Positions 1 through 64,000 of a stretch of DNA of 64,000 bases are shown here, piece by piece; position 1 is the stretch's first letter, and every line of letters starts with the position of its first letter. The stretch is taken from the IMG/VR virus record IMGVR_UViG_3300037067_024922, positions 28,766-92,765 of that record; one strand, written 5' to 3'. The position numbers and the translations under genes were made by a program. The notes beneath the pieces were generated by a model. It saw only the letters and a program-made list of their open reading frames with translations, made no database searches and had not been told where the DNA came from. Origin of the DNA: a virus. Its lineage: Duplodnaviria > Caudoviricetes.

Positions 1-2
1 AG

Positions 3-779
3 AGTGCAGATATACTTCCGCCATCTGAAATAGAAGCGGCTAAGCAAGATCTGGACGAATTGACATATCAGCAGGAGTATGAAGGTAGTTTTATCAATTT
101 TGAAGGAAGGACTTATTATGCATATTTTGATTTTACTCATAATGCCCGTATTGCTTATGATCCTAATCAACCATTAATCTTTACTCTTGATTTTAATGTT
201 GCGCCGGGGACAGCCGCAGTGATTCAGGAAAAGCAGGTAAGGGATCTTCAGACTAATGCAGTATTGATTGGTGAGACTGTGACAGGGATAATAGGAGAGG
301 TTTACATCCCTCGCAATTCAAATACCGTTCTTGTTTGTAATCGATTAATAAAAGATTGGGGTAATCATCAAGGGAGAGTTATCTGCTATGGTGATCCAAC
401 AGGAGGGAACAGAGGTACCGCTAAATTGCAAGGTAGTGATTGGGATCTTGTAAAGCAAATTTTGGGAGGCCATTTTGGGGATCGATTTTCTTTGGATGTT
501 GCAAGGGGCAATCCATCTGAACGAGATAGGGTCAATTCGGTTAATTCAAGGTTCCGAACTGTAACAGGGAAAATAAGAATGATGATTGACCCAAACAAAG
601 CTCCTCATGTTGCCAAGGATTTTGAAGGTGTGCAATGCGTAAAGGGCGGCAGTGGTGAGATAGACAAAAAGAAAAATCCCGAGCTGTCCCATTTATCAGA
701 TGGCGTTGGATATTACATCCATAGGAAATATCCAATTAGGAAGATAGAGAGCGGGATGGTAGATGTGAAAGGAACTTAA
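3..779 (+). CDS. terL: Terminase large subunit, C-terminal nuclease domain (5'-truncated by window edge)
   Basis: Frame open from position 3 (SADILPPSEIEAAKQDLDELTYQQEYEGSF); motifs LDFN, YGDPTG and HLSDGVGY are typical of TerL RNase H-like domains. Confidence 0.9.
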   Translation, partial: SADILPPSEIEAAKQDLDELTYQQEYEGSFINFEGRTYYAYFDFTHNARIAYDPNQPLIFTLDFNVAPGTAAVIQEKQVRDLQTNAVLIGETVTGIIGEVYIPRNSNTVLVCNRLIKDWGNHQGRVICYGDPTGGNRGTAKLQGSDWDLVKQILGGHFGDRFSLDVARGNPSERDRVNSVNSRFRTVTGKIRMMIDPNKAPHVAKDFEGVQCVKGGSGEIDKKKNPELSHLSDGVGYYIHRKYPIRKIESGMVDVKGT

Positions 780-796
780 AAATCGTTGAAAATGAA

Positions 797-820
797 AACA
801 GGGATATAATAAGAAAAAGG
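797..820 (+). promoter_or_regulatory. Promoter-like element containing TATAAT, identical copy at 2775-2798
   Basis: AACAGGGATATAATAAGAAAAAGG occurs at 797-820 and 2775-2798; related variants near 3798-3825, 5172-5185 and 9305-9330, all intergenic. Confidence 0.7.
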
Positions 821-837
821 GAAAGCCGAATGAGAAT

Positions 838-2776
838 ATGGAAAAGTGGGATAGCTTAACAGTTAAATCAAAGACCATTTCTATTCTGTCTGAAGCGGAC
901 CAACCAAAGTTGGGGCAATGGTATTGGGTAACGCAGATCAGCAGGTGGGATGGCGACCATGATCTCAAGAAAGGCGATTCTTATAAGTGGCTTGGCTGCG
1001 TCATGAAGATAGGCTCCAATTTTGTGGAGCTTCATACTCCTCATAACAATCACAAGGGACATGAATATACAAGGATTCATTTTGATGATTTTTTTAAGAG
1101 TCTTGAGCTTGAGAAGAATCCGCAATCGATAATGGATGAAAACATCTCCCATTGGCAATTTGAAGTCAAGAGCTTATTAGGCAAAGTCAGGGATGTCACC
1201 GCAAGATTAGGAATCAGCCAGAAGAAAGCATTGCCTACCCAAGATGAAAACTCTACCGCTTTGATGGCAGTATCAGGCAAGGACAATATCGTTTCATATA
1301 AAAAGGATTTGATCCTTGCAAAAGAAGAGACTCTCCCGGAATTATTCGAGGCCATAAAATCAGCAGAAGGAGAATTGTGTGCATGGATGATGGCAGAAAC
1401 CATGGAGACACGGGCTTCAATAATCCCAATGGAAAATTCCATTGATGAAATAAACAACCGGATCTTTGCTGTTGGGCTGTATGCAGGACTTGAGGAACAT
1501 ATCAAAAAGATAAGTGACGGAGAGCCAGCAGCAATCTCTGCCAAACTACATATCATGCAGCGTAAAGCATTCATGGATGAGGAATGCCTGCTCAATTACA
1601 AATCAGGAGGGATGGAGTTTAAAGATATCTCTGAATTTGATAAATGGATTGCTCGTCCTAAGAACAGGGACAGGATATTGCCTTTCCCAAGGACGATGGT
1701 TGCCATGCAGGTCAGGAGGAAGGTTAAGGACCGGGATTGGGAAGGCGATCTGCTTAAACTATTCATAAATTTTCACAGTGAAATATCAGATAAGTTTACT
1801 TACCTATATGTTCGGAATGGGGAGCAATTATCAAGGGTCTCTTGCGAGATTGAATTTGACGATATGATATTCCCTGACAAAAACATTTATGATCCTGCGG
1901 GATTGAAAATGGTCAAGATGTTTTGCGAGAAGGTTGACGAAATTATTCCCCTCTCTCTATATGAAGAGGTGTTGAAGGAGTATAAAACCAAGAAAGCAAA
2001 AAGTAAACAATGGGAGAAAGAGCATCCAAAAGAGCATTACTTCAAAAATCCATTTAGAGATTTTGATCGTTTTAATCCTGACGACTGGGCACCATTTGAT
2101 CAGAGCAATGTTCATTTTGACGAGTGCATGGAAAGCATCGCCAGTGAGGTCAGAAAATATAATCGTGTGGCCCTTATTGTTCAAGGGCTTTTTGACAGGT
2201 CCCTGATCTTGCATCCTCATCTGCCGGCGAAGACATGGTCTCCAGCAGGATTTGATCAGGTTATAAAATTGGTTTACGATGGGGAGATGACTTTGCATTA
2301 TGGGCAGGCTCCTGATTTTGAGGCATACAGAGCTGCCAAAAATAAATCTCTTATGAAAGGATCGGTGACTACAGGCCAGAATCTTTATTGGCAAAAGATG
2401 GAAGCCAAAAAAGAAAATGCCCGGATGGATGCCAGTTAGAGAAACAAAGCCACTTGGCGACATACGACATTCAAACCTTATGGCGATCCTGGGCCAAGCG
2501 ATCCTGGGGGAGATATTCTTTTGGAGAAAAGGATTACGCTTTGCAGTCTTTGAATGGTTAAGGGAGCGTCAGCATTTCAATTACAGATATGGCGCCAATA
2601 GATCCGAGACATTAAGAGCCACAGCAACTGTTCCGGAGAATCATTTGTTTAACATCTCCGCATATAAACCTGGCGAGTATCTCCAATTCTTTAATGACCC
2701 AAGGACCCGAGAGCAATACTTAAAATGGGCACCTATACTTCTCACGGCAGAAGATTATTGGAGTGAAAATCAGTAA
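838..2776 (+). pseudogene. Large phage hypothetical protein, apparently split by TAG (2437-2439) and a +1 frameshift near 2496
   Basis: The 533-aa ORF stops at TAG but its frame continues RNKATWRHTTFKPYGDPGP; removing one A at ~2496 joins it to the 2417..2776 frame, which has no clear RBS of its own. Confidence 0.55.
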
Positions 2777-2924
2777 CAGGGATATAATAAGAAAAAGGAG
2801 GAGCTGATGTGGTGTGATTATTTACTTGCACTTATGATTCTTGTTATTGTTATTGCTCTGACTGTAATCCTTAAACATGTTTTAAGCAAAATTTTCTCTA
2901 ACATAGGCAAAGGAGGAACTGACG

Positions 2925-3191
2925 ATGGAATTTGAAGAGAGCAAGGTTTACAAATATGTTAGGCTGGATACAGGGGAATTGAGATTTTGCCCGGGAGGAT
3001 CAGCCGGGAGCCCTTCCCATAAATCCCTTGTCAAGGAAACAGACAGGGTTCTCTCTGCGGGGACAATCGGTGTATTGCCTGGGGACAAGTTACTGATGCT
3101 CGATGAAGGGTCGATGACGCTGAATCTTTGTGCAGGTCTGTCGTCTGATCGGCCTTTGATTGAGAAGGAGACAGGAAGGAAATTCAGGTGA
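2925..3191 (+). CDS. Hypothetical protein
   Basis: ORF preceded by AGGAGG RBS. Confidence 0.6.
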   Translation: MEFEESKVYKYVRLDTGELRFCPGGSAGSPSHKSLVKETDRVLSAGTIGVLPGDKLLMLDEGSMTLNLCAGLSSDRPLIEKETGRKFR

Positions 3192-3373
3192 CAACATTTA
3201 TGATAAAGCCTGTGGCCGCTCTGCGTGAGCCGCATAAGGCAACCATTTATCGTGATGAAATCATTTGTAGGATTATCAGAGAGATGCGAAGACTTGGCAG
3301 CAGGCTGATTTTCTACAATGAAATAGAAGATGGGACGACCATGATGCAATTTGAAGAAAGGTCTGTAGGATGA
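3188..3373 (+). CDS. Hypothetical protein
   Basis: 4-nt start/stop overlaps with both neighbours. Confidence 0.5.
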   Translation: MTTFMIKPVAALREPHKATIYRDEIICRIIREMRRLGSRLIFYNEIEDGTTMMQFEERSVG

Positions 3374-3702
3374 AGACTTCCTATTTTGGGAAATCAAAGG
3401 ACGATGCAAATGCGGTGGCGATTACAGCCTATTGTCCTTCCTGGTTCAGAGGCAGACATTATGCTCTCCTTGCTCCTCCTTGGAGCATAGTCTCGCAGTA
3501 CAAGAAAAATTTGATAAATGAAGAGCAATATGAAGAGCTGTATTTCCGGCACGTTCTTAGCAATACAACACCCCAGCAGGTATTGAGGGATCTTGGCCCT
3601 GATGCGATTCTTTTGTGTTATGAGAAATCAGGATTCTGTCACCGGCATATTGTCGCTGAATGGCTCAGGGCGGCAGGGATAGAATGTGAGGAATTATCGT
3701 GA
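3370..3702 (+). CDS. DUF488/YeaO-like protein
   Basis: KTSYF...LAPPW...LLCYEKSGFCHRHIVAEWL pattern. Confidence 0.75.
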   Translation: MKTSYFGKSKDDANAVAITAYCPSWFRGRHYALLAPPWSIVSQYKKNLINEEQYEELYFRHVLSNTTPQQVLRDLGPDAILLCYEKSGFCHRHIVAEWLRAAGIECEELS

Positions 3703-3838
3703 AGATGAATGAAGCGTTTCCCGACAGAAAAGAGGCTTTGGAGTTAGCCAAGAAATTCGCTTCATGAAGACAAAAATAATTTGCCTGTGGTTAAGGAAAC
3801 AGGGGTATAATAAAAAAAAGAAAGGAGATTAGTACAGT

Positions 3839-4018
3839 ATGGCAGGAAAAACGATGTTGAATAAGGTTGAGGACATGATTGTGATTCTTGAGGGAACTTG
3901 CGCGGACGCAAGCAAAGCGGACGAAGGGAACAAGGCAGCAGCACAGCGCCTTCGGGCTGGTATAGCCCAGATTCCTCCGACGATTAAGGATCTCAAGAAG
4001 CAGTCGCTCGGCAAGTAG
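3839..4018 (+). CDS. Small Hc1-like (histone H1-like N-terminal domain) protein, 59 aa, absent from the ORF track
   Basis: Read by hand: MAGKTMLNKVEDMIVILEGTCADASKADEGNKAAAQRLRAGIAQIPPTIKDLKKQSLGK; GNKAA-x-R-x-R motif; has its own TATAAT, AAAGGAG RBS and a downstream terminator. Confidence 0.65.
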   Translation: MAGKTMLNKVEDMIVILEGTCADASKADEGNKAAAQRLRAGIAQIPPTIKDLKKQSLGK

Positions 4019-4043
4019 ATTTGTCCTACTGCCGTGCGACATT

Positions 4044-4083
4044 CGGGAAGGGGAGCACTGGCACTCTCCCCTTCCCGGCTTTT
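4044..4083 (+). terminator. Intrinsic terminator
   Basis: 12-bp stem CGGGAAGGGGAG/CTCCCCTTCCCG followed by GCTTTT. Confidence 0.7.
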
Positions 4084-4104
4084 AGATTAGGAGGACATTG
4101 CAGT

Positions 4105-4911
4105 ATGATCAAGTTTGGTCTGATAGGCAATGGTAAGATTGCGCAACGTCATAAAAATGCAATTAAACATGTTGGTGGTGAATTGGTATGGGTGAGTGAT
4201 CCATTGTTAAAAGGACAAGAATTGATTGATGGGACCATATATCAAGGAGATATTCCTTTGTGTGATATGAAAGGATTAGAAGGAGTTTGGGGCAACCAAA
4301 TAGATTATGTTGTCATCTGTTCTCCGACATATCTCCATCGTCAGCAGACACAAGAAGCCTTGAAATATAATAAGCAAGTCATTTGCGAAAAGCCTCTCTG
4401 CTTACCTTGGGAGCCATTGATTGATGATGATAGGATCAATGTATGTCTACAGTTGCGCTACATTGAAAATCTTCCCAAGGCGGCAGATCTTGTCAGGGCG
4501 GTGATGGTCAGGGATGAGGAATTTTTCAAGTCATGGAAGGGAGACCCAAGACAAGCAGGAGGAAACCTGTATGAGTTTTTTATTCATTATATTGATCTTG
4601 CCATCTTGCTTGGCGCAGGTTTTGAAGGCAGCGTGTTGCCGGAAGGGAAGCAAGTAAGGGAAATAATTTTTAACAAAGAGGCTTGTCAAGGGCCAAGTAT
4701 TTCTCAAAATAAAGAATTTAAGCTGGACATCATGGCGATTGATATGCAATCCCTTTATAATCGCATGTATGAAGACATCTTGAATGGTGGCGGCATCAAG
4801 CCAAAGGATATTTTTTACCTCACCTGGGTGCTGAATCAGAACAGCATCAAGCATGGTTTCAGGAAGAGTGGGATTGATAGCCCAATCGTTTTAGGCAAGG
4901 AACTGTTATGA
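4105..4911 (+). CDS. Gfo/Idh/MocA oxidoreductase (WbpB/WlbA-like sugar 3-dehydrogenase)
   Basis: FGLIGNGKIAQRH, VICSPTYLH, ICEKPL, SWKGD...GG...IHYIDL; AGGAGG RBS before ATG 4105. Confidence 0.85.
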   Translation: MIKFGLIGNGKIAQRHKNAIKHVGGELVWVSDPLLKGQELIDGTIYQGDIPLCDMKGLEGVWGNQIDYVVICSPTYLHRQQTQEALKYNKQVICEKPLCLPWEPLIDDDRINVCLQLRYIENLPKAADLVRAVMVRDEEFFKSWKGDPRQAGGNLYEFFIHYIDLAILLGAGFEGSVLPEGKQVREIIFNKEACQGPSISQNKEFKLDIMAIDMQSLYNRMYEDILNGGGIKPKDIFYLTWVLNQNSIKHGFRKSGIDSPIVLGKELL

Positions 4912-5150
4912 TCAGCGATAAAGAGCTTACAACCGAAATGATGAAAATCATCGAGTCAGATGAGAGGTTGCGCACTGCTCGTAGAATATGTCACGATCTT
5001 CTCGGTTTTATACTTCATTTGATCAACCCCATATTGAAGCAAAGAGGATTTCCAGAGTGCGTTGTAATTGGTATCTCCGTATTTATTCCTAACAAGGACA
5101 CTAAAAAATCAGATGAGGTCATTGTTCAAGGACCTTCAACAATACAATAA
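4908..5150 (+). CDS. Hypothetical protein
   Basis: ATGA-coupled to the upstream gene. Confidence 0.55.
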   Translation: MISDKELTTEMMKIIESDERLRTARRICHDLLGFILHLINPILKQRGFPECVVIGISVFIPNKDTKKSDEVIVQGPSTIQ

Positions 5151-5204
5151 AATAGACGCAAAATTCCTGTTTAGGGATATAATATATTTGGAGAGGTGAG
5201 ATTA

Positions 5205-5783
5205 ATGAAAGTTCCTGATGCATATATTTGCCCAGATTGTGATGAAGTTTTTTCCTTTATAAGGACACCATTATCAAATCCGTCCCCTATTTGTCCGATC
5301 TGCGGTAATACGAACCTTTTGAGTCTTGGAAAGGTTCTCAACCGTAAGGAGGTCAAAAATGAAGATACTAACAATTTCTGTATCGGTGTTCTTGTTAGGG
5401 ATTCAGATTCTTGCCACGGTATTGATTGTGCAACCTGTGGTGCCCTTGAAAGCCCAAAACAAACTCCAGGCTGCCTCGATCAAAGTGGGGTTGGGAGATC
5501 CGGGCGACAAGGTGCTGAAGGCGGTATCAATGGCATCAAAGCAGACGGGATTGTCGGAATCGTTTCTTCTATCGCTGATGTACTCGGAATCCTCTTTCGA
5601 TCCAAAAGCAATATCAAGCAAGCATTATCAAGGATTAATGCAGATCCCGCCGAGCAACAACCATCTGCACCAGGAGGAGGATGTGAATACGCTGATCGGT
5701 GCGAAAATACTTTTAAGAAAGTTGGATGCCACCAAGGGGAATATAAGGAGCGCGATTGTTTTGTACAAGGGATGGCCGATTGA
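5205..5783 (+). CDS. Zn-ribbon protein; probably only the N-terminal ~50 aa is functional, the rest overlaps the SLT gene
   Basis: CPDC...CPICG after TATAAT and a GAGG RBS. Confidence 0.45.
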   Translation: MKVPDAYICPDCDEVFSFIRTPLSNPSPICPICGNTNLLSLGKVLNRKEVKNEDTNNFCIGVLVRDSDSCHGIDCATCGALESPKQTPGCLDQSGVGRSGRQGAEGGINGIKADGIVGIVSSIADVLGILFRSKSNIKQALSRINADPAEQQPSAPGGGCEYADRCENTFKKVGCHQGEYKERDCFVQGMAD

Positions 5784-5853
5784 TCACCCCGAAGGGAAAA
5801 GGCAAGCCGATAAGGTAATGAGATTGGCAAGGCTTTTGAAAAAGGAGGCATGA
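5359..5853 (+). CDS. Lytic transglycosylase (SLT domain) with N-terminal membrane anchor
   Basis: ESSFDPKAISSKHYQGLMQI motif; hydrophobic N-terminus; TAAGGAGG RBS. Confidence 0.85.
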   Translation: MKILTISVSVFLLGIQILATVLIVQPVVPLKAQNKLQAASIKVGLGDPGDKVLKAVSMASKQTGLSESFLLSLMYSESSFDPKAISSKHYQGLMQIPPSNNHLHQEEDVNTLIGAKILLRKLDATKGNIRSAIVLYKGWPIDHPEGKRQADKVMRLARLLKKEA

Positions 5854-6284
5854 TGTCATTTGTAGAAGCTACTTTGATTAAGGCAAAGACAGATGACGGA
5901 CTTTGGGAAATGAAGGATGAGATTCCTCTCGGAAAGGAGTACTTAGTTGATCCTGAGTCCATAATGGTTCTTGAGGCAATCCATATTCCAACCGGCCAGA
6001 AACATGCAAGACATATGATCAGATGTGATAACAGAGCTTGGATGCCATTTGAAATGATTAGTATCAAAGAATCACCAACCGGGCTTCCAATATATCCTTT
6101 ATATCACAAGAGGTGTGGTCAGATTGCTTTTTATACGACAGTGGAGTTTGCTGTTGGAGATGAACTTTCTGTTGATAAGATAATCTTATTGGATGGGAAG
6201 CATCCGGTAGAGGGAGATCTCATTATTTGTGGCTCGTGCAATGAAGAGATTTCTCCCGGTCCTGACGAAACTGAGTATCGGTAA
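5850..6284 (+). CDS. Hypothetical protein with C-terminal Zn-binding motif
   Basis: RBS; HKRCG...CGSC. Confidence 0.6.
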   Translation: MMSFVEATLIKAKTDDGLWEMKDEIPLGKEYLVDPESIMVLEAIHIPTGQKHARHMIRCDNRAWMPFEMISIKESPTGLPIYPLYHKRCGQIAFYTTVEFAVGDELSVDKIILLDGKHPVEGDLIICGSCNEEISPGPDETEYR

Positions 6285-6297
6285 AAGGAGGCATGAG

Positions 6298-6573
6298 ATG
6301 GAGCCCTTTTTTACAGCAGAAAAAGTTGGTGAGTTTGTCCTTGAGGTTGTTTGTCCGTGTGTTGCTGTCTTCTGCATTGTTTTCGTTATTGGTTTCGTTA
6401 TTTATAAGATATTTTCGACACCCGAGAACAGCAAGAGGGTGATTTTGGAAAGAAAAATGAATGACGGAAAATGTATAAGCATAGCTGTTCTTAAACACAG
6501 ATTGGAGACCCTCTTTACTCTTTTTCAGGAAGGATGGAGGGCTGTTCCTGATGATCCGGCAGATGATCGATAA
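6298..6573 (+). CDS. Hypothetical membrane protein
   Basis: AAGGAGG RBS; one hydrophobic helix. Confidence 0.5.
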   Translation: MEPFFTAEKVGEFVLEVVCPCVAVFCIVFVIGFVIYKIFSTPENSKRVILERKMNDGKCISIAVLKHRLETLFTLFQEGWRAVPDDPADDR

Positions 6574-6790
6574 GGAGTTTAGTATGGATAAATTCAGACC
6601 CGTATTCAAAACCGGCTTTTGGCCTGAGTTTTACAAGATCGGATTTATTTTCCTGGTTGCTTTGATGATTGGGATTAGCGTAGGTAACTATTATGCCTAT
6701 ATAGCGATGGATAATAGGCTTCAGGATGTTGCCACATACAAGGCGATCAGGATTGATGGCAAGGAATATGATCTAAAGGAGAGGCCATAA
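6551..6790 (+). CDS. Hypothetical membrane protein
   Basis: Hydrophobic helix; RBS near internal ATG. Confidence 0.55.
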   Translation: MIRQMIDKEFSMDKFRPVFKTGFWPEFYKIGFIFLVALMIGISVGNYYAYIAMDNRLQDVATYKAIRIDGKEYDLKERP

Positions 6791-6895
6791 AGGGCGGGGC
6801 ATGAGCGTGAGAGTTTTCAGAAAGCAGGGATAGGCTCGCTGACAAACCTGCCATAGCGCAATTGTCCCGCCCGACTTTGAAAGGAGAGAAGGAAC

Positions 6896-7360
6896 GTGGA
6901 AACACAGATCAGGGAAGCGTTGGCAAGGGGCTATGGCTCACCAGAAAACGAGAAAAAGGTTATTGACCCCGTTTTAATCGAAGCAATGGTGAAAGAAGTA
7001 ATCGCTGCCTTCGAAGAGGAGGTGAGGGAGGCGAATTCTAATATAAATTACCTTCTCGAGGTAACACTTCCGCAAGATGTTGTTGTTAGGGTTTGCCCAA
7101 GCGGATCTGCTGAGATACCTATTTTTTCCCTCGTTGTTTCGGTAAGCAATCTCGTAAAAAAGTTTGGCGAATCAGTCGACCGCATCACCGTCCTGACCGC
7201 CGAGAGGGATAAACTACGGGAGGCGTTGTTATCTAAGGGGCTTGACTATAATGGGAATTACATTAACCAACGGGAGCCTAAAGATATTACAGACGAAACG
7301 AAACAAAGGGCAATGGAGAGATTTTCCGACGCCCTTAAGGAGGAAACCGATGAGATGTAG
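6896..7360 (+). CDS. Hypothetical phage protein
   Basis: RBS; coupled to the next gene. Confidence 0.6.
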   Translation: METQIREALARGYGSPENEKKVIDPVLIEAMVKEVIAAFEEEVREANSNINYLLEVTLPQDVVVRVCPSGSAEIPIFSLVVSVSNLVKKFGESVDRITVLTAERDKLREALLSKGLDYNGNYINQREPKDITDETKQRAMERFSDALKEETDEM

Positions 7361-7724
7361 AGAACACCACATGACGCTAAGAAATGGTATTGGTAGGTGC
7401 TCCGTCCCAATGTGGGTGGGTGGGGTTGAAGTATTCTGCGATGAGACTGCGTATGGAAAGCCACCGGAAAGCAAAACATTCTTTAATTATGCAGCAGGAT
7501 GTAGGCAAAGGGTTGATGGCAGATATGATGGCTATGTTCCGGGGTTGGCTTGTTTTGGTCATGGAGGCCCGAAAAAAGAAGAGGTTTTGAATCTATGTGA
7601 GTTTTGTTCCCGTGAATTTGCGACTTGTCAGTCTGCTCCTAAGTTTGGCTGTGGAAGGGGCAATGATAACGTCTTTGAATGTGGCTCTTTTGCTCTTAAG
7701 GAGGCCACCGATGAACCCACTTAA
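7350..7724 (+). CDS. Cys-rich hypothetical protein
   Basis: TAAGGAGG RBS; several Cys/His clusters. Confidence 0.6.
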   Translation: MRCREHHMTLRNGIGRCSVPMWVGGVEVFCDETAYGKPPESKTFFNYAAGCRQRVDGRYDGYVPGLACFGHGGPKKEEVLNLCEFCSREFATCQSAPKFGCGRGNDNVFECGSFALKEATDEPT

Positions 7725-8100
7725 CTATGCAAGCCTTGAGGCCAGTAAGAGGTTGTCAGAGGTAGGGATTGTTCTTCTCTTTGTTGATAAAGCCTGGATA
7801 CATGACAAATGGGATGATACATGGGTACTTGGAGTCGTAACCCCAACAATTGAAGCCCGAAAGGAGCGATGGGAATTTTACATGGCCCCCTCAATGGCCG
7901 AAGCATGGAGGGAGTTGCCGGAGTGGAGATATGATAAACGTAAAACTCTGATAGGGATTGAAGGGCTTGCTTGTGCTGGTTATACTAATTGGGAGAGTAG
8001 ATTTACATCTGGAGAATCTTTTACAAGTAACAACCCCACCGATGCCTTGATCAACTTGCTGATTTGGGTAAAGAAGGAGAAGGCCGATGGACAGAAATAA
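7711..8100 (+). CDS. Hypothetical phage protein
   Basis: TAAGGAGG RBS before ATG 7711. Confidence 0.6.
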   Translation: MNPLNYASLEASKRLSEVGIVLLFVDKAWIHDKWDDTWVLGVVTPTIEARKERWEFYMAPSMAEAWRELPEWRYDKRKTLIGIEGLACAGYTNWESRFTSGESFTSNNPTDALINLLIWVKKEKADGQK

Positions 8101-8563
8101 GCGTTTTGCTGAACTGGCGGGTATTCACAGACATTCCGATGTCGGCTTTGTTGAGTTTAGGGAGCCGCCTATCGGATTTAAGCACATCTGTCATTCCTGT
8201 GGGGAAATAGTCCCTTTTATCAATTACAACTCCGACTACACCGCCGATCCCTGTGAGGTGTTGAAGGTGATGATGACGAGAGAGGATTGGCCGGAATTTC
8301 AGGACAGGGTTGGCGGTGCAGACTTCAGGGATGGAGAACTGAGGATTTTGATTGATATTGACCTCATCCTCGACACCACCGGCAAACTTCTGGATATTGG
8401 AATTGACTGGCTATGGAGACTGTTTTCAGAATGGCTCGCAGAGTATCTGTTTTCAGAATGGCTTACAGAGCATCAGCCAGAACTACACTTTGATATTGAC
8501 GCCTTCTTTGCCTATCCGGGACATGGAGAACTTTTGAAAGAATGGATGGAGGGAAGGAAATGA
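8087..8563 (+). CDS. Hypothetical phage protein with an internal 27-nt tandem duplication
   Basis: RBS; LFSEWLAEY-LFSEWLTEH. Confidence 0.6.
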   Translation: MDRNKRFAELAGIHRHSDVGFVEFREPPIGFKHICHSCGEIVPFINYNSDYTADPCEVLKVMMTREDWPEFQDRVGGADFRDGELRILIDIDLILDTTGKLLDIGIDWLWRLFSEWLAEYLFSEWLTEHQPELHFDIDAFFAYPGHGELLKEWMEGRK

Positions 8564-8729
8564 CACGTGAGATGATGGAGCTGCTGATTTTATTGATATA
8601 CAAACAAGCTGAAATTACCTTTAGATCAGGTAGGGATTTTTGTACACTAGATGAACAGAAAAGCAGGGACAAAATAGAAAGAGAATTATTAGAAATGTGT
8701 GATAGTGATTGAATGGATGGAGGCGCACC

Positions 8730-9104
8730 ATGACTGAACTAACCGACGCAGACAGGAAGGTGCTTATGGAGTTCTTGGGGGAGTGCGACCATAAATGGAA
8801 ATTCACACGACTTAGTTCCATTGATGGTAAAAGCACCTGCCAGATATGCGGGAAAGAAGTGTGGGATGGAGAGAAGATCGTGAATCGTCGCACCTTCACC
8901 ACCCCTGACGACATGATGGCCCTCAAGGACAAGTTGGTGCAGAAGGGGATGTGGTGTGAGTTCTACTTCTTCTGTAACGAAAGATGGGAGTCTCCTATGG
9001 ACGTAGATGATGATACACGATGGGGAGATCCCTCATTTACTAACTGGCTCTTCGCGCCGCCCCGTTTCTGCTGGCTGGTGGGGGAGTGGCTAAAGGTGAA
9101 GTGA
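8730..9104 (+). CDS. Hypothetical phage protein with Zn-ribbon
   Basis: GGAGG RBS; CDH...CQICG. Confidence 0.6.
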   Translation: MTELTDADRKVLMEFLGECDHKWKFTRLSSIDGKSTCQICGKEVWDGEKIVNRRTFTTPDDMMALKDKLVQKGMWCEFYFFCNERWESPMDVDDDTRWGDPSFTNWLFAPPRFCWLVGEWLKVK

Positions 9105-9339
9105 TGACCGAGCCTTTAATTCGGATGTGCCATACATGCCATTGGGTAGGAACAGCAAAAGATATGACTAAAGAGTTTAAGTGTCCAAAGTGCGGGGAGT
9201 TTAGCAATGTCAAAGTAATGATATTTCTCCCCGCCAAGATAATGAGCGAGGCGATGGTTTGAAAACGAAAGGGGATTGGAATAAATTACTTGAAAAGCAA
9301 TTTTGAGGTTATAATAAAAAGAAAAAGGAGGATCCAAAA

Positions 9340-9924
9340 ATGAATAAAATCACATTGACCCTTGCGCAGATCATGGCGGCATCGCAGGCGTTGGCTTTGA
9401 TTCTCAGGCAAAAGGGAATCCCTGCAAGAACCTCTTACTGGTTGAAGAGAAACTTTGATCATCTTTATCCGAAGGAGAAAAATTTTAGGGATCTCATCAA
9501 AAGGACATTCGAAGAGGACAAGAGGGCAATAGAATCAGATGGTCTTTCTTTCATCCCGCCGGAGAAATACAAAGCGTTCAAAGCGGGTCTTGTCAAACAA
9601 ATATCGGTTCGTGATGATGAGCAGCTGTTGGCCTATATCCAGTCCTTTGAGATAGAGATCAAAAAAGGACAGCTCTTTATGTCTCCAAAAGACATGGAGG
9701 ATTTTAATGTCGAGGCCAACAGGCTTGCAGAGGAGATGAAGGACGAGATTGAATATACCCCGATTCTGATGGATGAGAAATTCGATGCTGCGTTGTCTGT
9801 AATACCTGCCGGAACTCTCGGAGACATTTGGTGGATGATTACTATTGATGCAGAGAATGCAGAGGCTGATGCCCAAGAATGCGGTTTACGCAGAACAACC
9901 GTAGCGCTGCCCAAGAACTACTAA
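9340..9924 (+). CDS. Hypothetical phage protein (DUF1617-like N-terminus)
   Basis: Own TATAAT and AAGGAGG; IPARTSYWLKRN pattern. Confidence 0.6.
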   Translation: MNKITLTLAQIMAASQALALILRQKGIPARTSYWLKRNFDHLYPKEKNFRDLIKRTFEEDKRAIESDGLSFIPPEKYKAFKAGLVKQISVRDDEQLLAYIQSFEIEIKKGQLFMSPKDMEDFNVEANRLAEEMKDEIEYTPILMDEKFDAALSVIPAGTLGDIWWMITIDAENAEADAQECGLRRTTVALPKNY

Positions 9925-9970
9925 TGTCGACGCGAGGCAGATGGTGAACAAAATAGGGGAGACAAATAAA

Positions 9971-10696
9971 ATGAGAGCAGTTTTGATTGGATATGGCGAG
10001 GTTGGGAAAGGACTGTACGAAGTTCTTTCTTTCTATCACGAGATGGCGATTCATGATCCTGACCTTGAGTATTTGGCGTATGATGATTTTCTTGATCCCG
10101 ACCTGCTTCTTATTTCCATTCCATACAACGAGAAATTTATTGAGGTGGTGGGGAGATATCAATCATATTTTAAGCCAAAAGCGACAGTTGTTTTTTCCTC
10201 CGTCCCTGTCGGTACGTGCTCTTACCTTGGCGCAATACATTCTCCGATTGAAGGTCAACACGATAATATGGCCAAGTCAATCCGGGCATTCCCAAGATGG
10301 ATTGGAGGAGGAAGAGATTACTGGGAAATAGATCTTGCAGTAAATTTCTTCCTTCAAGCAGGATTGAAAATTGTAAGGGTTCAATCGGCGGACATAACAG
10401 AGTTCCTGAAACTTCAATCCACCACCATCTATGGCATCAACATTGAGTGGGCAAGGTACTGTAAGCAGGTGCTTGATAGTCTTGGGGCAGGTTATGAGAT
10501 GCTAAAAGATTACAATCGGCATTATAACAAGCTTGTCATGGAGAATGGGCAATGGGAATATCAGCGTTGCAATCTTGGTCCTCCTCCGGGGAAGATAGGA
10601 GGACATTGTGTTCTTCCCAATGCAAAGTTGCTGCAAAAGGGGTTTGGCCATTCATTTATACAGACGGTTTTGGATCTGAATGAGGCGAAGGAATGA
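9971..10696 (+). CDS. UDP-glucose/GDP-mannose dehydrogenase family protein (short form)
   Basis: IGYGEVG Rossmann motif, SSVPVGT, HSP, EFLKL, GKIGGHCV catalytic Cys motif; lacks the usual C-terminal UDP-binding domain. Confidence 0.85.
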   Translation: MRAVLIGYGEVGKGLYEVLSFYHEMAIHDPDLEYLAYDDFLDPDLLLISIPYNEKFIEVVGRYQSYFKPKATVVFSSVPVGTCSYLGAIHSPIEGQHDNMAKSIRAFPRWIGGGRDYWEIDLAVNFFLQAGLKIVRVQSADITEFLKLQSTTIYGINIEWARYCKQVLDSLGAGYEMLKDYNRHYNKLVMENGQWEYQRCNLGPPPGKIGGHCVLPNAKLLQKGFGHSFIQTVLDLNEAKE

Positions 10697-11136
10697 TCAA
10701 GGAATTTCAAGGTGAGTACAGATGGCTGAGTAATTTTTATCCCGTGGCTATACGATTTCAAGGCTGGTTATTTCCTTCGGTTGAACATGCTTATCAATCG
10801 GCCAAGTCAGATGACATTCACTGGAAGAGATTCTGTTTAAATCCTGATGTAAGAGCCGGAGAGGTGAAAAAGAGGTCGCATCATATCGCCGTAGTGCCAG
10901 GTTGGCGACAAGGTCGTTTGAAAATAATGGAGGAACTTGTAGATCTAAAATATGATCAGGAGCCTTTTAAGTCAAAACTGCTCGCTACGATGGAGGAGCA
11001 TATACAGGAAGGGAACTTCTGGTATGACACATTTTGGGGTGTTGATTTGAGAACAGGTCGGGGTGAGAATAATCTCGGCAAGATCATAATGGAGAAGAGA
11101 CAAAGACTGCAATACGTCTCATCGCAGGAGAGCTAA
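10693..11136 (+). CDS. NADAR (YbiA-like) family protein
   Basis: WLSNFYP, FPSVEHAYQSAK, LLAT, EGNFWYDTFWGV, GENNLGKIIM. Confidence 0.9.
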   Translation: MIKEFQGEYRWLSNFYPVAIRFQGWLFPSVEHAYQSAKSDDIHWKRFCLNPDVRAGEVKKRSHHIAVVPGWRQGRLKIMEELVDLKYDQEPFKSKLLATMEEHIQEGNFWYDTFWGVDLRTGRGENNLGKIIMEKRQRLQYVSSQES

Positions 11137-11137
11137 A

Positions 11138-11320
11138 ATGGATGTAAGTTCTGTTAGTAAAAATTCGATTAAAATTTTGGACTTTTTAAAAGGAACAGAT
11201 CTCAAGCCTGACGAGAAAATCGCCGCTCTTGATGTCGCATCGGCAACTATCAGGGCTGCTTTGTCCGCAGAAACCTTGAAGATTATGTGTGCAAACATTT
11301 TAGGAGGGAGACCGACATGA
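11138..11320 (+). CDS. Hypothetical protein
   Basis: GGAG RBS; tightly packed in operon. Confidence 0.5.
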   Translation: MDVSSVSKNSIKILDFLKGTDLKPDEKIAALDVASATIRAALSAETLKIMCANILGGRPT

Positions 11321-11571
11321 GCCGTTTGATTTTGATGTACCCAATTCCTTTTATTGAGGCCAATTGCATTTATGCCAAGACACAGAGGAAGTATTTGCCT
11401 TTGCCTGCTTATCGGCAGGAAGATGGTACGGTGACAACTTGCTGGAAGATGGGATTTCTGGAAAGACTGGAAGTCCTGTTATCGGGCAGAGTGTGGTTAA
11501 GTGTATCAACCTTTAATCAGCCCTTGCAGCCTTTGAGAATGATGATCAGGTCCCGGTTTAGGAGCCTGTAA
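11317..11571 (+). CDS. Hypothetical phage protein
   Basis: YAKTQRKYLPLPAY...TTCWK...TFNQPLQP; ATGA coupling. Confidence 0.6.
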   Translation: MSRLILMYPIPFIEANCIYAKTQRKYLPLPAYRQEDGTVTTCWKMGFLERLEVLLSGRVWLSVSTFNQPLQPLRMMIRSRFRSL

Positions 11572-11701
11572 AAAAGAGGCGAAAGGTAAAAATGAATGCA
11601 GGTGTGTTTCAGGAGGTGCAAAAACTTCTTCATGTTCTCAGATTACAAAAAGATGGCGAGCCTATAAATGTTCAATTACTTTCAGGAAGGAAAATTGTTT
11701 T

Positions 11702-12673
11702 ATGAATATAGCAATCATATCAGATTTTAACATTGGTGGCCAGCCAACAGCATTGATGAGGGCCATCAATAAATACACGGCTCATAAGGCTCGTTGTATC
11801 ATTGCTTACGATGATGGTTTTCAATACGATAAGGATATCATCCTCAATACGCCAGAGGCAAAAGAGGAGGCTGCTGAATGGTGCAGGCATGCTGACTTCT
11901 TTCATTTTGGTCGCATGATATTCAACTGGCCGGGAATTGATTTTAATACCCTTGTGAATTTTGATAATTGCTGTGTTAAATACTATGGTTCAGAGCTTCG
12001 GGATAATTTTGGGATAATCAGGAATTTCCATGAGAGGACAGGAGTTGTAGCAATCACAGGTACGGATTGGACAATCACCGGGAGATTGCCCAGTTCGTTT
12101 TATCATCTTGGTTCTTATTTCACGAAGTATGGGGACATGGATGAGAAAGACATCCCTTTGTGTGATCAGGGAGATCTCCTAAGGATTTGTGCGGGCTCTG
12201 CCGGATCTCCATTGAAGGGGTATGATTTGCTGCATCAGATTCTGAATGAGTCGAAGCAGGATATTGAATGGGAATTTATATCGCAGGTTTCAAATCAGGT
12301 CTGTCTTGAGAGGAAGCTGAAACACAATTGCACATTTACTTCTGTTCATGGGGGCTGGGGGATCAGCGGGATCGAGAGTATGTATCAGGGGCATGTGGTG
12401 TTGAGCTGTCTTGACCCTTGGATAATGTCAATGTATCCTGACAATCCAACCATCATTGTAACGAAAGACACCTTGAAGGGGAAGCTGAGGAATATGGCGG
12501 CTTGTCCTGAAATGAGACGATTGATCGGTCGGGAGAGCCGGGAATTCGCAATCAAAAATTTCAGCACCAAGACCATTTTGAAGAAATATCTGTACCTGAT
12601 TGATCTGATCATGAATAGGAAAAAGTATCTTGATGGAGGAAGTGTTCCGTCCATCATTTACAATGAGTTTTGA
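11702..12673 (+). CDS. GT-B fold glycosyltransferase (GT4-like)
   Basis: N-terminal IGG loop, YYGSELR, LKGYDLL, GWGISGIESMYQGHVV (E-x-M-x-x-G motif), C-terminal GRESREFAIKNFS. Confidence 0.75.
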   Translation: MNIAIISDFNIGGQPTALMRAINKYTAHKARCIIAYDDGFQYDKDIILNTPEAKEEAAEWCRHADFFHFGRMIFNWPGIDFNTLVNFDNCCVKYYGSELRDNFGIIRNFHERTGVVAITGTDWTITGRLPSSFYHLGSYFTKYGDMDEKDIPLCDQGDLLRICAGSAGSPLKGYDLLHQILNESKQDIEWEFISQVSNQVCLERKLKHNCTFTSVHGGWGISGIESMYQGHVVLSCLDPWIMSMYPDNPTIIVTKDTLKGKLRNMAACPEMRRLIGRESREFAIKNFSTKTILKKYLYLIDLIMNRKKYLDGGSVPSIIYNEF

Positions 12674-12683
12674 GTGAGACAAA

Positions 12684-12720
12684 AAATATCTTTTACTGTT
12701 ATTGAGAATAAGGTTATAAT
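12684..12720 (+). promoter_or_regulatory. Promoter with AATATCTTTT upstream motif
   Basis: TTTACT-N17-TATAAT preceded by AAATATC; same arrangement at 17523-17558, 25169-25204 and 62719-62751. Confidence 0.55.
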
Positions 12721-12776
12721 AATAAAAAGAGGTTGAATATGGTTTTGATAAACAACAAGAAAGGAGGTAAGGGTAG

Positions 12777-13151
12777 ATGAAGAAAGTATGTTTTATGTTT
12801 TTGCTTCTCGTGATGGTGTTTGCCATTTTCGCGGGAACGGTGTGGGGACATAATGCCCCGATTGTCGTTGGCCAGGAGCAGGCCGTTGGTGCCTCTCCGC
12901 CCTGTCAGAATAATCTGACAACCTTAACTTATTTGAGCTCCGAATTTCAGCTGTCGGCACGAGAGTATGTCAAGGTCCTCTCGGCTTCGGCTCTTTCTCC
13001 GATGGCCATTGCATATGTGTCCTGTTCTTTGATGATAGCAGGATCGCATATTGCAGTCCCCATTTCGAAAGACAATTTATTTTATAGAAATCCAGACCGG
13101 CTTCGGGTCGCCTGCGGTGCCTTTAACTGCAACTGTCGAAACTGTATCTGA
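12777..13151 (+). CDS. Secreted protein with Cys-rich C-terminus
   Basis: Signal peptide, AAAGGAGG RBS, own promoter and terminator; ends CGAFNCNCRNCI. Confidence 0.6.
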   Translation: MKKVCFMFLLLVMVFAIFAGTVWGHNAPIVVGQEQAVGASPPCQNNLTTLTYLSSEFQLSAREYVKVLSASALSPMAIAYVSCSLMIAGSHIAVPISKDNLFYRNPDRLRVACGAFNCNCRNCI

Positions 13152-13189
13152 GTCAATGCCATAGAGATATGCTCTGTGGCGGACAACCA

Positions 13190-13227
13190 AGGAAGGGGAG
13201 AAGGGGGAAATCTCCCCTTCCTGTTTT
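13190..13227 (+). terminator. Intrinsic terminator
   Basis: AGGAAGGGGAGA/TCTCCCCTTCCT stem followed by GTTTT. Confidence 0.7.
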
Positions 13228-13257
13228 ATAAACCAGATTCTTTCCGGGAGAAATAAA

Positions 13258-13767
13258 ATGTCATCAATCACAGTACAGCAATCCTCTACCACAGAATCTT
13301 CCTGTCCCAAAGATCCAATCATTCATTCCGCTACACAAATTTGGCATCCTCATCTTTGCAATATTTATGGCAATTGTATTATAGGCGCTCATTGTAACAT
13401 AGGTGCTTTTGTTGAAATCGGTCCTGGCGTTATCATTAAAGATTGGGTCAGGATTGGAGCCCATTGTTTTATACCAGAAGGGGTTACGATTGAGGAGGAT
13501 TGTTTTGTTGGGCCGGGAACTATTTTTTGTAACGATAGATATCCTCCTGGAGGAAAAGAGGCGTGGAGGCCTGTTCTCGTAAGGAAAAAGGCCAGTATCG
13601 GAGCAGGATCGGTTATTCTTCCGGGCGTGGAAATAGGGGAAGGTGCGATGATTGGCGCAGGGACAGTTGTGACAAGGAATATCCCTGCTGGATGGAGAGT
13701 TGTTGGCAATCCGGCCAGAAGAATATTGCCCCATATTATGAATTGTGAGAAGGGAGAAATTGTGTGA
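13258..13767 (+). CDS. Left-handed beta-helix N-acyltransferase (WbpD/WlbB/WxcM-like)
   Basis: Hexapeptide repeats, IWH, FCNDRYP, VVGNPAR. Confidence 0.9.
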   Translation: MSSITVQQSSTTESSCPKDPIIHSATQIWHPHLCNIYGNCIIGAHCNIGAFVEIGPGVIIKDWVRIGAHCFIPEGVTIEEDCFVGPGTIFCNDRYPPGGKEAWRPVLVRKKASIGAGSVILPGVEIGEGAMIGAGTVVTRNIPAGWRVVGNPARRILPHIMNCEKGEIV

Positions 13768-14939
13768 TACCATTCATAAAGCCATATTATGATGACGACG
13801 ATTTTAATGCAATCAAGCAGGTTCTTCAATCAGGTTGGGTTGCCCAAGGCCCAAAGGTAGAAGAATTTGAAGAAGCAGCAGCAAAGTATCTTGGCTGTAA
13901 ATATACGATCAGTGTATCCAATTGCACTACGGCATTGACATTGGCTTTGATGGCATTGGAGATTGGGCCGGGAGATGAGGTGATTGTGCCTGATTTTACA
14001 TTCCCCGCCACTGTGATTGCTGTTACAAATGTTGGGGCAACTCCTGTGCTGGTCGATGTCAATAGAGAAAATTACAACGTCTCTCCTCAGATGGTGGCTT
14101 TGGCAATCACAAGAAAAACAAAGGCCATTATTCCTGTTCATTTGTTTGGGCTGTCCTGTAACATGCACGAAATAAACAGCTTGGCGAGTACTTATGGCCT
14201 CTATGTGATTGAAGATGCCGCCTGTTCTCTTGGTACGGAAATAGATGTTTATGGCAGTGAAGACGAGGACCAATTAAAAGCAGGGACAATGAGTGATATA
14301 GGCTGTTTCTCTTTACAGGCCAGCAAAGGTATAACGACCGGAGAGGGTGGCCTTATTTGTACTAATGATTATGTGCTTGCAGACAGGATGAGAAGGCTAT
14401 CGTGCTTTGGTGATGAACGAACATTTCGCAGATCTTTATTCAAACAGATTAATTCTGCGGATGCTCCTTTCTATTTTGATCCCAAGGCAGGCAATTATAA
14501 AATGTCTGATATCACGGCGGCTCTTGCTTTGTCGCAACTGCGCAAGATCGAAAAGATGATAGATTGGAGAATTAAAATTGCCAAAGAATGGGATGAAGTG
14601 GTTAATGGAGATCCATTCTTGCGTTCGGTCATCATTTCCAAACCGGAGATCATGACAGATCATTCTCATATTTATCAATCATATGTTATGGTCTGCCAGC
14701 AGGGAAAACGACCGCTGGTTATGGAGTATTTCAAAGAGCATGGGTTTCAGACCGGGATTGGAACCCATGCCTGTAGTCGATATCCGAATTTGATGGAAAG
14801 ACAATCAAAAGGACAAGAAAGATTGCCGCCGATTCTTGATTGTGGAGTTTCAAATTATCTTTATGAAAATGCAATTTCGCTTCCGAGATATTATGGTCTT
14901 GAGGTTTTGAGGGAATGGAAGAAGGCAAAGCTAAAATAA
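13764..14939 (+). CDS. DegT/DnrJ/EryC1/StrS sugar aminotransferase
   Basis: GWVAQGPKV, VSNCTTAL, FTFPAT, VHLFG, IEDAA, SKGITTGEGG PLP-lysine motif. Confidence 0.95.
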   Translation: MIPFIKPYYDDDDFNAIKQVLQSGWVAQGPKVEEFEEAAAKYLGCKYTISVSNCTTALTLALMALEIGPGDEVIVPDFTFPATVIAVTNVGATPVLVDVNRENYNVSPQMVALAITRKTKAIIPVHLFGLSCNMHEINSLASTYGLYVIEDAACSLGTEIDVYGSEDEDQLKAGTMSDIGCFSLQASKGITTGEGGLICTNDYVLADRMRRLSCFGDERTFRRSLFKQINSADAPFYFDPKAGNYKMSDITAALALSQLRKIEKMIDWRIKIAKEWDEVVNGDPFLRSVIISKPEIMTDHSHIYQSYVMVCQQGKRPLVMEYFKEHGFQTGIGTHACSRYPNLMERQSKGQERLPPILDCGVSNYLYENAISLPRYYGLEVLREWKKAKLK

Positions 14940-15081
14940 GAAAGAAGAAAATCCCCAAAAGCAATTATTGTGCATTTTCCCATAATTGTGACAAAGAGAT
15001 AAACTGCAGAGATGGGAATTTCTGCTCTGTTTTTCAGCACACAAAACTTTTCACAAGTCTTAGATTTGAAGGAGAAAAGAG

Positions 15082-15369
15082 ATGCCAAGTCCGGAAGAAA
15101 TGACTGTAGAGTATTTCAGGCTGATGCAAATAGCAGGCCGTCAGATCAGCCTGTCTACTACAGGCCACTTGTGGTTTTCTGAGAGAGAGTGGTGGATATT
15201 GCATGATCGTGGCCGGGATAGAACCTTCGGGATATTGGCAGATGGGAGAATCATTGAATATACAGAGATGATCTCCTTTGAAGCAATCATGGAAAATCCA
15301 GGAGACGTTTGCGGGTTTGCAGATGCAAGGTATTTGGGGATTGGCGAATTTCATCACTGGGAGAAATGA
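15082..15369 (+). CDS. Hypothetical protein
   Basis: AAGGAG RBS. Confidence 0.55.
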   Translation: MPSPEEMTVEYFRLMQIAGRQISLSTTGHLWFSEREWWILHDRGRDRTFGILADGRIIEYTEMISFEAIMENPGDVCGFADARYLGIGEFHHWEK

Positions 15370-15371
15370 CA

Positions 15372-16310
15372 ATGAAAAGAGCTCTGGTTGTTGGTGGCGC
15401 TGGATTTATAGGCAGCCATCTTGTTGATGCCCTGTTAAAGGAAGGGATAAAGGTATGCGTGGTTGATAATCTCTTTCTCGGCAAGGCTTCTAATTTGTCA
15501 AAAGAGGTTATGCTGCTCAGGATTGATGCTTGCAAAATTCATGCCCTTGATCAAGTCATATTGCAATTCAAGCCGGATACAATCTACAATCTTGCGGTGA
15601 TGCCTCTTCCCCATTCCATTGGCCGTCCTTACGAAAATGTCAGGACCAATATTAAGATCGTCCAGAATCTATGCGAGATCATGAAAGATGGCATTGTTAA
15701 AACTCTGATACAGTTTTCCTCTTCTGAGGTTTATGGGTCAGCCAAATATGAACCAATGTGCGAAGATCATCCTTGGAGGGCATCGACTCCGTATGCAGCC
15801 AGCAAGGCGGCAGGAGACATGATTTGCCTTTCATATTACAGGACATTTGGTTGTGATATCAAGATCCTTCGCCCATTCAACAATTATGGCCCTCGACAGA
15901 ATGCGGGATCATATGCCGGAATAATTCCAATTACAATAAACAGGATACGCAATGGAATGCCGCCGATTATTTTTGGGGACGGTCTTCAAACAAGGGATTA
16001 TATTTATGTCAAGGATACTGCGAGAGCAGCTGTGATGATTGGAAAAATGGAAGGGCTGAAAGGCGAGGTGATCAATATTGCCTCTGGCCATGACTATTCA
16101 ATCTTTTGGCTGGTTAAGGAGATCATGAGATTGATGCAGCATATAACTCCTTCTGTCGGTGAAATTGAATATCAGCCAGCCCGTTCAGGAGATATTCGGC
16201 GACATATCGCAAATGTTTTGAAGGCGAAAGATTTATTAGGATTTGAGCATCAGGTATCAATGGAAGAAGGCTTGGTAGGGACTATCGATTGGTACTTGAA
16301 AAATGGATAA
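15372..16310 (+). CDS. NAD-dependent nucleotide-sugar epimerase/dehydratase (extended SDR)
   Basis: GGAGFIG, SSSEVYG, YAASK, RPFNNYGPRQ, GDGLQTRDYIYV. Confidence 0.95.
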   Translation: MKRALVVGGAGFIGSHLVDALLKEGIKVCVVDNLFLGKASNLSKEVMLLRIDACKIHALDQVILQFKPDTIYNLAVMPLPHSIGRPYENVRTNIKIVQNLCEIMKDGIVKTLIQFSSSEVYGSAKYEPMCEDHPWRASTPYAASKAAGDMICLSYYRTFGCDIKILRPFNNYGPRQNAGSYAGIIPITINRIRNGMPPIIFGDGLQTRDYIYVKDTARAAVMIGKMEGLKGEVINIASGHDYSIFWLVKEIMRLMQHITPSVGEIEYQPARSGDIRRHIANVLKAKDLLGFEHQVSMEEGLVGTIDWYLKNG

Positions 16311-17520
16311 GCCAATATTTTGTATCACAAGTGATATCGACTGGGCAAGGTCTTCACACACAAAGTATCTGATAGATTTTTTTGAAAGGTTTGGAATAAC
16401 CCCTACTCTGTTTGCTACTCATAATTGTCCTGTTGTGAATGCTTTCCTTGAATCTCATCCAAACGATGTTGGTATTCATCCAAACTTCCGCGTAAATTCA
16501 ACCCACGGGAAGGACATGGTCTCTGTTATTGACCATATGTTTGGGTTGTATCCGAACGTTAAGGTCTTTCGTTCTCATGCATTTTATGATAGCGCTGATA
16601 TATGGCAGGAGATGGTCAAGAGAGGAATCAGGTACGATAGCAACATCTGTCTTTATTTACAGAGAGACATCGTCCCATTGAAGTTAAGCGTTCCTGGACT
16701 TATTCGTTTCCCTGTATTTTGGGAGGATGATGATCACTGGGCTAACGCGACTGATTGGAATTTTTATCATTTCAAAGACCAGTTTATGACTCCCGGGTTG
16801 AAGATAATAAATGTGCATCCCTCCTGGCTTTGGCTTTCTTTTAGCTGTCCTTCGTCTGAGCATATACATCACATGAAAGAGCTCAAGACTTTTCTTGAGA
16901 ATATGATACGATTTGTGCAGTCACAAGGATTTATATTCCATACATTGAATGAAATATATGATATGCATATTCGTCCGAAGGCGGTTGCATTTGTATCATG
17001 CCAGCGACCATCACAGAATATAGATTTGACTGCCAGGATCAGTACCTCGGTTATTATAGGTAGGAATGTCGTGATAGGTCCGAATTGTACGATTGGTTAT
17101 GACGGGTTTGGGTTCGAAAGGAACGTTGAGAATGTTCCTGTGTACATTGAGCACAAAGGAATTGTTGTAATAGGGGACCATGTTGCAATCCAGTCTAACA
17201 CTAATGTGGATAGGGCGGAAGGAAAAGATGAGGCTACAACAATTGGAAGTTATACAAAGATTGATAGCCTTGTCCATATCGCCCATAATGATCATATTGG
17301 AGAGAGGAATCTCATTGCAGCAGGGGCAATCTTTAGCGGAGAGGTTTCTGTTGGTGACGATAATATGTTTGGTGTAAATTGCACAATAAAACCATCTATA
17401 AAAATAGGTAACCGCAACTTGATAGGCTCTGGTTCGGTTGTTATCTGTGATATAGGAGATGATGAGGTGTGGGCGGGCAACCCTGCCAGGAAGTTGCGAG
17501 ACAATGAGTTTTTTAAGTAA
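16303..17520 (+). CDS. Fusion of a WbmS-like polysaccharide deacetylase and an LpxD-like beta-helix acyltransferase
   Basis: N-terminal TSDIDWA, GIHPNF, RSH, FWEDD, NVHP; C-terminal GYDGFGF, TKIDSLVHIAHND, AGNPAR. Confidence 0.8.
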   Translation: MDKPIFCITSDIDWARSSHTKYLIDFFERFGITPTLFATHNCPVVNAFLESHPNDVGIHPNFRVNSTHGKDMVSVIDHMFGLYPNVKVFRSHAFYDSADIWQEMVKRGIRYDSNICLYLQRDIVPLKLSVPGLIRFPVFWEDDDHWANATDWNFYHFKDQFMTPGLKIINVHPSWLWLSFSCPSSEHIHHMKELKTFLENMIRFVQSQGFIFHTLNEIYDMHIRPKAVAFVSCQRPSQNIDLTARISTSVIIGRNVVIGPNCTIGYDGFGFERNVENVPVYIEHKGIVVIGDHVAIQSNTNVDRAEGKDEATTIGSYTKIDSLVHIAHNDHIGERNLIAAGAIFSGEVSVGDDNMFGVNCTIKPSIKIGNRNLIGSGSVVICDIGDDEVWAGNPARKLRDNEFFK

Positions 17521-17577
17521 ATAAATATCTTTTGTGTTATAAAAAAATAAGGTAAAATCCATTCAAAAGGAGAAGGT

Positions 17578-18639
17578 ATGAAAGTCGAATTGCTCAAGAT
17601 AGAAGATCTGGATGCTTACAAGGAGTATATTCTAAAACACGAAAGGTCTTCATTTTTCTCTTCTCTTGCATTCGGAGATTTCATACGTTCCATCTGCCCC
17701 AATGTTATCCCATATTATTTTGTAGCAAAAGAGCAAGAAAAGATCGTTGGTATATTGCCGTCGTTTGTGAAAAAGGGATTTCTTGGTCCTGTTCTAAATT
17801 CTATGCCTTGGTTTGGGAGCAACCCTGGGGTCCTTGCTGATGATGATACAATTGCCATCTTTCTGCTACAAGCCTTTAAGCAAACAGCCAAATGGACAGG
17901 CTGTTATTCTTCTACATTTATTGCTCCTCCCGTTGATAATGAGATCTATGATGTCTTTTTCAAACCGGAGCAGGAAGATGATGTCTTTTCAGATATGAGG
18001 ATCGGCTTGATCACGCCTCTTCCTGAGTTCAAAGAGCCTGAGCAGTTTTCATCTGAGCTCTTAAAGAAGGTTCATCAAAAGACAAGGAATCAGATAATCA
18101 AGGCAAGCAAGGAATGCATGGTGTATGAATCCTACGGCCAGGAGGATTGGGATTTTTTAAAAACCGTTCATAAGGATAATATCCAAGCTGTTGGTGGTGT
18201 CTCTAAGAACAAGGAGTTTGATATCATACAAAAGACTCTCAGAAAAAAGATTGACTATAAACTTTACGTGGCCATTGCCGATGATGACAGCGCGACACGG
18301 ATTGGGGCTTTGTTTGTTGAGTATTTTAATAAGACGGTGGAGTACATCACACCAGCCGTCGTGTCAGAATATCGCCATTTGTGTCCAATGAATCTCTTGA
18401 TCTTCTCGGCTATGGGTGATGCTGCTCAGAAAGGGATGAAGTGGTGGAATTGGGGCGGGACAAATATTCCCCAGCAGGAAGGGCTTTATCATTTCAAAAA
18501 AAGATTTGGTGCAGAGGAATCCAAGTACAGATATTACACGCAAATCTATGGTGCGCCTCTGCTTGATATTTCCAAGAAACAGATATTGGAAGGATATCCA
18601 TTTTTTTATGTCCTTCCATTTTCTCTTTTGGGAAAATGA
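17578..18639 (+). CDS. FemAB-like / GNAT acyl- or aminoacyl-transferase
   Basis: SMPWFGS, KTRNQIIKA, WWNWGGT...GLYHFKKRFGA. Confidence 0.8.
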   Translation: MKVELLKIEDLDAYKEYILKHERSSFFSSLAFGDFIRSICPNVIPYYFVAKEQEKIVGILPSFVKKGFLGPVLNSMPWFGSNPGVLADDDTIAIFLLQAFKQTAKWTGCYSSTFIAPPVDNEIYDVFFKPEQEDDVFSDMRIGLITPLPEFKEPEQFSSELLKKVHQKTRNQIIKASKECMVYESYGQEDWDFLKTVHKDNIQAVGGVSKNKEFDIIQKTLRKKIDYKLYVAIADDDSATRIGALFVEYFNKTVEYITPAVVSEYRHLCPMNLLIFSAMGDAAQKGMKWWNWGGTNIPQQEGLYHFKKRFGAEESKYRYYTQIYGAPLLDISKKQILEGYPFFYVLPFSLLGK

Positions 18640-18790
18640 ATATGCCGGTAAGAGAGGTTCGAAGAAAAGGCAAGATAATAGGTTACAAGTGGGGGAAGAC
18701 AGGGAAGTTGTATAGAGGCAAAGGAGCAAAAGGGAAGGCATACAAGCAGGGAGCTGCGGTTAGACACTCCGGGTGGAAAGGAAAATGAAT

Positions 18791-19228
18791 ATGGCAAAAT
18801 CAACCAGTGGTGATATGGAATATCAAGGGGAGATAGAAGCGGAGGTCGGGTCGGCAGATTACAAATCCCTTATGGATGCGTTCGGGAGCGGTAAGCCTAT
18901 ACAGTACAGTGATGATCACTATACCGGACTGGTAAAAGTTATTGATCTAAAGACAAAAGCGGCGCGTATTCCCGCTCGGACTGTTTTTACTGTGTTATCT
19001 TTTGTGCAGGGTATGGCCGAGCAATGCTATTTTCACAAGGGCGTTGAAGCCCAGGTGTGGCGTGAGACGTTTGTTTTTGGGGAACCGCCACGAGTCCCGT
19101 TGTGCTGTGAATGTGCTGGAGAAGCAAGAAAGCTCCGGCTCTTGCTTTACCCTCTCAACGAGATCCACGTTGACCCTCCTGGATTCAAGATGACGGGGTG
19201 GTTTGTTGGTCCTTCAAAAATAATTTAA
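18791..19228 (+). CDS. Hypothetical protein
   Basis: Open ORF in operon context; start uncertain. Confidence 0.5.
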   Translation: MAKSTSGDMEYQGEIEAEVGSADYKSLMDAFGSGKPIQYSDDHYTGLVKVIDLKTKAARIPARTVFTVLSFVQGMAEQCYFHKGVEAQVWRETFVFGEPPRVPLCCECAGEARKLRLLLYPLNEIHVDPPGFKMTGWFVGPSKII

Positions 19229-19249
19229 AAAATAGAATTGGAGAAATCA

Positions 19250-20152
19250 ATGGCAAAGGTTTTGATTACAGGCGGCAAGGGATTTATAGGAAGATATCTG
19301 TCCCGTATGATGAGGGCTGAGGGATGGTATGTGGTAGATGCAGACCATAATGAGCTTGATGTGACAAGGCCGGAAACCTTTGATTGGCTCAGAGGGGCCA
19401 ACTTTGATGCTATTGTTCATTTGGCCGCCCTCTTGATGATCGATGGCAACAAATATAAACCCGTGGACTATTTCAAGGTCAATACCATTGGCACTTTTAA
19501 TGTGTTGGAGTTCTGTCGCAAAGAAGGGATACCCACCTTGATTTATGCAATGACGCACTCGGATGTAAATGCAAGAGGACCCATAATATCTCCTCATTGT
19601 GAACATTCATTTGTAACAGGATCTTGGGAAAACAACTCTGTCCCTTTTATATCTTCGAAGATTGCTGCTGCCGATATGATTGAATCTTATAGCTTGAGTG
19701 GGGTCATTAGGGGGGTTATCCTCCGCTTGGCAAACATCCGGGGATATGGAAGTCGTGATGAGAAATACAATTGTGTGTTTCATCAGTTCATTCAAAAAGC
19801 ATTGAGAGGCGAGTCGATTGAGATCTGGGGCGACCCTCCTAAAACAGTCAGGGATCTGATATATGTGAAGGATGTTTGTTCTGCGATTATGGCAGCAATA
19901 TCGGAAGAATCAGAAGAAGGATATTTTAACATCGGCTCCGGAGTTGGTTTGACCATTGAGGATGAGGCCAAGGCGATCCTAAAAGTGTTTGGCAAAGAAG
20001 GTAGCGGCCTGATTTATCGTTCAGACATTCCGGAGGTCAGAAAGACCAGTTGTGTTTTTGATACCGGAGAGGCTTGTTTGAGTTTGGGCTGGGCTCCGGA
20101 ATATGATTATGTTCAAGCAATGATGGATTACAAGAAAGAAGCCGGACTATAA
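19250..20152 (+). CDS. NAD-dependent epimerase/dehydratase-like SDR with FxxxK instead of YxxxK
   Basis: GGKGFIG, HLAA, NTIGTFNVLE, PFISSK, RDLIYVKDV, FNIGSG. Confidence 0.85.
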   Translation: MAKVLITGGKGFIGRYLSRMMRAEGWYVVDADHNELDVTRPETFDWLRGANFDAIVHLAALLMIDGNKYKPVDYFKVNTIGTFNVLEFCRKEGIPTLIYAMTHSDVNARGPIISPHCEHSFVTGSWENNSVPFISSKIAAADMIESYSLSGVIRGVILRLANIRGYGSRDEKYNCVFHQFIQKALRGESIEIWGDPPKTVRDLIYVKDVCSAIMAAISEESEEGYFNIGSGVGLTIEDEAKAILKVFGKEGSGLIYRSDIPEVRKTSCVFDTGEACLSLGWAPEYDYVQAMMDYKKEAGL

Positions 20153-20182
20153 AACTTCTGGGATTGATGGAGGATCTTAAAT

Positions 20183-21649
20183 ATGAATTTTATACCAGAT
20201 ACAAAAGGGCTTTTTTATGAGAAGCAGAGAAATAAATGGGCAATGATTGAAGCTCTCCTTGGAGGAGAGGAGGCAATCAAAGAGGCTGGTAAATTGTATT
20301 TGCCGCAATTGTCCGGGCAAACTGAAACACAGTATAAGACATATAGAGACAGGGGAAGCTTTTTTAATGCATTCGCAAGGACGATAACAGGATTGACAGG
20401 TGCCATAATCCGCAAGGAGCCTTCTATCAAGACAAGCCCAGAAATTGATAAATCGCTTTCATCGATCACGCTTGCAGGAGAATCAATTCAGGAAGTGATT
20501 AGGATGATCACCCAGGAGGTTCTCTCGTATGGATATTACGGCATTTTGGTCGATATGCCTTTTGTGGCTGAAGATAAAATATCACCTACCAATACAAATC
20601 CGTATTTTGCTTTGTATCCCTGCGCATCGATTTTGAATTGGGAGACAGTACAGGTTGGTGATGAGTCAAAATTGATTATGCTGACCTTGGCCGAGACTGT
20701 TTATAAGAAGGACCCTGAAAATGTTCTTTCCCTTATCGCAGTAGATCAGGTCAGGCTTCTTAACATAGACAAGCAAGGTGTTTTGGTTGTAAGTATATTC
20801 CAAAAAATTGAGAAGCCAAACAAGCAAGGTGATGCTGAATGGGTTCAGTATGGAGACGATATTTATCCAAAAGTGAGAGGGAAAAACATGGATCATATTC
20901 CCTTTGTCTTTTTTGGGGCAGTATCAAACAATCCCATTCCGACTGCACCTCCTTTGGTGGATCTCGCCAATTTGAATATAAAGCATTGGCAAGTCAATGT
21001 TGATTATTATCACGGCCTTCATTTTTGTGCAATGCCGACTCCTTGGGCATCAGGATTTGGCAAGGAAACAGATTTGTATGTCGGATGCGAGAAGGCTTGG
21101 GTTTCTGATGATCCTCAAGCGCAGTGTGGGTTCCTTGAATTTACAGGAACCGGTCTTGGCGCGATAGAAAAAGCATTGGATAAACTTGAGTGCCAAATGG
21201 CCATTATGGGAGCAAGGATGCTCGAAGAGCAGAAGAAGGCAGCCGAAGCGGCAGAAACTGTGGTGATGAGATATTCGGGTGATACCGCGACATTGTCAAG
21301 CATCGTTACCTCTGTTGAGCAAGGGGTCATCAAAGCAATTGATCTGATCGGTGATTGGAAGGGGATTGAAGCAAAGACAGAGGTCAGGATGAATAGAGAT
21401 TTTGTATCCATCAAGCTCTCTGCTCAGGACATCACGGCTCTGCTTCAGGCAAGACAGGCTGGCGAGATCAGCCAGGGCACTTTCCTGTACAACTTGCAGG
21501 TCGGTGAGATCCTGCCGCCTGATAGGACAATTGAAGACGAAAAGGCTTTGATTGAAAACGAATACAATGCCTTTTCCAGCAAGCGTATGTATGATGAGGA
21601 TGGCAACGAGATTGATGAAAATGGGAACATCATAACTCCTGCAGAATAG
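20183..21649 (+). CDS. Portal protein (DUF4055-type)
   Basis: YLPQL, RTITGLTG, IPFVFFG, PPLVDLANLNIKHW, MAIMGARML; size and position. Confidence 0.9.
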   Translation: MNFIPDTKGLFYEKQRNKWAMIEALLGGEEAIKEAGKLYLPQLSGQTETQYKTYRDRGSFFNAFARTITGLTGAIIRKEPSIKTSPEIDKSLSSITLAGESIQEVIRMITQEVLSYGYYGILVDMPFVAEDKISPTNTNPYFALYPCASILNWETVQVGDESKLIMLTLAETVYKKDPENVLSLIAVDQVRLLNIDKQGVLVVSIFQKIEKPNKQGDAEWVQYGDDIYPKVRGKNMDHIPFVFFGAVSNNPIPTAPPLVDLANLNIKHWQVNVDYYHGLHFCAMPTPWASGFGKETDLYVGCEKAWVSDDPQAQCGFLEFTGTGLGAIEKALDKLECQMAIMGARMLEEQKKAAEAAETVVMRYSGDTATLSSIVTSVEQGVIKAIDLIGDWKGIEAKTEVRMNRDFVSIKLSAQDITALLQARQAGEISQGTFLYNLQVGEILPPDRTIEDEKALIENEYNAFSSKRMYDEDGNEIDENGNIITPAE

Positions 21650-21668
21650 AGGATCTTAGGAAACGCCA

Positions 21669-24065
21669 ATGCCCAAAAAGATACCAAACAAGATCCTTGA
21701 TGCTACATTGAAAGATACCATCCTCACTGATCGGTATGGCGTTGGTCTCAACAGCAAAATTCAATCTCTTCTCAAATCGACCGAGGATGAGATTGTTGCT
21801 GCCATTGCGAAGATAGACCCTACTTCGCCGACAATGACCAAATGGAAGCAGCAGCGTTTAGAAAAATTACAATCACAGATTTCAGATATCGTCAAGACAG
21901 GGTACAAAGATATTTCTTCCTTAACAAGTGGCGAGCTTACTGCCTTGGCCAAAACTCAAGCCAAAAATGTAGTCAGTAAATTCAACAATGCGGTGGGAGC
22001 GGATCTCTTTCAGGTTACGCTCACCCCAGACAATGTTAAAAGCATTGCCCAAAACACCCTAATCGATGGTGCCACGATAAAGGATTGGTGGAACAAGCAA
22101 AGCTCTGATACCCAGAACCGATTAAGAAAGGCGATGGCGGCAGGTACTCAGGCTTTACAAATTGGGATGATGCAGGGCGAATCTGTAGGAGATTTAATAG
22201 GAAGAATACGGGGCACTGCTTTGACCCCAGGTGTAATGAGTATCTCCAAGCGAGAGGCGACAGCCCTTGTCAGAACCAGCGTCATGCAGGTTGCCAATGT
22301 AACGAGGCAGGAGACGTACAAGGCCAATGCCGATGTGTTGGATGGATTTGAATTCATCGCCACTCTTGACTCAGCTACCTGTCCTCGCTGTCGGGTCTAT
22401 GATGGGAAAAAGTACGATATGGATATGCAGCCGATTGGGCATGAGCTTCCTTTCCCGGGGACTCCCGTTCATTTTAATTGCTTAATTGATTATCAAGTAC
22501 CTGTTTATACTTTAAAAGGATGGAAGCCAATCGGTGAAATTGAAAAAGGAGATTTGGTTTTAACTCATAAAGGCAGATTTAGAAAAGTAACAAAATTGAT
22601 TTTTGCTCACAGCCAACAACCAGAGGTCGTTAAATTTTCTTTGGAAGGATTGGGTTGGAGGAATAATTTAACGATAACAGAAGATCATCCTGTTATGATT
22701 AATGGGAAATGGTGTCCAGCTAAAGATATAAAAAGTGGAGATAAAATTTTGTTTTTATCTCATAAGTGCGGAAGGAAAGAATGTCAGAAACAAATTCCTT
22801 ATTTTAGGAAATATTGTAGTTTCTCTTGCCGTTCTAAAGAAATGGTTCCAGGAACTTGGACTGATGAGAGAAGAAAAAGTGTTTCAATTAAAAATAGTGA
22901 ATCCAATCTTAGGCAGTATGAATCGGGATTAAGAGATGCAAAAAAAGGAACTGCTGCCGCGAATATTAAAACAAGACAAATGGTAGCTGATGGAATTCAT
23001 CCTTTTCAGAGAAACGATGTTAAAGAAAATTCTAAAAAACGAAGACATAGTGAAAAATGGAAAACCAGCATCCATCAATATATGACGACAAGAAATCCAA
23101 GTTATAACCCGGAATTTGTGGAAAAACAAAGAAAATCAAGAGAAGCAACAATGCTTGCCCATCCTGAACTTCACCCAAATGTTATAATGGCTCAAAAAGG
23201 TTTTATGAGTTCTTTGGAAAAAAAGATGCAATTGGTTTTGGATAATCTTGGGATTGATTATATTAGACAATGCCCTATTGGCCGATATTTTGCAGATTTT
23301 GCAATTCCAGATTTGATGATTGTTATTGAGGTTGATGGTATTTTTTGGCATAAGGATACTAAAGACAAAGATTTAAGGAGACAAAAAATTCTTGAAAAAA
23401 TGGGATGGCAAGTAGTAAGATACGATGATAATCAATTATCAAATATGTTATCTGTTCAAGAAGAGCTTAATCGACTATTTGCAAATCATGAAGGGAAATA
23501 TGAATTTACCGAATTTGAAGTTTCAGTTATAAAAAAGTGGAAGGTTAGAAGGCCTAAAAGACTTTATAATTTCAGTGTAGAGGAAGATGAAAGTTATATT
23601 GTTCAAGGGTTTGTTGTTCATAATTGCAGGTGTACCACCGCGCCAATCACAAAATCATGGGCTGAATTGGCAGGGACAGATTCTCCCTTATCAAAGAAAC
23701 AATTGGGGATTCTTGACAGCATCCCGGTCGGCCAACGATCATCGATGAATGGACAGGTAAGCGGCAATGTAACATATAATGAATGGCTCAAATCTCAACC
23801 TGTCGATATCCAGCAAGAGATCCTTGGTCCTGGGAAATTCAGGCTGTGGTCTGAGAATAAACTTGATATGGTGGATCTTGTCAACAACAATGGTAGCCCA
23901 TTGACGATTAAAGAATTGCAGGCCAAATTAGGGACTGGTGTTACAACAAGCAGAGCAGAGTTGGTCAAAGAAGCAGAGAAGATAAAAGCAACCAATGAAT
24001 CGCTTGTCGCTGTTGATAAAGAGCGAGTGGCCGATTTCATTGGTGATTGTTTTGTGATGGAATGA
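21669..24065 (+). CDS. MuF/gp7-like minor head morphogenesis protein containing an intein
   Basis: LVRT, FIATLDSATCPRC, PVHFN|CRCT motif split by intein; YNEWL...ILGPGK. Confidence 0.9.
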   Translation: MPKKIPNKILDATLKDTILTDRYGVGLNSKIQSLLKSTEDEIVAAIAKIDPTSPTMTKWKQQRLEKLQSQISDIVKTGYKDISSLTSGELTALAKTQAKNVVSKFNNAVGADLFQVTLTPDNVKSIAQNTLIDGATIKDWWNKQSSDTQNRLRKAMAAGTQALQIGMMQGESVGDLIGRIRGTALTPGVMSISKREATALVRTSVMQVANVTRQETYKANADVLDGFEFIATLDSATCPRCRVYDGKKYDMDMQPIGHELPFPGTPVHFNCLIDYQVPVYTLKGWKPIGEIEKGDLVLTHKGRFRKVTKLIFAHSQQPEVVKFSLEGLGWRNNLTITEDHPVMINGKWCPAKDIKSGDKILFLSHKCGRKECQKQIPYFRKYCSFSCRSKEMVPGTWTDERRKSVSIKNSESNLRQYESGLRDAKKGTAAANIKTRQMVADGIHPFQRNDVKENSKKRRHSEKWKTSIHQYMTTRNPSYNPEFVEKQRKSREATMLAHPELHPNVIMAQKGFMSSLEKKMQLVLDNLGIDYIRQCPIGRYFADFAIPDLMIVIEVDGIFWHKDTKDKDLRRQKILEKMGWQVVRYDDNQLSNMLSVQEELNRLFANHEGKYEFTEFEVSVIKKWKVRRPKRLYNFSVEEDESYIVQGFVVHNCRCTTAPITKSWAELAGTDSPLSKKQLGILDSIPVGQRSSMNGQVSGNVTYNEWLKSQPVDIQQEILGPGKFRLWSENKLDMVDLVNNNGSPLTIKELQAKLGTGVTTSRAELVKEAEKIKATNESLVAVDKERVADFIGDCFVME
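22479..23624 (+). mobile_element. Intein (382 aa) with DUF559/Vsr-like endonuclease domain
   Basis: Begins CLIDYQVPV, block B TEDHP, ends YNFSVEEDESYIVQGFVVHN before C+1; internal YFADF...IEVDGIFWH; visibly AT-richer than its flanks. Confidence 0.92.
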
Positions 24066-24796
24066 TGGCAGATAATCCACGACAGGAATATGTCCGCAAG
24101 AATGTAGCCAGACTCGAGAAAGTCCAGTTGGGATATAAGGCCGAGGAGCTTACAGCCAAGTTGGAGGGAGGCATAACAACAGCCCATACCTTTACGATGG
24201 ATGTTATAATCGCTGCTGAGAAACGAGCTATTGAGGTAAAGGCACAGCATGTCCTTGCAAAGAAATATGCCTGTCGGATGGAAAGGGATGCTCTTGCCGA
24301 TAAAATTGCCTTTGGTAAGAAGATGGGCTATAAACTTGAAACAAGACTTATAATAATAGATGATAGTACGCCAGACCATATCATGGCAGTCTATAAAAAA
24401 GCTGGGGTTGGAAATTTTGATGTGCAGGCAATGGAATTTGTTGGCTCTTACGACAGGTATGGGAAGGAGCTTGGTATTAAGTTTGATAAATGGGGAAAGA
24501 GAGTTGGGGATATTTCTGCTGTGACAGAAAAGCAAGAAGTCATTACGATGAGCTTAAATAAATTTAAGTCCATCATCAAGAAAGAAGGGGATTATTTAAC
24601 GATGTATCCCTCCAGCATGAGCCGAAATTGGGATGGTACAAGCTGGCAAGCACAATGGGGACACGGAGAGAGTTTTTATGTTAAAACCTATGCTGCAAAA
24701 CAAGACCATGGCCTTGCATTTAGCAGAAAAAAGGCGACAGAGGAAGCATATAGGCAATACGCAAAACAGAGAAATATAGCCTTGAACATGGATTAG
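24062..24796 (+). CDS. PD-(D/E)xK nuclease-like protein directly after MuF (candidate MuF-associated toxin)
   Basis: GYKAEE...MDVII...AIEVKA; ATGA overlap with the MuF stop. Confidence 0.6.
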   Translation: MMADNPRQEYVRKNVARLEKVQLGYKAEELTAKLEGGITTAHTFTMDVIIAAEKRAIEVKAQHVLAKKYACRMERDALADKIAFGKKMGYKLETRLIIIDDSTPDHIMAVYKKAGVGNFDVQAMEFVGSYDRYGKELGIKFDKWGKRVGDISAVTEKQEVITMSLNKFKSIIKKEGDYLTMYPSSMSRNWDGTSWQAQWGHGESFYVKTYAAKQDHGLAFSRKKATEEAYRQYAKQRNIALNMD

Positions 24797-24809
24797 AAAA
24801 GGTGATTAA

Positions 24810-25124
24810 ATGAGCATCTCATTATTTTACAGCAAAGACCGAGGATTTTACCTTGGCAGTGCAGCAGTGATCAATGAATTCATGAATGAGATTTGCAAGT
24901 ATGGTCATTATCCCTCCTTAGTCAAAAGGAATTGCAACTGGGGTGTAATTCATTTTGAAGACCAGCCTGTCGATCTTGATAACACAAATCTGACAAAGAC
25001 TCTGGAAGAGATAGAGGATTTATTAACAAAGCCTTTGTCAAGCCAATCGATGGCGATAGCTTTGACAATACATCGAGCCTGTGAATATGCCAAAGAGCAT
25101 AAGTTGGATCTCGAATTTGCATGA
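24810..25124 (+). CDS. Small hypothetical protein (candidate immunity protein)
   Basis: RBS; follows the nuclease-like gene. Confidence 0.5.
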   Translation: MSISLFYSKDRGFYLGSAAVINEFMNEICKYGHYPSLVKRNCNWGVIHFEDQPVDLDNTNLTKTLEEIEDLLTKPLSSQSMAIALTIHRACEYAKEHKLDLEFA

Positions 25125-25237
25125 TATCAGCATTCTGTTGGCTGTAAAAATAAACGGTTGTGATGAAGAAATATCTTTTATTTTGTAAAAATAACAATTA
25201 TAATCACCTTAACAAAAAACCGGGAGGAGGAAAATAT

Positions 25238-26005
25238 ATGGCATTGAAGTTGGTTATCGACAAGTTGGAGGACGTTGCGGAGGGTCTTCGCGATCAGTAT
25301 AAGCTGGCCGGAGATGGCAAATTTCACCTTCAAACAGACGAGGACATGGAATCCAAGAAAAAGATCGAGGAGTTCCGAACCACCAATATCACTTTGATGA
25401 AGAAGCAGAAGGAGTTGGAGGATCAGCTGAAGGATCTTGGCGATCCAAAAGAGATCGTGGCCATGAGGCAAAAGATCCAGCAGATCGAAGACAAAAAATT
25501 GATCGAAGCCGGGAAGCTTGATGAACTCGTTGAGCAGAAGGTTGAGCGGATGCGGAACGATTTCCAAGCCCAGCTCGAAGCCTTAAAAAAGGCAAACGAG
25601 ACCAAGGAGGCCGAGCTTCAGAAAACCACCGCCAGATTGTCTGAAGTCCTGATTGATTCGGAGATCACCAAGGCCGTGACTGCTGTGGGCACTGTTCGGA
25701 AAGACGCCATGCAGGATATTATCTCCAGAGGGAAGAGGGTATGGCGGCTCGAAGATGGCAAGCCCATTCCAAAAGATGGGGACAAGCTCCTGTTTGGCAA
25801 GGACGGGAAAAATCCTCTGACATTTGAGGAATGGGCAATGATCCTTTCTCAGACAGCCCCGTTTCTATTTGAAACGACAACCGGTGGCGGCGGGACAGGT
25901 GGTCAGCATCAGGATCTTTCTAAAGGCAAGGAGGATCTGTCAAAGATCAGTCCTGAGGAAAGATTGAAAAGAATCCATGAGAGGCAAGACCAGAAGAAGG
26001 CATAA
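25238..26005 (+). CDS. Capsid scaffolding protein
   Basis: MALKLVIDKLEDV start, coiled coil, PFLF..GGGG tail; upstream of the MCP. Confidence 0.85.
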   Translation: MALKLVIDKLEDVAEGLRDQYKLAGDGKFHLQTDEDMESKKKIEEFRTTNITLMKKQKELEDQLKDLGDPKEIVAMRQKIQQIEDKKLIEAGKLDELVEQKVERMRNDFQAQLEALKKANETKEAELQKTTARLSEVLIDSEITKAVTAVGTVRKDAMQDIISRGKRVWRLEDGKPIPKDGDKLLFGKDGKNPLTFEEWAMILSQTAPFLFETTTGGGGTGGQHQDLSKGKEDLSKISPEERLKRIHERQDQKKA

Positions 26006-26244
26006 GAAGCAGACATAACTTCCTATCACATATCTTTGCGGCGCGAAGCGATCTGATGGGAAGAATCCATGAGAGGTAGGTATGATAAAAGGCTCGGTGA
26101 GCCGAAAGAGTAAATAAAATTAGTTTCAAAGCGGAGCAGCGAAACGAGATCCCGGTGGGATTTAACCTTAATTGGTTTTATTCTGCCGGGATTTTTGTTT
26201 GCGGAGAATGAACCAGAAAATTCAAGAATAGGAGGTTGGAAAAA

Positions 26245-27183
26245 ATGGCACTGACACTTATCGAAGCTGCAAAAGAAGCATTGGGAAGGGATGAAGATCT
26301 TCAGGCGACAGTCATGCAGCTGTTTGCAAAAAACAGCGATGTTCTGTTGAACATGCCTTTTGAAAACATCCAGGGGAATGCACTCAAGTTCAACAGGGAG
26401 AAAATGCTTCCTGGGGTTGCATTCAGGGGCGTAAACGAGGCCTACACGGAAAGCACCGGAGAGCTCGAGCCGGTCGTTGAATCTCTGGCCATTGCCGGAG
26501 GCGATCTGGATGTCGATGTCTTCTTGGTGAAGACCGGTGGGGCCAACCAGCGAGGGACTCAGGAAGGGCTCAAGATCAAGGCTTTGTCCCTGAGTTTGAC
26601 AAAAGCGATGATCAAGGGAGATGTGACCTCTGATCCGAAGTCCTTCGATGGATTGCAGGTCCGTTGTACCGGAGATCAGCTCATCGAGTCATCGGCAACC
26701 ACGATCTATGCAGCTTTGTCTCTGGCCAAGCTGGACGAGACAATTGACGCGGTGGAGGATGCGACCCATCTGCTGATGAACAAGACAATGCGTCGGTTGC
26801 TTTCGGCAGCGGCCAGAAGCGCATCTGTCGGTGGGTACATCACCTACGATCTGGATGCATTCGGTCGCAGGGTGACGCGATACAATGATCTTCCGATTAT
26901 GATCGCGGACAAGGATGAGGACAACTCGGACATCATGGCCTTTGACGAGCTTGGTCCTTCGACCTCAACCAAGGCGACATCAACTTCCATTTACTGCATC
27001 AGCTTTGCACCGAATGGGGTGATGGGGCTTCAGTCCTCGCCGATGGATGTCAGGGATCTCGGAGAGCAGCAGGATAAGCCTGTCTACAGGACGAGGGTTG
27101 AGTGGTATCTCACTCTCGGAATGTTGCGGCCACGTGCTGCTGCTCGGCTGCGTGGGATCAAGAATACCACGGTGGCGGTGTAA
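26245..27183 (+). CDS. Major capsid protein
   Basis: MALTLIEAAK, LPGVAFRGVNE, GGDLDVD, FDGL, YRTRVEWY, AAARLRGI (resembles BPP-1-type capsid proteins). Confidence 0.92.
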   Translation: MALTLIEAAKEALGRDEDLQATVMQLFAKNSDVLLNMPFENIQGNALKFNREKMLPGVAFRGVNEAYTESTGELEPVVESLAIAGGDLDVDVFLVKTGGANQRGTQEGLKIKALSLSLTKAMIKGDVTSDPKSFDGLQVRCTGDQLIESSATTIYAALSLAKLDETIDAVEDATHLLMNKTMRRLLSAAARSASVGGYITYDLDAFGRRVTRYNDLPIMIADKDEDNSDIMAFDELGPSTSTKATSTSIYCISFAPNGVMGLQSSPMDVRDLGEQQDKPVYRTRVEWYLTLGMLRPRAAARLRGIKNTTVAV

Positions 27184-27247
27184 TCATCATCTTTTGGTGG
27201 TGATCTTGATTTTGTTTTATAAAAAATAACAGAAGGAGGTATCAGAC

Positions 27248-27730
27248 ATGTTGGATAATAGGAAAGTGATCATCGATGATGAATTGCTCATCGCGGATAC
27301 CGGCTCGGCGGCAATCGATGCCACGGCGGCGGCAACAGTTGATGCTGTGGCCAAGGTCATCGACACCGGTGGCGGTCTTACAAAAGGGATGTTTGTTGTT
27401 GATGTTGCCTCTATCGCAGGTAGCGGTCAGGCAACCAACTGCCAGCTGATCCAGGTGGAGCTGGAAGGATCAACGACAAGCACATTTACGGCATGGGTTC
27501 GGCTGGCGGGATTCCGGCTCGGGCCAGTGGCTGTCGGCCATGGAAGACAGTCCGCGGATGCTTCGGCGGCATCGTCCACCACCGGTCGTTATATGACGCC
27601 GTTCCATAACGACTTCCACGGTACGGTGTATCGTTGGCTGAGGGTTTATGTAACCTTCAATGGATCGGCAAACGCTGCCGTTCAGACTCCGACAATCAAG
27701 TTCAAGGCTTGGCTGTCGAAGTTGTCATAA
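27248..27730 (+). CDS. Capsid cement/decoration protein, Ala/Thr/Ser-rich
   Basis: Immediately after the MCP; beta-rich; YRWLRVYVT C-terminal pattern. Confidence 0.7.
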   Translation: MLDNRKVIIDDELLIADTGSAAIDATAAATVDAVAKVIDTGGGLTKGMFVVDVASIAGSGQATNCQLIQVELEGSTTSTFTAWVRLAGFRLGPVAVGHGRQSADASAASSTTGRYMTPFHNDFHGTVYRWLRVYVTFNGSANAAVQTPTIKFKAWLSKLS

Positions 27731-27749
27731 GGAAAGGAGCAAGCATACA

Positions 27750-28979
27750 ATGAAAACCGGGATTTTATTGTCAGCCTGCATGATAGTAAAAAATGAGGAG
27801 AAAAATCTTGAGCGATGCCTGAAGTCGATTAAGAAATTGGTCGATGAGATCGTGGTGGTGGATACCGGCTCAACAGATCAGACCGTGTCGATAGCAAAAC
27901 ATTTTGGAGCACGGGTCTACCATCACGAGTGGCAAAATGATTTTTCTCTTCATCGTAACCAGGCAATCTCTTATGCTCAAGGTCGGTGGGTAATGACGAT
28001 CGATGCAGATGAGGAACTCGTTTTGGAAAACAATGTGGACAACAAACAGATCCGGGAATTTCTCAGATCAATGGATAATCGATATCCTGCTGTGTGTATT
28101 ACTTTCCATGATATCCAGAAGGGGAGCGATATTCTCCAATTCAACTCTGCCCGGATTTTTCGGAGAGGCTTAGTTGAATACAAAGGGATGGTTCATAATC
28201 AGCCAACATTGAAGATCGAAGGGAACTCGGTCTTCTGTCCGGGAATCCATTTGAAGCATTACGGATACGATCTTACGCCAGAGCAGAAAGCGGCTAAATT
28301 TGAAAGGACGCATACCCTGCTCATGAAGCAGATCGAGACCGGCCAGATGGACGATATGCTCCCATACTTTTTCCTGTCCCAGCTTTATGCTGACAATCAG
28401 CAGATTCATGAGTCGGTGGCTTGGGCGGAGAAGTATTGGGAGAACAAAGACAAGATTGAAAAGAGCCATTTTTGTGACTCTGTTTATTTCACCACAACCA
28501 GACAATACATGAAAATTGGAGATCGTGATAAGGCATATGAATGGTTGACCAGAGGGATTGCGGCTCTTCCTGGCGATCTGGATATGGCTCTTATTGCTCT
28601 TGAGTTTGGAGTTTGGACAAAAAATACTGACCTTCAAATTCAGGCCTGCAAGGATTTCCTTCTTTCATATAGCCTGTTTCAGAAGAATCCGATGATGAAG
28701 GGTAACAGATTTGTCTATGCATTAAGACCAGAGGCATTGGCTTATGTCTACCTTCATCAGACGTTGTCGCAAATAAAGGACGGAACTCAGGCGCTGATGA
28801 ATTTGATGAAGCTGATCCCGAGCCTGCACCCTTCTTATGGCCAAGGGATGATGAAGACCTTAGAAGAGGAGCTTTCAACCTCAGCATTTCCTGTTCATTT
28901 TGTAAAAGATTTGGCGGAGAGTCCGGTGGGAGATCTAAAGGACAAGAAAGAAAATTTTGTATCGTCAACAATTCATTGA
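27750..28979 (+). CDS. GT2 glycosyltransferase with helical TPR-like C-terminus
   Basis: SACMIVKNEE, VVVDTGSTD, WQNDFSLHRN, IDADE (DxD), VHNQ, HYGY. Confidence 0.92.
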   Translation: MKTGILLSACMIVKNEEKNLERCLKSIKKLVDEIVVVDTGSTDQTVSIAKHFGARVYHHEWQNDFSLHRNQAISYAQGRWVMTIDADEELVLENNVDNKQIREFLRSMDNRYPAVCITFHDIQKGSDILQFNSARIFRRGLVEYKGMVHNQPTLKIEGNSVFCPGIHLKHYGYDLTPEQKAAKFERTHTLLMKQIETGQMDDMLPYFFLSQLYADNQQIHESVAWAEKYWENKDKIEKSHFCDSVYFTTTRQYMKIGDRDKAYEWLTRGIAALPGDLDMALIALEFGVWTKNTDLQIQACKDFLLSYSLFQKNPMMKGNRFVYALRPEALAYVYLHQTLSQIKDGTQALMNLMKLIPSLHPSYGQGMMKTLEEELSTSAFPVHFVKDLAESPVGDLKDKKENFVSSTIH

Positions 28980-28995
28980 GGGGAGGATTAAGAAC

Positions 28996-29331
28996 ATGGC
29001 GAAAAAGATAGCAGAGCCTTTGCTGGCGTATTTGGCGGACGGGACTCAGATCACATTCAAACATGCAGTTGATCGCAGAGACGCACTCAACAGGGGAATG
29101 TTACAATTCCCTCCCGGCCAGAAGCCTCCGGAAAAGGCCGTGGTCGTCGAAGGTGAGAAAGCGACAGGGATCGAACCTATCGGCAGTCCTGTGAAAAAAG
29201 AGGAAGAGAGTTTGGATGACATGACCGTTGCTGAACTCAAAACGGCCATTCTGAAACTCGATCCCGACGAGACCTTCAAGGACATGAAAAAAGCAGACCT
29301 GATAATTCTGCTGCAGAATTTGAGAAGTTAA
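28996..29331 (+). CDS. Small head-associated protein with C-terminal HeH/Rho-N-like motif
   Basis: LDDMTVAELK...MKKADLI. Confidence 0.65.
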   Translation: MAKKIAEPLLAYLADGTQITFKHAVDRRDALNRGMLQFPPGQKPPEKAVVVEGEKATGIEPIGSPVKKEEESLDDMTVAELKTAILKLDPDETFKDMKKADLIILLQNLRS

Positions 29332-29370
29332 TTGGGTCACTGATGGTGGCCATTTTAGGGAGGACGATAT

Positions 29371-29895
29371 ATGGCAGGACCTACTTTAGTCATTGAAGAC
29401 GGAACAGCATCAACCCCTTCCGCAAATTCCTACGTGACTGTAGATGAGGTCGTAACTTTCTGCGTCCAATATGGATTGAGCTCTTGGGCCTCCCTTGCCA
29501 CTACAGACATGATAACCTCAATCCTGAGAGGGATGGCCTTTGTTGAATCTGAGTTTAATTTCAAGGGAGTGAAAATGTCTTATGATGATCCTCTTGAATG
29601 GCCAAGATTCGGCATCTATGATGAGGCTGGGGTTGATCCTTCTCAGGATCTTCTGTATTATGAAGAGATCCCCAAAGGGCTGAAGAATGCTGTTTGCAGG
29701 GCTGCTTATGAAGAGTCGGTTGTTCCAGGAGTCCTTCAAGCCAATGTCACTTCAAATATAAGGAGAGAAAGGATTGATGTCATTGAGACTGAGTTTTTTG
29801 GGACCCAACCATCCAAAGTGATTTACAGAACCATTCAAGGATTTCTCAAAGGACTCATCGCAAACACCAATACGGCAAATGTGAAGAGGACGTAA
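29371..29895 (+). CDS. Head-tail adaptor (DnaT-like family)
   Basis: LVIEDGT...ANSYVTV...LEWPR...IP..LKNA. Confidence 0.8.
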   Translation: MAGPTLVIEDGTASTPSANSYVTVDEVVTFCVQYGLSSWASLATTDMITSILRGMAFVESEFNFKGVKMSYDDPLEWPRFGIYDEAGVDPSQDLLYYEEIPKGLKNAVCRAAYEESVVPGVLQANVTSNIRRERIDVIETEFFGTQPSKVIYRTIQGFLKGLIANTNTANVKRT

Positions 29896-30249
29896 ATGGA
29901 TTGGAATAGCAAAATAGCCTCTGCAAAAAGGATGATCGCTGACAAAGGGATCGCGATGACCATTTGTAAGATCGTCCCTGGCACTTATAATGCCACGTCC
30001 GATTCAATTTCTGCCACTCTTACTTCATACAGCACGATTGGGGTAATTACAAATCCTGTCGTCCGTAATACAGATGGCGAATACAGCAGATCGGACAGTG
30101 TCAGGCTTATTCTTCCTGCCTCTGGATTGCCGACGCTTGACAGGATAGCATACAAAGTTGTATGTGGGGAAGATACTTGGTTTCCCAAAAGCACCAGAGC
30201 AGTGAAACCGGGAGGAGTCGTAATAATTTATTTAGCTGATTTGAAATAA
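29896..30249 (+). CDS. Head closure/stopper protein
   Basis: Size, synteny, GTYN...VKPGG. Confidence 0.7.
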   Translation: MDWNSKIASAKRMIADKGIAMTICKIVPGTYNATSDSISATLTSYSTIGVITNPVVRNTDGEYSRSDSVRLILPASGLPTLDRIAYKVVCGEDTWFPKSTRAVKPGGVVIIYLADLK

Positions 30250-30258
30250 GGAGGCTCT

Positions 30259-30591
30259 GTGTTTGGATTTATAGCTCGATGCTGGAAAGGGATCGCTACG
30301 ATAATGGGTATGATTGCCATCGCTGGTGGGATTATGACCATTCCTACATTTGTGGCTACTCCCGCAGATTTAAAGCAGCTGAAGGAAGAGCTTACCACAG
30401 AGTTCAAGAAGTCTATGGAACTGGATCGAAACATTGTCCGGCTTAATCAGATCAATGACTCTCTTATTAGGGCAAGGATTCAGCAAAGACAGTATCCGAA
30501 GGACAAGGATATCGCAGAGGACGTTGAGAGTTTAAAAGCCGATAAAGCTGAGATCCAGAAACAGATTGATGATAGAAACAAACAAAAGTAG
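30259..30591 (+). CDS. Membrane-anchored coiled-coil protein
   Basis: TAAGGAGG RBS; N-terminal TM helix. Confidence 0.6.
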   Translation: MFGFIARCWKGIATIMGMIAIAGGIMTIPTFVATPADLKQLKEELTTEFKKSMELDRNIVRLNQINDSLIRARIQQRQYPKDKDIAEDVESLKADKAEIQKQIDDRNKQK

Positions 30592-30602
30592 GAGGTGCTG
30601 AA

Positions 30603-30779
30603 ATGGCAGACGATAGATCAAGCAGAAAATTTCTTGTTCACGAGAATGACAGGCTCAGGGATGCTCTGAAAACGAGGGATGAAGAAAAGGCAGCATTGGT
30701 CGAAGAGATCAGCGCCTTGAAGACGGAAATAAAGCAGCTGAAGAGGTCAGATTTTGGGAAGAAGTCCAAAGGAGAGTAA
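30603..30779 (+). CDS. Small coiled-coil protein (58 aa), absent from the ORF track
   Basis: AGGAGGT RBS; MADDRSSRKFLVHENDRLRDALK... Confidence 0.55.
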   Translation: MADDRSSRKFLVHENDRLRDALKTRDEEKAALVEEISALKTEIKQLKRSDFGKKSKGE

Positions 30780-30785
30780 TCGGAA

Positions 30786-31301
30786 ATGGGACAATATTCT
30801 CGAGACTTAGAAGAGCAGTTGTGGTTAAGCTCTTCCATGGAACTCGGTGAAGAGCTTACCGAGTCAGCAAGTCAATTTTCTGCGGCACTGCGAAAGATGG
30901 CGGTTGTAATTGATGCCAACATATCCGCAGTCATCAGAAAAGGAGTGCTGGATGTCTTTAGGTCGATCATTAAAAGATCGCCAGTTCTCACCGGAGCATA
31001 TCGTGCCAGCCACGGCATTGCAAATATGGAGCCGGCAGGAGATGAGGATATTGTCAAAGGCAGTAAAGGCGCAGTTATTTCAGCAGAGGTCGCTCTTAAA
31101 AAAGGCGCAAGGTGGACATGGAAGGTCGGTGATGGTGATATTTATCTGTTTAACAATCTGCCTTATGCCGAGAAGTTGGAAAATGGATGGAGCAAGCAAG
31201 CTCCCGCAGGGTGTTATAGAGTCTCCCTTGCAGAGCTTACACAATATTTAAACCAGAAATTGACAAAGATTCAAGGACTGGAACCGATGGGTGGCGAGTA
31301 A
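30786..31301 (+). CDS. Tail completion/neck protein (HK97 gp10-like)
   Basis: SPVLTGAYRAS...NNLPYAEKLENGWSKQAPAG. Confidence 0.85.
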   Translation: MGQYSRDLEEQLWLSSSMELGEELTESASQFSAALRKMAVVIDANISAVIRKGVLDVFRSIIKRSPVLTGAYRASHGIANMEPAGDEDIVKGSKGAVISAEVALKKGARWTWKVGDGDIYLFNNLPYAEKLENGWSKQAPAGCYRVSLAELTQYLNQKLTKIQGLEPMGGE

Positions 31302-31699
31302 TGTTAGTAGAAGAAATAAGATCGGCAATCATGGCAAGTTTGGTAGCATCATGGGCGACCTGCACTGTTATTGATTTGCCAAACTTTCCTTTTAGCGCTC
31401 CCGTTGCATCTGCATGGATAAGGCCGAGAATAAAGCTGGGTAAAAGTTTTGTTGGTGAGATTGGGGACGATGGGATCGGTCTGAGGACTGGAGTAATAAT
31501 GATCTCTGTATTTGTTCCACCGGGAGGAGGTTTGAAAACTGCAAATGGATATGCAGACCGACTGGAGAAATTGTTTAAGAGAGCGGACATTGGAGGAGCA
31601 AGGTTTGACGAGCCAAGCACAGAAGATTTAGGGATCGATGAAGAGAATGGATTTTATCATTTGATGGTTTCTTGTGATCTGAATGCTTGGACAGGATAA
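31301..31699 (+). CDS. Tail terminator (DUF4128-like)
   Basis: PN.PF...GVIMISVFVP.G.G; synteny. Confidence 0.8.
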   Translation: MLVEEIRSAIMASLVASWATCTVIDLPNFPFSAPVASAWIRPRIKLGKSFVGEIGDDGIGLRTGVIMISVFVPPGGGLKTANGYADRLEKLFKRADIGGARFDEPSTEDLGIDEENGFYHLMVSCDLNAWTG

Positions 31700-31747
31700 A
31701 GATTTTAAACACAAATTTTCCGTACAGGAAAGAGCAGGAGGTGGGAA

Positions 31748-33157
31748 ATGTCAACGAAAGAAGATATTGGGTTATCAAGAAAACAGCGCGTCTTCGCCAG
31801 AATCGAAAGTGTGGTGGGAACAATGGTGTTCCCGGTTGGGACGACCGACTTCATCAGGCCGGTCGGAAATGCAGGCATCAACCAAACTCCTGCATTTGCT
31901 GACTCTGAGGAACTTTCCAATACGTTGGATGTTCTCGATCAGTTTCAGAACGCAACGCCGGCAGGGAAATGGAATTTGGCAATGTATCTGAGGCCAACAG
32001 GAGTCCTTGGAGCAGCGGAGCTTATTCAGGGATCAGTCCTTTTGAAGGTTCTGCAAGGACTCGCAAATGAAGCAACGACGGCAGTGGTCAAGGATGCTGT
32101 GGCAAGTGCGACAATATCTACGATCACAATCCAGACGATTGCCGGTGGGGTCATGCCCGTGAATGGGGCGATCAATATCGCAGAGGCTGGCGCCGGAGGC
32201 AAGGTGGAGAAAATCCACTACACTGGAATCACAAGGGTGTCGAGAACGGCCACTGCGGCCACTCTGACCGGATGTGTGAGAGGATATTATTCTTCAACAG
32301 CAGCCACTCATAGTGCAGCCAATGTGATTACGTTGGTTTCTCCGTTTTATCGGCAGGCAACCGATTCTCCGACCTTCTCCCTATGGATTGAGACAGACCA
32401 TTTCGTTCAGGGGCTGTCGGGCTGCAGTATCGAGAATGCAACCTTTGACATATCCAATGATGGAGCAGTGAAGGTCACGATGGATGGGCAAGGGATGCAA
32501 ATGGTTTATGCCGGTACGGCCACTCTTACCCATGCATGTGCCGCCACCACGCAGATTATCCAGGTGTCTGACGCCAGCCGATTCTCCGCAGGGGCATATA
32601 TCTATAATTCATCGGCAGGAACGCCGGTTCGCTTGATCAGCACTGTGGATCAGACCCTCAATCAGATCACCTTGTCGACAACCGTTCAGGCTGCAACCTG
32701 GGCTTCCGGGTCTATCGTCAGAGGGTACTTGCCTCCCGGAACAGAGATCGGAGATCCTATTGAGTCGAAGGATACGGTGGCAAAGATCGACTCTGTGCTT
32801 GCGAAGATCAAGACCGGATCTATCGCATTCAAGACGCCGAAGAAATACATCGAGGATGAGGTCGGAACCGAGTATCCTGAAGACTTCCTTGAGGACAAGA
32901 GAAGCATCTCTTCGTCCTTGGGTCTGTACTTCAGAAAATCTGCCGCTGAGTATTTTACGAAAGGTTTTGATGGTGACGAATCAGCTGTCCTCATAACCTT
33001 CGGGGATACGGCAGGATCAATCGTGGATATTTATTTGCCCAAGTGCAAGCTGACAGTTCCTACGGTCAACTTCGCTTCTCCTGCTGTGGAATTGACGATT
33101 CCGATTTCAGCACTTGGGACTGTCGGGGAAGATAGTGCGGAGATTGTTGTGAGGTAA
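31748..33157 (+). CDS. Major tail tube protein with Thr/Ala-rich inserted domains
   Basis: Position between terminator and chaperone; tube-like N- and C-terminal segments. Confidence 0.8.
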   Translation: MSTKEDIGLSRKQRVFARIESVVGTMVFPVGTTDFIRPVGNAGINQTPAFADSEELSNTLDVLDQFQNATPAGKWNLAMYLRPTGVLGAAELIQGSVLLKVLQGLANEATTAVVKDAVASATISTITIQTIAGGVMPVNGAINIAEAGAGGKVEKIHYTGITRVSRTATAATLTGCVRGYYSSTAATHSAANVITLVSPFYRQATDSPTFSLWIETDHFVQGLSGCSIENATFDISNDGAVKVTMDGQGMQMVYAGTATLTHACAATTQIIQVSDASRFSAGAYIYNSSAGTPVRLISTVDQTLNQITLSTTVQAATWASGSIVRGYLPPGTEIGDPIESKDTVAKIDSVLAKIKTGSIAFKTPKKYIEDEVGTEYPEDFLEDKRSISSSLGLYFRKSAAEYFTKGFDGDESAVLITFGDTAGSIVDIYLPKCKLTVPTVNFASPAVELTIPISALGTVGEDSAEIVVR

Positions 33158-33176
33158 AGGCGGACCATTGGCAACA

Positions 33177-33216
33177 GTGGGGAGGGAGATCCCGGCTCCC
33201 TCCACCGCCGTTATTT
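33177..33216 (+). terminator. Hairpin after tail tube gene
   Basis: GGAGGGAG/CTCCCTCC stem with a weak T tract. Confidence 0.5.
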
Positions 33217-33253
33217 AAAATGACCGGGAAGAATTTTCCGGGAGGATTGAAAG

Positions 33254-33670
33254 ATGAAGCTGAGAACGAAACGTATCGAGGAATGGATCATCATTGAGGG
33301 AGCCGATCCGGGCGAAAAGGCAGAATTTTTGGTGCATCCTTTGTCACCAAAAGAAGTAAATGCCATGCTCGAAAAGGTTAAGATTGTGGAGTGGGACAAA
33401 GGGCAAAGGTTTGTTGATCACAACTTTTACAAATTCAAGCTCCTCAAAATCTTTGCAACCATCATCAAATGGAAAGGGGTTGAGGACGAAGACGGGAATG
33501 AGCTCGGATGTATCGACGCAAACAAAGAGATCATTTATCTTGGCAATTCCGAGTTGATTGACCAGGTGCTTGAAAAGGCGGATGCTCTCTATAAAGCAGT
33601 TCAGGAGAGTGTGGAGAAAGAAGCAAAAAACTCATTGCCTGCGCCGGATGGTACAGCAACCCTAATGTAG
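33254..33670 (+). CDS. Tail assembly chaperone (G-like)
   Basis: Synteny; WKGVED.DG motif; ends just past a slippery site. Confidence 0.85.
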   Translation: MKLRTKRIEEWIIIEGADPGEKAEFLVHPLSPKEVNAMLEKVKIVEWDKGQRFVDHNFYKFKLLKIFATIIKWKGVEDEDGNELGCIDANKEIIYLGNSELIDQVLEKADALYKAVQESVEKEAKNSLPAPDGTATLM

Positions 33671-34008
33671 CAGACTGCGCAGATTGTAAGAAAGTTTTTG
33701 ATGGAAATCCGCCATGCGGTACGGAAGAATGTACAAAGCAGGATCTTCTTCCCGAGAACTCATTAGCATGGCGGATATGGGAGATTGCGAACACTCGGGA
33801 TAGGCCAATTACGATGAGTGGTCTTGGGCCTATCCCGAGCACAGCAATCATAGCTTTATGTGAAGTGTACGGAGCGACTCTTGAAGATTTTGAAAAGGTG
33901 CTGTTGATTGAGAGTCTTCGTTATAAAGAATTGACCGCAAAGAAAAAGAAAGAACCAAAAGATCCAGAAAAGATCCCAGGTCTCGCAAAGAGAAGGAAGA
34001 AAAAATAA
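33625..34008 (+). CDS. Tail assembly chaperone GT extension via programmed -1 frameshift at A AAA AAC (33625-33631)
   Basis: The -1 frame is open from 33631 (LIACAGWYSNPNVADCADC...LLPENSLAWRIW...) through the 33814..34008 ORF to the tape measure start. Confidence 0.88.
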   Translation, partial: KKLIACAGWYSNPNVADCADCKKVFDGNPPCGTEECTKQDLLPENSLAWRIWEIANTRDRPITMSGLGPIPSTAIIALCEVYGATLEDFEKVLLIESLRYKELTAKKKKEPKDPEKIPGLAKRRKKK

Positions 34009-37000
34009 TGGCAGGGATCAAAATCAAAATTTCAACCGAGGAGGCCCAAACTGCTACAAGGAAATTGTATGCAGATTTGGAGAAGCTTGGCGCGACCACC
34101 AAGTTAACCACAATGGAGGTTGATAAACTCCGTCAGCGCATGCTTGACAAAATGGGTGCGGATAAAGCTGTTGATGCAGTAGATCGACTCGCCAAATCAG
34201 TAGGTATGACAAGGTCAGAGGTTGCCAAATTTAATCAGACCCTTGCCCCTGCCAATTTCTCCGACAGGATCACAGCTGGATACAAATCAATCAAGTCGCA
34301 TTGGATGGCGATATCTGTCGCTGCAGCCGCTGCCGGAATAGCCATAAGTAAGGCTCTTGATTATTCTGTGCAAGGTGCAAAGGCCAAACAGGCAGAGGAG
34401 TCTTTCAGGCAGGTTGCGACTGCTGCTAATGAGAGCGCCGATAAAATTATCAGTGCTATGAAAAGAGCTTCTGCGGGAACCATCGATGACAGTGATTTGA
34501 TGCAGAAGGCAGTTAAGGGCATGGTGCTTGGGTTTTCCGGTGATCAAATCATAAAGCTGACTGAGATTGCTCGTGTGTCTGCTCGTGTTGCAGGAGAGGA
34601 TGTCAGAGATGCTTATGAAAATATAACCGATGCAATCAGCACCAATATGCCCCGTGCATTGAAAAGATATGGTTTGATTACAAAGGAAGAAATGTCTTTG
34701 GTCACTAAAGCGGCAGCCGCAGGGATTGAAGATGTAAATCTTTATTCTTTGGTAACTGCCAGAGCTGCTCTTCAATCTGCAAAAATGGGGCCAGCTGTTG
34801 CGAATGCCGCTGAAAAACTGCAAGTATTTCATGCCCAAATTTCTGAAACAAAAGAGACTATGGGGATCTGGATCAATACCGGATTGCAGAAAGCCTATGG
34901 CGTTTTACAAGGCTTTGCCGCTGCTGGCCTGAGTGCTGCTGGCGGGATTGCAATGATTATTACCAAGATTCATGAACTCAATCTCTTTATTGAAGAGCAT
35001 ACAGGAAAAAACGAGAAGGCAATTGCCGCTGCTAAAAAATTGGCTGCCGAGAGCAGAGGGACAGCCGATATGTTGCTTGGCGCAGCGGGAGATCTGTTGG
35101 GTAAGGCGGCTAAGAATATTGAAAATTTAGAAAAGGCTGCCGGAAAATCAGACGCGGCTGCAATCAAGAGAGCTCAAGCTGATTTGGATAGATGGACAAA
35201 AGAGGCTAATGCAAAACTCGCATCAGAAAAAGCCAAACAGAAAGCGACTGCTGAAACAGAAGCCGCAGAGAAGAAATTGGCCGAGGCCATCAAATCTTCG
35301 GCACTTGAAGCTGAACAAGTAGGAGGCTTATCTGCTGCCGAAAAAGAAATGGCCAAGATGGAGGCAGAGGTTAAAGAGTTCAGGGCCAACAAACTAAAAG
35401 AAAAAGACATTGCTCAATATATTGAAAATGAAATTGTCTTGATCGGCAAACTTGGGGCAGAAGAAAGGGAGAAGAATGAGACTGCTCAGTTGGAAAAAGA
35501 GAAAGCCGGTTTGAAAGAATATGAAAAGATGGTTTTGGAAGAGACCGATTTTGCCGTGACAGAAAATGAAAGGGCAATAAACGAGATCATTGCCAAAGCC
35601 ACCATGAAGGATCTGGTTCTTAAGGATCTTCTCAAAAAGAAATTCATAACAGAAGAGCAGTACGCGAAATTGTCTATTAAAATTGAAGAAAATAAAAATA
35701 AAGCAACACTTGAAAAAACAACCGAGAATGCGAAAAGAATAGCTGATCTCAACGCAGACCTGCTCAGTAAGGACAAGAACAATGGAGATAAACTTTATGA
35801 ATTAAGACTCAAACAGATTGATGCTCAAGCTGCGGCATACAAAAAAGACGGAGCATCTTTTGAGGCCATTGAAGCATACAAGAAAGATGCTTTATCTAAG
35901 GCCAATCTTGAAATGGGAGAAAATACAAATAAGTTTTTTGTGGGTGTTCAGGCAGGATTGGAACAGCTAAAGTTAGAGCATGTCACATGGGGTAAGGTTG
36001 CCTCTGATTCTGTCACAACATTTGCCCATGATGCACAACAGGAAATGTCAGATGGATTCTTCAATGTTATGACCGGACGTTTTGGTGAATTTGAATTAGA
36101 ATGGCGTGATCTTTGGGATGGTGTTGCAAGGGTCATGTCTAATAAGTTATCTCAGATGGTTGTTAAGTTTATCGCTGCGCAGGCGACAATGGCAAATGCT
36201 TCAGCTGCCGTCGATTGGGTAACTGCATTGTTCGCAGCAAAGGGCATCTGGGAATTGAAAGGGCCAGAAGAAGGAATCCCTGTCGTTGCGCATCCGGGTG
36301 AAATGATTGTCCCGGCTGAGGTCGCCGATCAAATCCGTAATGGAATGTACGGCAGTGGATATGGCACTCAATTTGAAGGATTATCAGAGGCTCTTGGAAA
36401 TACAGCAATGGGTGGCGGATCAATGGGGAGAGTCGGACAGTCCTTCTTGTCTGGCACCGCTCAGCAATACGGCAAGACTGCTGCGATAGGTCTGGGGATG
36501 AATGTCTCAGGCAAGATATCAACTTCTCAGTTGATGTCTGGATTGCTCAGCCCTCAAGCCCTGCTGAGTTCGATTATTGGCGGAGGAATCCCGGCTGCCG
36601 CATCTTCATATCTGGGTCTCGACAGCAAATCTAAAATAGGTTATGGCATCGGATCGATTGCCGCCAGTCAAGCTCTTGGAGGAATGGCAGGAACAGTTCT
36701 GGGCCCCATCGGTGGCCTTGTAGCAATGTACCTTGTTGAGAAGGCAATGGATGCGATGGACATGAGAACCCAAGAGGCGGTTAAAGATGTTTATGAAGAC
36801 AGGTACGGACAATATTTTGGTGGCGGCATCCAGTATGGTGCTGACATGGCCAAAGGATATTTGACTGATGCTCAATGGGGAGACATGCAATCGGCAATGG
36901 AAGCTGCCCTTAATGCATCAAGCATGATAGGCGACCTCTCCGGTGTCAGAAGTAAAGGAGAGGGAGGTTTTGGGCAGACAGGTTGGGGATACGGAGATTA

Positions 37001-39446
37001 TGGTGGCGGGATGGGTTGGAATGAAGCCACGGGTGAATGGGGTGGCGGTGGAGGTTACAGTAGTGGATACGATTTCGGTGGCAGTTATGGTAGTCAGGGT
37101 GGAGCCACTTTCGGAGGATATGGATTTGATGTTGATCAGGGATTAGGACTGGAAGGGTTTGCCTCTGGTGGCGAATATGAAGGCAGCACTCCATTCTGGG
37201 CAGGTGAGAAAGGTGCTGAGATAATTTTCCCCCGTGAAAAGAGAGTATTGAGTCATGCCCAATCTGTTGCGTACGCAAAGAGAGCCGGCAGAAGCTTTCC
37301 CGGATATGCATCTGGGACTCCTGTCCTTACAGATTATGCCGATGAAGCCTCTTATAATATTGCCGTTCAGCAAAGAAATCTTGACATCGAATTGATGGAG
37401 GCTTCCGGGGACGCCCTTGGTGCCTTGGCTGCTCGTAGGCAAGACGAATTGGCCGCAATGGATGAATCCTTGAGGGCAACTGCGCAGGCAATCTACGATC
37501 AGGTCGATGCAAATACAGCCAAGGAAAAAGCAGCAGCTCTTGAGACGCAAAAAACAAATCTTGAAATAGAATTGATGGAGCTTCAGGGTGACGCTGCCGG
37601 AGCCTTGGCCTTGCGCCGTACAAAAGAACTTGAGGCAATGGATGGGTCCCTGAAAGGACTTGCCCAATCCATCTTTGAGCAGACAGATTTGAATAAAGTA
37701 AATGAAAAGGCGGCTTCGATAGAGGCTCAACGGCGTTCTCTTGAAATCGAATTGATGGATGCCTCTGGAGATTCTGCCGGTGTTTTGGCTGCTCGTCGTG
37801 CTGATGAATTAAAGGAACTTGAAGAGCTCAACCCTGAGTTGGCCATTCTCAAACAGAGAACCTACGATGCGGCTGATGCCATAACAGCTCAGAATGAGGC
37901 TGAGGATCTTAATAATCGTCTGCTGACTGCCCAAGGAGAGACCTTAAAGATTTTGGCAAACGAAAGGGAAAAGGAATCGGCTGCAGCAACAGAGGCAGGT
38001 AAAGCAATCCTCAAGCAAATATATGCCCAGGAAGATCTAAATGCCGTAACCGCCAAATCTGCCGAATGGAGTTCAAGACTGGCGCAGATGACGATGACTG
38101 AGGATGAGTATAAAATTTATACCATTGATCAGACTTATCAAGACATGCTTGATGAAATATCGAAACTGGCTAATTTGTCTGAAGAGGATAATGCCAAATT
38201 GATTGGCATTGCGACCGATATCAGAGATACATCCAAGGAACAACTGGAAGCCGATAAACAGAAGGAGACCTATACAATTTGGTCAAGCATTCAAAGTCTG
38301 CAGAAGGAACTTGATGCTATGACGGTTGGGTCAACGACTACCACCTCTGCTGCCCAAAAAGCTCTTCTGGAGAAATATACAAATCTGCAAACTCAATCCC
38401 AATCGGTTTGGGGTCCTGAACTCAATCGCGTGCAAGCATTGTTCAGTTCTCTACCCCGAGAAGAATATGATGTTATGATCAATAATACTTGGGTTGCCTT
38501 TCAGAAAATGAACTCCCAAATATGGGCATTGTATGATGCAGAACTGGCAGCAGCCAAAGCAACCGATGAACTCAATCAGCGAATTGAAGAATATCAATAT
38601 CAGATACCTCTGCTTGAGGCATTAGGATATGCAGAAGAGGCATTGGCGATAAAGCGACATCAGGAGCTCGATGCCTTGAGCAAGACAAATCAGGTATTGC
38701 AGCTTCAAACCTGGGCGGCAGAAGATCTCACTGAAGCCATCGGAGGATTTGAAACGAGGGCAGAGGAGATCTCCACCTTCATTGATAATCTGAGCCAAGG
38801 ATCTCTTGCTCCGGTTCAATCGGCCCAATCCTGGGTAAATGAATATGCGAAGAAAAGGGCAAAGGCATTAGGAGCAGGAGCTTCCGACGAAGACATCACA
38901 GGTTATTTATCTTATGTTCAGGAATATCTTGAATTTCAAAGAGCCTACGGGTCTAATTATCAGGAACTGTATTCTTCTGTCATGTCGGATGTGGTTGGTC
39001 TCCAATCCAGCAACGATACGGCATTGGCCATTGCCGAGTCACAGCTCGGAGTGTTAAAAGAACAATCAGAAATCTTGATTGAATATGGTGGACAGCAGGT
39101 CTCTTTATTGGAGAGCCTTATCAATGCGGTTCTGACCGGATCGGCGTTGCCGGCTCATGCTGGAGGAGGATTAACGCATGGCCTTACGATCTCAGGAGAG
39201 ATGGGAGCGGAGTGGAATATCCCCACTTACGAGCCACAGAGAACGAATTTCTTTAAGACGGTAGGGTTTGATTCGGAAACGATCGTGAAAGCGATTGCCA
39301 AGGCGGTTGCAAGCAATTCCCAGAATCAGACGGGAGATCTTATCATCCCGGTTGTGTTGGATGGAGATATGATCGGAAAGGTTGTTGCGAAACAATTCAG
39401 GGTCAATCCTGATCTTCAGAAATCTGCAAAGAGGGCGATGAAATAA
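34008..39446 (+). CDS. Tape measure protein (1812 aa)
   Basis: Length, Ala-rich helical composition, position after chaperones. Confidence 0.92.
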   Translation: MAGIKIKISTEEAQTATRKLYADLEKLGATTKLTTMEVDKLRQRMLDKMGADKAVDAVDRLAKSVGMTRSEVAKFNQTLAPANFSDRITAGYKSIKSHWMAISVAAAAAGIAISKALDYSVQGAKAKQAEESFRQVATAANESADKIISAMKRASAGTIDDSDLMQKAVKGMVLGFSGDQIIKLTEIARVSARVAGEDVRDAYENITDAISTNMPRALKRYGLITKEEMSLVTKAAAAGIEDVNLYSLVTARAALQSAKMGPAVANAAEKLQVFHAQISETKETMGIWINTGLQKAYGVLQGFAAAGLSAAGGIAMIITKIHELNLFIEEHTGKNEKAIAAAKKLAAESRGTADMLLGAAGDLLGKAAKNIENLEKAAGKSDAAAIKRAQADLDRWTKEANAKLASEKAKQKATAETEAAEKKLAEAIKSSALEAEQVGGLSAAEKEMAKMEAEVKEFRANKLKEKDIAQYIENEIVLIGKLGAEEREKNETAQLEKEKAGLKEYEKMVLEETDFAVTENERAINEIIAKATMKDLVLKDLLKKKFITEEQYAKLSIKIEENKNKATLEKTTENAKRIADLNADLLSKDKNNGDKLYELRLKQIDAQAAAYKKDGASFEAIEAYKKDALSKANLEMGENTNKFFVGVQAGLEQLKLEHVTWGKVASDSVTTFAHDAQQEMSDGFFNVMTGRFGEFELEWRDLWDGVARVMSNKLSQMVVKFIAAQATMANASAAVDWVTALFAAKGIWELKGPEEGIPVVAHPGEMIVPAEVADQIRNGMYGSGYGTQFEGLSEALGNTAMGGGSMGRVGQSFLSGTAQQYGKTAAIGLGMNVSGKISTSQLMSGLLSPQALLSSIIGGGIPAAASSYLGLDSKSKIGYGIGSIAASQALGGMAGTVLGPIGGLVAMYLVEKAMDAMDMRTQEAVKDVYEDRYGQYFGGGIQYGADMAKGYLTDAQWGDMQSAMEAALNASSMIGDLSGVRSKGEGGFGQTGWGYGDYGGGMGWNEATGEWGGGGGYSSGYDFGGSYGSQGGATFGGYGFDVDQGLGLEGFASGGEYEGSTPFWAGEKGAEIIFPREKRVLSHAQSVAYAKRAGRSFPGYASGTPVLTDYADEASYNIAVQQRNLDIELMEASGDALGALAARRQDELAAMDESLRATAQAIYDQVDANTAKEKAAALETQKTNLEIELMELQGDAAGALALRRTKELEAMDGSLKGLAQSIFEQTDLNKVNEKAASIEAQRRSLEIELMDASGDSAGVLAARRADELKELEELNPELAILKQRTYDAADAITAQNEAEDLNNRLLTAQGETLKILANEREKESAAATEAGKAILKQIYAQEDLNAVTAKSAEWSSRLAQMTMTEDEYKIYTIDQTYQDMLDEISKLANLSEEDNAKLIGIATDIRDTSKEQLEADKQKETYTIWSSIQSLQKELDAMTVGSTTTTSAAQKALLEKYTNLQTQSQSVWGPELNRVQALFSSLPREEYDVMINNTWVAFQKMNSQIWALYDAELAAAKATDELNQRIEEYQYQIPLLEALGYAEEALAIKRHQELDALSKTNQVLQLQTWAAEDLTEAIGGFETRAEEISTFIDNLSQGSLAPVQSAQSWVNEYAKKRAKALGAGASDEDITGYLSYVQEYLEFQRAYGSNYQELYSSVMSDVVGLQSSNDTALAIAESQLGVLKEQSEILIEYGGQQVSLLESLINAVLTGSALPAHAGGGLTHGLTISGEMGAEWNIPTYEPQRTNFFKTVGFDSETIVKAIAKAVASNSQNQTGDLIIPVVLDGDMIGKVVAKQFRVNPDLQKSAKRAMK

Positions 39447-39853
39447 TGGCTGCTTCTGAAATGTACGATTTTTTGTCTGATGTTGTCCCTGATTATGATT
39501 ATACACTAACAGTAAAAGCTCAGGGAGATGCGGTTGAGGATGGCCATATGAATCAGGTCGTCCACATGGCCGATGATTATTCGGAAGAGAGAGTCACATT
39601 AGGGACAACGAAACTCTTTTATGTCTCTTGGAATTGGGCTTTGCTATCAGAAGCCACGGCAGGCACGATTGTTGATCTGTATTATGATCCCACTAAGGCC
39701 AACGGGATTGCCCGTAGCTTCAAATGGTTGGCCTATGATGGGCATACATATGTCATCCGGTTTGATTGCAATTTGCAAAGGGTTGTTAGAAGGGCACAGC
39801 ATGGTGTATCCAATGTAAAATTCAGAGTCCTTGGAAGGATTGCAGACGCTTAA
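39446..39853 (+). CDS. Distal tail-like protein
   Basis: Directly after the tape measure; size. Confidence 0.6.
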   Translation: MAASEMYDFLSDVVPDYDYTLTVKAQGDAVEDGHMNQVVHMADDYSEERVTLGTTKLFYVSWNWALLSEATAGTIVDLYYDPTKANGIARSFKWLAYDGHTYVIRFDCNLQRVVRRAQHGVSNVKFRVLGRIADA

Positions 39854-39870
39854 AAATAAGGAGGTTCAAA

Positions 39871-40515
39871 ATGGCTGCCATCGACACAATAGAAGTTCTC
39901 GATAATTTACAATTTGAGCATTTGAATACTGCGGACATCTTTACTGTTCATGCAGACGGCGTGGCAGGAGAGTCAGTAAAGACAAAGGCGATCTCTTTGC
40001 CGGTGGATGCATCTGGGGCAAGAGTTATAATCAACAATAATTATGGCGCAACAGGCTCGACTGTTTGTGCAAGGATAAGGCTGACCTCTCTAACCAATAT
40101 CAGCAGCCCTTCCAAGACCCAAAATGTTCAGCCTTTGGAATGGACTGAGATTGCCCTTGCTGCTTGTCAGGAGAGTGCAGAGATTGATCTGTCGGCAGTC
40201 TACGATGCGACTCTTCATGTTGATGTTGCAATCACGGGAATTACCGCACATCTCGGTACGGAAATCTTTGTTCAGATCCGCAAAGAAGCAACTGTGGAAG
40301 AATGGACAGAATGGTGCAGGTTTGTTGTCTTGTCCAGCCTGACTGCATTCAAGACAGATGTTCTTTCAACCGCAGCCGCAGCGCAGAAGGTCATCCCGGT
40401 AAACAATCCCACAGCGGGCAATTTGAATCACCTGATGAAAAATATATTCATCAAGGATGCCACAATTGCCAGTTGTGAAATTTGTTATCAGACAGCATGT
40501 GGAGCCGACGCATAA
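39871..40515 (+). CDS. Putative virion protein
   Basis: TAAGGAGG RBS; beta-rich; in tail module. Confidence 0.55.
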   Translation: MAAIDTIEVLDNLQFEHLNTADIFTVHADGVAGESVKTKAISLPVDASGARVIINNNYGATGSTVCARIRLTSLTNISSPSKTQNVQPLEWTEIALAACQESAEIDLSAVYDATLHVDVAITGITAHLGTEIFVQIRKEATVEEWTEWCRFVVLSSLTAFKTDVLSTAAAAQKVIPVNNPTAGNLNHLMKNIFIKDATIASCEICYQTACGADA

Positions 40516-43500
40516 ATGATTTTTAATCCCAATCAAAAGCCACCGATTGGTTCGGTTGTAAATCTTGCTCATCCTTTTGCCCAAGGTCTTGTTGGATGCT
40601 GGTTATTCAACGAGGGTAGTGGCAACAAGGTTCACGACTATTCTGGGCAAGGGAATGATGGCACGATAAGTGGGGTTGCTGCTCAATCTGCAACTTCGGG
40701 ATGGGTTCTTGGCCCCAATGGAGATGCTCTGGCGTTTGATGGGATGGATGATTATGTAGATTGTGGTCAAAAAGCAATTACTTCTCCTACAAAGGCAGTT
40801 ACGATAATTGCCAACGGGACAGCGAGTGCTCTTCCACCAGACCTATCTTTTTTGGGTGGTAAAGGAAATACCGGCAACAGAGGATATTGGTTGGCGGTCA
40901 CATCTGCAAAAAGAATAATTTTTGGAGCAAAGGTTCAGTTAGAAAGTTCAAATGCCATCTCGCTAAACACACCTTTTCAAGCAGCAGGTACTTATGATGG
41001 CGTATCACAAAAAGTGTATATTGATGGCATTTTTGGCGGATCGTCTGCACAGACAGGACTGATCGATTATACTGGAATTACAAATTTTCTGATCGGACAA
41101 ATAACGGACTTTACAGGTCTAAGATGGCATAATGGTCTCATCTCTCATGTTTTCATTTACAACCGTGCCCTCTCTGCTGAGGAGATTGCATATCTTTACG
41201 CAAATCCATTCTGCATGTTTAACAGGACAACTGCACTTGAGTCCAAAGGCATCCCAGAAGCCCTGATAAATGCAGACATTAAGGCGGTGAAATGGGAGTT
41301 TGAGGTAACAGATAAGAATGGGACAGTTTACAAGACATCAGAGGATGATATTCTTATAACCGATTTCTCTGGCATAGAGCTTCAGCGCAATCTTGCAGAG
41401 AATACGATCATTGCTCCATCGGAGATTACATTCAATATATCCAACCCTTCCAATGCTTTGACCTTCTCTGATTTTAAGGGTGGCTCTGTTTTGGTTGAGC
41501 TGTTCTTATCAGATTTCAGTGTACGAAGATGGAGTTTCAGGATCAAGACAGCAAGTCCCGGTTACCAGAATCTTGCCATCACAGCAGAAGATTTTTTGCA
41601 ATATTATCTCACGGGGTATTATCCGAATACTCAGTATCCGCAAAATCTGTTTCCTTCTGATCGCACTTATGAAAATGAAGCGTTGTGTGTTCCTGTCCCT
41701 TTTGGAACTGCTTATGTCCCATTAAGAGATGTTTATATTACAGATCAAGGATACATCCTGCTTGGCTCTGATGATTATACCTATACGATAACGAAGATCA
41801 GAAGCCCACGCAGTTTTGGTGCAAAATGTGAATGGGATCATGCGACATCAACATTTACACAATACACCAAGGCAGATGCGGCTGCTGTAAACTGGAAGGT
41901 CTTTCAGGCGATCATCGCAGATTCAGATATTGACGGTGTAGATGATTCTCCGGGCATGTGGATGACAACTGGCGGACCTGTATCTGATCCTCCGGTTCAA
42001 TTCAGCCGATCTGATACTACCAATACAACCAACCCAGCTGATGTTTTGAAATTCATTTTGCTTGATATGGGAGTGCCGGCAGCAAGGATTAACAATGCAT
42101 CATTTGATGCCGCTCATTTAACTTACGATAGCTGGGGTTTAGAGTTTAATGGTGCATTCTGGTATAAGCAGGAAAGAGAAAAAGTCATCGCCCAACTATT
42201 GACGATGTGTCATTCCTGTTTTCAAGTTGGGGAGCAAATTGAACTGCACGTTCTTTCAAAGACATCACAAAAGACGATCACCTCCGCAGAAGTGCTTGGG
42301 ACTTCAGAAGGCGGAAAAGGATCATTTACCTATCAGGATATTGTCAACGAGGATTTGTCCGATAGTGGATATGTCACCTGGCAGGATTCCGATCAGGTGC
42401 AGGACAGTTTTGTAAAATTGATTGCCCCTGCCGGAGCGACTGCAAGCATTCTCAGTGATGAAACGGTTGAGTGTCCGTTTGTGCAAGACTCTCAAGATGC
42501 ACAGAGGGTAGGCACATTGCATTTTCAGAGAACCCTTTTGAAGGAAGCTGAAATCAGATTAACCACAAAAGGGACTTGCCTTGCATTAAAGCCGGATGAT
42601 GTGTTGACAATCAATCAAGCCAATTATGGGGGAACATATGCAGTCCTGATTGATTCAATGAAAATCAATAAAGATCTCTCCATTGATTTTACTTGTTCCA
42701 AATACACTTCAAATTTTGATGACTGGGCTGATGTAACTCCTGCGGTGATTACACTTGCCACAGACGATTCGGCTTCTTCTTGGCAACCTGCAGTCTCTGG
42801 TCCTGATTCTTCAACAGGCACCGGTCAGAAACCAAACCTGCTTTATGGAAGAGTTAGAATCGGTGCATCAAGCAATTATATTGTTCTTGATCCAGGATCT
42901 CCAATCAGAGTTTCCTTACATGTGGCAGATGTCGAAAAGATGCGATTTGGAAATGTGAATGGATTGTTGGATTATGTTGCCGAAACATATGGTATGGTAT
43001 TGGGAGATGCCACTTCATACCTTTCATGGGATGCTGTAAATGGTCTTAGGGTCTCAGGAGCCATATCTGCTTCAACCATTGATATCGGTGGTGCCGATGC
43101 TACTTCTTTTCATGTGGATATCAATGGCAATATGTGGCTTGGCGCTGCCACTTTCGATATAGCAACAAATCCCTTTGCTGTTTCCAATGCTGGAGTGATA
43201 AGAGCCGTTTCCGGGACAATAGGCGGCTGGGTTCTCGGAGCAGATTCTCTGACTGATGCTGCCGGTGTTGTTGGTATGTCTTCGGCAGTCACAGCTGGAG
43301 ACGATATAAGGTTTTGGGCAGGGAATGCCACCCCTTCTCTTGCGCCATTCTATGTGGCCGAATCAGGGGCGTTGGTTGCGACCTCTGCCACAATCGTCGG
43401 AATAATAACTGCACTCTCTGGCAATATTGGTGGATGGATTGTCGGGAACAATACCATTGCCGATGCAGCAGGAATGGTTGGTATGTCTTCGGCCGTGACT

Positions 43501-44658
43501 GTAGGAGATGACATAAGATTTTGGGCGGGCAATACCACTCCTGCAAATGCACCATTCTCTGTAACAGAAGCAGGGGTTCTTGTAGCAACTTCGGCCACCA
43601 TCGTTGGGGACATAAAAGCAACAACAGGACATTTCGTATCGGTAACTTTGGGAGAAACCGGAGTTGTCTCTGGTACGCTTACCCTTCAATTGCTTGATGG
43701 CGGGGGAGACACATACATTGCTTATGGCAAGACGGATTTTTCTAATGCTGAATCTGGATTCATATTAGGCATTGACGATAGTGATAGTAACAAGGCAAAA
43801 ATATACATTGGGGATTATCTGCGGTGGTTCAGTTGGAATGGAACAACTTTGGAATACACGAGTGGGCTCGTTGTTGAACCGACAATTCGTCTGTATGTTG
43901 GTGGCACAATAAAAACTTCCGACAAGGCTCTGGATGGCAGTGGAGACTCGGCTGGCATTCTGATAAACAAAGATGGTGTTTATGCCGGAGGAGCAAATCA
44001 ATTTCCTGTCTCTGCAAATGTAAGAATCTTAGCCACAGGAGATGCTTATTTTAAAGGCACGATAACAGCCGATGCCGGTTATATTGGTGGAATTGATGGC
44101 TGGACGATTGCGGCAAAAACTTTGACAGGAGCTGCTGATAGCAAGATTATCAGTGGACTCCTTGAATCTGCTGATTGGGGAGCGGCATCAGGATCTCAAA
44201 TAGATTTATTTACATCAACCATAAAGTTCGGAGGTTTGAATAATCCAAAATTTATGGTTGATTCAGATGGCACAATGACTGCTGTTGGAGGAATATTCAA
44301 ATCCAGTGCCTCTGGTCAAAGGACACAAATTGATTCTGATGGCATAACCATATACGAGGTTGGCATCTTCGGAAAGTACCATGAATTTAATTGGGGAGAT
44401 GGGACAAAATGGGGTTCTGGTGCTCGTGTTCAAATTGGCAATCCATCAAGACATGCTCCATTATATTTTCCGACTGCCAGTAGTTATGCAGACATTCACC
44501 TGGCAGAAAGGGATGAGACGCCCTCGGGCGAGGCAGAGGTAAACGACATCATTGCCATTGCAGGAACACTCTATATCTGCACCGAGGCTGGAACCCCGGG
44601 AACATGGACTGCTGTCGGTGGTGGCGGTGACTTTCTCGTTATGCAGGTATTTTCATAG
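40516..44658 (+). CDS. Large tail tip/hub protein with N-terminal LamG (concanavalin-like) domain and C-terminal fibre repeats
   Basis: GLVGCWLFNEGSG...FDGMDDYV...YNRALSAEEI; VPVPFG; 69-aa tandem repeat (GTIGGW...IRFWAG) at ~43215-43620. Confidence 0.8.
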   Translation: MIFNPNQKPPIGSVVNLAHPFAQGLVGCWLFNEGSGNKVHDYSGQGNDGTISGVAAQSATSGWVLGPNGDALAFDGMDDYVDCGQKAITSPTKAVTIIANGTASALPPDLSFLGGKGNTGNRGYWLAVTSAKRIIFGAKVQLESSNAISLNTPFQAAGTYDGVSQKVYIDGIFGGSSAQTGLIDYTGITNFLIGQITDFTGLRWHNGLISHVFIYNRALSAEEIAYLYANPFCMFNRTTALESKGIPEALINADIKAVKWEFEVTDKNGTVYKTSEDDILITDFSGIELQRNLAENTIIAPSEITFNISNPSNALTFSDFKGGSVLVELFLSDFSVRRWSFRIKTASPGYQNLAITAEDFLQYYLTGYYPNTQYPQNLFPSDRTYENEALCVPVPFGTAYVPLRDVYITDQGYILLGSDDYTYTITKIRSPRSFGAKCEWDHATSTFTQYTKADAAAVNWKVFQAIIADSDIDGVDDSPGMWMTTGGPVSDPPVQFSRSDTTNTTNPADVLKFILLDMGVPAARINNASFDAAHLTYDSWGLEFNGAFWYKQEREKVIAQLLTMCHSCFQVGEQIELHVLSKTSQKTITSAEVLGTSEGGKGSFTYQDIVNEDLSDSGYVTWQDSDQVQDSFVKLIAPAGATASILSDETVECPFVQDSQDAQRVGTLHFQRTLLKEAEIRLTTKGTCLALKPDDVLTINQANYGGTYAVLIDSMKINKDLSIDFTCSKYTSNFDDWADVTPAVITLATDDSASSWQPAVSGPDSSTGTGQKPNLLYGRVRIGASSNYIVLDPGSPIRVSLHVADVEKMRFGNVNGLLDYVAETYGMVLGDATSYLSWDAVNGLRVSGAISASTIDIGGADATSFHVDINGNMWLGAATFDIATNPFAVSNAGVIRAVSGTIGGWVLGADSLTDAAGVVGMSSAVTAGDDIRFWAGNATPSLAPFYVAESGALVATSATIVGIITALSGNIGGWIVGNNTIADAAGMVGMSSAVTVGDDIRFWAGNTTPANAPFSVTEAGVLVATSATIVGDIKATTGHFVSVTLGETGVVSGTLTLQLLDGGGDTYIAYGKTDFSNAESGFILGIDDSDSNKAKIYIGDYLRWFSWNGTTLEYTSGLVVEPTIRLYVGGTIKTSDKALDGSGDSAGILINKDGVYAGGANQFPVSANVRILATGDAYFKGTITADAGYIGGIDGWTIAAKTLTGAADSKIISGLLESADWGAASGSQIDLFTSTIKFGGLNNPKFMVDSDGTMTAVGGIFKSSASGQRTQIDSDGITIYEVGIFGKYHEFNWGDGTKWGSGARVQIGNPSRHAPLYFPTASSYADIHLAERDETPSGEAEVNDIIAIAGTLYICTEAGTPGTWTAVGGGGDFLVMQVFS

Positions 44659-44668
44659 GAGGTAGGGA

Positions 44669-45028
44669 ATGGCTACGGCAGTCAAACGGATATTATCAGG
44701 GAGCACCGATGGCAAACCCATTAAGATTGTTCAAACGGCAACGGCTGGCACGCTTATCCATACTGCTATTGCTGGCACCACTCCCGGCACATACGACGAG
44801 ATCTGGCTGTGGGCCTTTAATAGCCATTCCTCCGCCATTACCCTGACCATCGAATTCGGGGGCGCATCAGCTCCCGATCAAAATATCGTGATCTCCATTC
44901 CGGCGCAGAGCGGGTTGATTCCCATCATGCCGGGGTTGATCCTTCAAAATGGTCTGACCGTAAAGGCTTTCGCAGGTTCTGCCAACCTGGTGACAGTCAT
45001 GGGTTTTGTGAATTCAATTACGGATTAA
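44669..45028 (+). CDS. Tail-associated beta-sandwich protein
   Basis: LSGSTDGKPIK...DEIWLWA...GFVN pattern. Confidence 0.65.
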   Translation: MATAVKRILSGSTDGKPIKIVQTATAGTLIHTAIAGTTPGTYDEIWLWAFNSHSSAITLTIEFGGASAPDQNIVISIPAQSGLIPIMPGLILQNGLTVKAFAGSANLVTVMGFVNSITD

Positions 45029-45038
45029 GGAGAGATGC

Positions 45039-45623
45039 ATGTTTTTCAAAATTGAGAAGTCCGGATGTGGAGAGCGCAAAGGGTTGGTTGAGGTTCGGTA
45101 TGATCTATACCTCGATGAAGCTGATCACAACTACAGCGAACATCATGTCCAGGTGCCCATTGTCCCGGAAACCGGATATCCAAACCAGAAGGATCTTGAG
45201 ACCGCAAACGCGACTTTCCAGAAAATGGTCTCATCCTTGAAAAAGGACAAATCAGGATTGCCGATACTGCCGCATAATTTCAGTAATCTTGACGAGACAA
45301 AGAGCCTGAATGCGGAGATTGCAAAGCAGCAACAATGGATTGAAGGCCTGCCGAAACAGTGGCAGCATAATCCTTTCTGCTGCCACTTCTGCCAATTTGA
45401 ACCGAATGTGACGGATGAAGAAATCCTGTTTGTCGGAGAATTGGCCCTGGATATGGCTTATAAAAATTGGCAACTTGGCAACCTGGCACTGAACCGCAAT
45501 CAACCGATCGTGTGTTCTGCCCACACGGTTAAAAAGGCGGCTTGCCAGGCCAGAGTTGAGATCATCAAGAGTACGGATTTCAGTGCAATTAAAACCGAAG
45601 GCACTTACAGGATAGGGGAATAA
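45039..45623 (+). CDS. Hypothetical protein in tail module
   Basis: RBS; HNPFCCHF. Confidence 0.6.
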   Translation: MFFKIEKSGCGERKGLVEVRYDLYLDEADHNYSEHHVQVPIVPETGYPNQKDLETANATFQKMVSSLKKDKSGLPILPHNFSNLDETKSLNAEIAKQQQWIEGLPKQWQHNPFCCHFCQFEPNVTDEEILFVGELALDMAYKNWQLGNLALNRNQPIVCSAHTVKKAACQARVEIIKSTDFSAIKTEGTYRIGE

Positions 45624-45624
45624 T

Positions 45625-46443
45625 ATGGCTGTAACTTTAGGTGGATCAAATTGGGCCGATTATCATAGCAGTGGAACCGCCAACACGTCTGGTACTCGCT
45701 GGTTCTATGCTTCTGGTGGTGCTGCGCCAGAGACAGGTGTTATTGATACAATCTATGTATATGAATACTATTATACTGCACACAATGTAATTTGCGCATC
45801 GTTACAAGGCGATTTAATAACCTTAACAGATACTGAAAATTTAGGCACAGTCTCACCTGGAAGTAAACAGGCTTTCACAGGCAAAAGTTTGTCTGTTAAT
45901 GCTAACGATGAAATTGCAATGACCGCTGACGATTATGTGACCTTTAGTTATAATACAGGCGGTCATACCTACATGTCAGAGGATACAAGAGTAAGTTGGA
46001 GTTCTGCCGATGCCACTCACGGATTAGCATTTTATGGGATTTCAACCGCTGCTGCTCCTACCGTCACCACTCAAGACGCTACCGACGTAAGTTTTTCAAG
46101 TTGTACCGGGAACGGAAATGTAACAAACGAAGGAACGGCAGATGTGACCCGCAAAGGCTTTTGTTACACGGAAGGGACCTCCGGAGATCCCACGACGGCC
46201 GACTCTACGGTTTATGACGATGGCAGTTTCAGCACTGGCGCCTACACAAAGTCTATAACGGGTTTGAAAGAACGTACCGGATACAGAGTCCGCGCGTATG
46301 CAGTCAGTTCGGTTGGCACTGCTTATGGATCGACAGTCCAGGTCACCACTCTTGGAGCGCCGGCGATGACAATGGATTACCTGGGACACAGAGGGCGCGA
46401 CAGATTCAGAACAAGGGGAGTATCATTAGGGACAACAAAATAA
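45625..46443 (+). CDS. Virion protein with FN3-like domain
   Basis: PTVTT...GFCY...PT...ITGL...YRVRAYA..GTAYG. Confidence 0.7.
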   Translation: MAVTLGGSNWADYHSSGTANTSGTRWFYASGGAAPETGVIDTIYVYEYYYTAHNVICASLQGDLITLTDTENLGTVSPGSKQAFTGKSLSVNANDEIAMTADDYVTFSYNTGGHTYMSEDTRVSWSSADATHGLAFYGISTAAAPTVTTQDATDVSFSSCTGNGNVTNEGTADVTRKGFCYTEGTSGDPTTADSTVYDDGSFSTGAYTKSITGLKERTGYRVRAYAVSSVGTAYGSTVQVTTLGAPAMTMDYLGHRGRDRFRTRGVSLGTTK

Positions 46444-46462
46444 TCCACTCGGAGGTAATACC

Positions 46463-47068
46463 ATGGCTTGGCCTGCATCAAATTTTCCGGCGTCACTGGA
46501 TAGTCCAACAGATAAAGTTGACATCGATGATGAAGTAACAGCGGCAGATGTCAATGGCTGTTATGACTGCATCAAGAAGATAGAGGCTAAAATAGGCATG
46601 GACGGAAGTGCCGTTGCCACTTCTCTTGATTATCTCTTAAAAAATGCCGCTTCTTTGAATCCTGGGCATAAACATACAATCCTGGCGGCAGATACAAATT
46701 TCGCAGATTATATTGCCCAGAGACCTATCATCAAGGATTATGGTGAAAGCATTAACGCGGTTGGCTCTATTGCTACTACCACGCAGGGGATTGATATTAC
46801 TCTTGGCAATATCGTTTCTGCAACATTAGCAACTCATACTACTTTCACTTTTTTAAATCCTTCTGCAAGTGGGATTGCATGTAGCCTCACCCTGATTTTG
46901 ACAAATGGAGGATCGAAAGTCATAACATGGCCGGCATCTGTGAATTGGCCGGGAGGAACAGAGCCAACCCTGTCGGCGGCTGGAGTGGATATTGTAACAT
47001 TTCTTACTCTCAATGCAGGAACATTGTGGCACGGGATGGTTTCTTCATTGGATAGCAAAACGCCGTAA
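46463..47068 (+). CDS. Tail fibre-related protein
   Basis: FPASLD; ITWPASVNWPGGTEPTLS...DIVTF. Confidence 0.7.
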   Translation: MAWPASNFPASLDSPTDKVDIDDEVTAADVNGCYDCIKKIEAKIGMDGSAVATSLDYLLKNAASLNPGHKHTILAADTNFADYIAQRPIIKDYGESINAVGSIATTTQGIDITLGNIVSATLATHTTFTFLNPSASGIACSLTLILTNGGSKVITWPASVNWPGGTEPTLSAAGVDIVTFLTLNAGTLWHGMVSSLDSKTP

Positions 47069-47077
47069 GGAGGATTT

Positions 47078-48160
47078 ATGTTAGCTACAAGATGCCGCGA
47101 GGCAGCACAATATGAAGGAAAAGGACTCCCGGTTTATGTTCCTCAAGGACTGATAATTCCTTTCAATGGGGTTTCTGTCCCTGAGGGATATGAGAGATTC
47201 GACTCGATGGATAATCGTCAGGTGGTAGGAGCAGGGTCGACCTATGCAGCCAAATCTTCTGGTGGAGCGCAATGCTCAATTTCAAGAACTTCGGCGGTCG
47301 CAGGAGCGCACTCTGGGCAAGGGAATGATTTTATCTTAGCAGGATCATTTTTTGATTGCATATATTCAACAGGTAATGGGCTGTCAGAAAATGGCGGTCA
47401 TTCTCATGGCATAACTGCAAAATATGACCGTGAATATCAGCAACTGATTTTTATTAAAGCAACCGCATATCACACAAAATTTCCTGCTGATGCTATTGTT
47501 CTTGGCAAGACAGCAGCTACTCCTGTCGCAGGCCTTACGCTGTGCTACGACGATGATCTCATTTTAAGATCAGGAGCCGCCATCGCAACGGGAGGAGGCC
47601 TGTCTGCCAAGGTATGTGCTTATGATGGTAATCATATTCACGGCACCATGGATACCAAAACAAATACCAATGAAACAAGTGGTCCAGGAGCTTGGCACGA
47701 TGGTTATGCAGGTCTACACTCCCACGATGTAACGATGGCTATGACCGTCGAGGAAATAAAGAGAACCTATTTAACCGCATGGACGAAGACTTCTGCCTTT
47801 GATGGGGTTGCAGGAATCATTGCGATGTGGGAGGGAGCAAGTCCTCCTCAAGGCTGGCAGCTGTGTGATGGCAACAATGGTACTCTTGATTTGAGAGATT
47901 ACTTTATTATCCTCAGTTCTGCTGCTCATGCCGGTGAACAGCATGATGATGCCAATAGAATTTACATTACAGCATCATTGGATAGTAAAGCCTGGATTCA
48001 TACTCATGGGGCTCTGTGGAGATACCTTGGGCTGAGTGAAGGAGGCTACATTTCTCATAGTCACGGAACTTTTCCTGATGCTCATGGGCATACGTCGGTT
48101 GATGCGTGGCACAATTACACACCGCCGTATTATGCGTTAACATTTATTGAAAAGAAATAG
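47078..48160 (+). CDS. Tail fibre/collar-domain protein with His-x-His motifs
   Basis: PQGLIIPF, GIIAMW...GWQLCDG.NGT.DLRDYF, repeated HxH, PPYYALTFI. Confidence 0.8.
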   Translation: MLATRCREAAQYEGKGLPVYVPQGLIIPFNGVSVPEGYERFDSMDNRQVVGAGSTYAAKSSGGAQCSISRTSAVAGAHSGQGNDFILAGSFFDCIYSTGNGLSENGGHSHGITAKYDREYQQLIFIKATAYHTKFPADAIVLGKTAATPVAGLTLCYDDDLILRSGAAIATGGGLSAKVCAYDGNHIHGTMDTKTNTNETSGPGAWHDGYAGLHSHDVTMAMTVEEIKRTYLTAWTKTSAFDGVAGIIAMWEGASPPQGWQLCDGNNGTLDLRDYFIILSSAAHAGEQHDDANRIYITASLDSKAWIHTHGALWRYLGLSEGGYISHSHGTFPDAHGHTSVDAWHNYTPPYYALTFIEKK

Positions 48161-48174
48161 GGAGGTGCACACTG

Positions 48175-48597
48175 ATGAGCAAAAAAATTATGGTATTCCT
48201 GCTGGTGTTAAATCTGATCCTGATCCTGTTTGCTGTGATTGCATTGGCTGCATCTCTTGATGCTTCAAGCAAAGGAATGTCAGAGCCTGCTATAACGTGG
48301 AATCTTTTTGTGACTCTTGTTGGGATTCCTTCTCTTGCATTCTACATCAAGTACCTCATCAAAAAAAGAGATGAGGCCATTGATGCCAAAACAACAGAGT
48401 GGCAAACTGGAGCAAAGGAAAGACACAATGAATTAAAAACCAGATTGGACAATTTTGAAACTTTTATGAGAGAGGCCTCGGTAGAATTGAACAAAAAAGT
48501 AAATACCGATGACTGTAAGGGTTTGTGTGATGAAAAATGGTTTAGGATCTATCATCACAAACATGATAGTGAAGGCAATGTTGCAGTAACAGGCTAA
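48175..48597 (+). CDS. Membrane protein in lysis module (holin/antiholin-like)
   Basis: Two hydrophobic segments plus coiled coil. Confidence 0.5.
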   Translation: MSKKIMVFLLVLNLILILFAVIALAASLDASSKGMSEPAITWNLFVTLVGIPSLAFYIKYLIKKRDEAIDAKTTEWQTGAKERHNELKTRLDNFETFMREASVELNKKVNTDDCKGLCDEKWFRIYHHKHDSEGNVAVTG

Positions 48598-48613
48598 TTA
48601 AAAAGGAGGCGGT

Positions 48614-48925
48614 ATGTCTGAAAATCCAAAATTTGAATTTGTCCGATATGTCAAGAAAACCAGGATCGAATTGATTATAACTGTGGCCATTATAATCGCG
48701 GTATCTTTATTGATGCCAAAGGAGGCCTTGGTTGGATTCGCATCTCTCATTGCAACAAAGATCTTGACATTGACGATTGGGGTTTCCCTGGCTCATTTAT
48801 TGCGTATCATTGCCTTTCCATATTTGTCTCTTGAGATGATGATCAAAGACAAAAATTATGGCGGAGTAGGCTTTGTGGCTTTGTGGTATGGGTATGTCAT
48901 CTATGCAATCGCAGTTGGTGGATAA
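48614..48925 (+). CDS. Holin-like protein
   Basis: 103 aa, three predicted TM helices, upstream of endolysin. Confidence 0.65.
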   Translation: MSENPKFEFVRYVKKTRIELIITVAIIIAVSLLMPKEALVGFASLIATKILTLTIGVSLAHLLRIIAFPYLSLEMMIKDKNYGGVGFVALWYGYVIYAIAVGG

Positions 48926-48934
48926 GGAGGATAC

Positions 48935-49906
48935 ATGAACAAGCTTCTTAGGGCGTATACGGTACTTGGTAAGAGCGGAATGCACTGTGATTTTGTGGAA
49001 AGAAGTTTTTTCAAAGAGCAGAGTGATTACAATGCTTATTTTGCAAATGCCAAGCCGGGAGATTCGATGCCGTGGGCTGATGGGACCCTGACTATGGGGA
49101 ATAATGGGATCGCGACATATACCGGTCCTGATGGAAATAAACTCTCCTTTTCCCGGAACACCAAATTGTCAGACATTGCCAGTAGGAATTCTTATATCAG
49201 AGCAGCATGGGATGCCAATTATGGTAAGGATTGCCACAGGCTGATTTGCCCTTTTGCGAGCCAAGAGCCGGTGATCATCGGCCATTTCGTTCCTGACAAC
49301 AAAAATATCATTCCTATTTATGATACCGAATCCATTGAAACAGGCATTTGTACATACAGATGGTATCGGGCTTCGCACTTCAGCGTGATTGATCTGATCG
49401 GTAAAGAATTGCAGGCTCAATTCCCTGATCGTAAAGCAAAGAGAATCTCCTTTCTTGACGCCAGTGACATCACCGGAATTTGTCCGCTTCACGCGACCCA
49501 TAATGATTTGATGTGTCTGTCTTTGGACATCCAATATTTTACGATGGGCAATTCCAACCATACTCAGATGTGGAGCCAGGATGACCTTGCCCGTGAAATT
49601 GTTAAAATCTGGGGTGAAGATGGCGAGCTCAATGCAATGTTTGATGCAGAGAGGAATGCTGTTTTTGTTAGGATGTTGGCAGAAGCGTTCCCATATACAT
49701 CAGATGGGGAGCATGGCAACAACCAGATTCTGATGCACAGCAAAATCAGGGCAGCCATTTTGCAATACGCGGAGCGAAATATGACTAAGGAAGATGTAGG
49801 GCTGATTAGAAGGGCAACACGCGATGAAGACACGTCCAGCTATAACCACAATCTCCACATGCATCTCTATGTTGGGGATTCAATAAATTGGGGGATGGCA
49901 ATTTGA
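48935..49906 (+). CDS. Putative MepA/LAS-type metallo-endopeptidase
   Basis: LHATH...LDI and HNLHMH resemble MepA-family Zn ligands; lysis context. Confidence 0.5.
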   Translation: MNKLLRAYTVLGKSGMHCDFVERSFFKEQSDYNAYFANAKPGDSMPWADGTLTMGNNGIATYTGPDGNKLSFSRNTKLSDIASRNSYIRAAWDANYGKDCHRLICPFASQEPVIIGHFVPDNKNIIPIYDTESIETGICTYRWYRASHFSVIDLIGKELQAQFPDRKAKRISFLDASDITGICPLHATHNDLMCLSLDIQYFTMGNSNHTQMWSQDDLAREIVKIWGEDGELNAMFDAERNAVFVRMLAEAFPYTSDGEHGNNQILMHSKIRAAILQYAERNMTKEDVGLIRRATRDEDTSSYNHNLHMHLYVGDSINWGMAI

Positions 49907-50499
49907 GAACAGGACTGTTTTACATCTTCGTTGCTTTGTGGCTTGTGATCGTCCCTTCTATTTCTCAGGCGACGGATCGGTGCATTTCATTTATCAAGGA
50001 TGTCCGCACGGAGCATATCAAATACTTTGGCTGGGCCTATCCTTGGTGGTATGGGGTTGGGCAATTAAGGCAAGAATCCTGTTGCAGAGCAACGGTGACC
50101 TCTTTTGATGCAGGACAAGGCATTGCCCAATTTATGCCTAAGACCAGTCAGTACATTCAATCTTTGATGGGCGAGAAACTTGATCCCTACAATCCAAAAC
50201 ATGCGATCAGGATGCAGGCGTTTTATATGCATCGGATTCACATGAAAGAAAATTGGACAAAGAAACTTTGGATTGACGAGCAAATTTACAATGGGGGAAG
50301 AACAACCTTGTTTTCAGAGTATCGAAGAGCAGGCGTGACAGACTGGGATTTGATGAGATTATCTTGTGAAAGGAAAAAGATCAAACTAAAAAGTGGAAGC
50401 ATACTCGATTTTTGCAAAGTGAATTATGACTACAGCAAAAAGATTTACGAGTATGGGAAGCAATATCGACGTGGCCCTGATGGCATATCATTTTGGTGA
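49888..50499 (+). CDS. Endolysin, SLT-like lytic transglycosylase with N-terminal signal or anchor
   Basis: QES, GQGIAQFMPKT, YNGG. Confidence 0.85.
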   Translation: MGDGNLRTGLFYIFVALWLVIVPSISQATDRCISFIKDVRTEHIKYFGWAYPWWYGVGQLRQESCCRATVTSFDAGQGIAQFMPKTSQYIQSLMGEKLDPYNPKHAIRMQAFYMHRIHMKENWTKKLWIDEQIYNGGRTTLFSEYRRAGVTDWDLMRLSCERKKIKLKSGSILDFCKVNYDYSKKIYEYGKQYRRGPDGISFW

Positions 50500-50514
50500 A
50501 GGAGGAAAGAGACT

Positions 50515-50712
50515 ATGTTAGGAAATATCATTTGGTTTGTGGCGGGCATGGTGGTCATGGTAATTGTCGGATTCTTTGTTATCAAAAATAACAAAGCAAA
50601 ATTCCTTACTCTCCTGGACAAGGCTATCGAGGAGGTTGTCTCATCTGGCATCGAGACAAGGACATCGCAAGCTATTGATGGTGTCGTCAAAAAGATCAAG
50701 GCCAGATTATAG
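50515..50712 (+). CDS. Small membrane protein
   Basis: AAGGAGG RBS; N-terminal TM helix. Confidence 0.55.
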   Translation: MLGNIIWFVAGMVVMVIVGFFVIKNNKAKFLTLLDKAIEEVVSSGIETRTSQAIDGVVKKIKARL

Positions 50713-50721
50713 GGAGGAGTT

Positions 50722-51120
50722 ATGGCAATCACAATGACGTGGAAAAGGTGGGCGATTTTGGTGGCAATTGTTTTAGCCATTACGGTTGGCCTTCATATTT
50801 GCTGGCCGTCAAAATCAAATATCAATACAAATCAGACGCAGGTTGATTTGTTGACGGCACAGGCAACCAAGGATCAGCAGGCTATTGCCGATAAGGATAA
50901 AAAGATAACCGATCTAAAAAACCGATTGGCGGTGTCCGAAGCCAAATACAAAATATTAGTGGTGAAATATGCAGAACTTCAAAAAGAGAAGGAAAATGTC
51001 CAGCCGGCAAAAGATATGCAAGAACTTATTGCTCGCTTTATTTCTGTTGGCTATACTCCTGCTCCCTGTACCATGTGTGGCGCAGGAGTCATCTGTTTTG
51101 ACACAGGCTACAGCCAATAG
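50722..51120 (+). CDS. Inner-membrane spanin-like (Rz-like) protein
   Basis: N-terminal TM helix plus coiled coil, after endolysin. Confidence 0.6.
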   Translation: MAITMTWKRWAILVAIVLAITVGLHICWPSKSNINTNQTQVDLLTAQATKDQQAIADKDKKITDLKNRLAVSEAKYKILVVKYAELQKEKENVQPAKDMQELIARFISVGYTPAPCTMCGAGVICFDTGYSQ

Positions 51121-51424
51121 GATGCTGATTGCCTTAGAGCAGGCAAAGATAGTAGAGCAACAGCTTGCAAATTCTTCTGTGGAGCAAAGTGCAGAGCTTC
51201 AGAAACAATTAGAGATTGTCCGTGAAAATGTCAAGTTCATGGAAGAGCAAATTGAGATTTACAAAGGTTTGCTGGTAACAGCCAAGACCATGCAGGAAAT
51301 GAAGGATAAGGTCTGCGCCGAGGAGATCGATAAGGCAACACCTTCTTTTTGGGACAATCTGCAAAAGTATCTTGCCGGCGTAGGCATAGGCGGGATTTTG
51401 GTTGGTGTGATCACATTGCTTTGA
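50996..51424 (+). CDS. Overlapping spanin-partner-like protein
   Basis: Overlaps the Rz-like gene; signal peptide, coiled coil, C-terminal TM helix. Confidence 0.55.
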   Translation: MSSRQKICKNLLLALFLLAILLLPVPCVAQESSVLTQATANRMLIALEQAKIVEQQLANSSVEQSAELQKQLEIVRENVKFMEEQIEIYKGLLVTAKTMQEMKDKVCAEEIDKATPSFWDNLQKYLAGVGIGGILVGVITLL

Positions 51425-51457
51425 TCCGGGTAAATACTAATAAGGAGGTTGGATAAT

Positions 51458-52144
51458 ATGAAAACATTGCTTGATGCAGTAATCGCCGCAGGAGCCGGTG
51501 CACCGGAGCAACTTGAATGTCCGAAATCAGAGCATGCCCTTGAAATATCATCTTCCACGATGATAAGCACGGACACTTTGGTTATCTGCTTGAAAGGGAG
51601 TCTCACGGGAGGAATATGGTCAACCCTTTCTACTACGACCTTCGTTGCTGCTGATTTTGTTGCAGGAGGCAGGCTGGTTTTTGTAACAGGAAAACTCGTT
51701 GAAAGGGTCAGGGCAGACATCACCTCTTATGAATCTGGCCATTCATCGAGAGGCACCTTGACAATTACGGGAACCCTTGCTTCTGGAAATGCGGTAACGA
51801 TCGGCACAAAGGTTTATAAGTTTGGGACTACGCCGGCAACAGCAGAAGGCTCCGTACAGATAGGAGGCACCACCGCAACATCAATTCAAAATCTGAGCCT
51901 TGCCATGACGCTTGGAGCTGGGGCAGGTGTAAAATACACATGCGCGGCATCTCATCCTTCTGCAACGATATGCACATTGGCAGCAGGTACTCTGATTGTC
52001 AGGGCAAGGACAAAAGGGGAAGCAGGAGATTCAATCGTTTCTTCAGCAACTGGAGCAAGCTTGAATTTTGGGCAAGCAAATCTCGTCGGAGGAATAGACT
52101 GCGGACAGGTGACGGTAAATTATACTCCGTTCCCCAACAGATAA
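51458..52144 (+). CDS. Thr/Ala/Gly-rich putative virion protein
   Basis: TAAGGAGG RBS; GTLTITG...VTIGTKVYKF...LVGG pattern seen in virion accessory domains. Confidence 0.55.
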   Translation: MKTLLDAVIAAGAGAPEQLECPKSEHALEISSSTMISTDTLVICLKGSLTGGIWSTLSTTTFVAADFVAGGRLVFVTGKLVERVRADITSYESGHSSRGTLTITGTLASGNAVTIGTKVYKFGTTPATAEGSVQIGGTTATSIQNLSLAMTLGAGAGVKYTCAASHPSATICTLAAGTLIVRARTKGEAGDSIVSSATGASLNFGQANLVGGIDCGQVTVNYTPFPNR

Positions 52145-52187
52145 TTTGCCCGCTACTTGGATGTCTCGGCCCATCCAAGCGGCTTTC

Positions 52188-52229
52188 TCCCGCCAGGGTT
52201 TCGTCCTCCTCCCTGGCGGGATTTATATT
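52188..52229 (+). terminator. Terminator ending the late operon
   Basis: TCCCGCCAGGG/CCCTGGCGGGA stem followed by TTTATATT. Confidence 0.7.
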
Positions 52230-52611
52230 CTTCCAGCGGATTGTTAGAAAGCCTGTGATCATCCAATTCTGGCGGTTTGAACAAGGCAGTTTTTGGCCGT
52301 CACGTCTCTTTAGATTTACTCCAGAAATAGATCTTTTTTTCTATTAGATATCCTTAGATTCACTGTATTTTTAAAAAATCGAATGAATTTGCCAAAGTAT
52401 TCAATAGGTTTTAGAAACGCGTTCCGGCCTTGCGATAACCTCTTAATTGTATTGGTTTATTGATTTGAGATGCCTCTCTCCTTTGATCATTATAAGTTCA
52501 AGCCGTGATTCCCCGGTTTTCATGTGATTCAGGCTGAAATAGCCAAAATAAATCTTGCCACCTAACTGGCTGTATCCTCTGGTTTTTTAAAAATATTTTA
52601 AAAAATCTCTG

Positions 52612-52648
52612 TTGAAAGGCTTGACAATATACCGTATTCTTTTAAACT
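52612..52648 (+). promoter_or_regulatory. Sigma70-type early promoter(s)
   Basis: TTGAAA-N17-TATTCT and overlapping TTGACA-N16-TAAACT, with an AT-rich UP-like tract upstream. Confidence 0.7.
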
Positions 52649-52664
52649 GAGGCAAAATTTAATC

Positions 52665-52676
52665 GTTCATTGACAA
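52665..52676 (+). promoter_or_regulatory. boxA-like antitermination element
   Basis: GTTCATTGACAA just downstream of the promoter; similar to rrn boxA GCTCTTTAACAA. Confidence 0.45.
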
Positions 52677-52679
52677 TAA

Positions 52680-53070
52680 GGCAGATTTCACTCCACAAAC
52701 ACGGAGGGGCCGAAGGCAAGCCATTTGGCACGGTAAGGATCCGGGAAAATCCGAAAATAGAGAGGCAAGCACTTGGGGTTAGTCCAAGGAGAGGCCCAGT
52801 CCAATGTCAAGATGGCAAGCCACGGCATTGGTTATCAAGATGAAGCTCTTGAGGCCATTCAAGGAATCAAAATCATTTCCAGACACGTTCGCTGAACACG
52901 GTGGGAGCCGTTATGAACGTCAACCAGCCTATTGAGAGTAGGCAGTGATTTTGAGCGTCGCATACGTTAGGCTTGAAACCTTGTCGCCAAGAAGGACGGC
53001 GTGAACCTTCAGATAACGAATAAGTCCTTCCCATCAGCGTAAGTTGGTGGGTTGGCTCGTAGTCGTTATC
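52680..53070 (+). ncRNA. Large structured non-coding RNA or leader of unknown class
   Basis: No ORF of 60 aa or more; GC-richer than flanks; more than 10 helices identifiable by eye, nested multiloops, GNRA loops. Confidence 0.65.
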
Positions 53071-53103
53071 AAAAAAATTAACCCTTAATTAGAAAAGGAG
53101 AAT

Positions 53104-53295
53104 GTGATGTTAAAAATCAATGAAAAGAAATTCAAAGTTGTAAAAGGGATGGTAATTTCGAGAGTGAAAATTGAAGGAAGATTTGAATTCAATGTCTACA
53201 CGAAAGACGAATGGTCAATGGGCAAAGGATTCAGAACACCAGAGTTTGAAGGATGTGGTTTAGAAGAAGCCATTTCGCAGGCTCAGAATTATTAA
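53104..53295 (+). CDS. Early hypothetical protein
   Basis: AAAGGAG RBS. Confidence 0.6.
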   Translation: MMLKINEKKFKVVKGMVISRVKIEGRFEFNVYTKDEWSMGKGFRTPEFEGCGLEEAISQAQNY

Positions 53296-53306
53296 GGAGG
53301 TGCCAA

Positions 53307-53513
53307 ATGTACTTGATCCACGAGTCGTCAATAAAGCATACGAACGGGATAATAGAGATCAGCGTAGTTGTTGTAAATGGGAAGAAAGATTTTAAAAGAT
53401 ACACATATAATCTTTCATCGCAAAAGGCGGCAGAAACCTTCCATTTGTTATACCGTAAGGGAAATAAGTGCCATGGCAAGGCACTATCAATCCTTAACAA
53501 ATTCAAAATCTAA
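53307..53513 (+). CDS. Early hypothetical protein
   Basis: TAAGGAGGT RBS. Confidence 0.6.
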   Translation: MYLIHESSIKHTNGIIEISVVVVNGKKDFKRYTYNLSSQKAAETFHLLYRKGNKCHGKALSILNKFKI

Positions 53514-53536
53514 TCTATCTTTGAAAGGAGAATGAC

Positions 53537-53737
53537 ATGAGAAAGCCGAATCATCATAATCGTTACAGAGAAATCAGACCTGTCGGAAATAAAGGGGTGT
53601 GGCAATATATCGAAAGATCAAGAAAAACAGACCGAGTTTTGAGAGTATTATTGACGACGCATGATGGATATGATGCTATTCAGGCGCAGCGGAAGGGATG
53701 GGAAGAAGGAGAAAAAGAGTTGGGACATAAAGTTTGA
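53537..53737 (+). CDS. Early hypothetical protein
   Basis: AAAGGAG RBS. Confidence 0.6.
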   Translation: MRKPNHHNRYREIRPVGNKGVWQYIERSRKTDRVLRVLLTTHDGYDAIQAQRKGWEEGEKELGHKV

Positions 53738-53760
53738 TATTAACCGAAAGGAGAATGATC

Positions 53761-54396
53761 ATGACAAAAGAACAAGCACGCGCATTAAAGGCAGGACAGG
53801 AAGTTTTGGTGAAGGTCAACGACAAATGGGTTCTGGGATTTAGAAATTTCAATTCCAAATGTAAACCGAACTCATTACCGATGATCGTCAAATATGATGC
53901 GGCGGGATCAGTTAACTCGTTAAAGACCATCGATGTCGGGTATGCGAATATTCGCTCCCTGAGCGAAAAGCCTTTCATTGAAGAAGAGGAGCGGGCAGTG
54001 GTGGAAAGGGAAAAGACTTTTTCCCGGCAGTACTTTCTGGAGTGGCTTCGTAAGGCAAAGATAGAATACGAAGCAGTAATTGTCACATTCCAGGCCGACA
54101 TTGCGAAAGATCCGGAATATGCAATCAGATGGAGCAGCGCCAATGTGATCATAGCCAAATGGAATTATGTCCATTGCGAAATGATTCTCAGGGGCATTGA
54201 GAAAAACCTCGAAAAACTTTGGCCTGTCCTTGAGGAAGTCCGGAATGATGCAATCAGGATACAACTCCAGTGGTCATCTTCAAATTCGACCTGCAAATGG
54301 ACAAATGCTGTGGAAGAGGCCAATGCCCTTGCAAGAACGAGATGGATCCAAGGATCTGATTTTTATCTCAGGAGCCTCAAGAAATTCGATATCTGA
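53761..54396 (+). CDS. Early hypothetical protein
   Basis: AAAGGAG RBS; 211 aa. Confidence 0.65.
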   Translation: MTKEQARALKAGQEVLVKVNDKWVLGFRNFNSKCKPNSLPMIVKYDAAGSVNSLKTIDVGYANIRSLSEKPFIEEEERAVVEREKTFSRQYFLEWLRKAKIEYEAVIVTFQADIAKDPEYAIRWSSANVIIAKWNYVHCEMILRGIEKNLEKLWPVLEEVRNDAIRIQLQWSSSNSTCKWTNAVEEANALARTRWIQGSDFYLRSLKKFDI

Positions 54397-54400
54397 TCAA

Positions 54401-54464
54401 GGCCGAAACCGAATGATTGAAAGGAGCATTCGGTCTGCTGGTTGTGCCAGCACTGATGATGGCC
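54401..54464 (+). ncRNA. Hammerhead ribozyme, type II
   Basis: GGCC-GAAA-CCGAATG[ATTGAAAGGAG]CATTCGG-TC-TGCTGG[TTGTG]CCAGCA-CTGATGA-T-GGCC: full core, three stems, GUC triplet, cleavage after 54435; intergenic. Confidence 0.92.
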
Positions 54465-54485
54465 AAATAAAATTGAAGGGAGAAT

Positions 54486-54596
54486 ATGATCATGGAAGTT
54501 TTATTTGCATGTATATTGGCGGCGATACTGATTCAAACAACCATCTTTTTAAGAGTGGCAACAATAGGCCACAGATCAAAGGAGATTATAATATGA
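54486..54596 (+). CDS. 36-aa hydrophobic peptide, absent from the ORF track
   Basis: AAGGGAG RBS; MIMEVLFACILAAILIQTTIFLRVATIGHRSKEIII. Confidence 0.5.
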   Translation: MIMEVLFACILAAILIQTTIFLRVATIGHRSKEIII

Positions 54597-54769
54597 TCAA
54601 GTGGAAGACAAATGATAAGGTTAAGGTGGTCCTGTTAGGCGATAGTCATTTTGGTGAGATAGGCACCATTGATGATGTTATGGTGCTTGGTATCTGTGTC
54701 AAATTCGATGACGATTCCAGACAGATTTACAAGAAAAATGGGGAGTTGATTAAGCAGCAAAACAACTAA
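54593..54769 (+). CDS. Small KOW/SH3-like protein
   Basis: AAAGGAG RBS; DKVKV...GEIGTI...VKFDD. Confidence 0.55.
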   Translation: MIKWKTNDKVKVVLLGDSHFGEIGTIDDVMVLGICVKFDDDSRQIYKKNGELIKQQNN

Positions 54770-54790
54770 AATGAAAAGGAGGAAGTGAAG

Positions 54791-55666
54791 ATGACAGAGC
54801 GTAAAAAGAGTATTAAGGAAAAAGCGGTATTGGTGAAGCTGAATTTCAGGAATGGCGTAGGGTTTACAGTCACTGATAACCCCGTGACTGAAGAAGTGGC
54901 GGTGAATCACAAGACTCCGAAAGCAGGGCGGTACGTAAAGACCTTATTTAAGAGAGAAAATCTCCAGGCAATTTTTGATGCTGAGAATATTGCCAAGTTA
55001 GCTCACGCGAAATATACGTTGCCTTGGCTCGATTCGGGAATAAGGATTCTCCCTGTCGCGATGTTCGACAAATACAATGAGGCCTTAAGTAAGGCGGTGA
55101 CAGCGTATGATTCTGCTGTGGCGGTGTTTGCTGACCGATATGATGAAATCATGGCCGAGAACAAGGAGAGGTTGAGAGAAATGTTCAATAAGAGTGATTA
55201 TCCTCCAGCCTCTTATGTCAAAACTGGTTTCAAACTGTCGGTCAGTTATTTCCCAATTCTCGACAAGGATGATTTTAGAATTGATGCATCAGAGGCGATA
55301 ATCGAAGGCTTTAAAGATCAATACGTGAAGGATATGAAGGCGTATGAGATGAACGCCACGACTGATGTTGCCAAAAGGCTTGGGGATTCGATGGCTCGAT
55401 TTGTCACCAAGTTGAGCACTGCAGACAAGAAAATCACCGACAATGCTCTCTTAAAACTTTCTGAGCTCCTCAAAGATCTCAAGGGGCTGAACGTGATGGG
55501 TGACAAGAACATCACGGCGGCAATCAAAGAGGTCGAAATGAATTTCTCCAAAGAGACAGCAGAGGCATTCAATACCAATACTGAATACCGCGCTAAGAAG
55601 AAGGCGGCAGCTGTCGCCATTGTCCGTAGTTTGGAAACGAATTTTCCAAGAGCGTTAGAGTTTTAA
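54791..55666 (+). CDS. DUF3150-like phage protein
   Basis: AVLVKL, GRYVKTL, YTLPWLDSGIRILP, MFNKSDYP, DFRI. Confidence 0.65.
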   Translation: MTERKKSIKEKAVLVKLNFRNGVGFTVTDNPVTEEVAVNHKTPKAGRYVKTLFKRENLQAIFDAENIAKLAHAKYTLPWLDSGIRILPVAMFDKYNEALSKAVTAYDSAVAVFADRYDEIMAENKERLREMFNKSDYPPASYVKTGFKLSVSYFPILDKDDFRIDASEAIIEGFKDQYVKDMKAYEMNATTDVAKRLGDSMARFVTKLSTADKKITDNALLKLSELLKDLKGLNVMGDKNITAAIKEVEMNFSKETAEAFNTNTEYRAKKKAAAVAIVRSLETNFPRALEF

Positions 55667-55667
55667 C

Positions 55668-55722
55668 CCACTGATGAGCTGATGAAACTTCAGCGAAATC
55701 CCCGTAGGAGGCGGGGATATGG
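55668..55722 (+). ncRNA. Hammerhead ribozyme, type I with short stem I
   Basis: CCA-CTGATGA-GCTGA[TGAAACT]TCAGC-GAAA-TCCCCG[TAGGAGG]CGGGGA-TA-TGG; AUA triplet, cleavage after 55719; starts 1 nt after a stop codon. Confidence 0.85.
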
Positions 55723-55841
55723 ACTATAATATAGAAGGAGGTGATCTATATGTCGTGGGGTTAAGAGCCTCTGAGATGTGATCAAAAATGAAATTACAAA
55801 ATGGTCGTATTGAATGTGATTCTTAATCAAAAGGAGGCAAT

Positions 55842-55979
55842 ATGGGCCAAGCAAAACGCAACAGAGAGTCTGGGGCAACAGTGAAGAAGAAGTTGAGATT
55901 CCTTCATTTGCTGAGGCTGATTACAAAGAAATATAATGAACATCAAATTCTGGCATTTGCCAAAAGGAGGAAACTATGA
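55842..55979 (+). CDS. 45-aa basic peptide, absent from the ORF track
   Basis: AAGGAGG RBS; ATGA coupling to the next gene. Confidence 0.5.
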   Translation: MGQAKRNRESGATVKKKLRFLHLLRLITKKYNEHQILAFAKRRKL

Positions 55980-56350
55980 GGATCGTGCAAAGATTTGGTA
56001 GTTACAACCAGCGTCGGTATGGCCGTCCATGGATTGCCAAAATTACTTCTTGGCCTGTTGGTGGAAAAGCTGAGGTTGTTTGGGGCTCATATCTTGGATC
56101 TGACAATGGTGGAGAAGTTGAAATTGAAGCCAATCCTGGAGACATCATAAGGACGGGCCAAAAAGATGGAAGAGGGAAAGGTACTTCTGCCGACTGGTAT
56201 ATTGTCAATGAAGATGGCTCTTTGAAATCAACCACTGCAGCAGAAGCAAAATCACATTGGGAATCCTACCACATGGTAAAAATAAATCCTTTGGAGAAAA
56301 TTTCAATGGAGGAGTTGATTGCAGAAATCGAGAGGAGGAAAATATCATGA
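55976..56350 (+). CDS. Hypothetical phage protein
   Basis: AAGGAGG RBS; YNQRRYGRPWIAKI...GQKDGRG. Confidence 0.7.
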   Translation: MRIVQRFGSYNQRRYGRPWIAKITSWPVGGKAEVVWGSYLGSDNGGEVEIEANPGDIIRTGQKDGRGKGTSADWYIVNEDGSLKSTTAAEAKSHWESYHMVKINPLEKISMEELIAEIERRKIS

Positions 56351-57901
56351 AGGGAATCGAGGAAATGATCTTCGCAGTAAAGAGCGGCTTCGCATACTTC
56401 TATTGCGAGAGCCAAGAAATCAACAAGACTGTAGTAGATATCACAAAAGGCCTGACCGAGTATTTCGATGCCAACCAGAATGGGATCCAGTTCGCTGTCT
56501 CTACCTGGGATTTTGAAGAGACCACAGAGAAGGGAGAGAGCAAATACAACAGCCCTGATGAAATGCTTCTCAAGTTAGAAAATGTCCAAAATGGATTCGA
56601 TGAAGTTCCTCCAGGCACCGTCATCGTCGCCAAGAACTTCAATTGGTTCCTCAGTGATGATTACGGTAACTGTGATAAGTCAAAGACAAGCTGGCTTCTC
56701 AATAGGTCCGCAAAATTCTCAAGTGCCGCAACCCGTAAGATCCTTATCATTATTGGAAATGTTACCTTTGATAAGGCAATTCCTGAGGTGCTTAGAAGAG
56801 ATTTTGCCCATATCGAATTTGCATTGCCAGACGAGAAAGAGATCGAATCGGTTTACGATTTCATCGTTGAGCCCGCAAAGAAAAATCCAAAATTTGTGAC
56901 CCCCGACAGATAAAGAAAAGGCAAGAATTATCGCTGGAGCAAGAGGCTTGACAAGGTCCGAGATCATCAAGGTTTTCAGTTACAGTATCGTAAAGAATAA
57001 GGGTATTTTCAATCCAGCGACAGTCGAGGAACTCAGGGCGGAAGAGATTAACAATACTCCTGGGTTGAAAATTGGGATCTATGACAAGAGGTTGGAAGAC
57101 CTAAAAGGGTACGAGATTGCGAAAGAGATCGTCAGTGAATGGATTGATGATCCTGAAGCAAAAGGCATCATGCTTCTCGGACCTGCTGGAGTTGGAAAAA
57201 CTCATTTTTGTCAATCATTGGCCGGTCATTACAATCGTCTCATCATTGAACTTGAGTTTGCTCAGCTGATGGGCGACGGTCTTGTTGGACAGGCAGAGAA
57301 GGCAATGAAAAAGGCACTTGATGTGGTGGCTGCAAATGCCAACCCTGCTTCTCCCATTATCGTTTTTGTTGATGAGATTGAAAAGGGTTTAGCAGGGACA
57401 TCTGGTGCAGGTGGACAGGCTGGCGCCAATGATGGCGGAACGACAGATCGATCCAATGCTCAGTTTCTTAAATTCCTTTCAGATGCAAGGCCAAAAGGAA
57501 TCTATTTCGTTGCATCATGTAACGATATAGAGAAACTTCCTGCAGCCTATGTCCGGGCAGAACGCTGGGACACGGCACCAATCTTTGTTGATCTGCCAGA
57601 TAAGGCAGAACAGATGGCAATCCTGGCTCACTACCAGGAGCTGTATGAGGTCACTGCTCAGCCCTATGATATGAAGGGTTGGACAGGGGCAGAGATCAAA
57701 GCATGGTGTAAGTTAGCCAGGAAGAAGATAGACAAAGGCAAAAAGGCAAATGATGCGGACGAATTGATTGTCCCCATCTCCAGGACGATGGAGAAAGAAA
57801 TTGGTTATCTTCGGTCTTGGAAGAATGGCAGGACGGTGCCTGCCTCAAGAAAAATTGTCGTTGATCAAGCCAATTCTGGCAGGCAACTTGACATGAAGTA
57901 A
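56347..57901 (+). CDS. Ycf46-like AAA+ ATPase (~517 aa), split by one extra C in the C5 run at 56900-56904
   Basis: Removing one C reads ...FVTPTDKEKARIIAGARGLTRSE... into the 56948 ORF; Walker A GPAGVGKT, Walker B FVDEIEK, NDIEKLP..VRAERWD. Confidence 0.8.
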
Positions 57902-57945
57902 GAGATTGCTGTCCTATCGGCATTACGGGGAGAAGGGAATCTAAA

Positions 57946-58131
57946 ATGAGGTGGCAAAAGAAACTTAACAAAAAGGAACTTGCCCATGTAAGGAAATGGT
58001 GCAGAGGAACTTTGGCTGGATTAAAAAGAGCCAGGGAATTTCAAAAGGAAAAGAAAGAAAAATTTCCTGAAATGTCCGAGCCTTGCTGGGAATGTAGAAT
58101 GATTGCTCGTAAGCTCGGACTGGAGACCTAA
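57946..58131 (+). CDS. Hypothetical phage protein
   Basis: ELAHVR...EPCWECRMIARKLGL. Confidence 0.6.
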   Translation: MRWQKKLNKKELAHVRKWCRGTLAGLKRAREFQKEKKEKFPEMSEPCWECRMIARKLGLET

Positions 58132-58134
58132 ATC

Positions 58135-58168
58135 AGGTTAGGCTGTTCGTGACAGCCATTAACCTTTT
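58135..58168 (+). terminator. Intrinsic terminator-like hairpin
   Basis: AGGTTA-GGCTGT/ACAGCC-TAACCT followed by TTT. Confidence 0.55.
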
Positions 58169-58227
58169 CGTCTTTCTCCAGAGTGGAGAGTTCTGGAGAT
58201 TGGCCGAATTGAAAGGGGGAACAAGGG

Positions 58228-58560
58228 ATGCCATGTTATGAAGTGAGAACAGTGTCGGTCGAGTTCAAGGTCGAAAACATCGACCTGCTCAAAAGGGCAT
58301 TGGAAAATATCGGATGGTATGTCAGGGGAGAAAACAAAAGATCAATCGCGATCAAAAGAAAAGATGAATATGCATTTCCTGTTGCTATTGATTTCGAAAG
58401 AGGTTCTATAAGCAGCACCATGGAACAGTCTGCTCTTTTTAAATTTTCCAATCAGCTCAAGCGAGCCTATAGCGAGCAGGTCATTGATGAGGTGGCCAAG
58501 CGGCAAAAATGGATCAAAAAACAAATGGGAGCAAATCAATTTCAGCTTCAACGATTTTAA
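58228..58560 (+). CDS. DUF1257/Ycf35-like protein
   Basis: NIDLLKRALENIGW...LKRAYS...AKRQKW pattern; next to the Ycf46-like ATPase. Confidence 0.6.
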   Translation: MPCYEVRTVSVEFKVENIDLLKRALENIGWYVRGENKRSIAIKRKDEYAFPVAIDFERGSISSTMEQSALFKFSNQLKRAYSEQVIDEVAKRQKWIKKQMGANQFQLQRF

Positions 58561-58578
58561 GGAAGGAGGCCAAGTAAA

Positions 58579-58752
58579 ATGGAAGAGCTTTTGAAAGAGC
58601 TTTTGAAGAAGATGTTGATTGACAACTTGGAGATAAGAATTGACAGAAATACAGAATTCGGCGTTTGGGATAATTATTCTCGAATTAAAGTTTCTCTTGT
58701 TTTGTTTGGAGAACCAATATCTTCTGATTTCCTCCCAGAAAGGAGCAAGTGA
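58579..58752 (+). CDS. Small hypothetical protein (57 aa)
   Basis: AAGGAGG RBS; read by hand. Confidence 0.5.
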   Translation: MEELLKELLKKMLIDNLEIRIDRNTEFGVWDNYSRIKVSLVLFGEPISSDFLPERSK

Positions 58753-58815
58753 TGGACATCATAAATCTGCAAATTCTTGAAGACGGTACGGCTTTGAAAA
58801 AAGTGAAGGAGGAAC

Positions 58816-59073
58816 GTGATGACAAAGAAAAAAGAAATTGAACCTTGCTGCGTGGCAGATCAGTTCTGTTTGGCTCCAGCGAATTTTGATCCTCCTGTTT
58901 CGGCAAAGGGAGAGTGTTTCTCTTGTGGGGAGAAGGTCTGCACTGCCTGTTCATCAATCCGGAAGTATTACAAATATGGCAAAGTTCGCCTCTGTAATAA
59001 ATGTCAAATTGAATACGATGGGAACGATAAACGAGTTGTTGCCAGGCTTCATAAGATGGCAGAAAGGAAATAA
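58816..59073 (+). CDS. Cys-rich Zn-finger protein
   Basis: CFSCG..VCTAC...LCNKC. Confidence 0.6.
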   Translation: MMTKKKEIEPCCVADQFCLAPANFDPPVSAKGECFSCGEKVCTACSSIRKYYKYGKVRLCNKCQIEYDGNDKRVVARLHKMAERK

Positions 59074-59078
59074 GCCTT

Positions 59079-59288
59079 ATGGACATCATGAACCTCAAAA
59101 TCCTTGAAGATGGTACGATTACAGTCAAGACAAGCGAGATCAGCGATGGCAATCATATGTCGGCAGATGCCCTAATGGCAAATCTTGATTCCCTGATGGG
59201 CGGTCATGTCGACATCGAACCAAACACTGATGAGATGCAAAAGGCTCATGCCCATGCCCACAAGCACGGGCTGGCTCATGCACATTAA
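59079..59288 (+). CDS. DUF2997-like protein with His-rich tail
   Basis: LKILEDGTITVKT...LMGG; ends HAHAHKHGLAHAH. Confidence 0.6.
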   Translation: MDIMNLKILEDGTITVKTSEISDGNHMSADALMANLDSLMGGHVDIEPNTDEMQKAHAHAHKHGLAHAH

Positions 59289-59327
59289 ACAATTAAATGA
59301 AAGGAGAAAGGAGAAAGGAGAAAGAAG

Positions 59328-59558
59328 ATGGAATTAGATCTCATTTTAAAGATTGCAGATGGGAAAACAACAGAAAAAGATGCAGAGGAGATTCTCTATC
59401 AAATTTGCGATGATAATCATGCTTCGTGCAACAATAATTGTCCAGTGTACGAAGATTTCGGGAATGTTCCCGAGACATCAGATCACCAAAATTGCCGTTG
59501 TTTTAAAAATGGTAAAAAGATGTTGTATTATCTCCGTATGGGCAAATTTTTGCACTAA
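59328..59558 (+). CDS. Cys-rich hypothetical protein
   Basis: Triplicated AAAGGAG RBS; ICDDNHASCNNNCPVY...CRCFKNG. Confidence 0.6.
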   Translation: MELDLILKIADGKTTEKDAEEILYQICDDNHASCNNNCPVYEDFGNVPETSDHQNCRCFKNGKKMLYYLRMGKFLH

Positions 59559-59639
59559 CATTCACCTGCCCGAAGAGACTGAGAAGTTGGGTGTTCAGCA
59601 TCCGGTAGGTCTCTGCGGGCAGGCATAAAGGAGTTAAAG

Positions 59640-59984
59640 ATGAAAAAGACAATTTTGATTTTGATCAGCATCTTGCTGTTATGCGGATGTGCAACGACAT
59701 CGGCCAAAAAGTTTCATGTTGAAACTGCGGTATTAGTAAAGGTTCGCCTGGTCTCTGACCGATCTCAGTATGAACTGGATGTCGCAAAATATTCCTTTGG
59801 CCCCAAAGTTATTGGTGCCTATGCCACTTGCGATAATGCGACTGGCGTATGGAATATCTGGGTCACGGGCACAATGTTTGAGAATAGACAGATAATGGTG
59901 GATTCTGAGAGATCCATCTGGCATGAGGTTGTGGAGTGCTTGTCTGCAACAGATGCTCGGATTGCTAATCCTCATCACCATTAA
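59640..59984 (+). CDS. Lipoprotein, possibly with a metal-binding HE motif
   Basis: Lipobox LCGC; IWHEVVE. Confidence 0.65.
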   Translation: MKKTILILISILLLCGCATTSAKKFHVETAVLVKVRLVSDRSQYELDVAKYSFGPKVIGAYATCDNATGVWNIWVTGTMFENRQIMVDSERSIWHEVVECLSATDARIANPHHH

Positions 59985-60193
59985 ACCCTTTGATGCCCTC
60001 AGAAGAGTTGGCAGTAGTATCTGAAAGAAAAAAATCTTTTAAAATTTTTTAAAATAATTTAATATATGAACAGGAGGTTATGATGGAAATGTTCAAAGCG
60101 ATAGCTTGGACAGGGATTGGAATTGTAATTGGATTGATTTTGGCAAGGATCTATTCATATCTTCTGTTAAATTAGAAAGGAGGTGTTAAGAAG

Positions 60194-60376
60194 ATGGTGG
60201 TCAAACGCAGATACGTTCAAGGAGCATATATCTCTGCCGGGGCAAGAGATGCTTTGAGAAAAGAAGCGATTAAAAGAAATATTTTTACTACGACATTGGT
60301 GTCTGAGATCCTTGAAAAAAAGGCCAAAGAGTTGGCCAGAAAGGAGCGTAAAGGTGCCCAGAATAACCAGATTTGA
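60194..60376 (+). CDS. Ribbon-helix-helix-like DNA-binding protein
   Basis: AAAGGAGGT RBS; basic; strand-helix-helix pattern. Confidence 0.5.
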   Translation: MVVKRRYVQGAYISAGARDALRKEAIKRNIFTTTLVSEILEKKAKELARKERKGAQNNQI

Positions 60377-60743
60377 ATTTGGTGAGATCCCTGATATGAT
60401 GTGCCGGTATTGTGTTTACTGGTTAGAAGCTAAATCATGTGGTTTTCAAGAACAGAGTGAAGAGGCAGATGCAGAATTTGTCGAGAAACAGATTCGCCGT
60501 AAAATGGCCAGATCCAGGAAGTGTATTAAGGCTAATAAAGAAGTTCTCTCCCGAGATATATCATGTCAAGATTTTGTTTTGTATCGCAATTTTTGGTGTG
60601 ATCGGCTAAGCCAGATAAATGCAGTTGTGGCTTGTATTGCCCAACAAATTAAACAGCATAAGAATTGTCAAAAATGTCGGCAAGGCCGTTTGTTTTGGAG
60701 ATACATTGAAGCAACTCAACTTGAAGAAAAGGAGATAGCCTAA
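60354..60743 (+). CDS. Cys-rich hypothetical protein
   Basis: CRYC...C...CQKCRQG; AAGGAG before GTG. Confidence 0.55.
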   Translation: MPRITRFEFGEIPDMMCRYCVYWLEAKSCGFQEQSEEADAEFVEKQIRRKMARSRKCIKANKEVLSRDISCQDFVLYRNFWCDRLSQINAVVACIAQQIKQHKNCQKCRQGRLFWRYIEATQLEEKEIA

Positions 60744-61252
60744 TGAACCGGGGATACAATATAAATATGGTTAGGTGTGCGATTATGGCGATGCAAGAAC
60801 CAGTACTGATTGACGAGCCGGCGATATCTGATCTTCTTGTATCGCCGAGTTCCCCATTAGACATTTTAATTGAGAAGGAAGAAAATCAAATCAAAGCAAA
60901 AAAATACCAAAGTTTATCCAGCGAAGCAAAACAAGTAATTGATATTGTATTAAACACTCCTACCGAGCTTCTTGAGTTGATCACATCCAGTACGCTTCAT
61001 AAAATCGGTAAAAACCGGATTCGCCTGATGATGCAACGGCACTGGAAAGATAAAAAATATGCTGATAAGGTGATCTCTGAATTAGAATCCTTCGTATCAG
61101 TTAATGAAGAGAGGGTGGAAAGAAAATTGCCGGTTAAGAAACAAGTCAATGGTCAGAAAATACACCGAGGTCGATTCGTGATTGTTAGTGGCATCGATGA
61201 CCATAACGAACTCGAGACTTTGTCGGAATTAAGGAAGGAATTGTTGCTGTGA
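60743..61252 (+). CDS. Hypothetical protein
   Basis: RBS; TAATG coupling. Confidence 0.6.
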   Translation: MNRGYNINMVRCAIMAMQEPVLIDEPAISDLLVSPSSPLDILIEKEENQIKAKKYQSLSSEAKQVIDIVLNTPTELLELITSSTLHKIGKNRIRLMMQRHWKDKKYADKVISELESFVSVNEERVERKLPVKKQVNGQKIHRGRFVIVSGIDDHNELETLSELRKELLL

Positions 61253-62712
61253 GAATCAAGTTCATTGACCAAGTTTATTGTAAGGTTGAACCAAAAGAGG
61301 ATGCATTTCTTATTGATCCATGTCTACAGTATCCTTCTGAAAGATGGAAAGAGGGAGCGTATCATAATGAAAAAATAGAAAAGATTTCGTCAATGTGTGA
61401 CAAACGTAGCAGAAAATTCCTGGCAGGGCTCTACCCAAGAGTTATTTCATATTGTAAAGACAATAACATTCCTATAGAAGTACAGGCTTTGCTTGACTTT
61501 CCGGGAACCTGCAAACCGGCCTTGCCAGGAATTGAATTCAGAGAAGACCAAGTCGCGATGTTTAATAAGGTTATTGAATTTAGAAGAGGTCTGATTGTTG
61601 GCCCTCCTGGAATCGGTAAAACCGTGATAGCAGGCGGAATAATTTCTATGTTCTCGAAATCCACCGTGGCAATGGTTGTTCATACTGAAGCCTTATTCAG
61701 CCAGACCATTGAAAATTTTCAAAATTGGTTTGGCAAGGCCGATGTCGGTATCATTGGTAATCAGACCTTTGCCCTGAGCAGAGTTAATGTAATCATGGCT
61801 CAGACAGCCCGGGCAATTACGGCTGTCGATAAAAAGGGCAAATGTAGCCATGAAAATATCGACGCTTTTGTAGATCTCCTCTTAGACGTGAAGGTGTTAA
61901 TCATTGACGAGTGCCATCATGCAGGTAATAGCAAAGGCATGTATGCAAAGGTTTGCGCCTGTTGTGCTGAGGCACCAATAAAAATCGGGATGACGGCCAC
62001 TCCTCTCCATCAGAAAAAACAGAGGCATGCTGCCCTGACCTGCGAAGGATTGATTGGGCCAATTATTGGTCAGCTAACACTTCAAGAAGGTATTGAGAAA
62101 GGACTCCTTGCCGTGCCAAAGGTCAAATTGATCCCCGTTCCTTTTAATGCCGGGATTGCTGACAGGAATAGGACGTATGGACCATCATATAAATACGAGG
62201 ATAATGTTAAAATCCTCGTTAGCAATGGCATCTACAAAGATGCGATTATTTTGAACAGGGCAAGAAATCGCTTGGTTGTAAAGGCGGCTGCCGAGAGAGT
62301 AGCTTTGGGTGATTCTGTTCTTATTATGATTACTGACGTCATCAATGAACAAGGAAAGATGCTTCAAGAGATGGGGCATGATATTTACGGATTAGACATT
62401 AGTTTGGTTCAAGGACCAACCGAATCTGATACAAGAACAGAAATCAAAAAAGCCTTACAATCGAAAAGTATAAAGTGCGTTGTCACAACGACAGTCTGGC
62501 GGGAAGGTATCAATATCCCAAGTCTGGACTGCGTGATTTGGGCGAGTGGAGGCAAGGCTGATATAGCCACTCTGCAAGGGTTGGGCCGGGGGTTGAGGAC
62601 CACGACGGGGAAGACGACTTTCACATTGATCGATTTTCTTGACCCATACAAGTACTTGGCTCGGCACACGATTGAGAGACTGAGAGTTTACATAGAGAAC
62701 GGATGTTTGTAA
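61249..62712 (+). CDS. SF2 DExH helicase (UvsW/Rad25-like)
   Basis: GPPGIGKT, IIDECHH, GMTATP, EGINIPSL, QGLGRGLR. Confidence 0.93.
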   Translation: MRIKFIDQVYCKVEPKEDAFLIDPCLQYPSERWKEGAYHNEKIEKISSMCDKRSRKFLAGLYPRVISYCKDNNIPIEVQALLDFPGTCKPALPGIEFREDQVAMFNKVIEFRRGLIVGPPGIGKTVIAGGIISMFSKSTVAMVVHTEALFSQTIENFQNWFGKADVGIIGNQTFALSRVNVIMAQTARAITAVDKKGKCSHENIDAFVDLLLDVKVLIIDECHHAGNSKGMYAKVCACCAEAPIKIGMTATPLHQKKQRHAALTCEGLIGPIIGQLTLQEGIEKGLLAVPKVKLIPVPFNAGIADRNRTYGPSYKYEDNVKILVSNGIYKDAIILNRARNRLVVKAAAERVALGDSVLIMITDVINEQGKMLQEMGHDIYGLDISLVQGPTESDTRTEIKKALQSKSIKCVVTTTVWREGINIPSLDCVIWASGGKADIATLQGLGRGLRTTTGKTTFTLIDFLDPYKYLARHTIERLRVYIENGCL

Positions 62713-62813
62713 GAATTGAATATCTTTTTTGTTGCAGGAATATACTATAATTGGCTGTAGGTTTATAAACCATCCCGGAAAGGGATATTAGAAAAGGATA
62801 TTGGAGGTGTATC

Positions 62814-63041
62814 ATGGGCGGACCAGGAAGTGGTAGGAAGAAGGGCAGCGGTGGCAAGAGGTATGCGAATAGAGGTCTCCCTCCTATTGCTCATTAAAGG
62901 CATATTCGGATTTTGAAGGCAAGGTTAAAAAATACAGCAAGACCTGGTACGAAAAAAGCCGCAGGTTTAAAAGTTAAAATAGCTCGGGCAACAGCTCGTA
63001 TGGAAAAAGCAAAAGTAAGGTATAACAGAAAGTATAAATAA
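62814..63041 (+). pseudogene. Small basic protein (MGGPGSGRKK...) with in-frame TAA at 62895-62897
   Basis: GGAGGT RBS; the frame continues with 47 Lys/Arg-rich codons and ends in a TAATG overlap with the primase. Confidence 0.55.
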
Positions 63042-63967
63042 TGGATCTCGACCTTGAGTTAGTCGACACCAAATCTCTCCTGGACGATCTTGACATTGAA
63101 TACAAGACTTCGGGGAAAAATATAGGTTCAGGTTGCGTTGGAATTGTTTGCCCATTTTGCGGGGACCAATCGAACCACTGCGGAATCTTCATTAAAAGGA
63201 ACCTATTCAAATGCTGGGTGTGTCAGGAAAAAGGATCTATCATTAGATTAATCAAGGAAATCAAAGGCATATCGTATACAAAAGCAGAAAATATTGTCAA
63301 AGGCTATTTGCAGGAGAGTAGTCTTGCTCTCTTTAAGGATTCAACGCCTGCATCAGCCAATTCTGTAAGGAGTAATCGGGCGGTTTTGGCGTATCCTGTC
63401 CCGCTTCTCGAAACGATCCCCGAGCCACATAGGCAGTATCTCTTGTCGAGAAATTTTGATCCTGATCTGTTGACCAAAAAATATCGGTTAAGGTTCACCT
63501 ATAACACTGGCGAGCATCGGTTCAGAATCATTGCTCCGATTATTGTCAATGGAAAGGCAGTCTCCTGGATTGCCGCCGATGTGATCAGAAAAGGGGATAC
63601 TCCGCCATACATCAAATGCCCGAGAGAAATGTCAATTCTTTCTGCCAATGATTGTCTCTATAATATCGACAGCGTTGGATCTGTGGCAATTCTGGTAGAA
63701 GGAATAACCGATGTTTGGCGTATTGGCGATGGATGTGTAGCCTCTATGACAAAGGCGATCAATCCCCAACAGGTTAGGCAACTCTCTGAGCATGGGGTTA
63801 AAAAAGTTGTTGTTATGTATGATTCAGATGCCTTCGATATGGCCCAGAAAACTGCAAGGAAATTACAAGGAAATTTTTCTGTAGATGTGGCGCAATTAAC
63901 GGAAGGAGACCCTGCAGATTTGTCAATCAATGATGTCATTGATTTGCGGGCTGAAGTATTTAAGTAA
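63041..63967 (+). CDS. DNA primase (Zn finger plus TOPRIM)
   Basis: CPFCGD...CWVC; RIIAPI; LVEGITDV; YDSDA; GDPADL. Confidence 0.9.
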   Translation: MDLDLELVDTKSLLDDLDIEYKTSGKNIGSGCVGIVCPFCGDQSNHCGIFIKRNLFKCWVCQEKGSIIRLIKEIKGISYTKAENIVKGYLQESSLALFKDSTPASANSVRSNRAVLAYPVPLLETIPEPHRQYLLSRNFDPDLLTKKYRLRFTYNTGEHRFRIIAPIIVNGKAVSWIAADVIRKGDTPPYIKCPREMSILSANDCLYNIDSVGSVAILVEGITDVWRIGDGCVASMTKAINPQQVRQLSEHGVKKVVVMYDSDAFDMAQKTARKLQGNFSVDVAQLTEGDPADLSINDVIDLRAEVFK

Positions 63968-64000
63968 ATTTTTTCTTTTTAACACTCGGAAAATCCTATA

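Follow-up and report, generated by a model that had tools for sequence, protein, structure and literature searches.

A rare-sugar gene cassette and a capsid-linked glycosyltransferase gene in an uncultured phage: a candidate system for glycosylating its own head

Gene content of the terminase-to-capsid region

The window analysed here, a stretch of 64,000 nucleotides, belongs to the 92.8-kb (~93 kb) genome of an uncultured phage from landfill and groundwater habitats. It opens within the large terminase gene (TerL; 1..779, + strand, the 3′ part of a 460-aa ORF whose whole gene occupies genome positions 28162-29544), the upstream boundary of an island of sugar-related genes. Copies of TerL in relatives are 60-77% identical and also lie 5′ of the cassette, whose downstream boundary is the portal gene (20183..21649, +; DUF4055, 3e-36). 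All ten enzyme types that an earlier note had read from this DNA were recovered on the + strand, at or near the positions first given, in the interval that runs from the terminase end (779) to the gene that follows the capsid cement gene; the last of them, a GT2, starts at 27750 in the database call rather than at 27660. Two of these, a 6-dehydrogenase and a GT-B transferase, are recognised by structure or language model, not by Pfam.

Four genes form the core of the putative pathway. The Gfo/Idh/MocA oxidoreductase (GFO; 4105..4911, +; PF01408, 4e-14), a proposed UDP-sugar 3-dehydrogenase, is WbpB-like: WbpB is its top PDB match (3oa2, 6e-12), the EKP motif is kept, and relatives' copies are 50-63% identical. 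The LbH N-acetyltransferase (13258..13767, +; Hexapep, 7e-22) is WbpD-like and of the QdtC/WlbB (3-amino-sugar) class, with 4mzu, 7s3u, QdtC (3fs8) and WlbB (3mqg) as best PDB matches; three of these four top solved relatives, including QdtC and the WbpD orthologue WlbB, we take to be 3-N-acetyltransferases of nucleotide-linked 3-amino sugars. For the DegT/DnrJ/EryC1 PLP sugar aminotransferase (DegT; 13764..14939, +; PF01041, 8e-91), which matches ArnB (3e-50) and WbpE (9e-45) in the PDB, a WbpE-like role is proposed.

The fourth, a short UDP-sugar 6-dehydrogenase-like protein (short UGDH; 9971..10696, +), is assigned from language model, structure and motifs. It has 241-251 aa in two domains, no C-terminal UDP-binding domain, and no Pfam match even when searched genome-wide at E ≤ 1. 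It retains GYGEVG and an invariant IGGHC motif, and compared with viral and cellular UDPG_MGDP_dh clusters it reaches 0.99 by language model and a TM of 0.79-0.87 by structure; its profile matches UDP-glucose dehydrogenase 3vtf at an E of only 0.037. Both its missing UDP-binding domain and its failure in sequence-based family tests leave the uronic-acid step uncertain. The earlier note had called the match of these four enzyme types to WbpA/B/E/D established, which was too strong: specific support extends to the WbpB-like and WbpD/WlbB-like assignments only, the WbpA-like protein being truncated and very divergent, and DegT scoring alike against ArnB, PseC and WbpE, with the 4-aminotransferases (ArnB, PseC) equal or better.

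Tailoring genes follow. SDR1 (15369..16310, +; Epimerase, 2e-59; SSSEVYG...YAASK) is an extended, epimerase- or decarboxylase-like SDR without the Asp-Glu pair of RmlB-type 4,6-dehydratases, which argues against a 4-amino-4,6-dideoxy sugar route. Next comes a fusion of a WbmS-like N-deacetylase with an LpxD-like LbH N-acyltransferase (16303..17520, +; PDB matches WbmS 3hft, 1.5e-19, and LpxD, 3.7e-15); in relatives the deacetylase is a stand-alone gene 5′ of the portal gene. SDR2 (19238..20152, +; Epimerase, 2e-38) has the SDR fold with a conserved Phe in place of the catalytic Tyr, and we propose that it is a non-redox epimerase or an accessory protein. The FemAB-family transferase (17578..18639, +; PF02388, 4e-11) has TIGR03019 (2e-19) as its sole NCBIfam match, the family to which VimA also belongs by match (PMC7468200). 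In P. gingivalis and T. forsythia, VimE and VimA convert the Wbp product into a 2-N-aminoacyl sugar (PMC7468200), and the pairing of deacetylase and FemAB mirrors this Wbp/Vim ‘linking sugar’ logic, a point beyond the earlier note.

Two small conserved ORFs, both without a Pfam match, complete the set: one of 94 aa (11287..11571, +), with copies 47-48% identical in the relatives G002 and G004, and one of 95 aa (15082..15369, +), with copies 38-73% identical, which usually occupies the interval between DegT and SDR1 and, in three distant loci, precedes the short UGDH instead. A WbpI-type 2-epimerase (PF02350) is absent. Variable genes, such as NADAR, also occur within the island.

The cassette has its own soluble glycosyltransferase of GT-B (GT4-like) type (11702..12673, +). 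It has no Pfam match; its AF2 model (pLDDT 90.6) resembles the GT4 GT-B enzymes PimA (Foldseek, 1e-10), PglA and BshA. The family comprises 83 proteins, seven of them fused to TPR repeats; these fusions point to a protein acceptor for GT-B, which we propose as the transferase for the cassette's sugar.

The capsid block and conservation of gene order

Beyond the portal gene lie the genes for the scaffolding protein (25160..26005, +; phrog_206, 3e-33) and for two candidate glycan acceptors. The first is a major capsid protein (MCP) of BPP-1/GP7 type (26236..27183, +; phrog_212, 3e-82; PF20911), which among cultured phages comes closest to those of Microcystis and the phiCbK-like group (51-54% identity). 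The second is a Bbp16-like jellyroll capsid cement/decoration protein (27248..27730, +; AF2 pLDDT 80), with the Carin1 capsid chain (8cjz_A) and BPP-1 Bbp16 (3j4u_H) as best folds; in distant loci the equivalent ORF matches Pfam Bbp16. Two results count against glycosylation of the head: a Ser/Thr-rich loop of the MCP is equally present in a relative without the downstream transferase, and no enrichment of a G-x-T sequon was found.

Directly behind the cement gene is a soluble GT2 with a helical TPR-like tail (27750..28979, +; PF00535, 3e-23), a protein glycosyltransferase of GmaR/SunS type. Its best solved relatives are GmaR (1.3e-31), SunS (5.5e-22) and a SunS-like enzyme, each a soluble transferase that acts on protein or peptide; GT2 matches TIGR04195 at 3e-25 and stays under the SunS family cut-off (89 versus 350 bits). 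The DADEE motif is invariant, and homologues bear TPR Pfam domains. The order MCP, cement, GT2 was found in 42 of 61 informative viral loci, and distant lineages show MCP(GP7), Bbp16, x, GT2, GFO, LbH, adaptor. Distant phages with GT2, GFO and LbH have no DegT, so in these a WbpB role for GFO and a WbpD role for LbH do not necessarily follow.

Using a GT-B profile, we gathered 16 IMG/VR loci, and in all 16, as far as the contigs allow, the order is TerL, GFO, short UGDH, GT-B, LbH, DegT, small ORF, SDR1, FemAB, SDR2, (deacetylase), portal. The short UGDH lies 5′ of GT-B in 15 of the 16, that is, in every one with enough upstream DNA. Four relatives (G001-G004), two of them 100% complete, share this order at 35-79% amino-acid identity. 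In the records with a completeness of 81% or more, DegT never occurs without GT-B or GT-B without DegT: five have the pair and eight have neither. The cassette is one conserved operon, and co-occurrence in related phages, a check proposed by the earlier note, showed the genes together and syntenic.

Predicted pathway and alternative explanations

The enzyme set fits the Wbp route with two further enzymes, a deacetylase and a TIGR03019-type FemAB protein, like those that extend it in Porphyromonas (Wbp/Vim); a 2-N-(amino)acyl-3-N-acetyl-2,3-diamino-uronic acid is predicted as its product. Substrates and step order are likewise predictions. A common UDP-HexNAc, most likely UDP-GlcNAc, would be oxidised at C6 by the short UGDH-like enzyme and at C3 by the WbpB-like GFO, transaminated at C3 by DegT, and N-acetylated on the 3-amine by the QdtC/WlbB-class LbH, giving UDP-2,3-diacetamido-2,3-dideoxy-hexuronic acid. 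The WbmS-like deacetylase would then free the 2-amine, on which the VimA-like FemAB enzyme would put an amino acid; the LpxD-like domain fused to this phage's deacetylase may also acylate it, with an acyl chain. The two SDR proteins would set the stereochemistry.

Both soluble transferases would glycosylate a virion protein in the cytoplasm during assembly, with acceptor and division of labour again predicted. The gene for GT2-TPR directly follows those for capsid and cement and is kept in relatives without the cassette; its product is probably the enzyme that places the first sugar on the cement or the capsid protein. GT-B occurs solely where the cassette does and is probably what adds the rare sugar.

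A rare-sugar operon thus stands with two soluble protein-type glycosyltransferases, one encoded directly behind the capsid and cement genes, and therefore the most likely reading is a phage that coats its particle with a sugar of its own making. That it encodes a self-contained protein-glycosylation system for its head is, in our judgement, somewhat more probable than not, on comparative evidence: the observed gene content, folds, family matches, conserved order, co-occurrence and absence of membrane steps. The earlier note had preferred a cytoplasmic, probably virion, target over host O-antigen, and every comparative test that we ran agrees with it, GT2 being of GmaR/SunS type and locked to the MCP and cement genes.

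Remodelling of the host surface seems rather unlikely. Here the phage nucleotide sugar would reach LPS, capsule, S-layer, flagellin or pili via host membrane transferases or the phage's soluble ones, blocking superinfection or changing the cell during infection. Host transferases could use such a sugar, and all characterised pathways of this chemistry (Wbp, Wlb/Wbm, Wbp/Vim) supply cell-surface glycans (PMC7468200, PMC10622841); GmaR, the closest solved relative of GT2, modifies flagellin, a host-type protein, and the relative G011 is classed as a provirus. However, as the earlier note had it, flippase, polymerase and polyprenyl-phosphate transferase are absent. Every pathway enzyme and both transferases have zero TM segments, and across the whole 92.8-kb genome no + strand ORF has more than three TM-like segments. 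No integrase was found either, so lysogenic conversion is unlikely. Moreover, the cassette shares its strand with the late head genes and lies inside their block, and GT2 stays with MCP and cement across lineages otherwise diverged beyond recognition.

Two unrelated systems, which we consider improbable, would have GT2-TPR glycosylate the head with an ordinary host sugar, while the terminase-portal cassette and GT-B serve another purpose, for example a soluble metabolite, another virion part such as the tail, or anti-defence. Six complete genomes (G016, G017, G021, G022, G024, G029) do carry GT2 without GT-B or DegT, 7.5 to 24 kb separate GT2 from the cassette upstream, and the island holds variable genes such as NADAR; yet all records found to bear the cassette also have the MCP-cement-GT2 block wherever the contig reaches, distant lineages place GFO and LbH directly 3′ of GT2 in the head module, and the TPR-fused relatives suggest a protein acceptor for GT-B too.

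A second possible glycan target, beyond those in the earlier note, is 7-deazaguanine DNA with its own glycosyltransferase: a radical-SAM gene adjoins a 333-aa ORF in the 7-deazaguanine DNA operon region (genome 4.8-10.4 kb). This DNA is an unlikely target, and it is very doubtful that the rare sugar is the donor for the glycosyltransferase of this dpd-type operon and so reaches virion DNA, for although that enzyme needs a donor and glycosylated phage DNA bases are known (PMC13326640), it is missing from G002 and G004, both 100% complete with the full cassette, and the cassette brings a GT-B of its own and moves together with head genes rather than with the replication/modification module.

Comparison with known systems

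The novelty lies in a complete rare-sugar pathway carried by a phage, and in its conservation; in the literature searched, we found no earlier demonstration of a phage coating its own particle with a self-made sugar, and no phage counterpart to the autonomous glycosylation of giant viruses. Chloroviruses and Mimivirus likewise encode a nucleotide-sugar pathway and transferases for their own capsid or fibrils (PMC9614988). These are, however, eukaryotic large DNA viruses, with enzymes and sugars unrelated to those of the phage. Among giant-virus sugars are viosamine, bacillosamine and rhamnose.

The enzyme logic is shared with the Wbp/Vim ‘linking sugar’ pathway of P. gingivalis and Tannerella forsythia (Veith et al. 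2020, PMC7468200), where WbpA/B/E/D-type steps yield a 2,3-diacetamido uronic acid, a deacetylase frees the 2-amine, and VimA (TIGR03019-type, FemAB-like) adds Ser or Gly to a product that ends covalently on proteins. That system is cellular and periplasmic, the sugar residing in A-LPS and a T9SS sortase joining it to protein C-termini (PMC7468200), whereas the phage has soluble transferases. In place of VimE, a CE4 esterase, the phage has a WbmS-like deacetylase; it differs further in its truncated two-domain dehydrogenase, in two extra SDRs and in the LpxD-like acyltransferase of this genome.

The phage set is also related to the O-antigen pathways of Pseudomonas aeruginosa (Wbp) and Bordetella (Wlb/Wbm) (WbpA/B/E/D/I; WlbA-D; WbmS; PMC10622841). 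Among solved structures, its GFO is closest to WbpB, its LbH to 3-N-acetyltransferases including WlbB, and its deacetylase to WbmS; its DegT matches WbpE at 9e-45. Unlike these pathways, it has no WbpI-type 2-epimerase or membrane assembly genes, and its WbpA equivalent lacks the UDP-binding domain.

The Listeria flagellin O-GlcNAc transferase GmaR and the glycocin S/O-glycosyltransferases SunS/ThuS have, as the phage GT2 does, a soluble GT2 domain followed by a helical TPR-type domain, and act on folded protein or peptide in the cytoplasm; unlike them, the phage GT2 is encoded in a capsid operon. The mycobacteriophages Che8 and Rita reportedly have their glycosyltransferase genes towards the right end of the genome and draw on nucleotide sugars of the host. 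In these phages the transferases modify the major capsid protein, and a glycan coat forms (Freeman et al. 2023, via PMC11256854). Here, in contrast, the phage itself encodes the full rare-sugar pathway, with the transferase gene inside a BPP-1-type head module.

The sugar-enzyme cassette and its conservation

The earlier note had read ten enzyme types at 4105-28979 as a candidate self-contained virion glycosylation system, and we found that all ten are real, eight of them being borne out by Pfam or NCBIfam. Those eight are a Gfo/Idh/MocA oxidoreductase (GFO, 4105-4911, PF01408 4e-14), an LbH acyltransferase (13258-13767), a DegT aminotransferase (13764-14939, DegT family 8e-91), two SDR proteins (SDR1, 15369-16310, and SDR2, 19238-20152), a WbmS-like deacetylase fused to an LpxD-like LbH domain (16303-17520, WbmS-like domain 2e-35), a FemAB-family protein (17578-18639, PF02388 4e-11, above the Pfam cut-off) and a GT2 glycosyltransferase (27750-28979, PF00535 3e-23). 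The other two have no Pfam match and were recognised otherwise: a short two-domain dehydrogenase-like protein (9971-10696) by language model and structure, and a GT-B glycosyltransferase (11702-12673) by its predicted structure. The plus strand carries all of these, as it does all genes of the window.

The large terminase is the 460-aa ORF with its end at 779, and the island from terminase to portal (20183-21649) is accordingly 19.4 kb long. GT2 lies 7.5 kb past the island, after the scaffold, the capsid gene and one small gene. Promoter and terminator scans returned terminator-like sites at chance level, none of which clearly divides the cassette from the head genes. The stretch at 4.9-9.9 kb consists of variable small genes outside the conserved set. 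Directly 3′ of the terminase gene, the ORF at 838-2439 (533 aa) is without Pfam or PHROG match, and a 47% identical copy is found at a different place in the related record G004. A small DUF488 protein of the N3a subclade (3370-3702) has a 60% identical copy in the related record G002. The NADAR-domain gene at 10693-11136 (PF08719, 1e-14) is located within the sugar island here and elsewhere in G004; because NADAR proteins are ADP-ribose-processing enzymes, it may be an anti-defence gene without relation to the sugar pathway.

The cassette is one unit. In four related virus records (G001-G004, two of them 100% complete) the genes follow the shared order GFO, short dehydrogenase, small ORF, GT-B, LbH, DegT, small ORF, SDR1, FemAB, SDR2, deacetylase and portal, with cassette proteins 40-79% identical. 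Furthermore, a profile scan for the GT-B family found 16 viral loci having the same neighbours in the same order wherever the contig allows, and of the 13 GT2-bearing records with a completeness of 81% or more, five have both GT-B and DegT and eight have neither. The co-occurrence in related phages on which the earlier note made its reading depend is thus borne out. The deacetylase-LbH fusion is peculiar to this phage: a scan of viral contigs with this one protein gave no match, and relatives have a stand-alone deacetylase.

The 92,765 bp record is rated complete by CheckV, and about 150 nt are repeated at both genome ends, which indicates a genome that is whole and permuted. DNA nearly identical to it was present in metagenomes of three studies, from landfill (2018) and groundwater (2022), and no RNA data with the phage were found among public runs. 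Upstream of the window (genome 11457-14846; locus L094), a uracil-DNA-glycosylase-superfamily domain (PF03167, 1e-20) sits at the C-terminus of a DNA polymerase III alpha-type replicase, which is notable alongside the 7-deazaguanine operon of the same phage.

Predicted chemistry of the sugar

Four of the enzymes had been matched to the WbpA/B/E/D route to UDP-2,3-diacetamido-2,3-dideoxy-uronic acids. Judged by solved relatives, this match stood for a WbpB-like GFO and a WbpD/WlbB-like LbH, and was left less specific for the other two. The best PDB match of GFO is WbpB (3oa2, 6e-12) and its EKP motif is present, suggesting at family level a 3-dehydrogenase of the WbpB-type Gfo/Idh/MocA class. 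The best four PDB matches of LbH are 4mzu, 7s3u, QdtC (3fs8) and WlbB (3mqg). We take 4mzu (FdtD-like), QdtC and WlbB to be N-acetyltransferases for nucleotide-linked 3-amino sugars, WlbB being the Bordetella orthologue of WbpD; 7s3u is annotated as an N-acetyltransferase. LbH is therefore a probable small 3-N-acetyltransferase of the WbpD/WlbB class. For DegT, the scores of ArnB, PseC and WbpE are similar and do not discriminate between C3 and C4, and the names of its homologues are generic.

The truncated dehydrogenase is the weakest link of the proposed pathway. WbpA is a three-domain UDP-GlcNAc 6-dehydrogenase with a catalytic Cys. The phage protein is about 240 aa long (241) and has two domains, with a Rossmann GYGEVG motif and an invariant IGGHC motif; the C-terminal UDP-binding domain is missing. 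Language-model features (0.99) and structure (TM 0.79-0.87) both match it to clusters with UDPG_MGDP_dh domains, the profile E against the solved UDP-glucose dehydrogenase 3vtf being only 0.037. A small ORF at 11287-11571, a candidate for the missing domain, gave no Pfam signal at E<=1. The dehydrogenase-like protein falls within a group of clusters of like length, most of them viral, and we know of no function assigned to this widespread truncated form.

The Wbp pathway has WbpI, whereas this phage has two SDR proteins instead, and a search of its whole genome gave no non-hydrolysing UDP-sugar 2-epimerase of the WbpI type (PF02350). SDR1 reads SSSEVYG...YAASK and is without the Asp-Glu pair of RmlB-type 4,6-dehydratases, whose motif is T-D-E or T-D-K as against S-S-E here. 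A bacillosamine-like 4-amino-4,6-dideoxy route (4,6-dehydratase, 4-aminotransferase, 4-N-acetyltransferase) is therefore disfavoured, as it also is by the grouping of LbH with 3-N-acetyltransferases. SDR2 keeps the NAD-binding glycine motif, with Phe replacing the catalytic Tyr (PFIxSK) and MTHSD replacing the usual Ser/Thr motif; both replacements are conserved in all four relatives, and SDR2 may be a non-redox SDR.

Beside the Wbp-like genes stand a deacetylase, the domain of which matches Bordetella WbmS, and a FemAB protein whose only NCBIfam match is TIGR03019 (2e-19, under the family cut-off), as in the Wbp/Vim extension of Porphyromonas gingivalis, and both are conserved in relatives. 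VimA matches TIGR03019, the same family as the phage FemAB, and adds serine or glycine, which yields the sugar linking secreted proteins to the cell surface (Veith et al., PMC7468200). The phage set mirrors the Wbp/Vim logic, in which Wbp-like steps would come first, the deacetylase second and the FemAB-like transferase third, with the two SDRs fixing the sugar configuration; the deacetylases differ, however, VimE belonging to the CE4 family and the phage enzyme to another, WbmS-like one. Because of this shared logic, our best guess is that the product would be a UDP-2-N-(amino)acyl-3-N-acetyl-2,3-diamino-2,3-dideoxy-hexuronic acid.

Transferases and their linkage to head genes

The GT-B model (AF2, pLDDT 90.6) matches PimA, PglA, BshA and MshA, which are GT4-type, with a Foldseek probability of 1.00, and predicts a GT4-like glycosyltransferase with two Rossmann-like domains and a C-terminal nucleotide-sugar binding motif. 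In seven proteins of this GT-B family TPR repeats, the hallmark of protein-directed transferases, are joined to the transferase.

The best solved relatives of GT2 are GmaR (1.3e-31) and SunS (5e-22), followed by a SunS-like enzyme, all of them soluble enzymes acting on proteins or peptides, GmaR being the Listeria flagellin O-GlcNAc transferase. GT2 shares the GmaR/SunS-type build, namely a GT2 domain with a DxD motif, a C-terminal TPR-like helical domain and no membrane segment. Its DADEE motif is invariant in 23 homologues, no TM window was found in it, and many of its 4,072 database relatives have TPR domains.

A protein or peptide acceptor for GT2 is predicted from its gene neighbourhood. 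Of 79 viral loci encoding a GT2 relative, 61 extend far enough upstream to be judged; a capsid gene is located at most 2.5 kb upstream in 42 of these, and a homologue of the 160-aa cement ORF (27248-27730) is directly upstream in 37. This ORF is predicted to fold as a jellyroll, its best two matches being capsid accessory chains of phage Carin1 (8cjz_A) and the BPP-1 cement protein Bbp16 (3j4u_H) at TM 0.5-0.6; the window protein has no Pfam match, and the equivalent ORF in loci L063 and L069 matches Pfam Bbp16. The major capsid protein (MCP, 26236-27183) carries PF20911 and is of the BPP-1/GP7 type, with Microcystis phage Mwe-JY26 and phiCbK-like Caulobacter and Brevundimonas phages as nearest cultured relatives (51-54% identity). 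The arrangement, a GP7-family MCP gene with that of a jellyroll cement protein next to it, is that of a BPP-1-type capsid.

More distant phages have, one after another, MCP (GP7), Bbp16 (by Pfam), one ORF, GT2, GFO, LbH and head-tail adaptor, an order that places two sugar enzymes right behind the transferase and inside the head module. Six loci (L062, L063, L066, L069, L070 and L081), from phages of 140-190 kb in which DegT is absent throughout, have this GT2-GFO-LbH block flanked by the cement and adaptor genes.

Prediction of a complex between GT2-TPR and the cement protein scored 0.00, which gives no verdict either way, and G-x-T sequons in the structural proteins were not enriched (55 observed, 55.9 expected). 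A Ser/Thr-rich MCP loop (residues about 240-252) was discarded as a glycosylation marker, the loop being equally small and polar in Mwe-JY26, which is without GT2 after the capsid gene.

A hairpin with a T-rich tail lies at 27183-27204, immediately after the capsid gene stop, and may be an attenuator lowering the expression of cement protein and GT2 relative to the capsid gene. The MuF-like head-morphogenesis gene (21669-24065, 798 aa) contains a Hint/intein domain with an inserted DUF559/MTES_1575 endonuclease; relatives L007 and L017 have the long form and most others a short, apparently intein-free one.

Target of the sugar and comparison with known systems

Membrane segments are absent from every cassette enzyme and transferase, and no ORF of the genome has more than three, so the phage cannot itself build or export a lipid-linked glycan. 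This extends to the whole genome the earlier note's remark that no flippase, polymerase or undecaprenyl transferase is visible. With no multi-TM ORF and no PF00589 integrase found in the phage, the membrane transferase, the flippase or polymerase and the signs of a temperate lifestyle that mark O-antigen or capsule lysogenic-conversion modules are lacking. Host-surface remodelling is nevertheless possible, as host enzymes could use a phage-made sugar, but it leaves the linkage to the head module without explanation.

It is also possible that the sugar has a dual use in this phage and serves DNA hypermodification through the glycosyltransferase of the 7-deazaguanine operon, in the region of which (genome 4.8-10.4 kb) a radical-SAM gene adjoins a 333-aa ORF. 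That transferase is, however, missing from two complete relatives with the whole cassette, which argues that the cassette is independent of the DNA system; it is present in the related record G005, whose contig breaks exactly at the expected place of the cassette. The cassette and GT2 may serve different ends, but GFO and LbH adjoin GT2 in distant phages and TPR-fused forms of GT-B exist, both of which speak against it.

Taken together, several independent observations on genes and their neighbourhoods point to a virion protein as the target, and we lean, by a little, towards a phage-encoded glycosylation of virion proteins. More tentatively, and with the odds against so specific a reading, the BPP-1-type heads of an environmental siphophage clade would be coated with a 2,3-diamino-uronic acid that bears an amino acid (a "linking sugar" of the Wbp/Vim type), made wholly by the phage's own enzymes and put in place by its two soluble transferases. 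A model consistent with the gene distribution has GT2-TPR, which complete genomes lacking the cassette also encode, as the ancestral and widespread head-protein transferase; one subclade would have added the cassette, together with the GT-B belonging to it, to elaborate the glycan with a rare sugar.

If correct, virion glycosylation of this kind would account for the "cell-wall sugar" genes in structural operons of many uncultured phages, and would supply a defined, testable group of eight to ten soluble proteins with which Wbp/Vim-type sugars could be synthesised and joined to proteins. Two enzyme classes still to be explored would come with it: UDP-sugar dehydrogenases of two domains, which are widespread in viruses, and SDRs that lack the catalytic tyrosine. 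With a glycan coat on the capsid, particles might differ in stability, in how they adsorb to surfaces other than the host and in how grazers or immune systems recognise them, effects that are also relevant to phage engineering.

To our knowledge, the only phage particles experimentally shown to be glycosylated are those of a few mycobacteriophages. The giant viruses with autonomous, virus-encoded glycosylation are algal and amoebal. Virion glycosylation by phage transferases is known in mycobacteriophages, as summarised in PMC11256854, and autonomous glycosylation in giant viruses (PMC9614988). In the literature searched, no phage is described with a complete Wbp/Vim-like rare-sugar pathway in a conserved late-region operon plus protein-type transferases, and nothing relevant was found on phage capsid or cement genes neighboured by a GmaR-like or TPR transferase, nor on diacetamido sugars on phage capsids. 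On the linking-sugar reading, this would be the first bacteriophage with a self-sufficient route to a glycoprotein, and, if the phage does encode every step between a common precursor and a rare charged sugar on the capsid, autonomy of the kind known in giant viruses would exist among bacteriophages.

Follow-up and report, generated by a model that had tools for sequence, protein, structure and literature searches.

Introduction

The closest described counterparts of the locus reported here are the hammerhead ribozymes of prophages, several of which lie on either side of one gene or of a short run of genes (Perreault et al. 2011, PLoS Comput Biol, PMC3088659). For these clusters, processing into operon- or gene-length mRNAs was proposed, and three tandem arrangements were found to cleave at every site in vitro, one also in vivo; circular or spliced products were considered and neither was detected, and regulated cleavage was raised for phage variants (PMC3088659). 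In a 2019 review, the role of bacterial and phage hammerheads is described as largely elusive (PMC6765202). Among the motif families in Rfam, two bear on our locus, which contains one type II and one type I hammerhead. RF02276 has in common with the type II copy the core elements CUGAUGA, GAAA and GUC and the phage context, while RAGATH-1 (RF03152), a short-stem-I variety of the type I hammerhead that was found near twister- and hammerhead-associated genes, shares with the type I copy its topology, a stem I of at most about 5 bp, a stem II hairpin that is short and a stem III that is long and rich in GC. At the level of the bounded RNA, retrozymes, viroid-like RNAs and Tornado RNAs offer a further parallel: there too, an RNA is delimited by a pair of self-cleaving ribozymes and has 5'-OH and 2',3'-cyclic phosphate ends on which RtcB or tRNA ligase can act.

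The window, i.e., the whole stretch of 64,000 nucleotides that was analysed, corresponds to bases 28766-92765 of an IMG/VR virus record of 92,765 bases; the record, from an uncultured phage, is rated complete. With two hammerheads on one strand bounding genes (the cuts are 1284 nt apart and enclose three ORFs), this phage belongs with the clusters of Perreault et al. 2011, defined by at least two such elements, and it resembles them in its mixed permutation types, in the position of the ribozymes on the coding strand and between phage genes, and in that gene identities are not constant. It differs in being an uncultured 92.8-kb phage with exactly two copies, and in a bracket that is tied across lineages to a small gene and a DUF3150-like gene, a gene-specific association that was not emphasised for the earlier clusters. 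The first-pass annotation of this DNA had singled out the paired, gene-bracketing arrangement as its unusual part. This has to be given up, because such pairs were already described (Perreault et al. 2011, PMC3088659) and are readily found in IMG/VR, where a single exact pattern, written for the GAUC-stem flavour of type II found in relatives of the window, matched 114 contigs, and 24 of the 80 loci fetched have at least two type II copies on one strand, 268-2166 nt apart. Gene-bracketing hammerhead pairs are thus ordinary in phage DNA.

Results

Two hammerheads in the phage genome

A descriptor scan covering three hammerhead permutations on both strands of the whole 92.8-kb genome returned exactly two elements, and re-reading the sequence confirmed their coordinates, cut sites and coding-strand orientation precisely as first annotated, together with the proximity of each to a stop codon (within 5 nt, the upstream stops ending at 54396 and 55666). 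In 300 composition-matched shuffled genomes there were 73 minimal matches, three of which had at least 16 stem pairs (approximately 0.01 per genome); the observed elements have 16 and 19. The invariant core is complete in both: CUGAUGA and GAAA are there, stem III is closed by an A-U pair, and the nucleotide at the cleavage site (C54435 in the type II copy, A55719 in the type I copy) is not a G. Positions of all features are collected in Table 1.

Table 1. Hammerhead elements, surrounding ORFs and the downstream fragment (positions counted from the first base of the window)
Feature	Position	Strand	Details
220-aa ORF	53734..54396	+	no family assignment; stop TGA 54394-96, 4 nt before type II hammerhead
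Type II hammerhead ribozyme	54401-54464	+	predicted cut after C54435 (GUC triplet)
Type II stem II	54401-04 with 54461-64	+	GGCC paired with GGCC
Type II GAAA	54405-08	+	
Type II stem III	54408-15 with 54427-34	+	8 bp
Type II stem I hairpin	54436-52	+	7 bp
Type II core CUGAUGA	54453-59	+	
Type II additional U	54460	+	between core (after A9) and stem II
36-aa hydrophobic ORF	54486..54596	+	no family match
58-aa small protein	54593..54769	+	relatives keep homolog immediately 5' of 291-aa gene; 47% identity to L001 product
291-aa protein, putative distant DUF3150 relative	54791..55666	+	stop TAA 55664-66
Type I hammerhead ribozyme	55668-55722	+	predicted cut after A55719 (AUA triplet)
Type I stem I	55668-70 with 55720-22	+	3 bp only: CCA with UGG
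Type I core CUGAUGA	55671-77	+	
Type I stem II hairpin	55678-94	+	5 bp
Type I GAAA	55695-98	+	
Type I stem III	55698-55718	+	8 bp
Downstream fragment	55720..55979	+	31-nt leader with strong SD, 4-codon mini-ORF 55751-55765, then 45-aa gene 55842-55979

Searches against Rfam gave a less favourable picture. At gathering thresholds nothing was found in the 64-kb window, and permissive scans yielded a sub-threshold type II match only, with no twister, pistol, hatchet or HDV-like candidates. The check by Infernal that the first-pass annotation had proposed therefore came out negative at the cut-off for the type II copy, and RF00163 missed the type I copy, whereas a model built from relatives was positive for the type II copy (see below). 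What settles the identity of the motifs is covariation: all three stems of both types covary, which makes them genuine hammerhead folds, for which self-cleavage is predicted. As a control, sliding the 3' partners by 1-3 columns lowered pairing to 17-55% in the type I and type II sets.

Type II hammerhead

Along the type II element the order is GGCC, GAAA, the 8-bp stem III hairpin, GUC (followed by the cut), the 7-bp stem I hairpin, CUGAUGA, the additional U and GGCC. The minimum free energy (MFE) fold of the region is the hammerhead fold (z -3.5). The copy scores 25.9 bits with RF02276 (E 0.014 in a 1.6-kb search), under the cut-off of 37 bits, but five type II copies of relatives, with the window copy left out, yielded a covariance model that matches window positions 54399-54466 with 55.6 bits (E ~1e-12). 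When the type II copies are aligned, standard pairs fill 100% of the pair cells and 13 of the 17 pairs show changes on both sides, a result that none of 500 shuffles equalled. Besides its score, the copy departs from RF02276 in its 3-nt loop I (UGU), in the additional U between A9 and stem II and in that no loop I/3'-tail pseudoknot is evident, inspection having revealed no complementarity between the loop and the 3' tail, AAAUAAAA. Loop I is also 3-5 nt long in most type II copies of relatives; a GCC/GGC match is kept in a relative's copy (L005 2906-2972), which passes the RF02276 cut-off with 44.4 bits. As this pseudoknot is worth more than 100-fold in the type II cleavage rate (Perreault et al. 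2011, PMC3088659), its apparent lack, together with the additional U beside the core, suggests that type II cleavage may be slow at cellular Mg2+.

Type I hammerhead

The type I element reads CCA, CUGAUGA, the 5-bp stem II hairpin, GAAA, the 8-bp stem III hairpin, AUA (followed by the cut) and UGG. Its 3-bp stem I is absent from the RNAfold prediction, and the MFE fold of 55660-55760 contains a competing helix, CCCAC 55667-71 with GUGGG 55755-59, that takes up core position C3. A 3-nt helix I, as Tabler et al. in 1994 reportedly found, is sufficient for full hammerhead activity. The copy gives no match to RF00163 at E<=10, and its best Rfam match is RAGATH-1, at 15.3 bits for the hammerhead part only, far from the cut-off of 56.3 bits; the best Rfam match of a relative's copy (L008 1957-2049) is the same family, at 34.4 bits and again below the cut-off. 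Every score thus falls short of RAGATH-1, from which the elements also differ in missing the 5' accessory hairpin of the model, and the window copy further in combining a 3-bp stem I with AUA. In the type I alignment, 92.5% of cells are paired and 13 of the 17 pairs have changes on both sides (0 of 500 shuffles equal), and the AUA, short-stem design is kept in two relatives, L004 and L016, with compensatory changes. No match was found in IMG/VR with a pattern for the window-type type I ribozyme.

Two minor features lie within this element. An SD-like AGGAG is found in the loop of stem III, and an AUG spans the cut site (55719-21), behind the GGAGG loop. We considered the latter as a start codon and rejected it, because it follows automatically from AUA|UGG and is missing in copies with a GUC triplet.

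Genes in and around the bracket

The two hammerheads enclose a block of three ORFs (36, 58 and 291 aa) within a predicted RNA of 1284 nt, both as first described. None of the three has a match in Pfam or PHROGs, and the description of the 58-aa protein as KOW-like finds no support in the databases. For the 291-aa protein, the label DUF3150-like is supported indirectly, through its homologs rather than through any Pfam match of its own, since it does not match PF11348 even at E<=10. Three of 18 homologs match PF11348 (best E 1.7e-4), the nearest Atlas cluster scores 0.97 and has PF11348 in 29% of its members, and a cyanophage MinM2 protein annotated as DUF3150 domain-containing is 24.6% identical (E 1e-16). 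Upstream of the bracket, the 220-aa ORF has no homolog in the related loci, and downstream the 45-aa gene precedes genes for AAA+ ATPases.

Conservation of the bracket in relatives

Related loci were fetched from metagenome homologs of the 291-aa protein; a peptide-pattern search of IMG/VR for relatives of its gene found none. At every locus of the close clade, hammerheads are on the coding strand, intergenic and directly behind stop codons. Right behind the DUF3150-like gene there is a type I copy, both in the window and in L001, L002, L003, L011/L012, L014 (=L005), L015 (=L008) and L016, and in L004 one extra small gene intervenes, so that the type I copy is found after the DUF3150-like gene, or one further small gene, in all nine lineages with DNA, window included. 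Six of the nine also have a type II copy ahead of the small gene (the window, L002, L011/L012, L014, L015 and L016). None is seen in the 127 nt upstream of the small gene that are present for L001, nor in the ~480 nt upstream of it in L003. The pairing around homologous genes, on which the initial proposal had staked itself, is therefore conserved in six lineages, and it persists in L016, whose homolog is 45% identical to the window 291-aa protein.

Hammerheads are more numerous in relatives than in the window phage, with 5-7 in 6-8 kb of the early region (seven in ~8 kb of L014 and six in ~5.5 kb of L015). Each bounds 1-3 early-region genes, and none occurs in the adjacent structural or helicase/primase genes; in L014, a second type II copy lies within the bracket itself. 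Two junctions that have a hammerhead in relatives, behind the AAA+ gene and behind the gene that ends at 59288, have none in the window, whether intact or decayed, which indicates that the ribozymes are dispensable at those junctions. In L015 type II and type I copies alternate strictly along the operon, which is striking; we considered this as a rule and discarded it, since L014 and L012 break it. More distant homologs of the 291-aa protein (at most 31% identity) sit between MoxR-type ATPase and DUF2201/VWA genes, and no hammerheads were found near the DUF3150-type homologs of L013, L017, L018 and cyanophage MinM2, so that the association with this gene is limited to the close clade.

One relative has a peculiar junction. 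As far as the type I cut site, L002 matches L011 at 94% identity; past that site it runs on into the 3' half of the type II ribozyme located behind the AAA+ gene in L011, and then into the gene that in L011 follows the gene for a GIY-YIG endonuclease. The join falls within the GAAA-stem III-UC segment, which is almost exactly common to the two L011 ribozymes. This junction is either a natural deletion by hammerhead-hammerhead recombination or a mis-assembly across the ~40-nt repeat.

Discussion

Probable processing of an early transcript

The reading that we favour, and regard as probable, is that the two hammerheads cut an early transcript so as to release a separate mRNA, i.e., that they process the transcript and thereby uncouple the stability and translation of its parts. 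The motifs, their conservation and covariation and their fixed place at gene junctions are the observations on which this reading is built; we infer from them both cleavage in vivo and an effect on mRNA stability. Both ribozymes would be transcribed within one rightward early operon, and each would fold once made, right behind a stop codon, and cut itself, so that the polycistronic transcript would be severed at 54435/54436 and 55719/55720 into three pieces. The upstream fragment would end in the type II stem III hairpin. The inner piece would be a 1284-nt, three-ORF message whose 5'-OH would sit at the foot of a 7-bp hairpin (type II stem I) and whose 3' end would carry two hairpins (type I stems II and III) and a 2',3'-cyclic phosphate. 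The downstream fragment, with the 45-aa gene and the AAA+ ATPase genes, would start with a 5'-OH and a short, unstructured 31-nt leader carrying an SD. Ends of this kind, with hairpins, 5'-OH and cyclic phosphate, are expected to resist the 5'-end-dependent and 3'-exonucleolytic decay of bacterial mRNAs, so that cleavage would uncouple the fates of neighbouring gene blocks. The purpose may thus be a natural "ribozyme insulation" of cistrons, in line with what was proposed for clustered prophage hammerheads, whereby neighbouring blocks become independent in stability and translation. No terminator-like site was found between or beside the two ribozymes. The distribution in relatives, with a hammerhead at almost every junction and one inside the L014 bracket, fits such a general segmentation of the transcript better than the excision of one special unit.

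A possible role at the DNA level

The hammerheads might instead act chiefly at the DNA level or be selfish passengers, serving as recombination joints between cassettes, in which case RNA cleavage would be neutral or secondary. We consider this unlikely, although several features of the relatives speak for it. In the L002 chimera, the 5' part of a type I ribozyme is fused, at the shared GAAA-stem III-UC segment, to the 3' part of a type II ribozyme, and compared with L011 (94% identical) the AAA+ gene that lies exactly between two cut sites is missing, as is the GIY-YIG gene. Stem III is near-identical in the two L011 ribozymes, orthologous junctions have a hammerhead in some relatives and lack it in others, and homing-endonuclease genes and a promoter-like motif are found beside some copies. 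However, compensatory changes that keep three stems around an intact core indicate selection on the RNA fold and not on DNA identity alone, and stem sequences differ between most copies within a genome. The chimera itself is known from a single metagenome contig of 1.9 kb, and the assembly may have been misjoined at the ~40-nt repeat.

A related and rather speculative idea, to which we attach little probability, has two separate parts. The orientation of the bracket may have been selected because it places hairpins on both ends of the inner message, making it a long-lived or an RtcB-circularised mRNA; separately, hammerheads that share stem III, as in L002, may serve as joints for the deletion or exchange of cassettes.

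Possible regulated or slow cleavage

It is also improbable, in our view, that a regulated or deliberately slow cleavage down-tunes expression or sets its timing rather than processing the transcript constitutively, for example by inactivating read-through into the AAA+ block, or through gating by ribosomes that terminate at the abutting stops. The ribozymes begin 1-5 nt past a stop, a position at which stem I or stem II would be covered by a ribosome during termination; their architecture is minimal, with no evident tertiary contacts; and the MFE fold offers the competing helix CCCAC 55667-71/GUGGG 55755-59, which uses core C3. Regulated cleavage was, moreover, raised for phage variants by Perreault et al. 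2011 (PMC3088659). Against this, the partner strand of the competing helix is transcribed 33 nt after the ribozyme is complete, the same alternative pairing was not found by inspection to be conserved in relatives, and no ligand-binding or switch element is apparent. An upstream alternative hairpin that holds the stop codon before the type II copy (5 bp, AUUCG/CGAAU) was given no weight, since it is not seen in relatives.

Proposed circularisation of the inner message

According to the suggestion of the first-pass annotation, double cleavage would free the 1284-nt RNA and a host RtcB-type ligase could then join its ends into a cleavage-resistant circular mRNA. The chemistry is suitable, as the 5'-OH and 2',3'-cyclic phosphate ends left by hammerheads are RtcB substrates, and RtcB is encoded by many bacteria. 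Most of the structure of both ribozymes stays on the inner fragment, and the bracket with type II upstream and type I downstream is conserved to 45% protein identity. The prediction that the ligated 55719-54436 junction would resist re-cleavage was also borne out by our reading of the sequence, in that stem I would be reduced to 2 bp and stem II would contain mismatches, so that no active hammerhead would be rebuilt. Nevertheless, we regard circularisation as very doubtful. The phage genome has no match to RtcB or to ligases of the Rnl2 type (RNA_ligase) or T4 Rnl1 type (RNA_lig_T4_1), and no end-to-end helix rises above shuffled controls, the duplexes between 5' and 3' ends being within the shuffled range in seven of seven brackets (the fraction of shuffles at least as good is 0.10-0.72). 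In engineered and natural ribozyme circles (retrozymes, viroids, Tornado), the ends are held by a stem or by a re-formed ribozyme. Here, by contrast, at most 2 bp are shared and no bridging helix is conspicuous; the difference in permutation between the two ribozymes means that the ends are not kept together in the manner of retrozymes or viroids. Furthermore, there is no obvious translational gain, since each of the three ORFs has its own stop, and the relatives, in which nearly all junctions have a ribozyme and L014 has a further one within the bracket, agree better with a general cutting-up of the transcript than with a single special excised unit. From comparable clusters, no circular or spliced products were detected (Perreault et al. 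2011, PMC3088659).

Lastly, that one or both motifs are catalytically dead relics is hardly credible: the 3-bp stem I of the type I copy, the additional U at the core/stem II junction of the type II copy and the sub-threshold Rfam scores would be compatible with it, but every invariant core position is intact in both, the AUA short-stem design is maintained by compensatory changes in L004 and L016, and a natural viroid hammerhead, as De la Pena and Flores in 2001 are said to have found, tolerates an extra nucleotide between A9 and 10.1.

Value of the locus

The locus brings no new principle; its arrangement is of a known kind. Its value lies in being a minimal test case, with one phage, exactly two ribozymes and the same gene pair bracketed in relatives down to 45% protein identity. 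Sister phages with additional or missing copies at orthologous junctions provide natural variation with which the effect of cleavage on message stability and protein output could be measured, and this variation could also settle directly whether circles ever form. Within the bracketed block, the stop codon of the 36-aa ORF overlaps the start of the 58-aa ORF (ATGA), which suggests that the two are translationally coupled.

Distribution and gene context

Type II hammerheads whose stem II is GAUC/GAUC are found on 114 viral contigs in IMG/VR. Copy number was counted in the 80 of these contigs that were fetched (L022-L101), 24 of which carry two to four type II copies on one strand at a spacing of 268-2166 nt. 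In these multi-copy contigs the hammerheads are type II throughout, and none of the 80 fetched contigs showed a pair that mixes type II with type I.

Distant homologs of the 291-aa DUF3150-like protein (L013, L017, L018 and L019) lie in a conserved MoxR-type AAA ATPase/DUF3150/DUF2201-VWA neighbourhood. In the clade of the window, the 291-aa gene is instead partnered by a downstream Ycf46-like AAA+ ATPase. While the AAA+ ATPase gene of relatives is one uninterrupted ORF of 516-522 aa, its window counterpart (56347-57901) is spread over two frames, with an ORF stop at 56913 and the next ORF starting from 56948, which could be explained by a frameshift, by faulty assembly or by a gene that is truly split.

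Coordinates of features compared between the window and homologous loci
Feature	Sequence	Position	Remark
AAA+ ATPase, residues 1-222	window	56347-57009	frame 1 (tblastn)
AAA+ ATPase, residues 165-518	window	56795-57895	frame 2 (tblastn)
GGAGG, type I stem III loop	window	55706-55710	
Region with GGAGG in the type I stem III loop	L015	3730-3790	
GGAGG, type I stem III loop	L001, L003, L004, L016		
Counterparts of the L002 chimera	L011	2530-2594 and 4313-4374	
Distant homolog of 291-aa protein	L019, cyanophage MinM2 (OQ594354.1)	45680-46552	

Type I hammerhead and variant ribozymes

In most lineages, the type I hammerhead behind the DUF3150-like gene has an SD-like GGAGG in its stem III loop, and in the relative L014 (10883-10940) the complement, CUCCU, is found in place of GGAGG. 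No consistent partner for these loops was found in the window or in the relatives L001, L003, L004, L014, L015 and L016. In the MFE fold of window 55660-55765, CCCAC (55667-71), which takes in C3 of the type I ribozyme core, pairs with GUGGG (55755-59). Inside this helix is a 7-bp AU hairpin with a strong SD in its loop, preceding a 4-codon mini-ORF (55751-55765). If cleavage is slow, the predicted helix may compete with the type I fold.

A chimeric hammerhead, with the 5' part of the type I copy and the 3' part of a type II copy, is present in the relative L002 (1404-1491). The two parts are joined in GAAA-stem III-UC, a segment that these two copies share, and the chimera scores 47.7 bits with the type II model, built only from type II copies of relatives. 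Compared with another relative, L011, L002 lacks both the GIY-YIG gene and the AAA+ gene that lies between the two cut sites. The chimera arose either by recombination or by mis-assembly. Directly 3' of the hammerhead in two relatives, L014 (10941-10970) and L011 (4373-4400), there is a AAATATCTTTT motif, the L011 copy of which is upstream of a GIY-YIG endonuclease gene.
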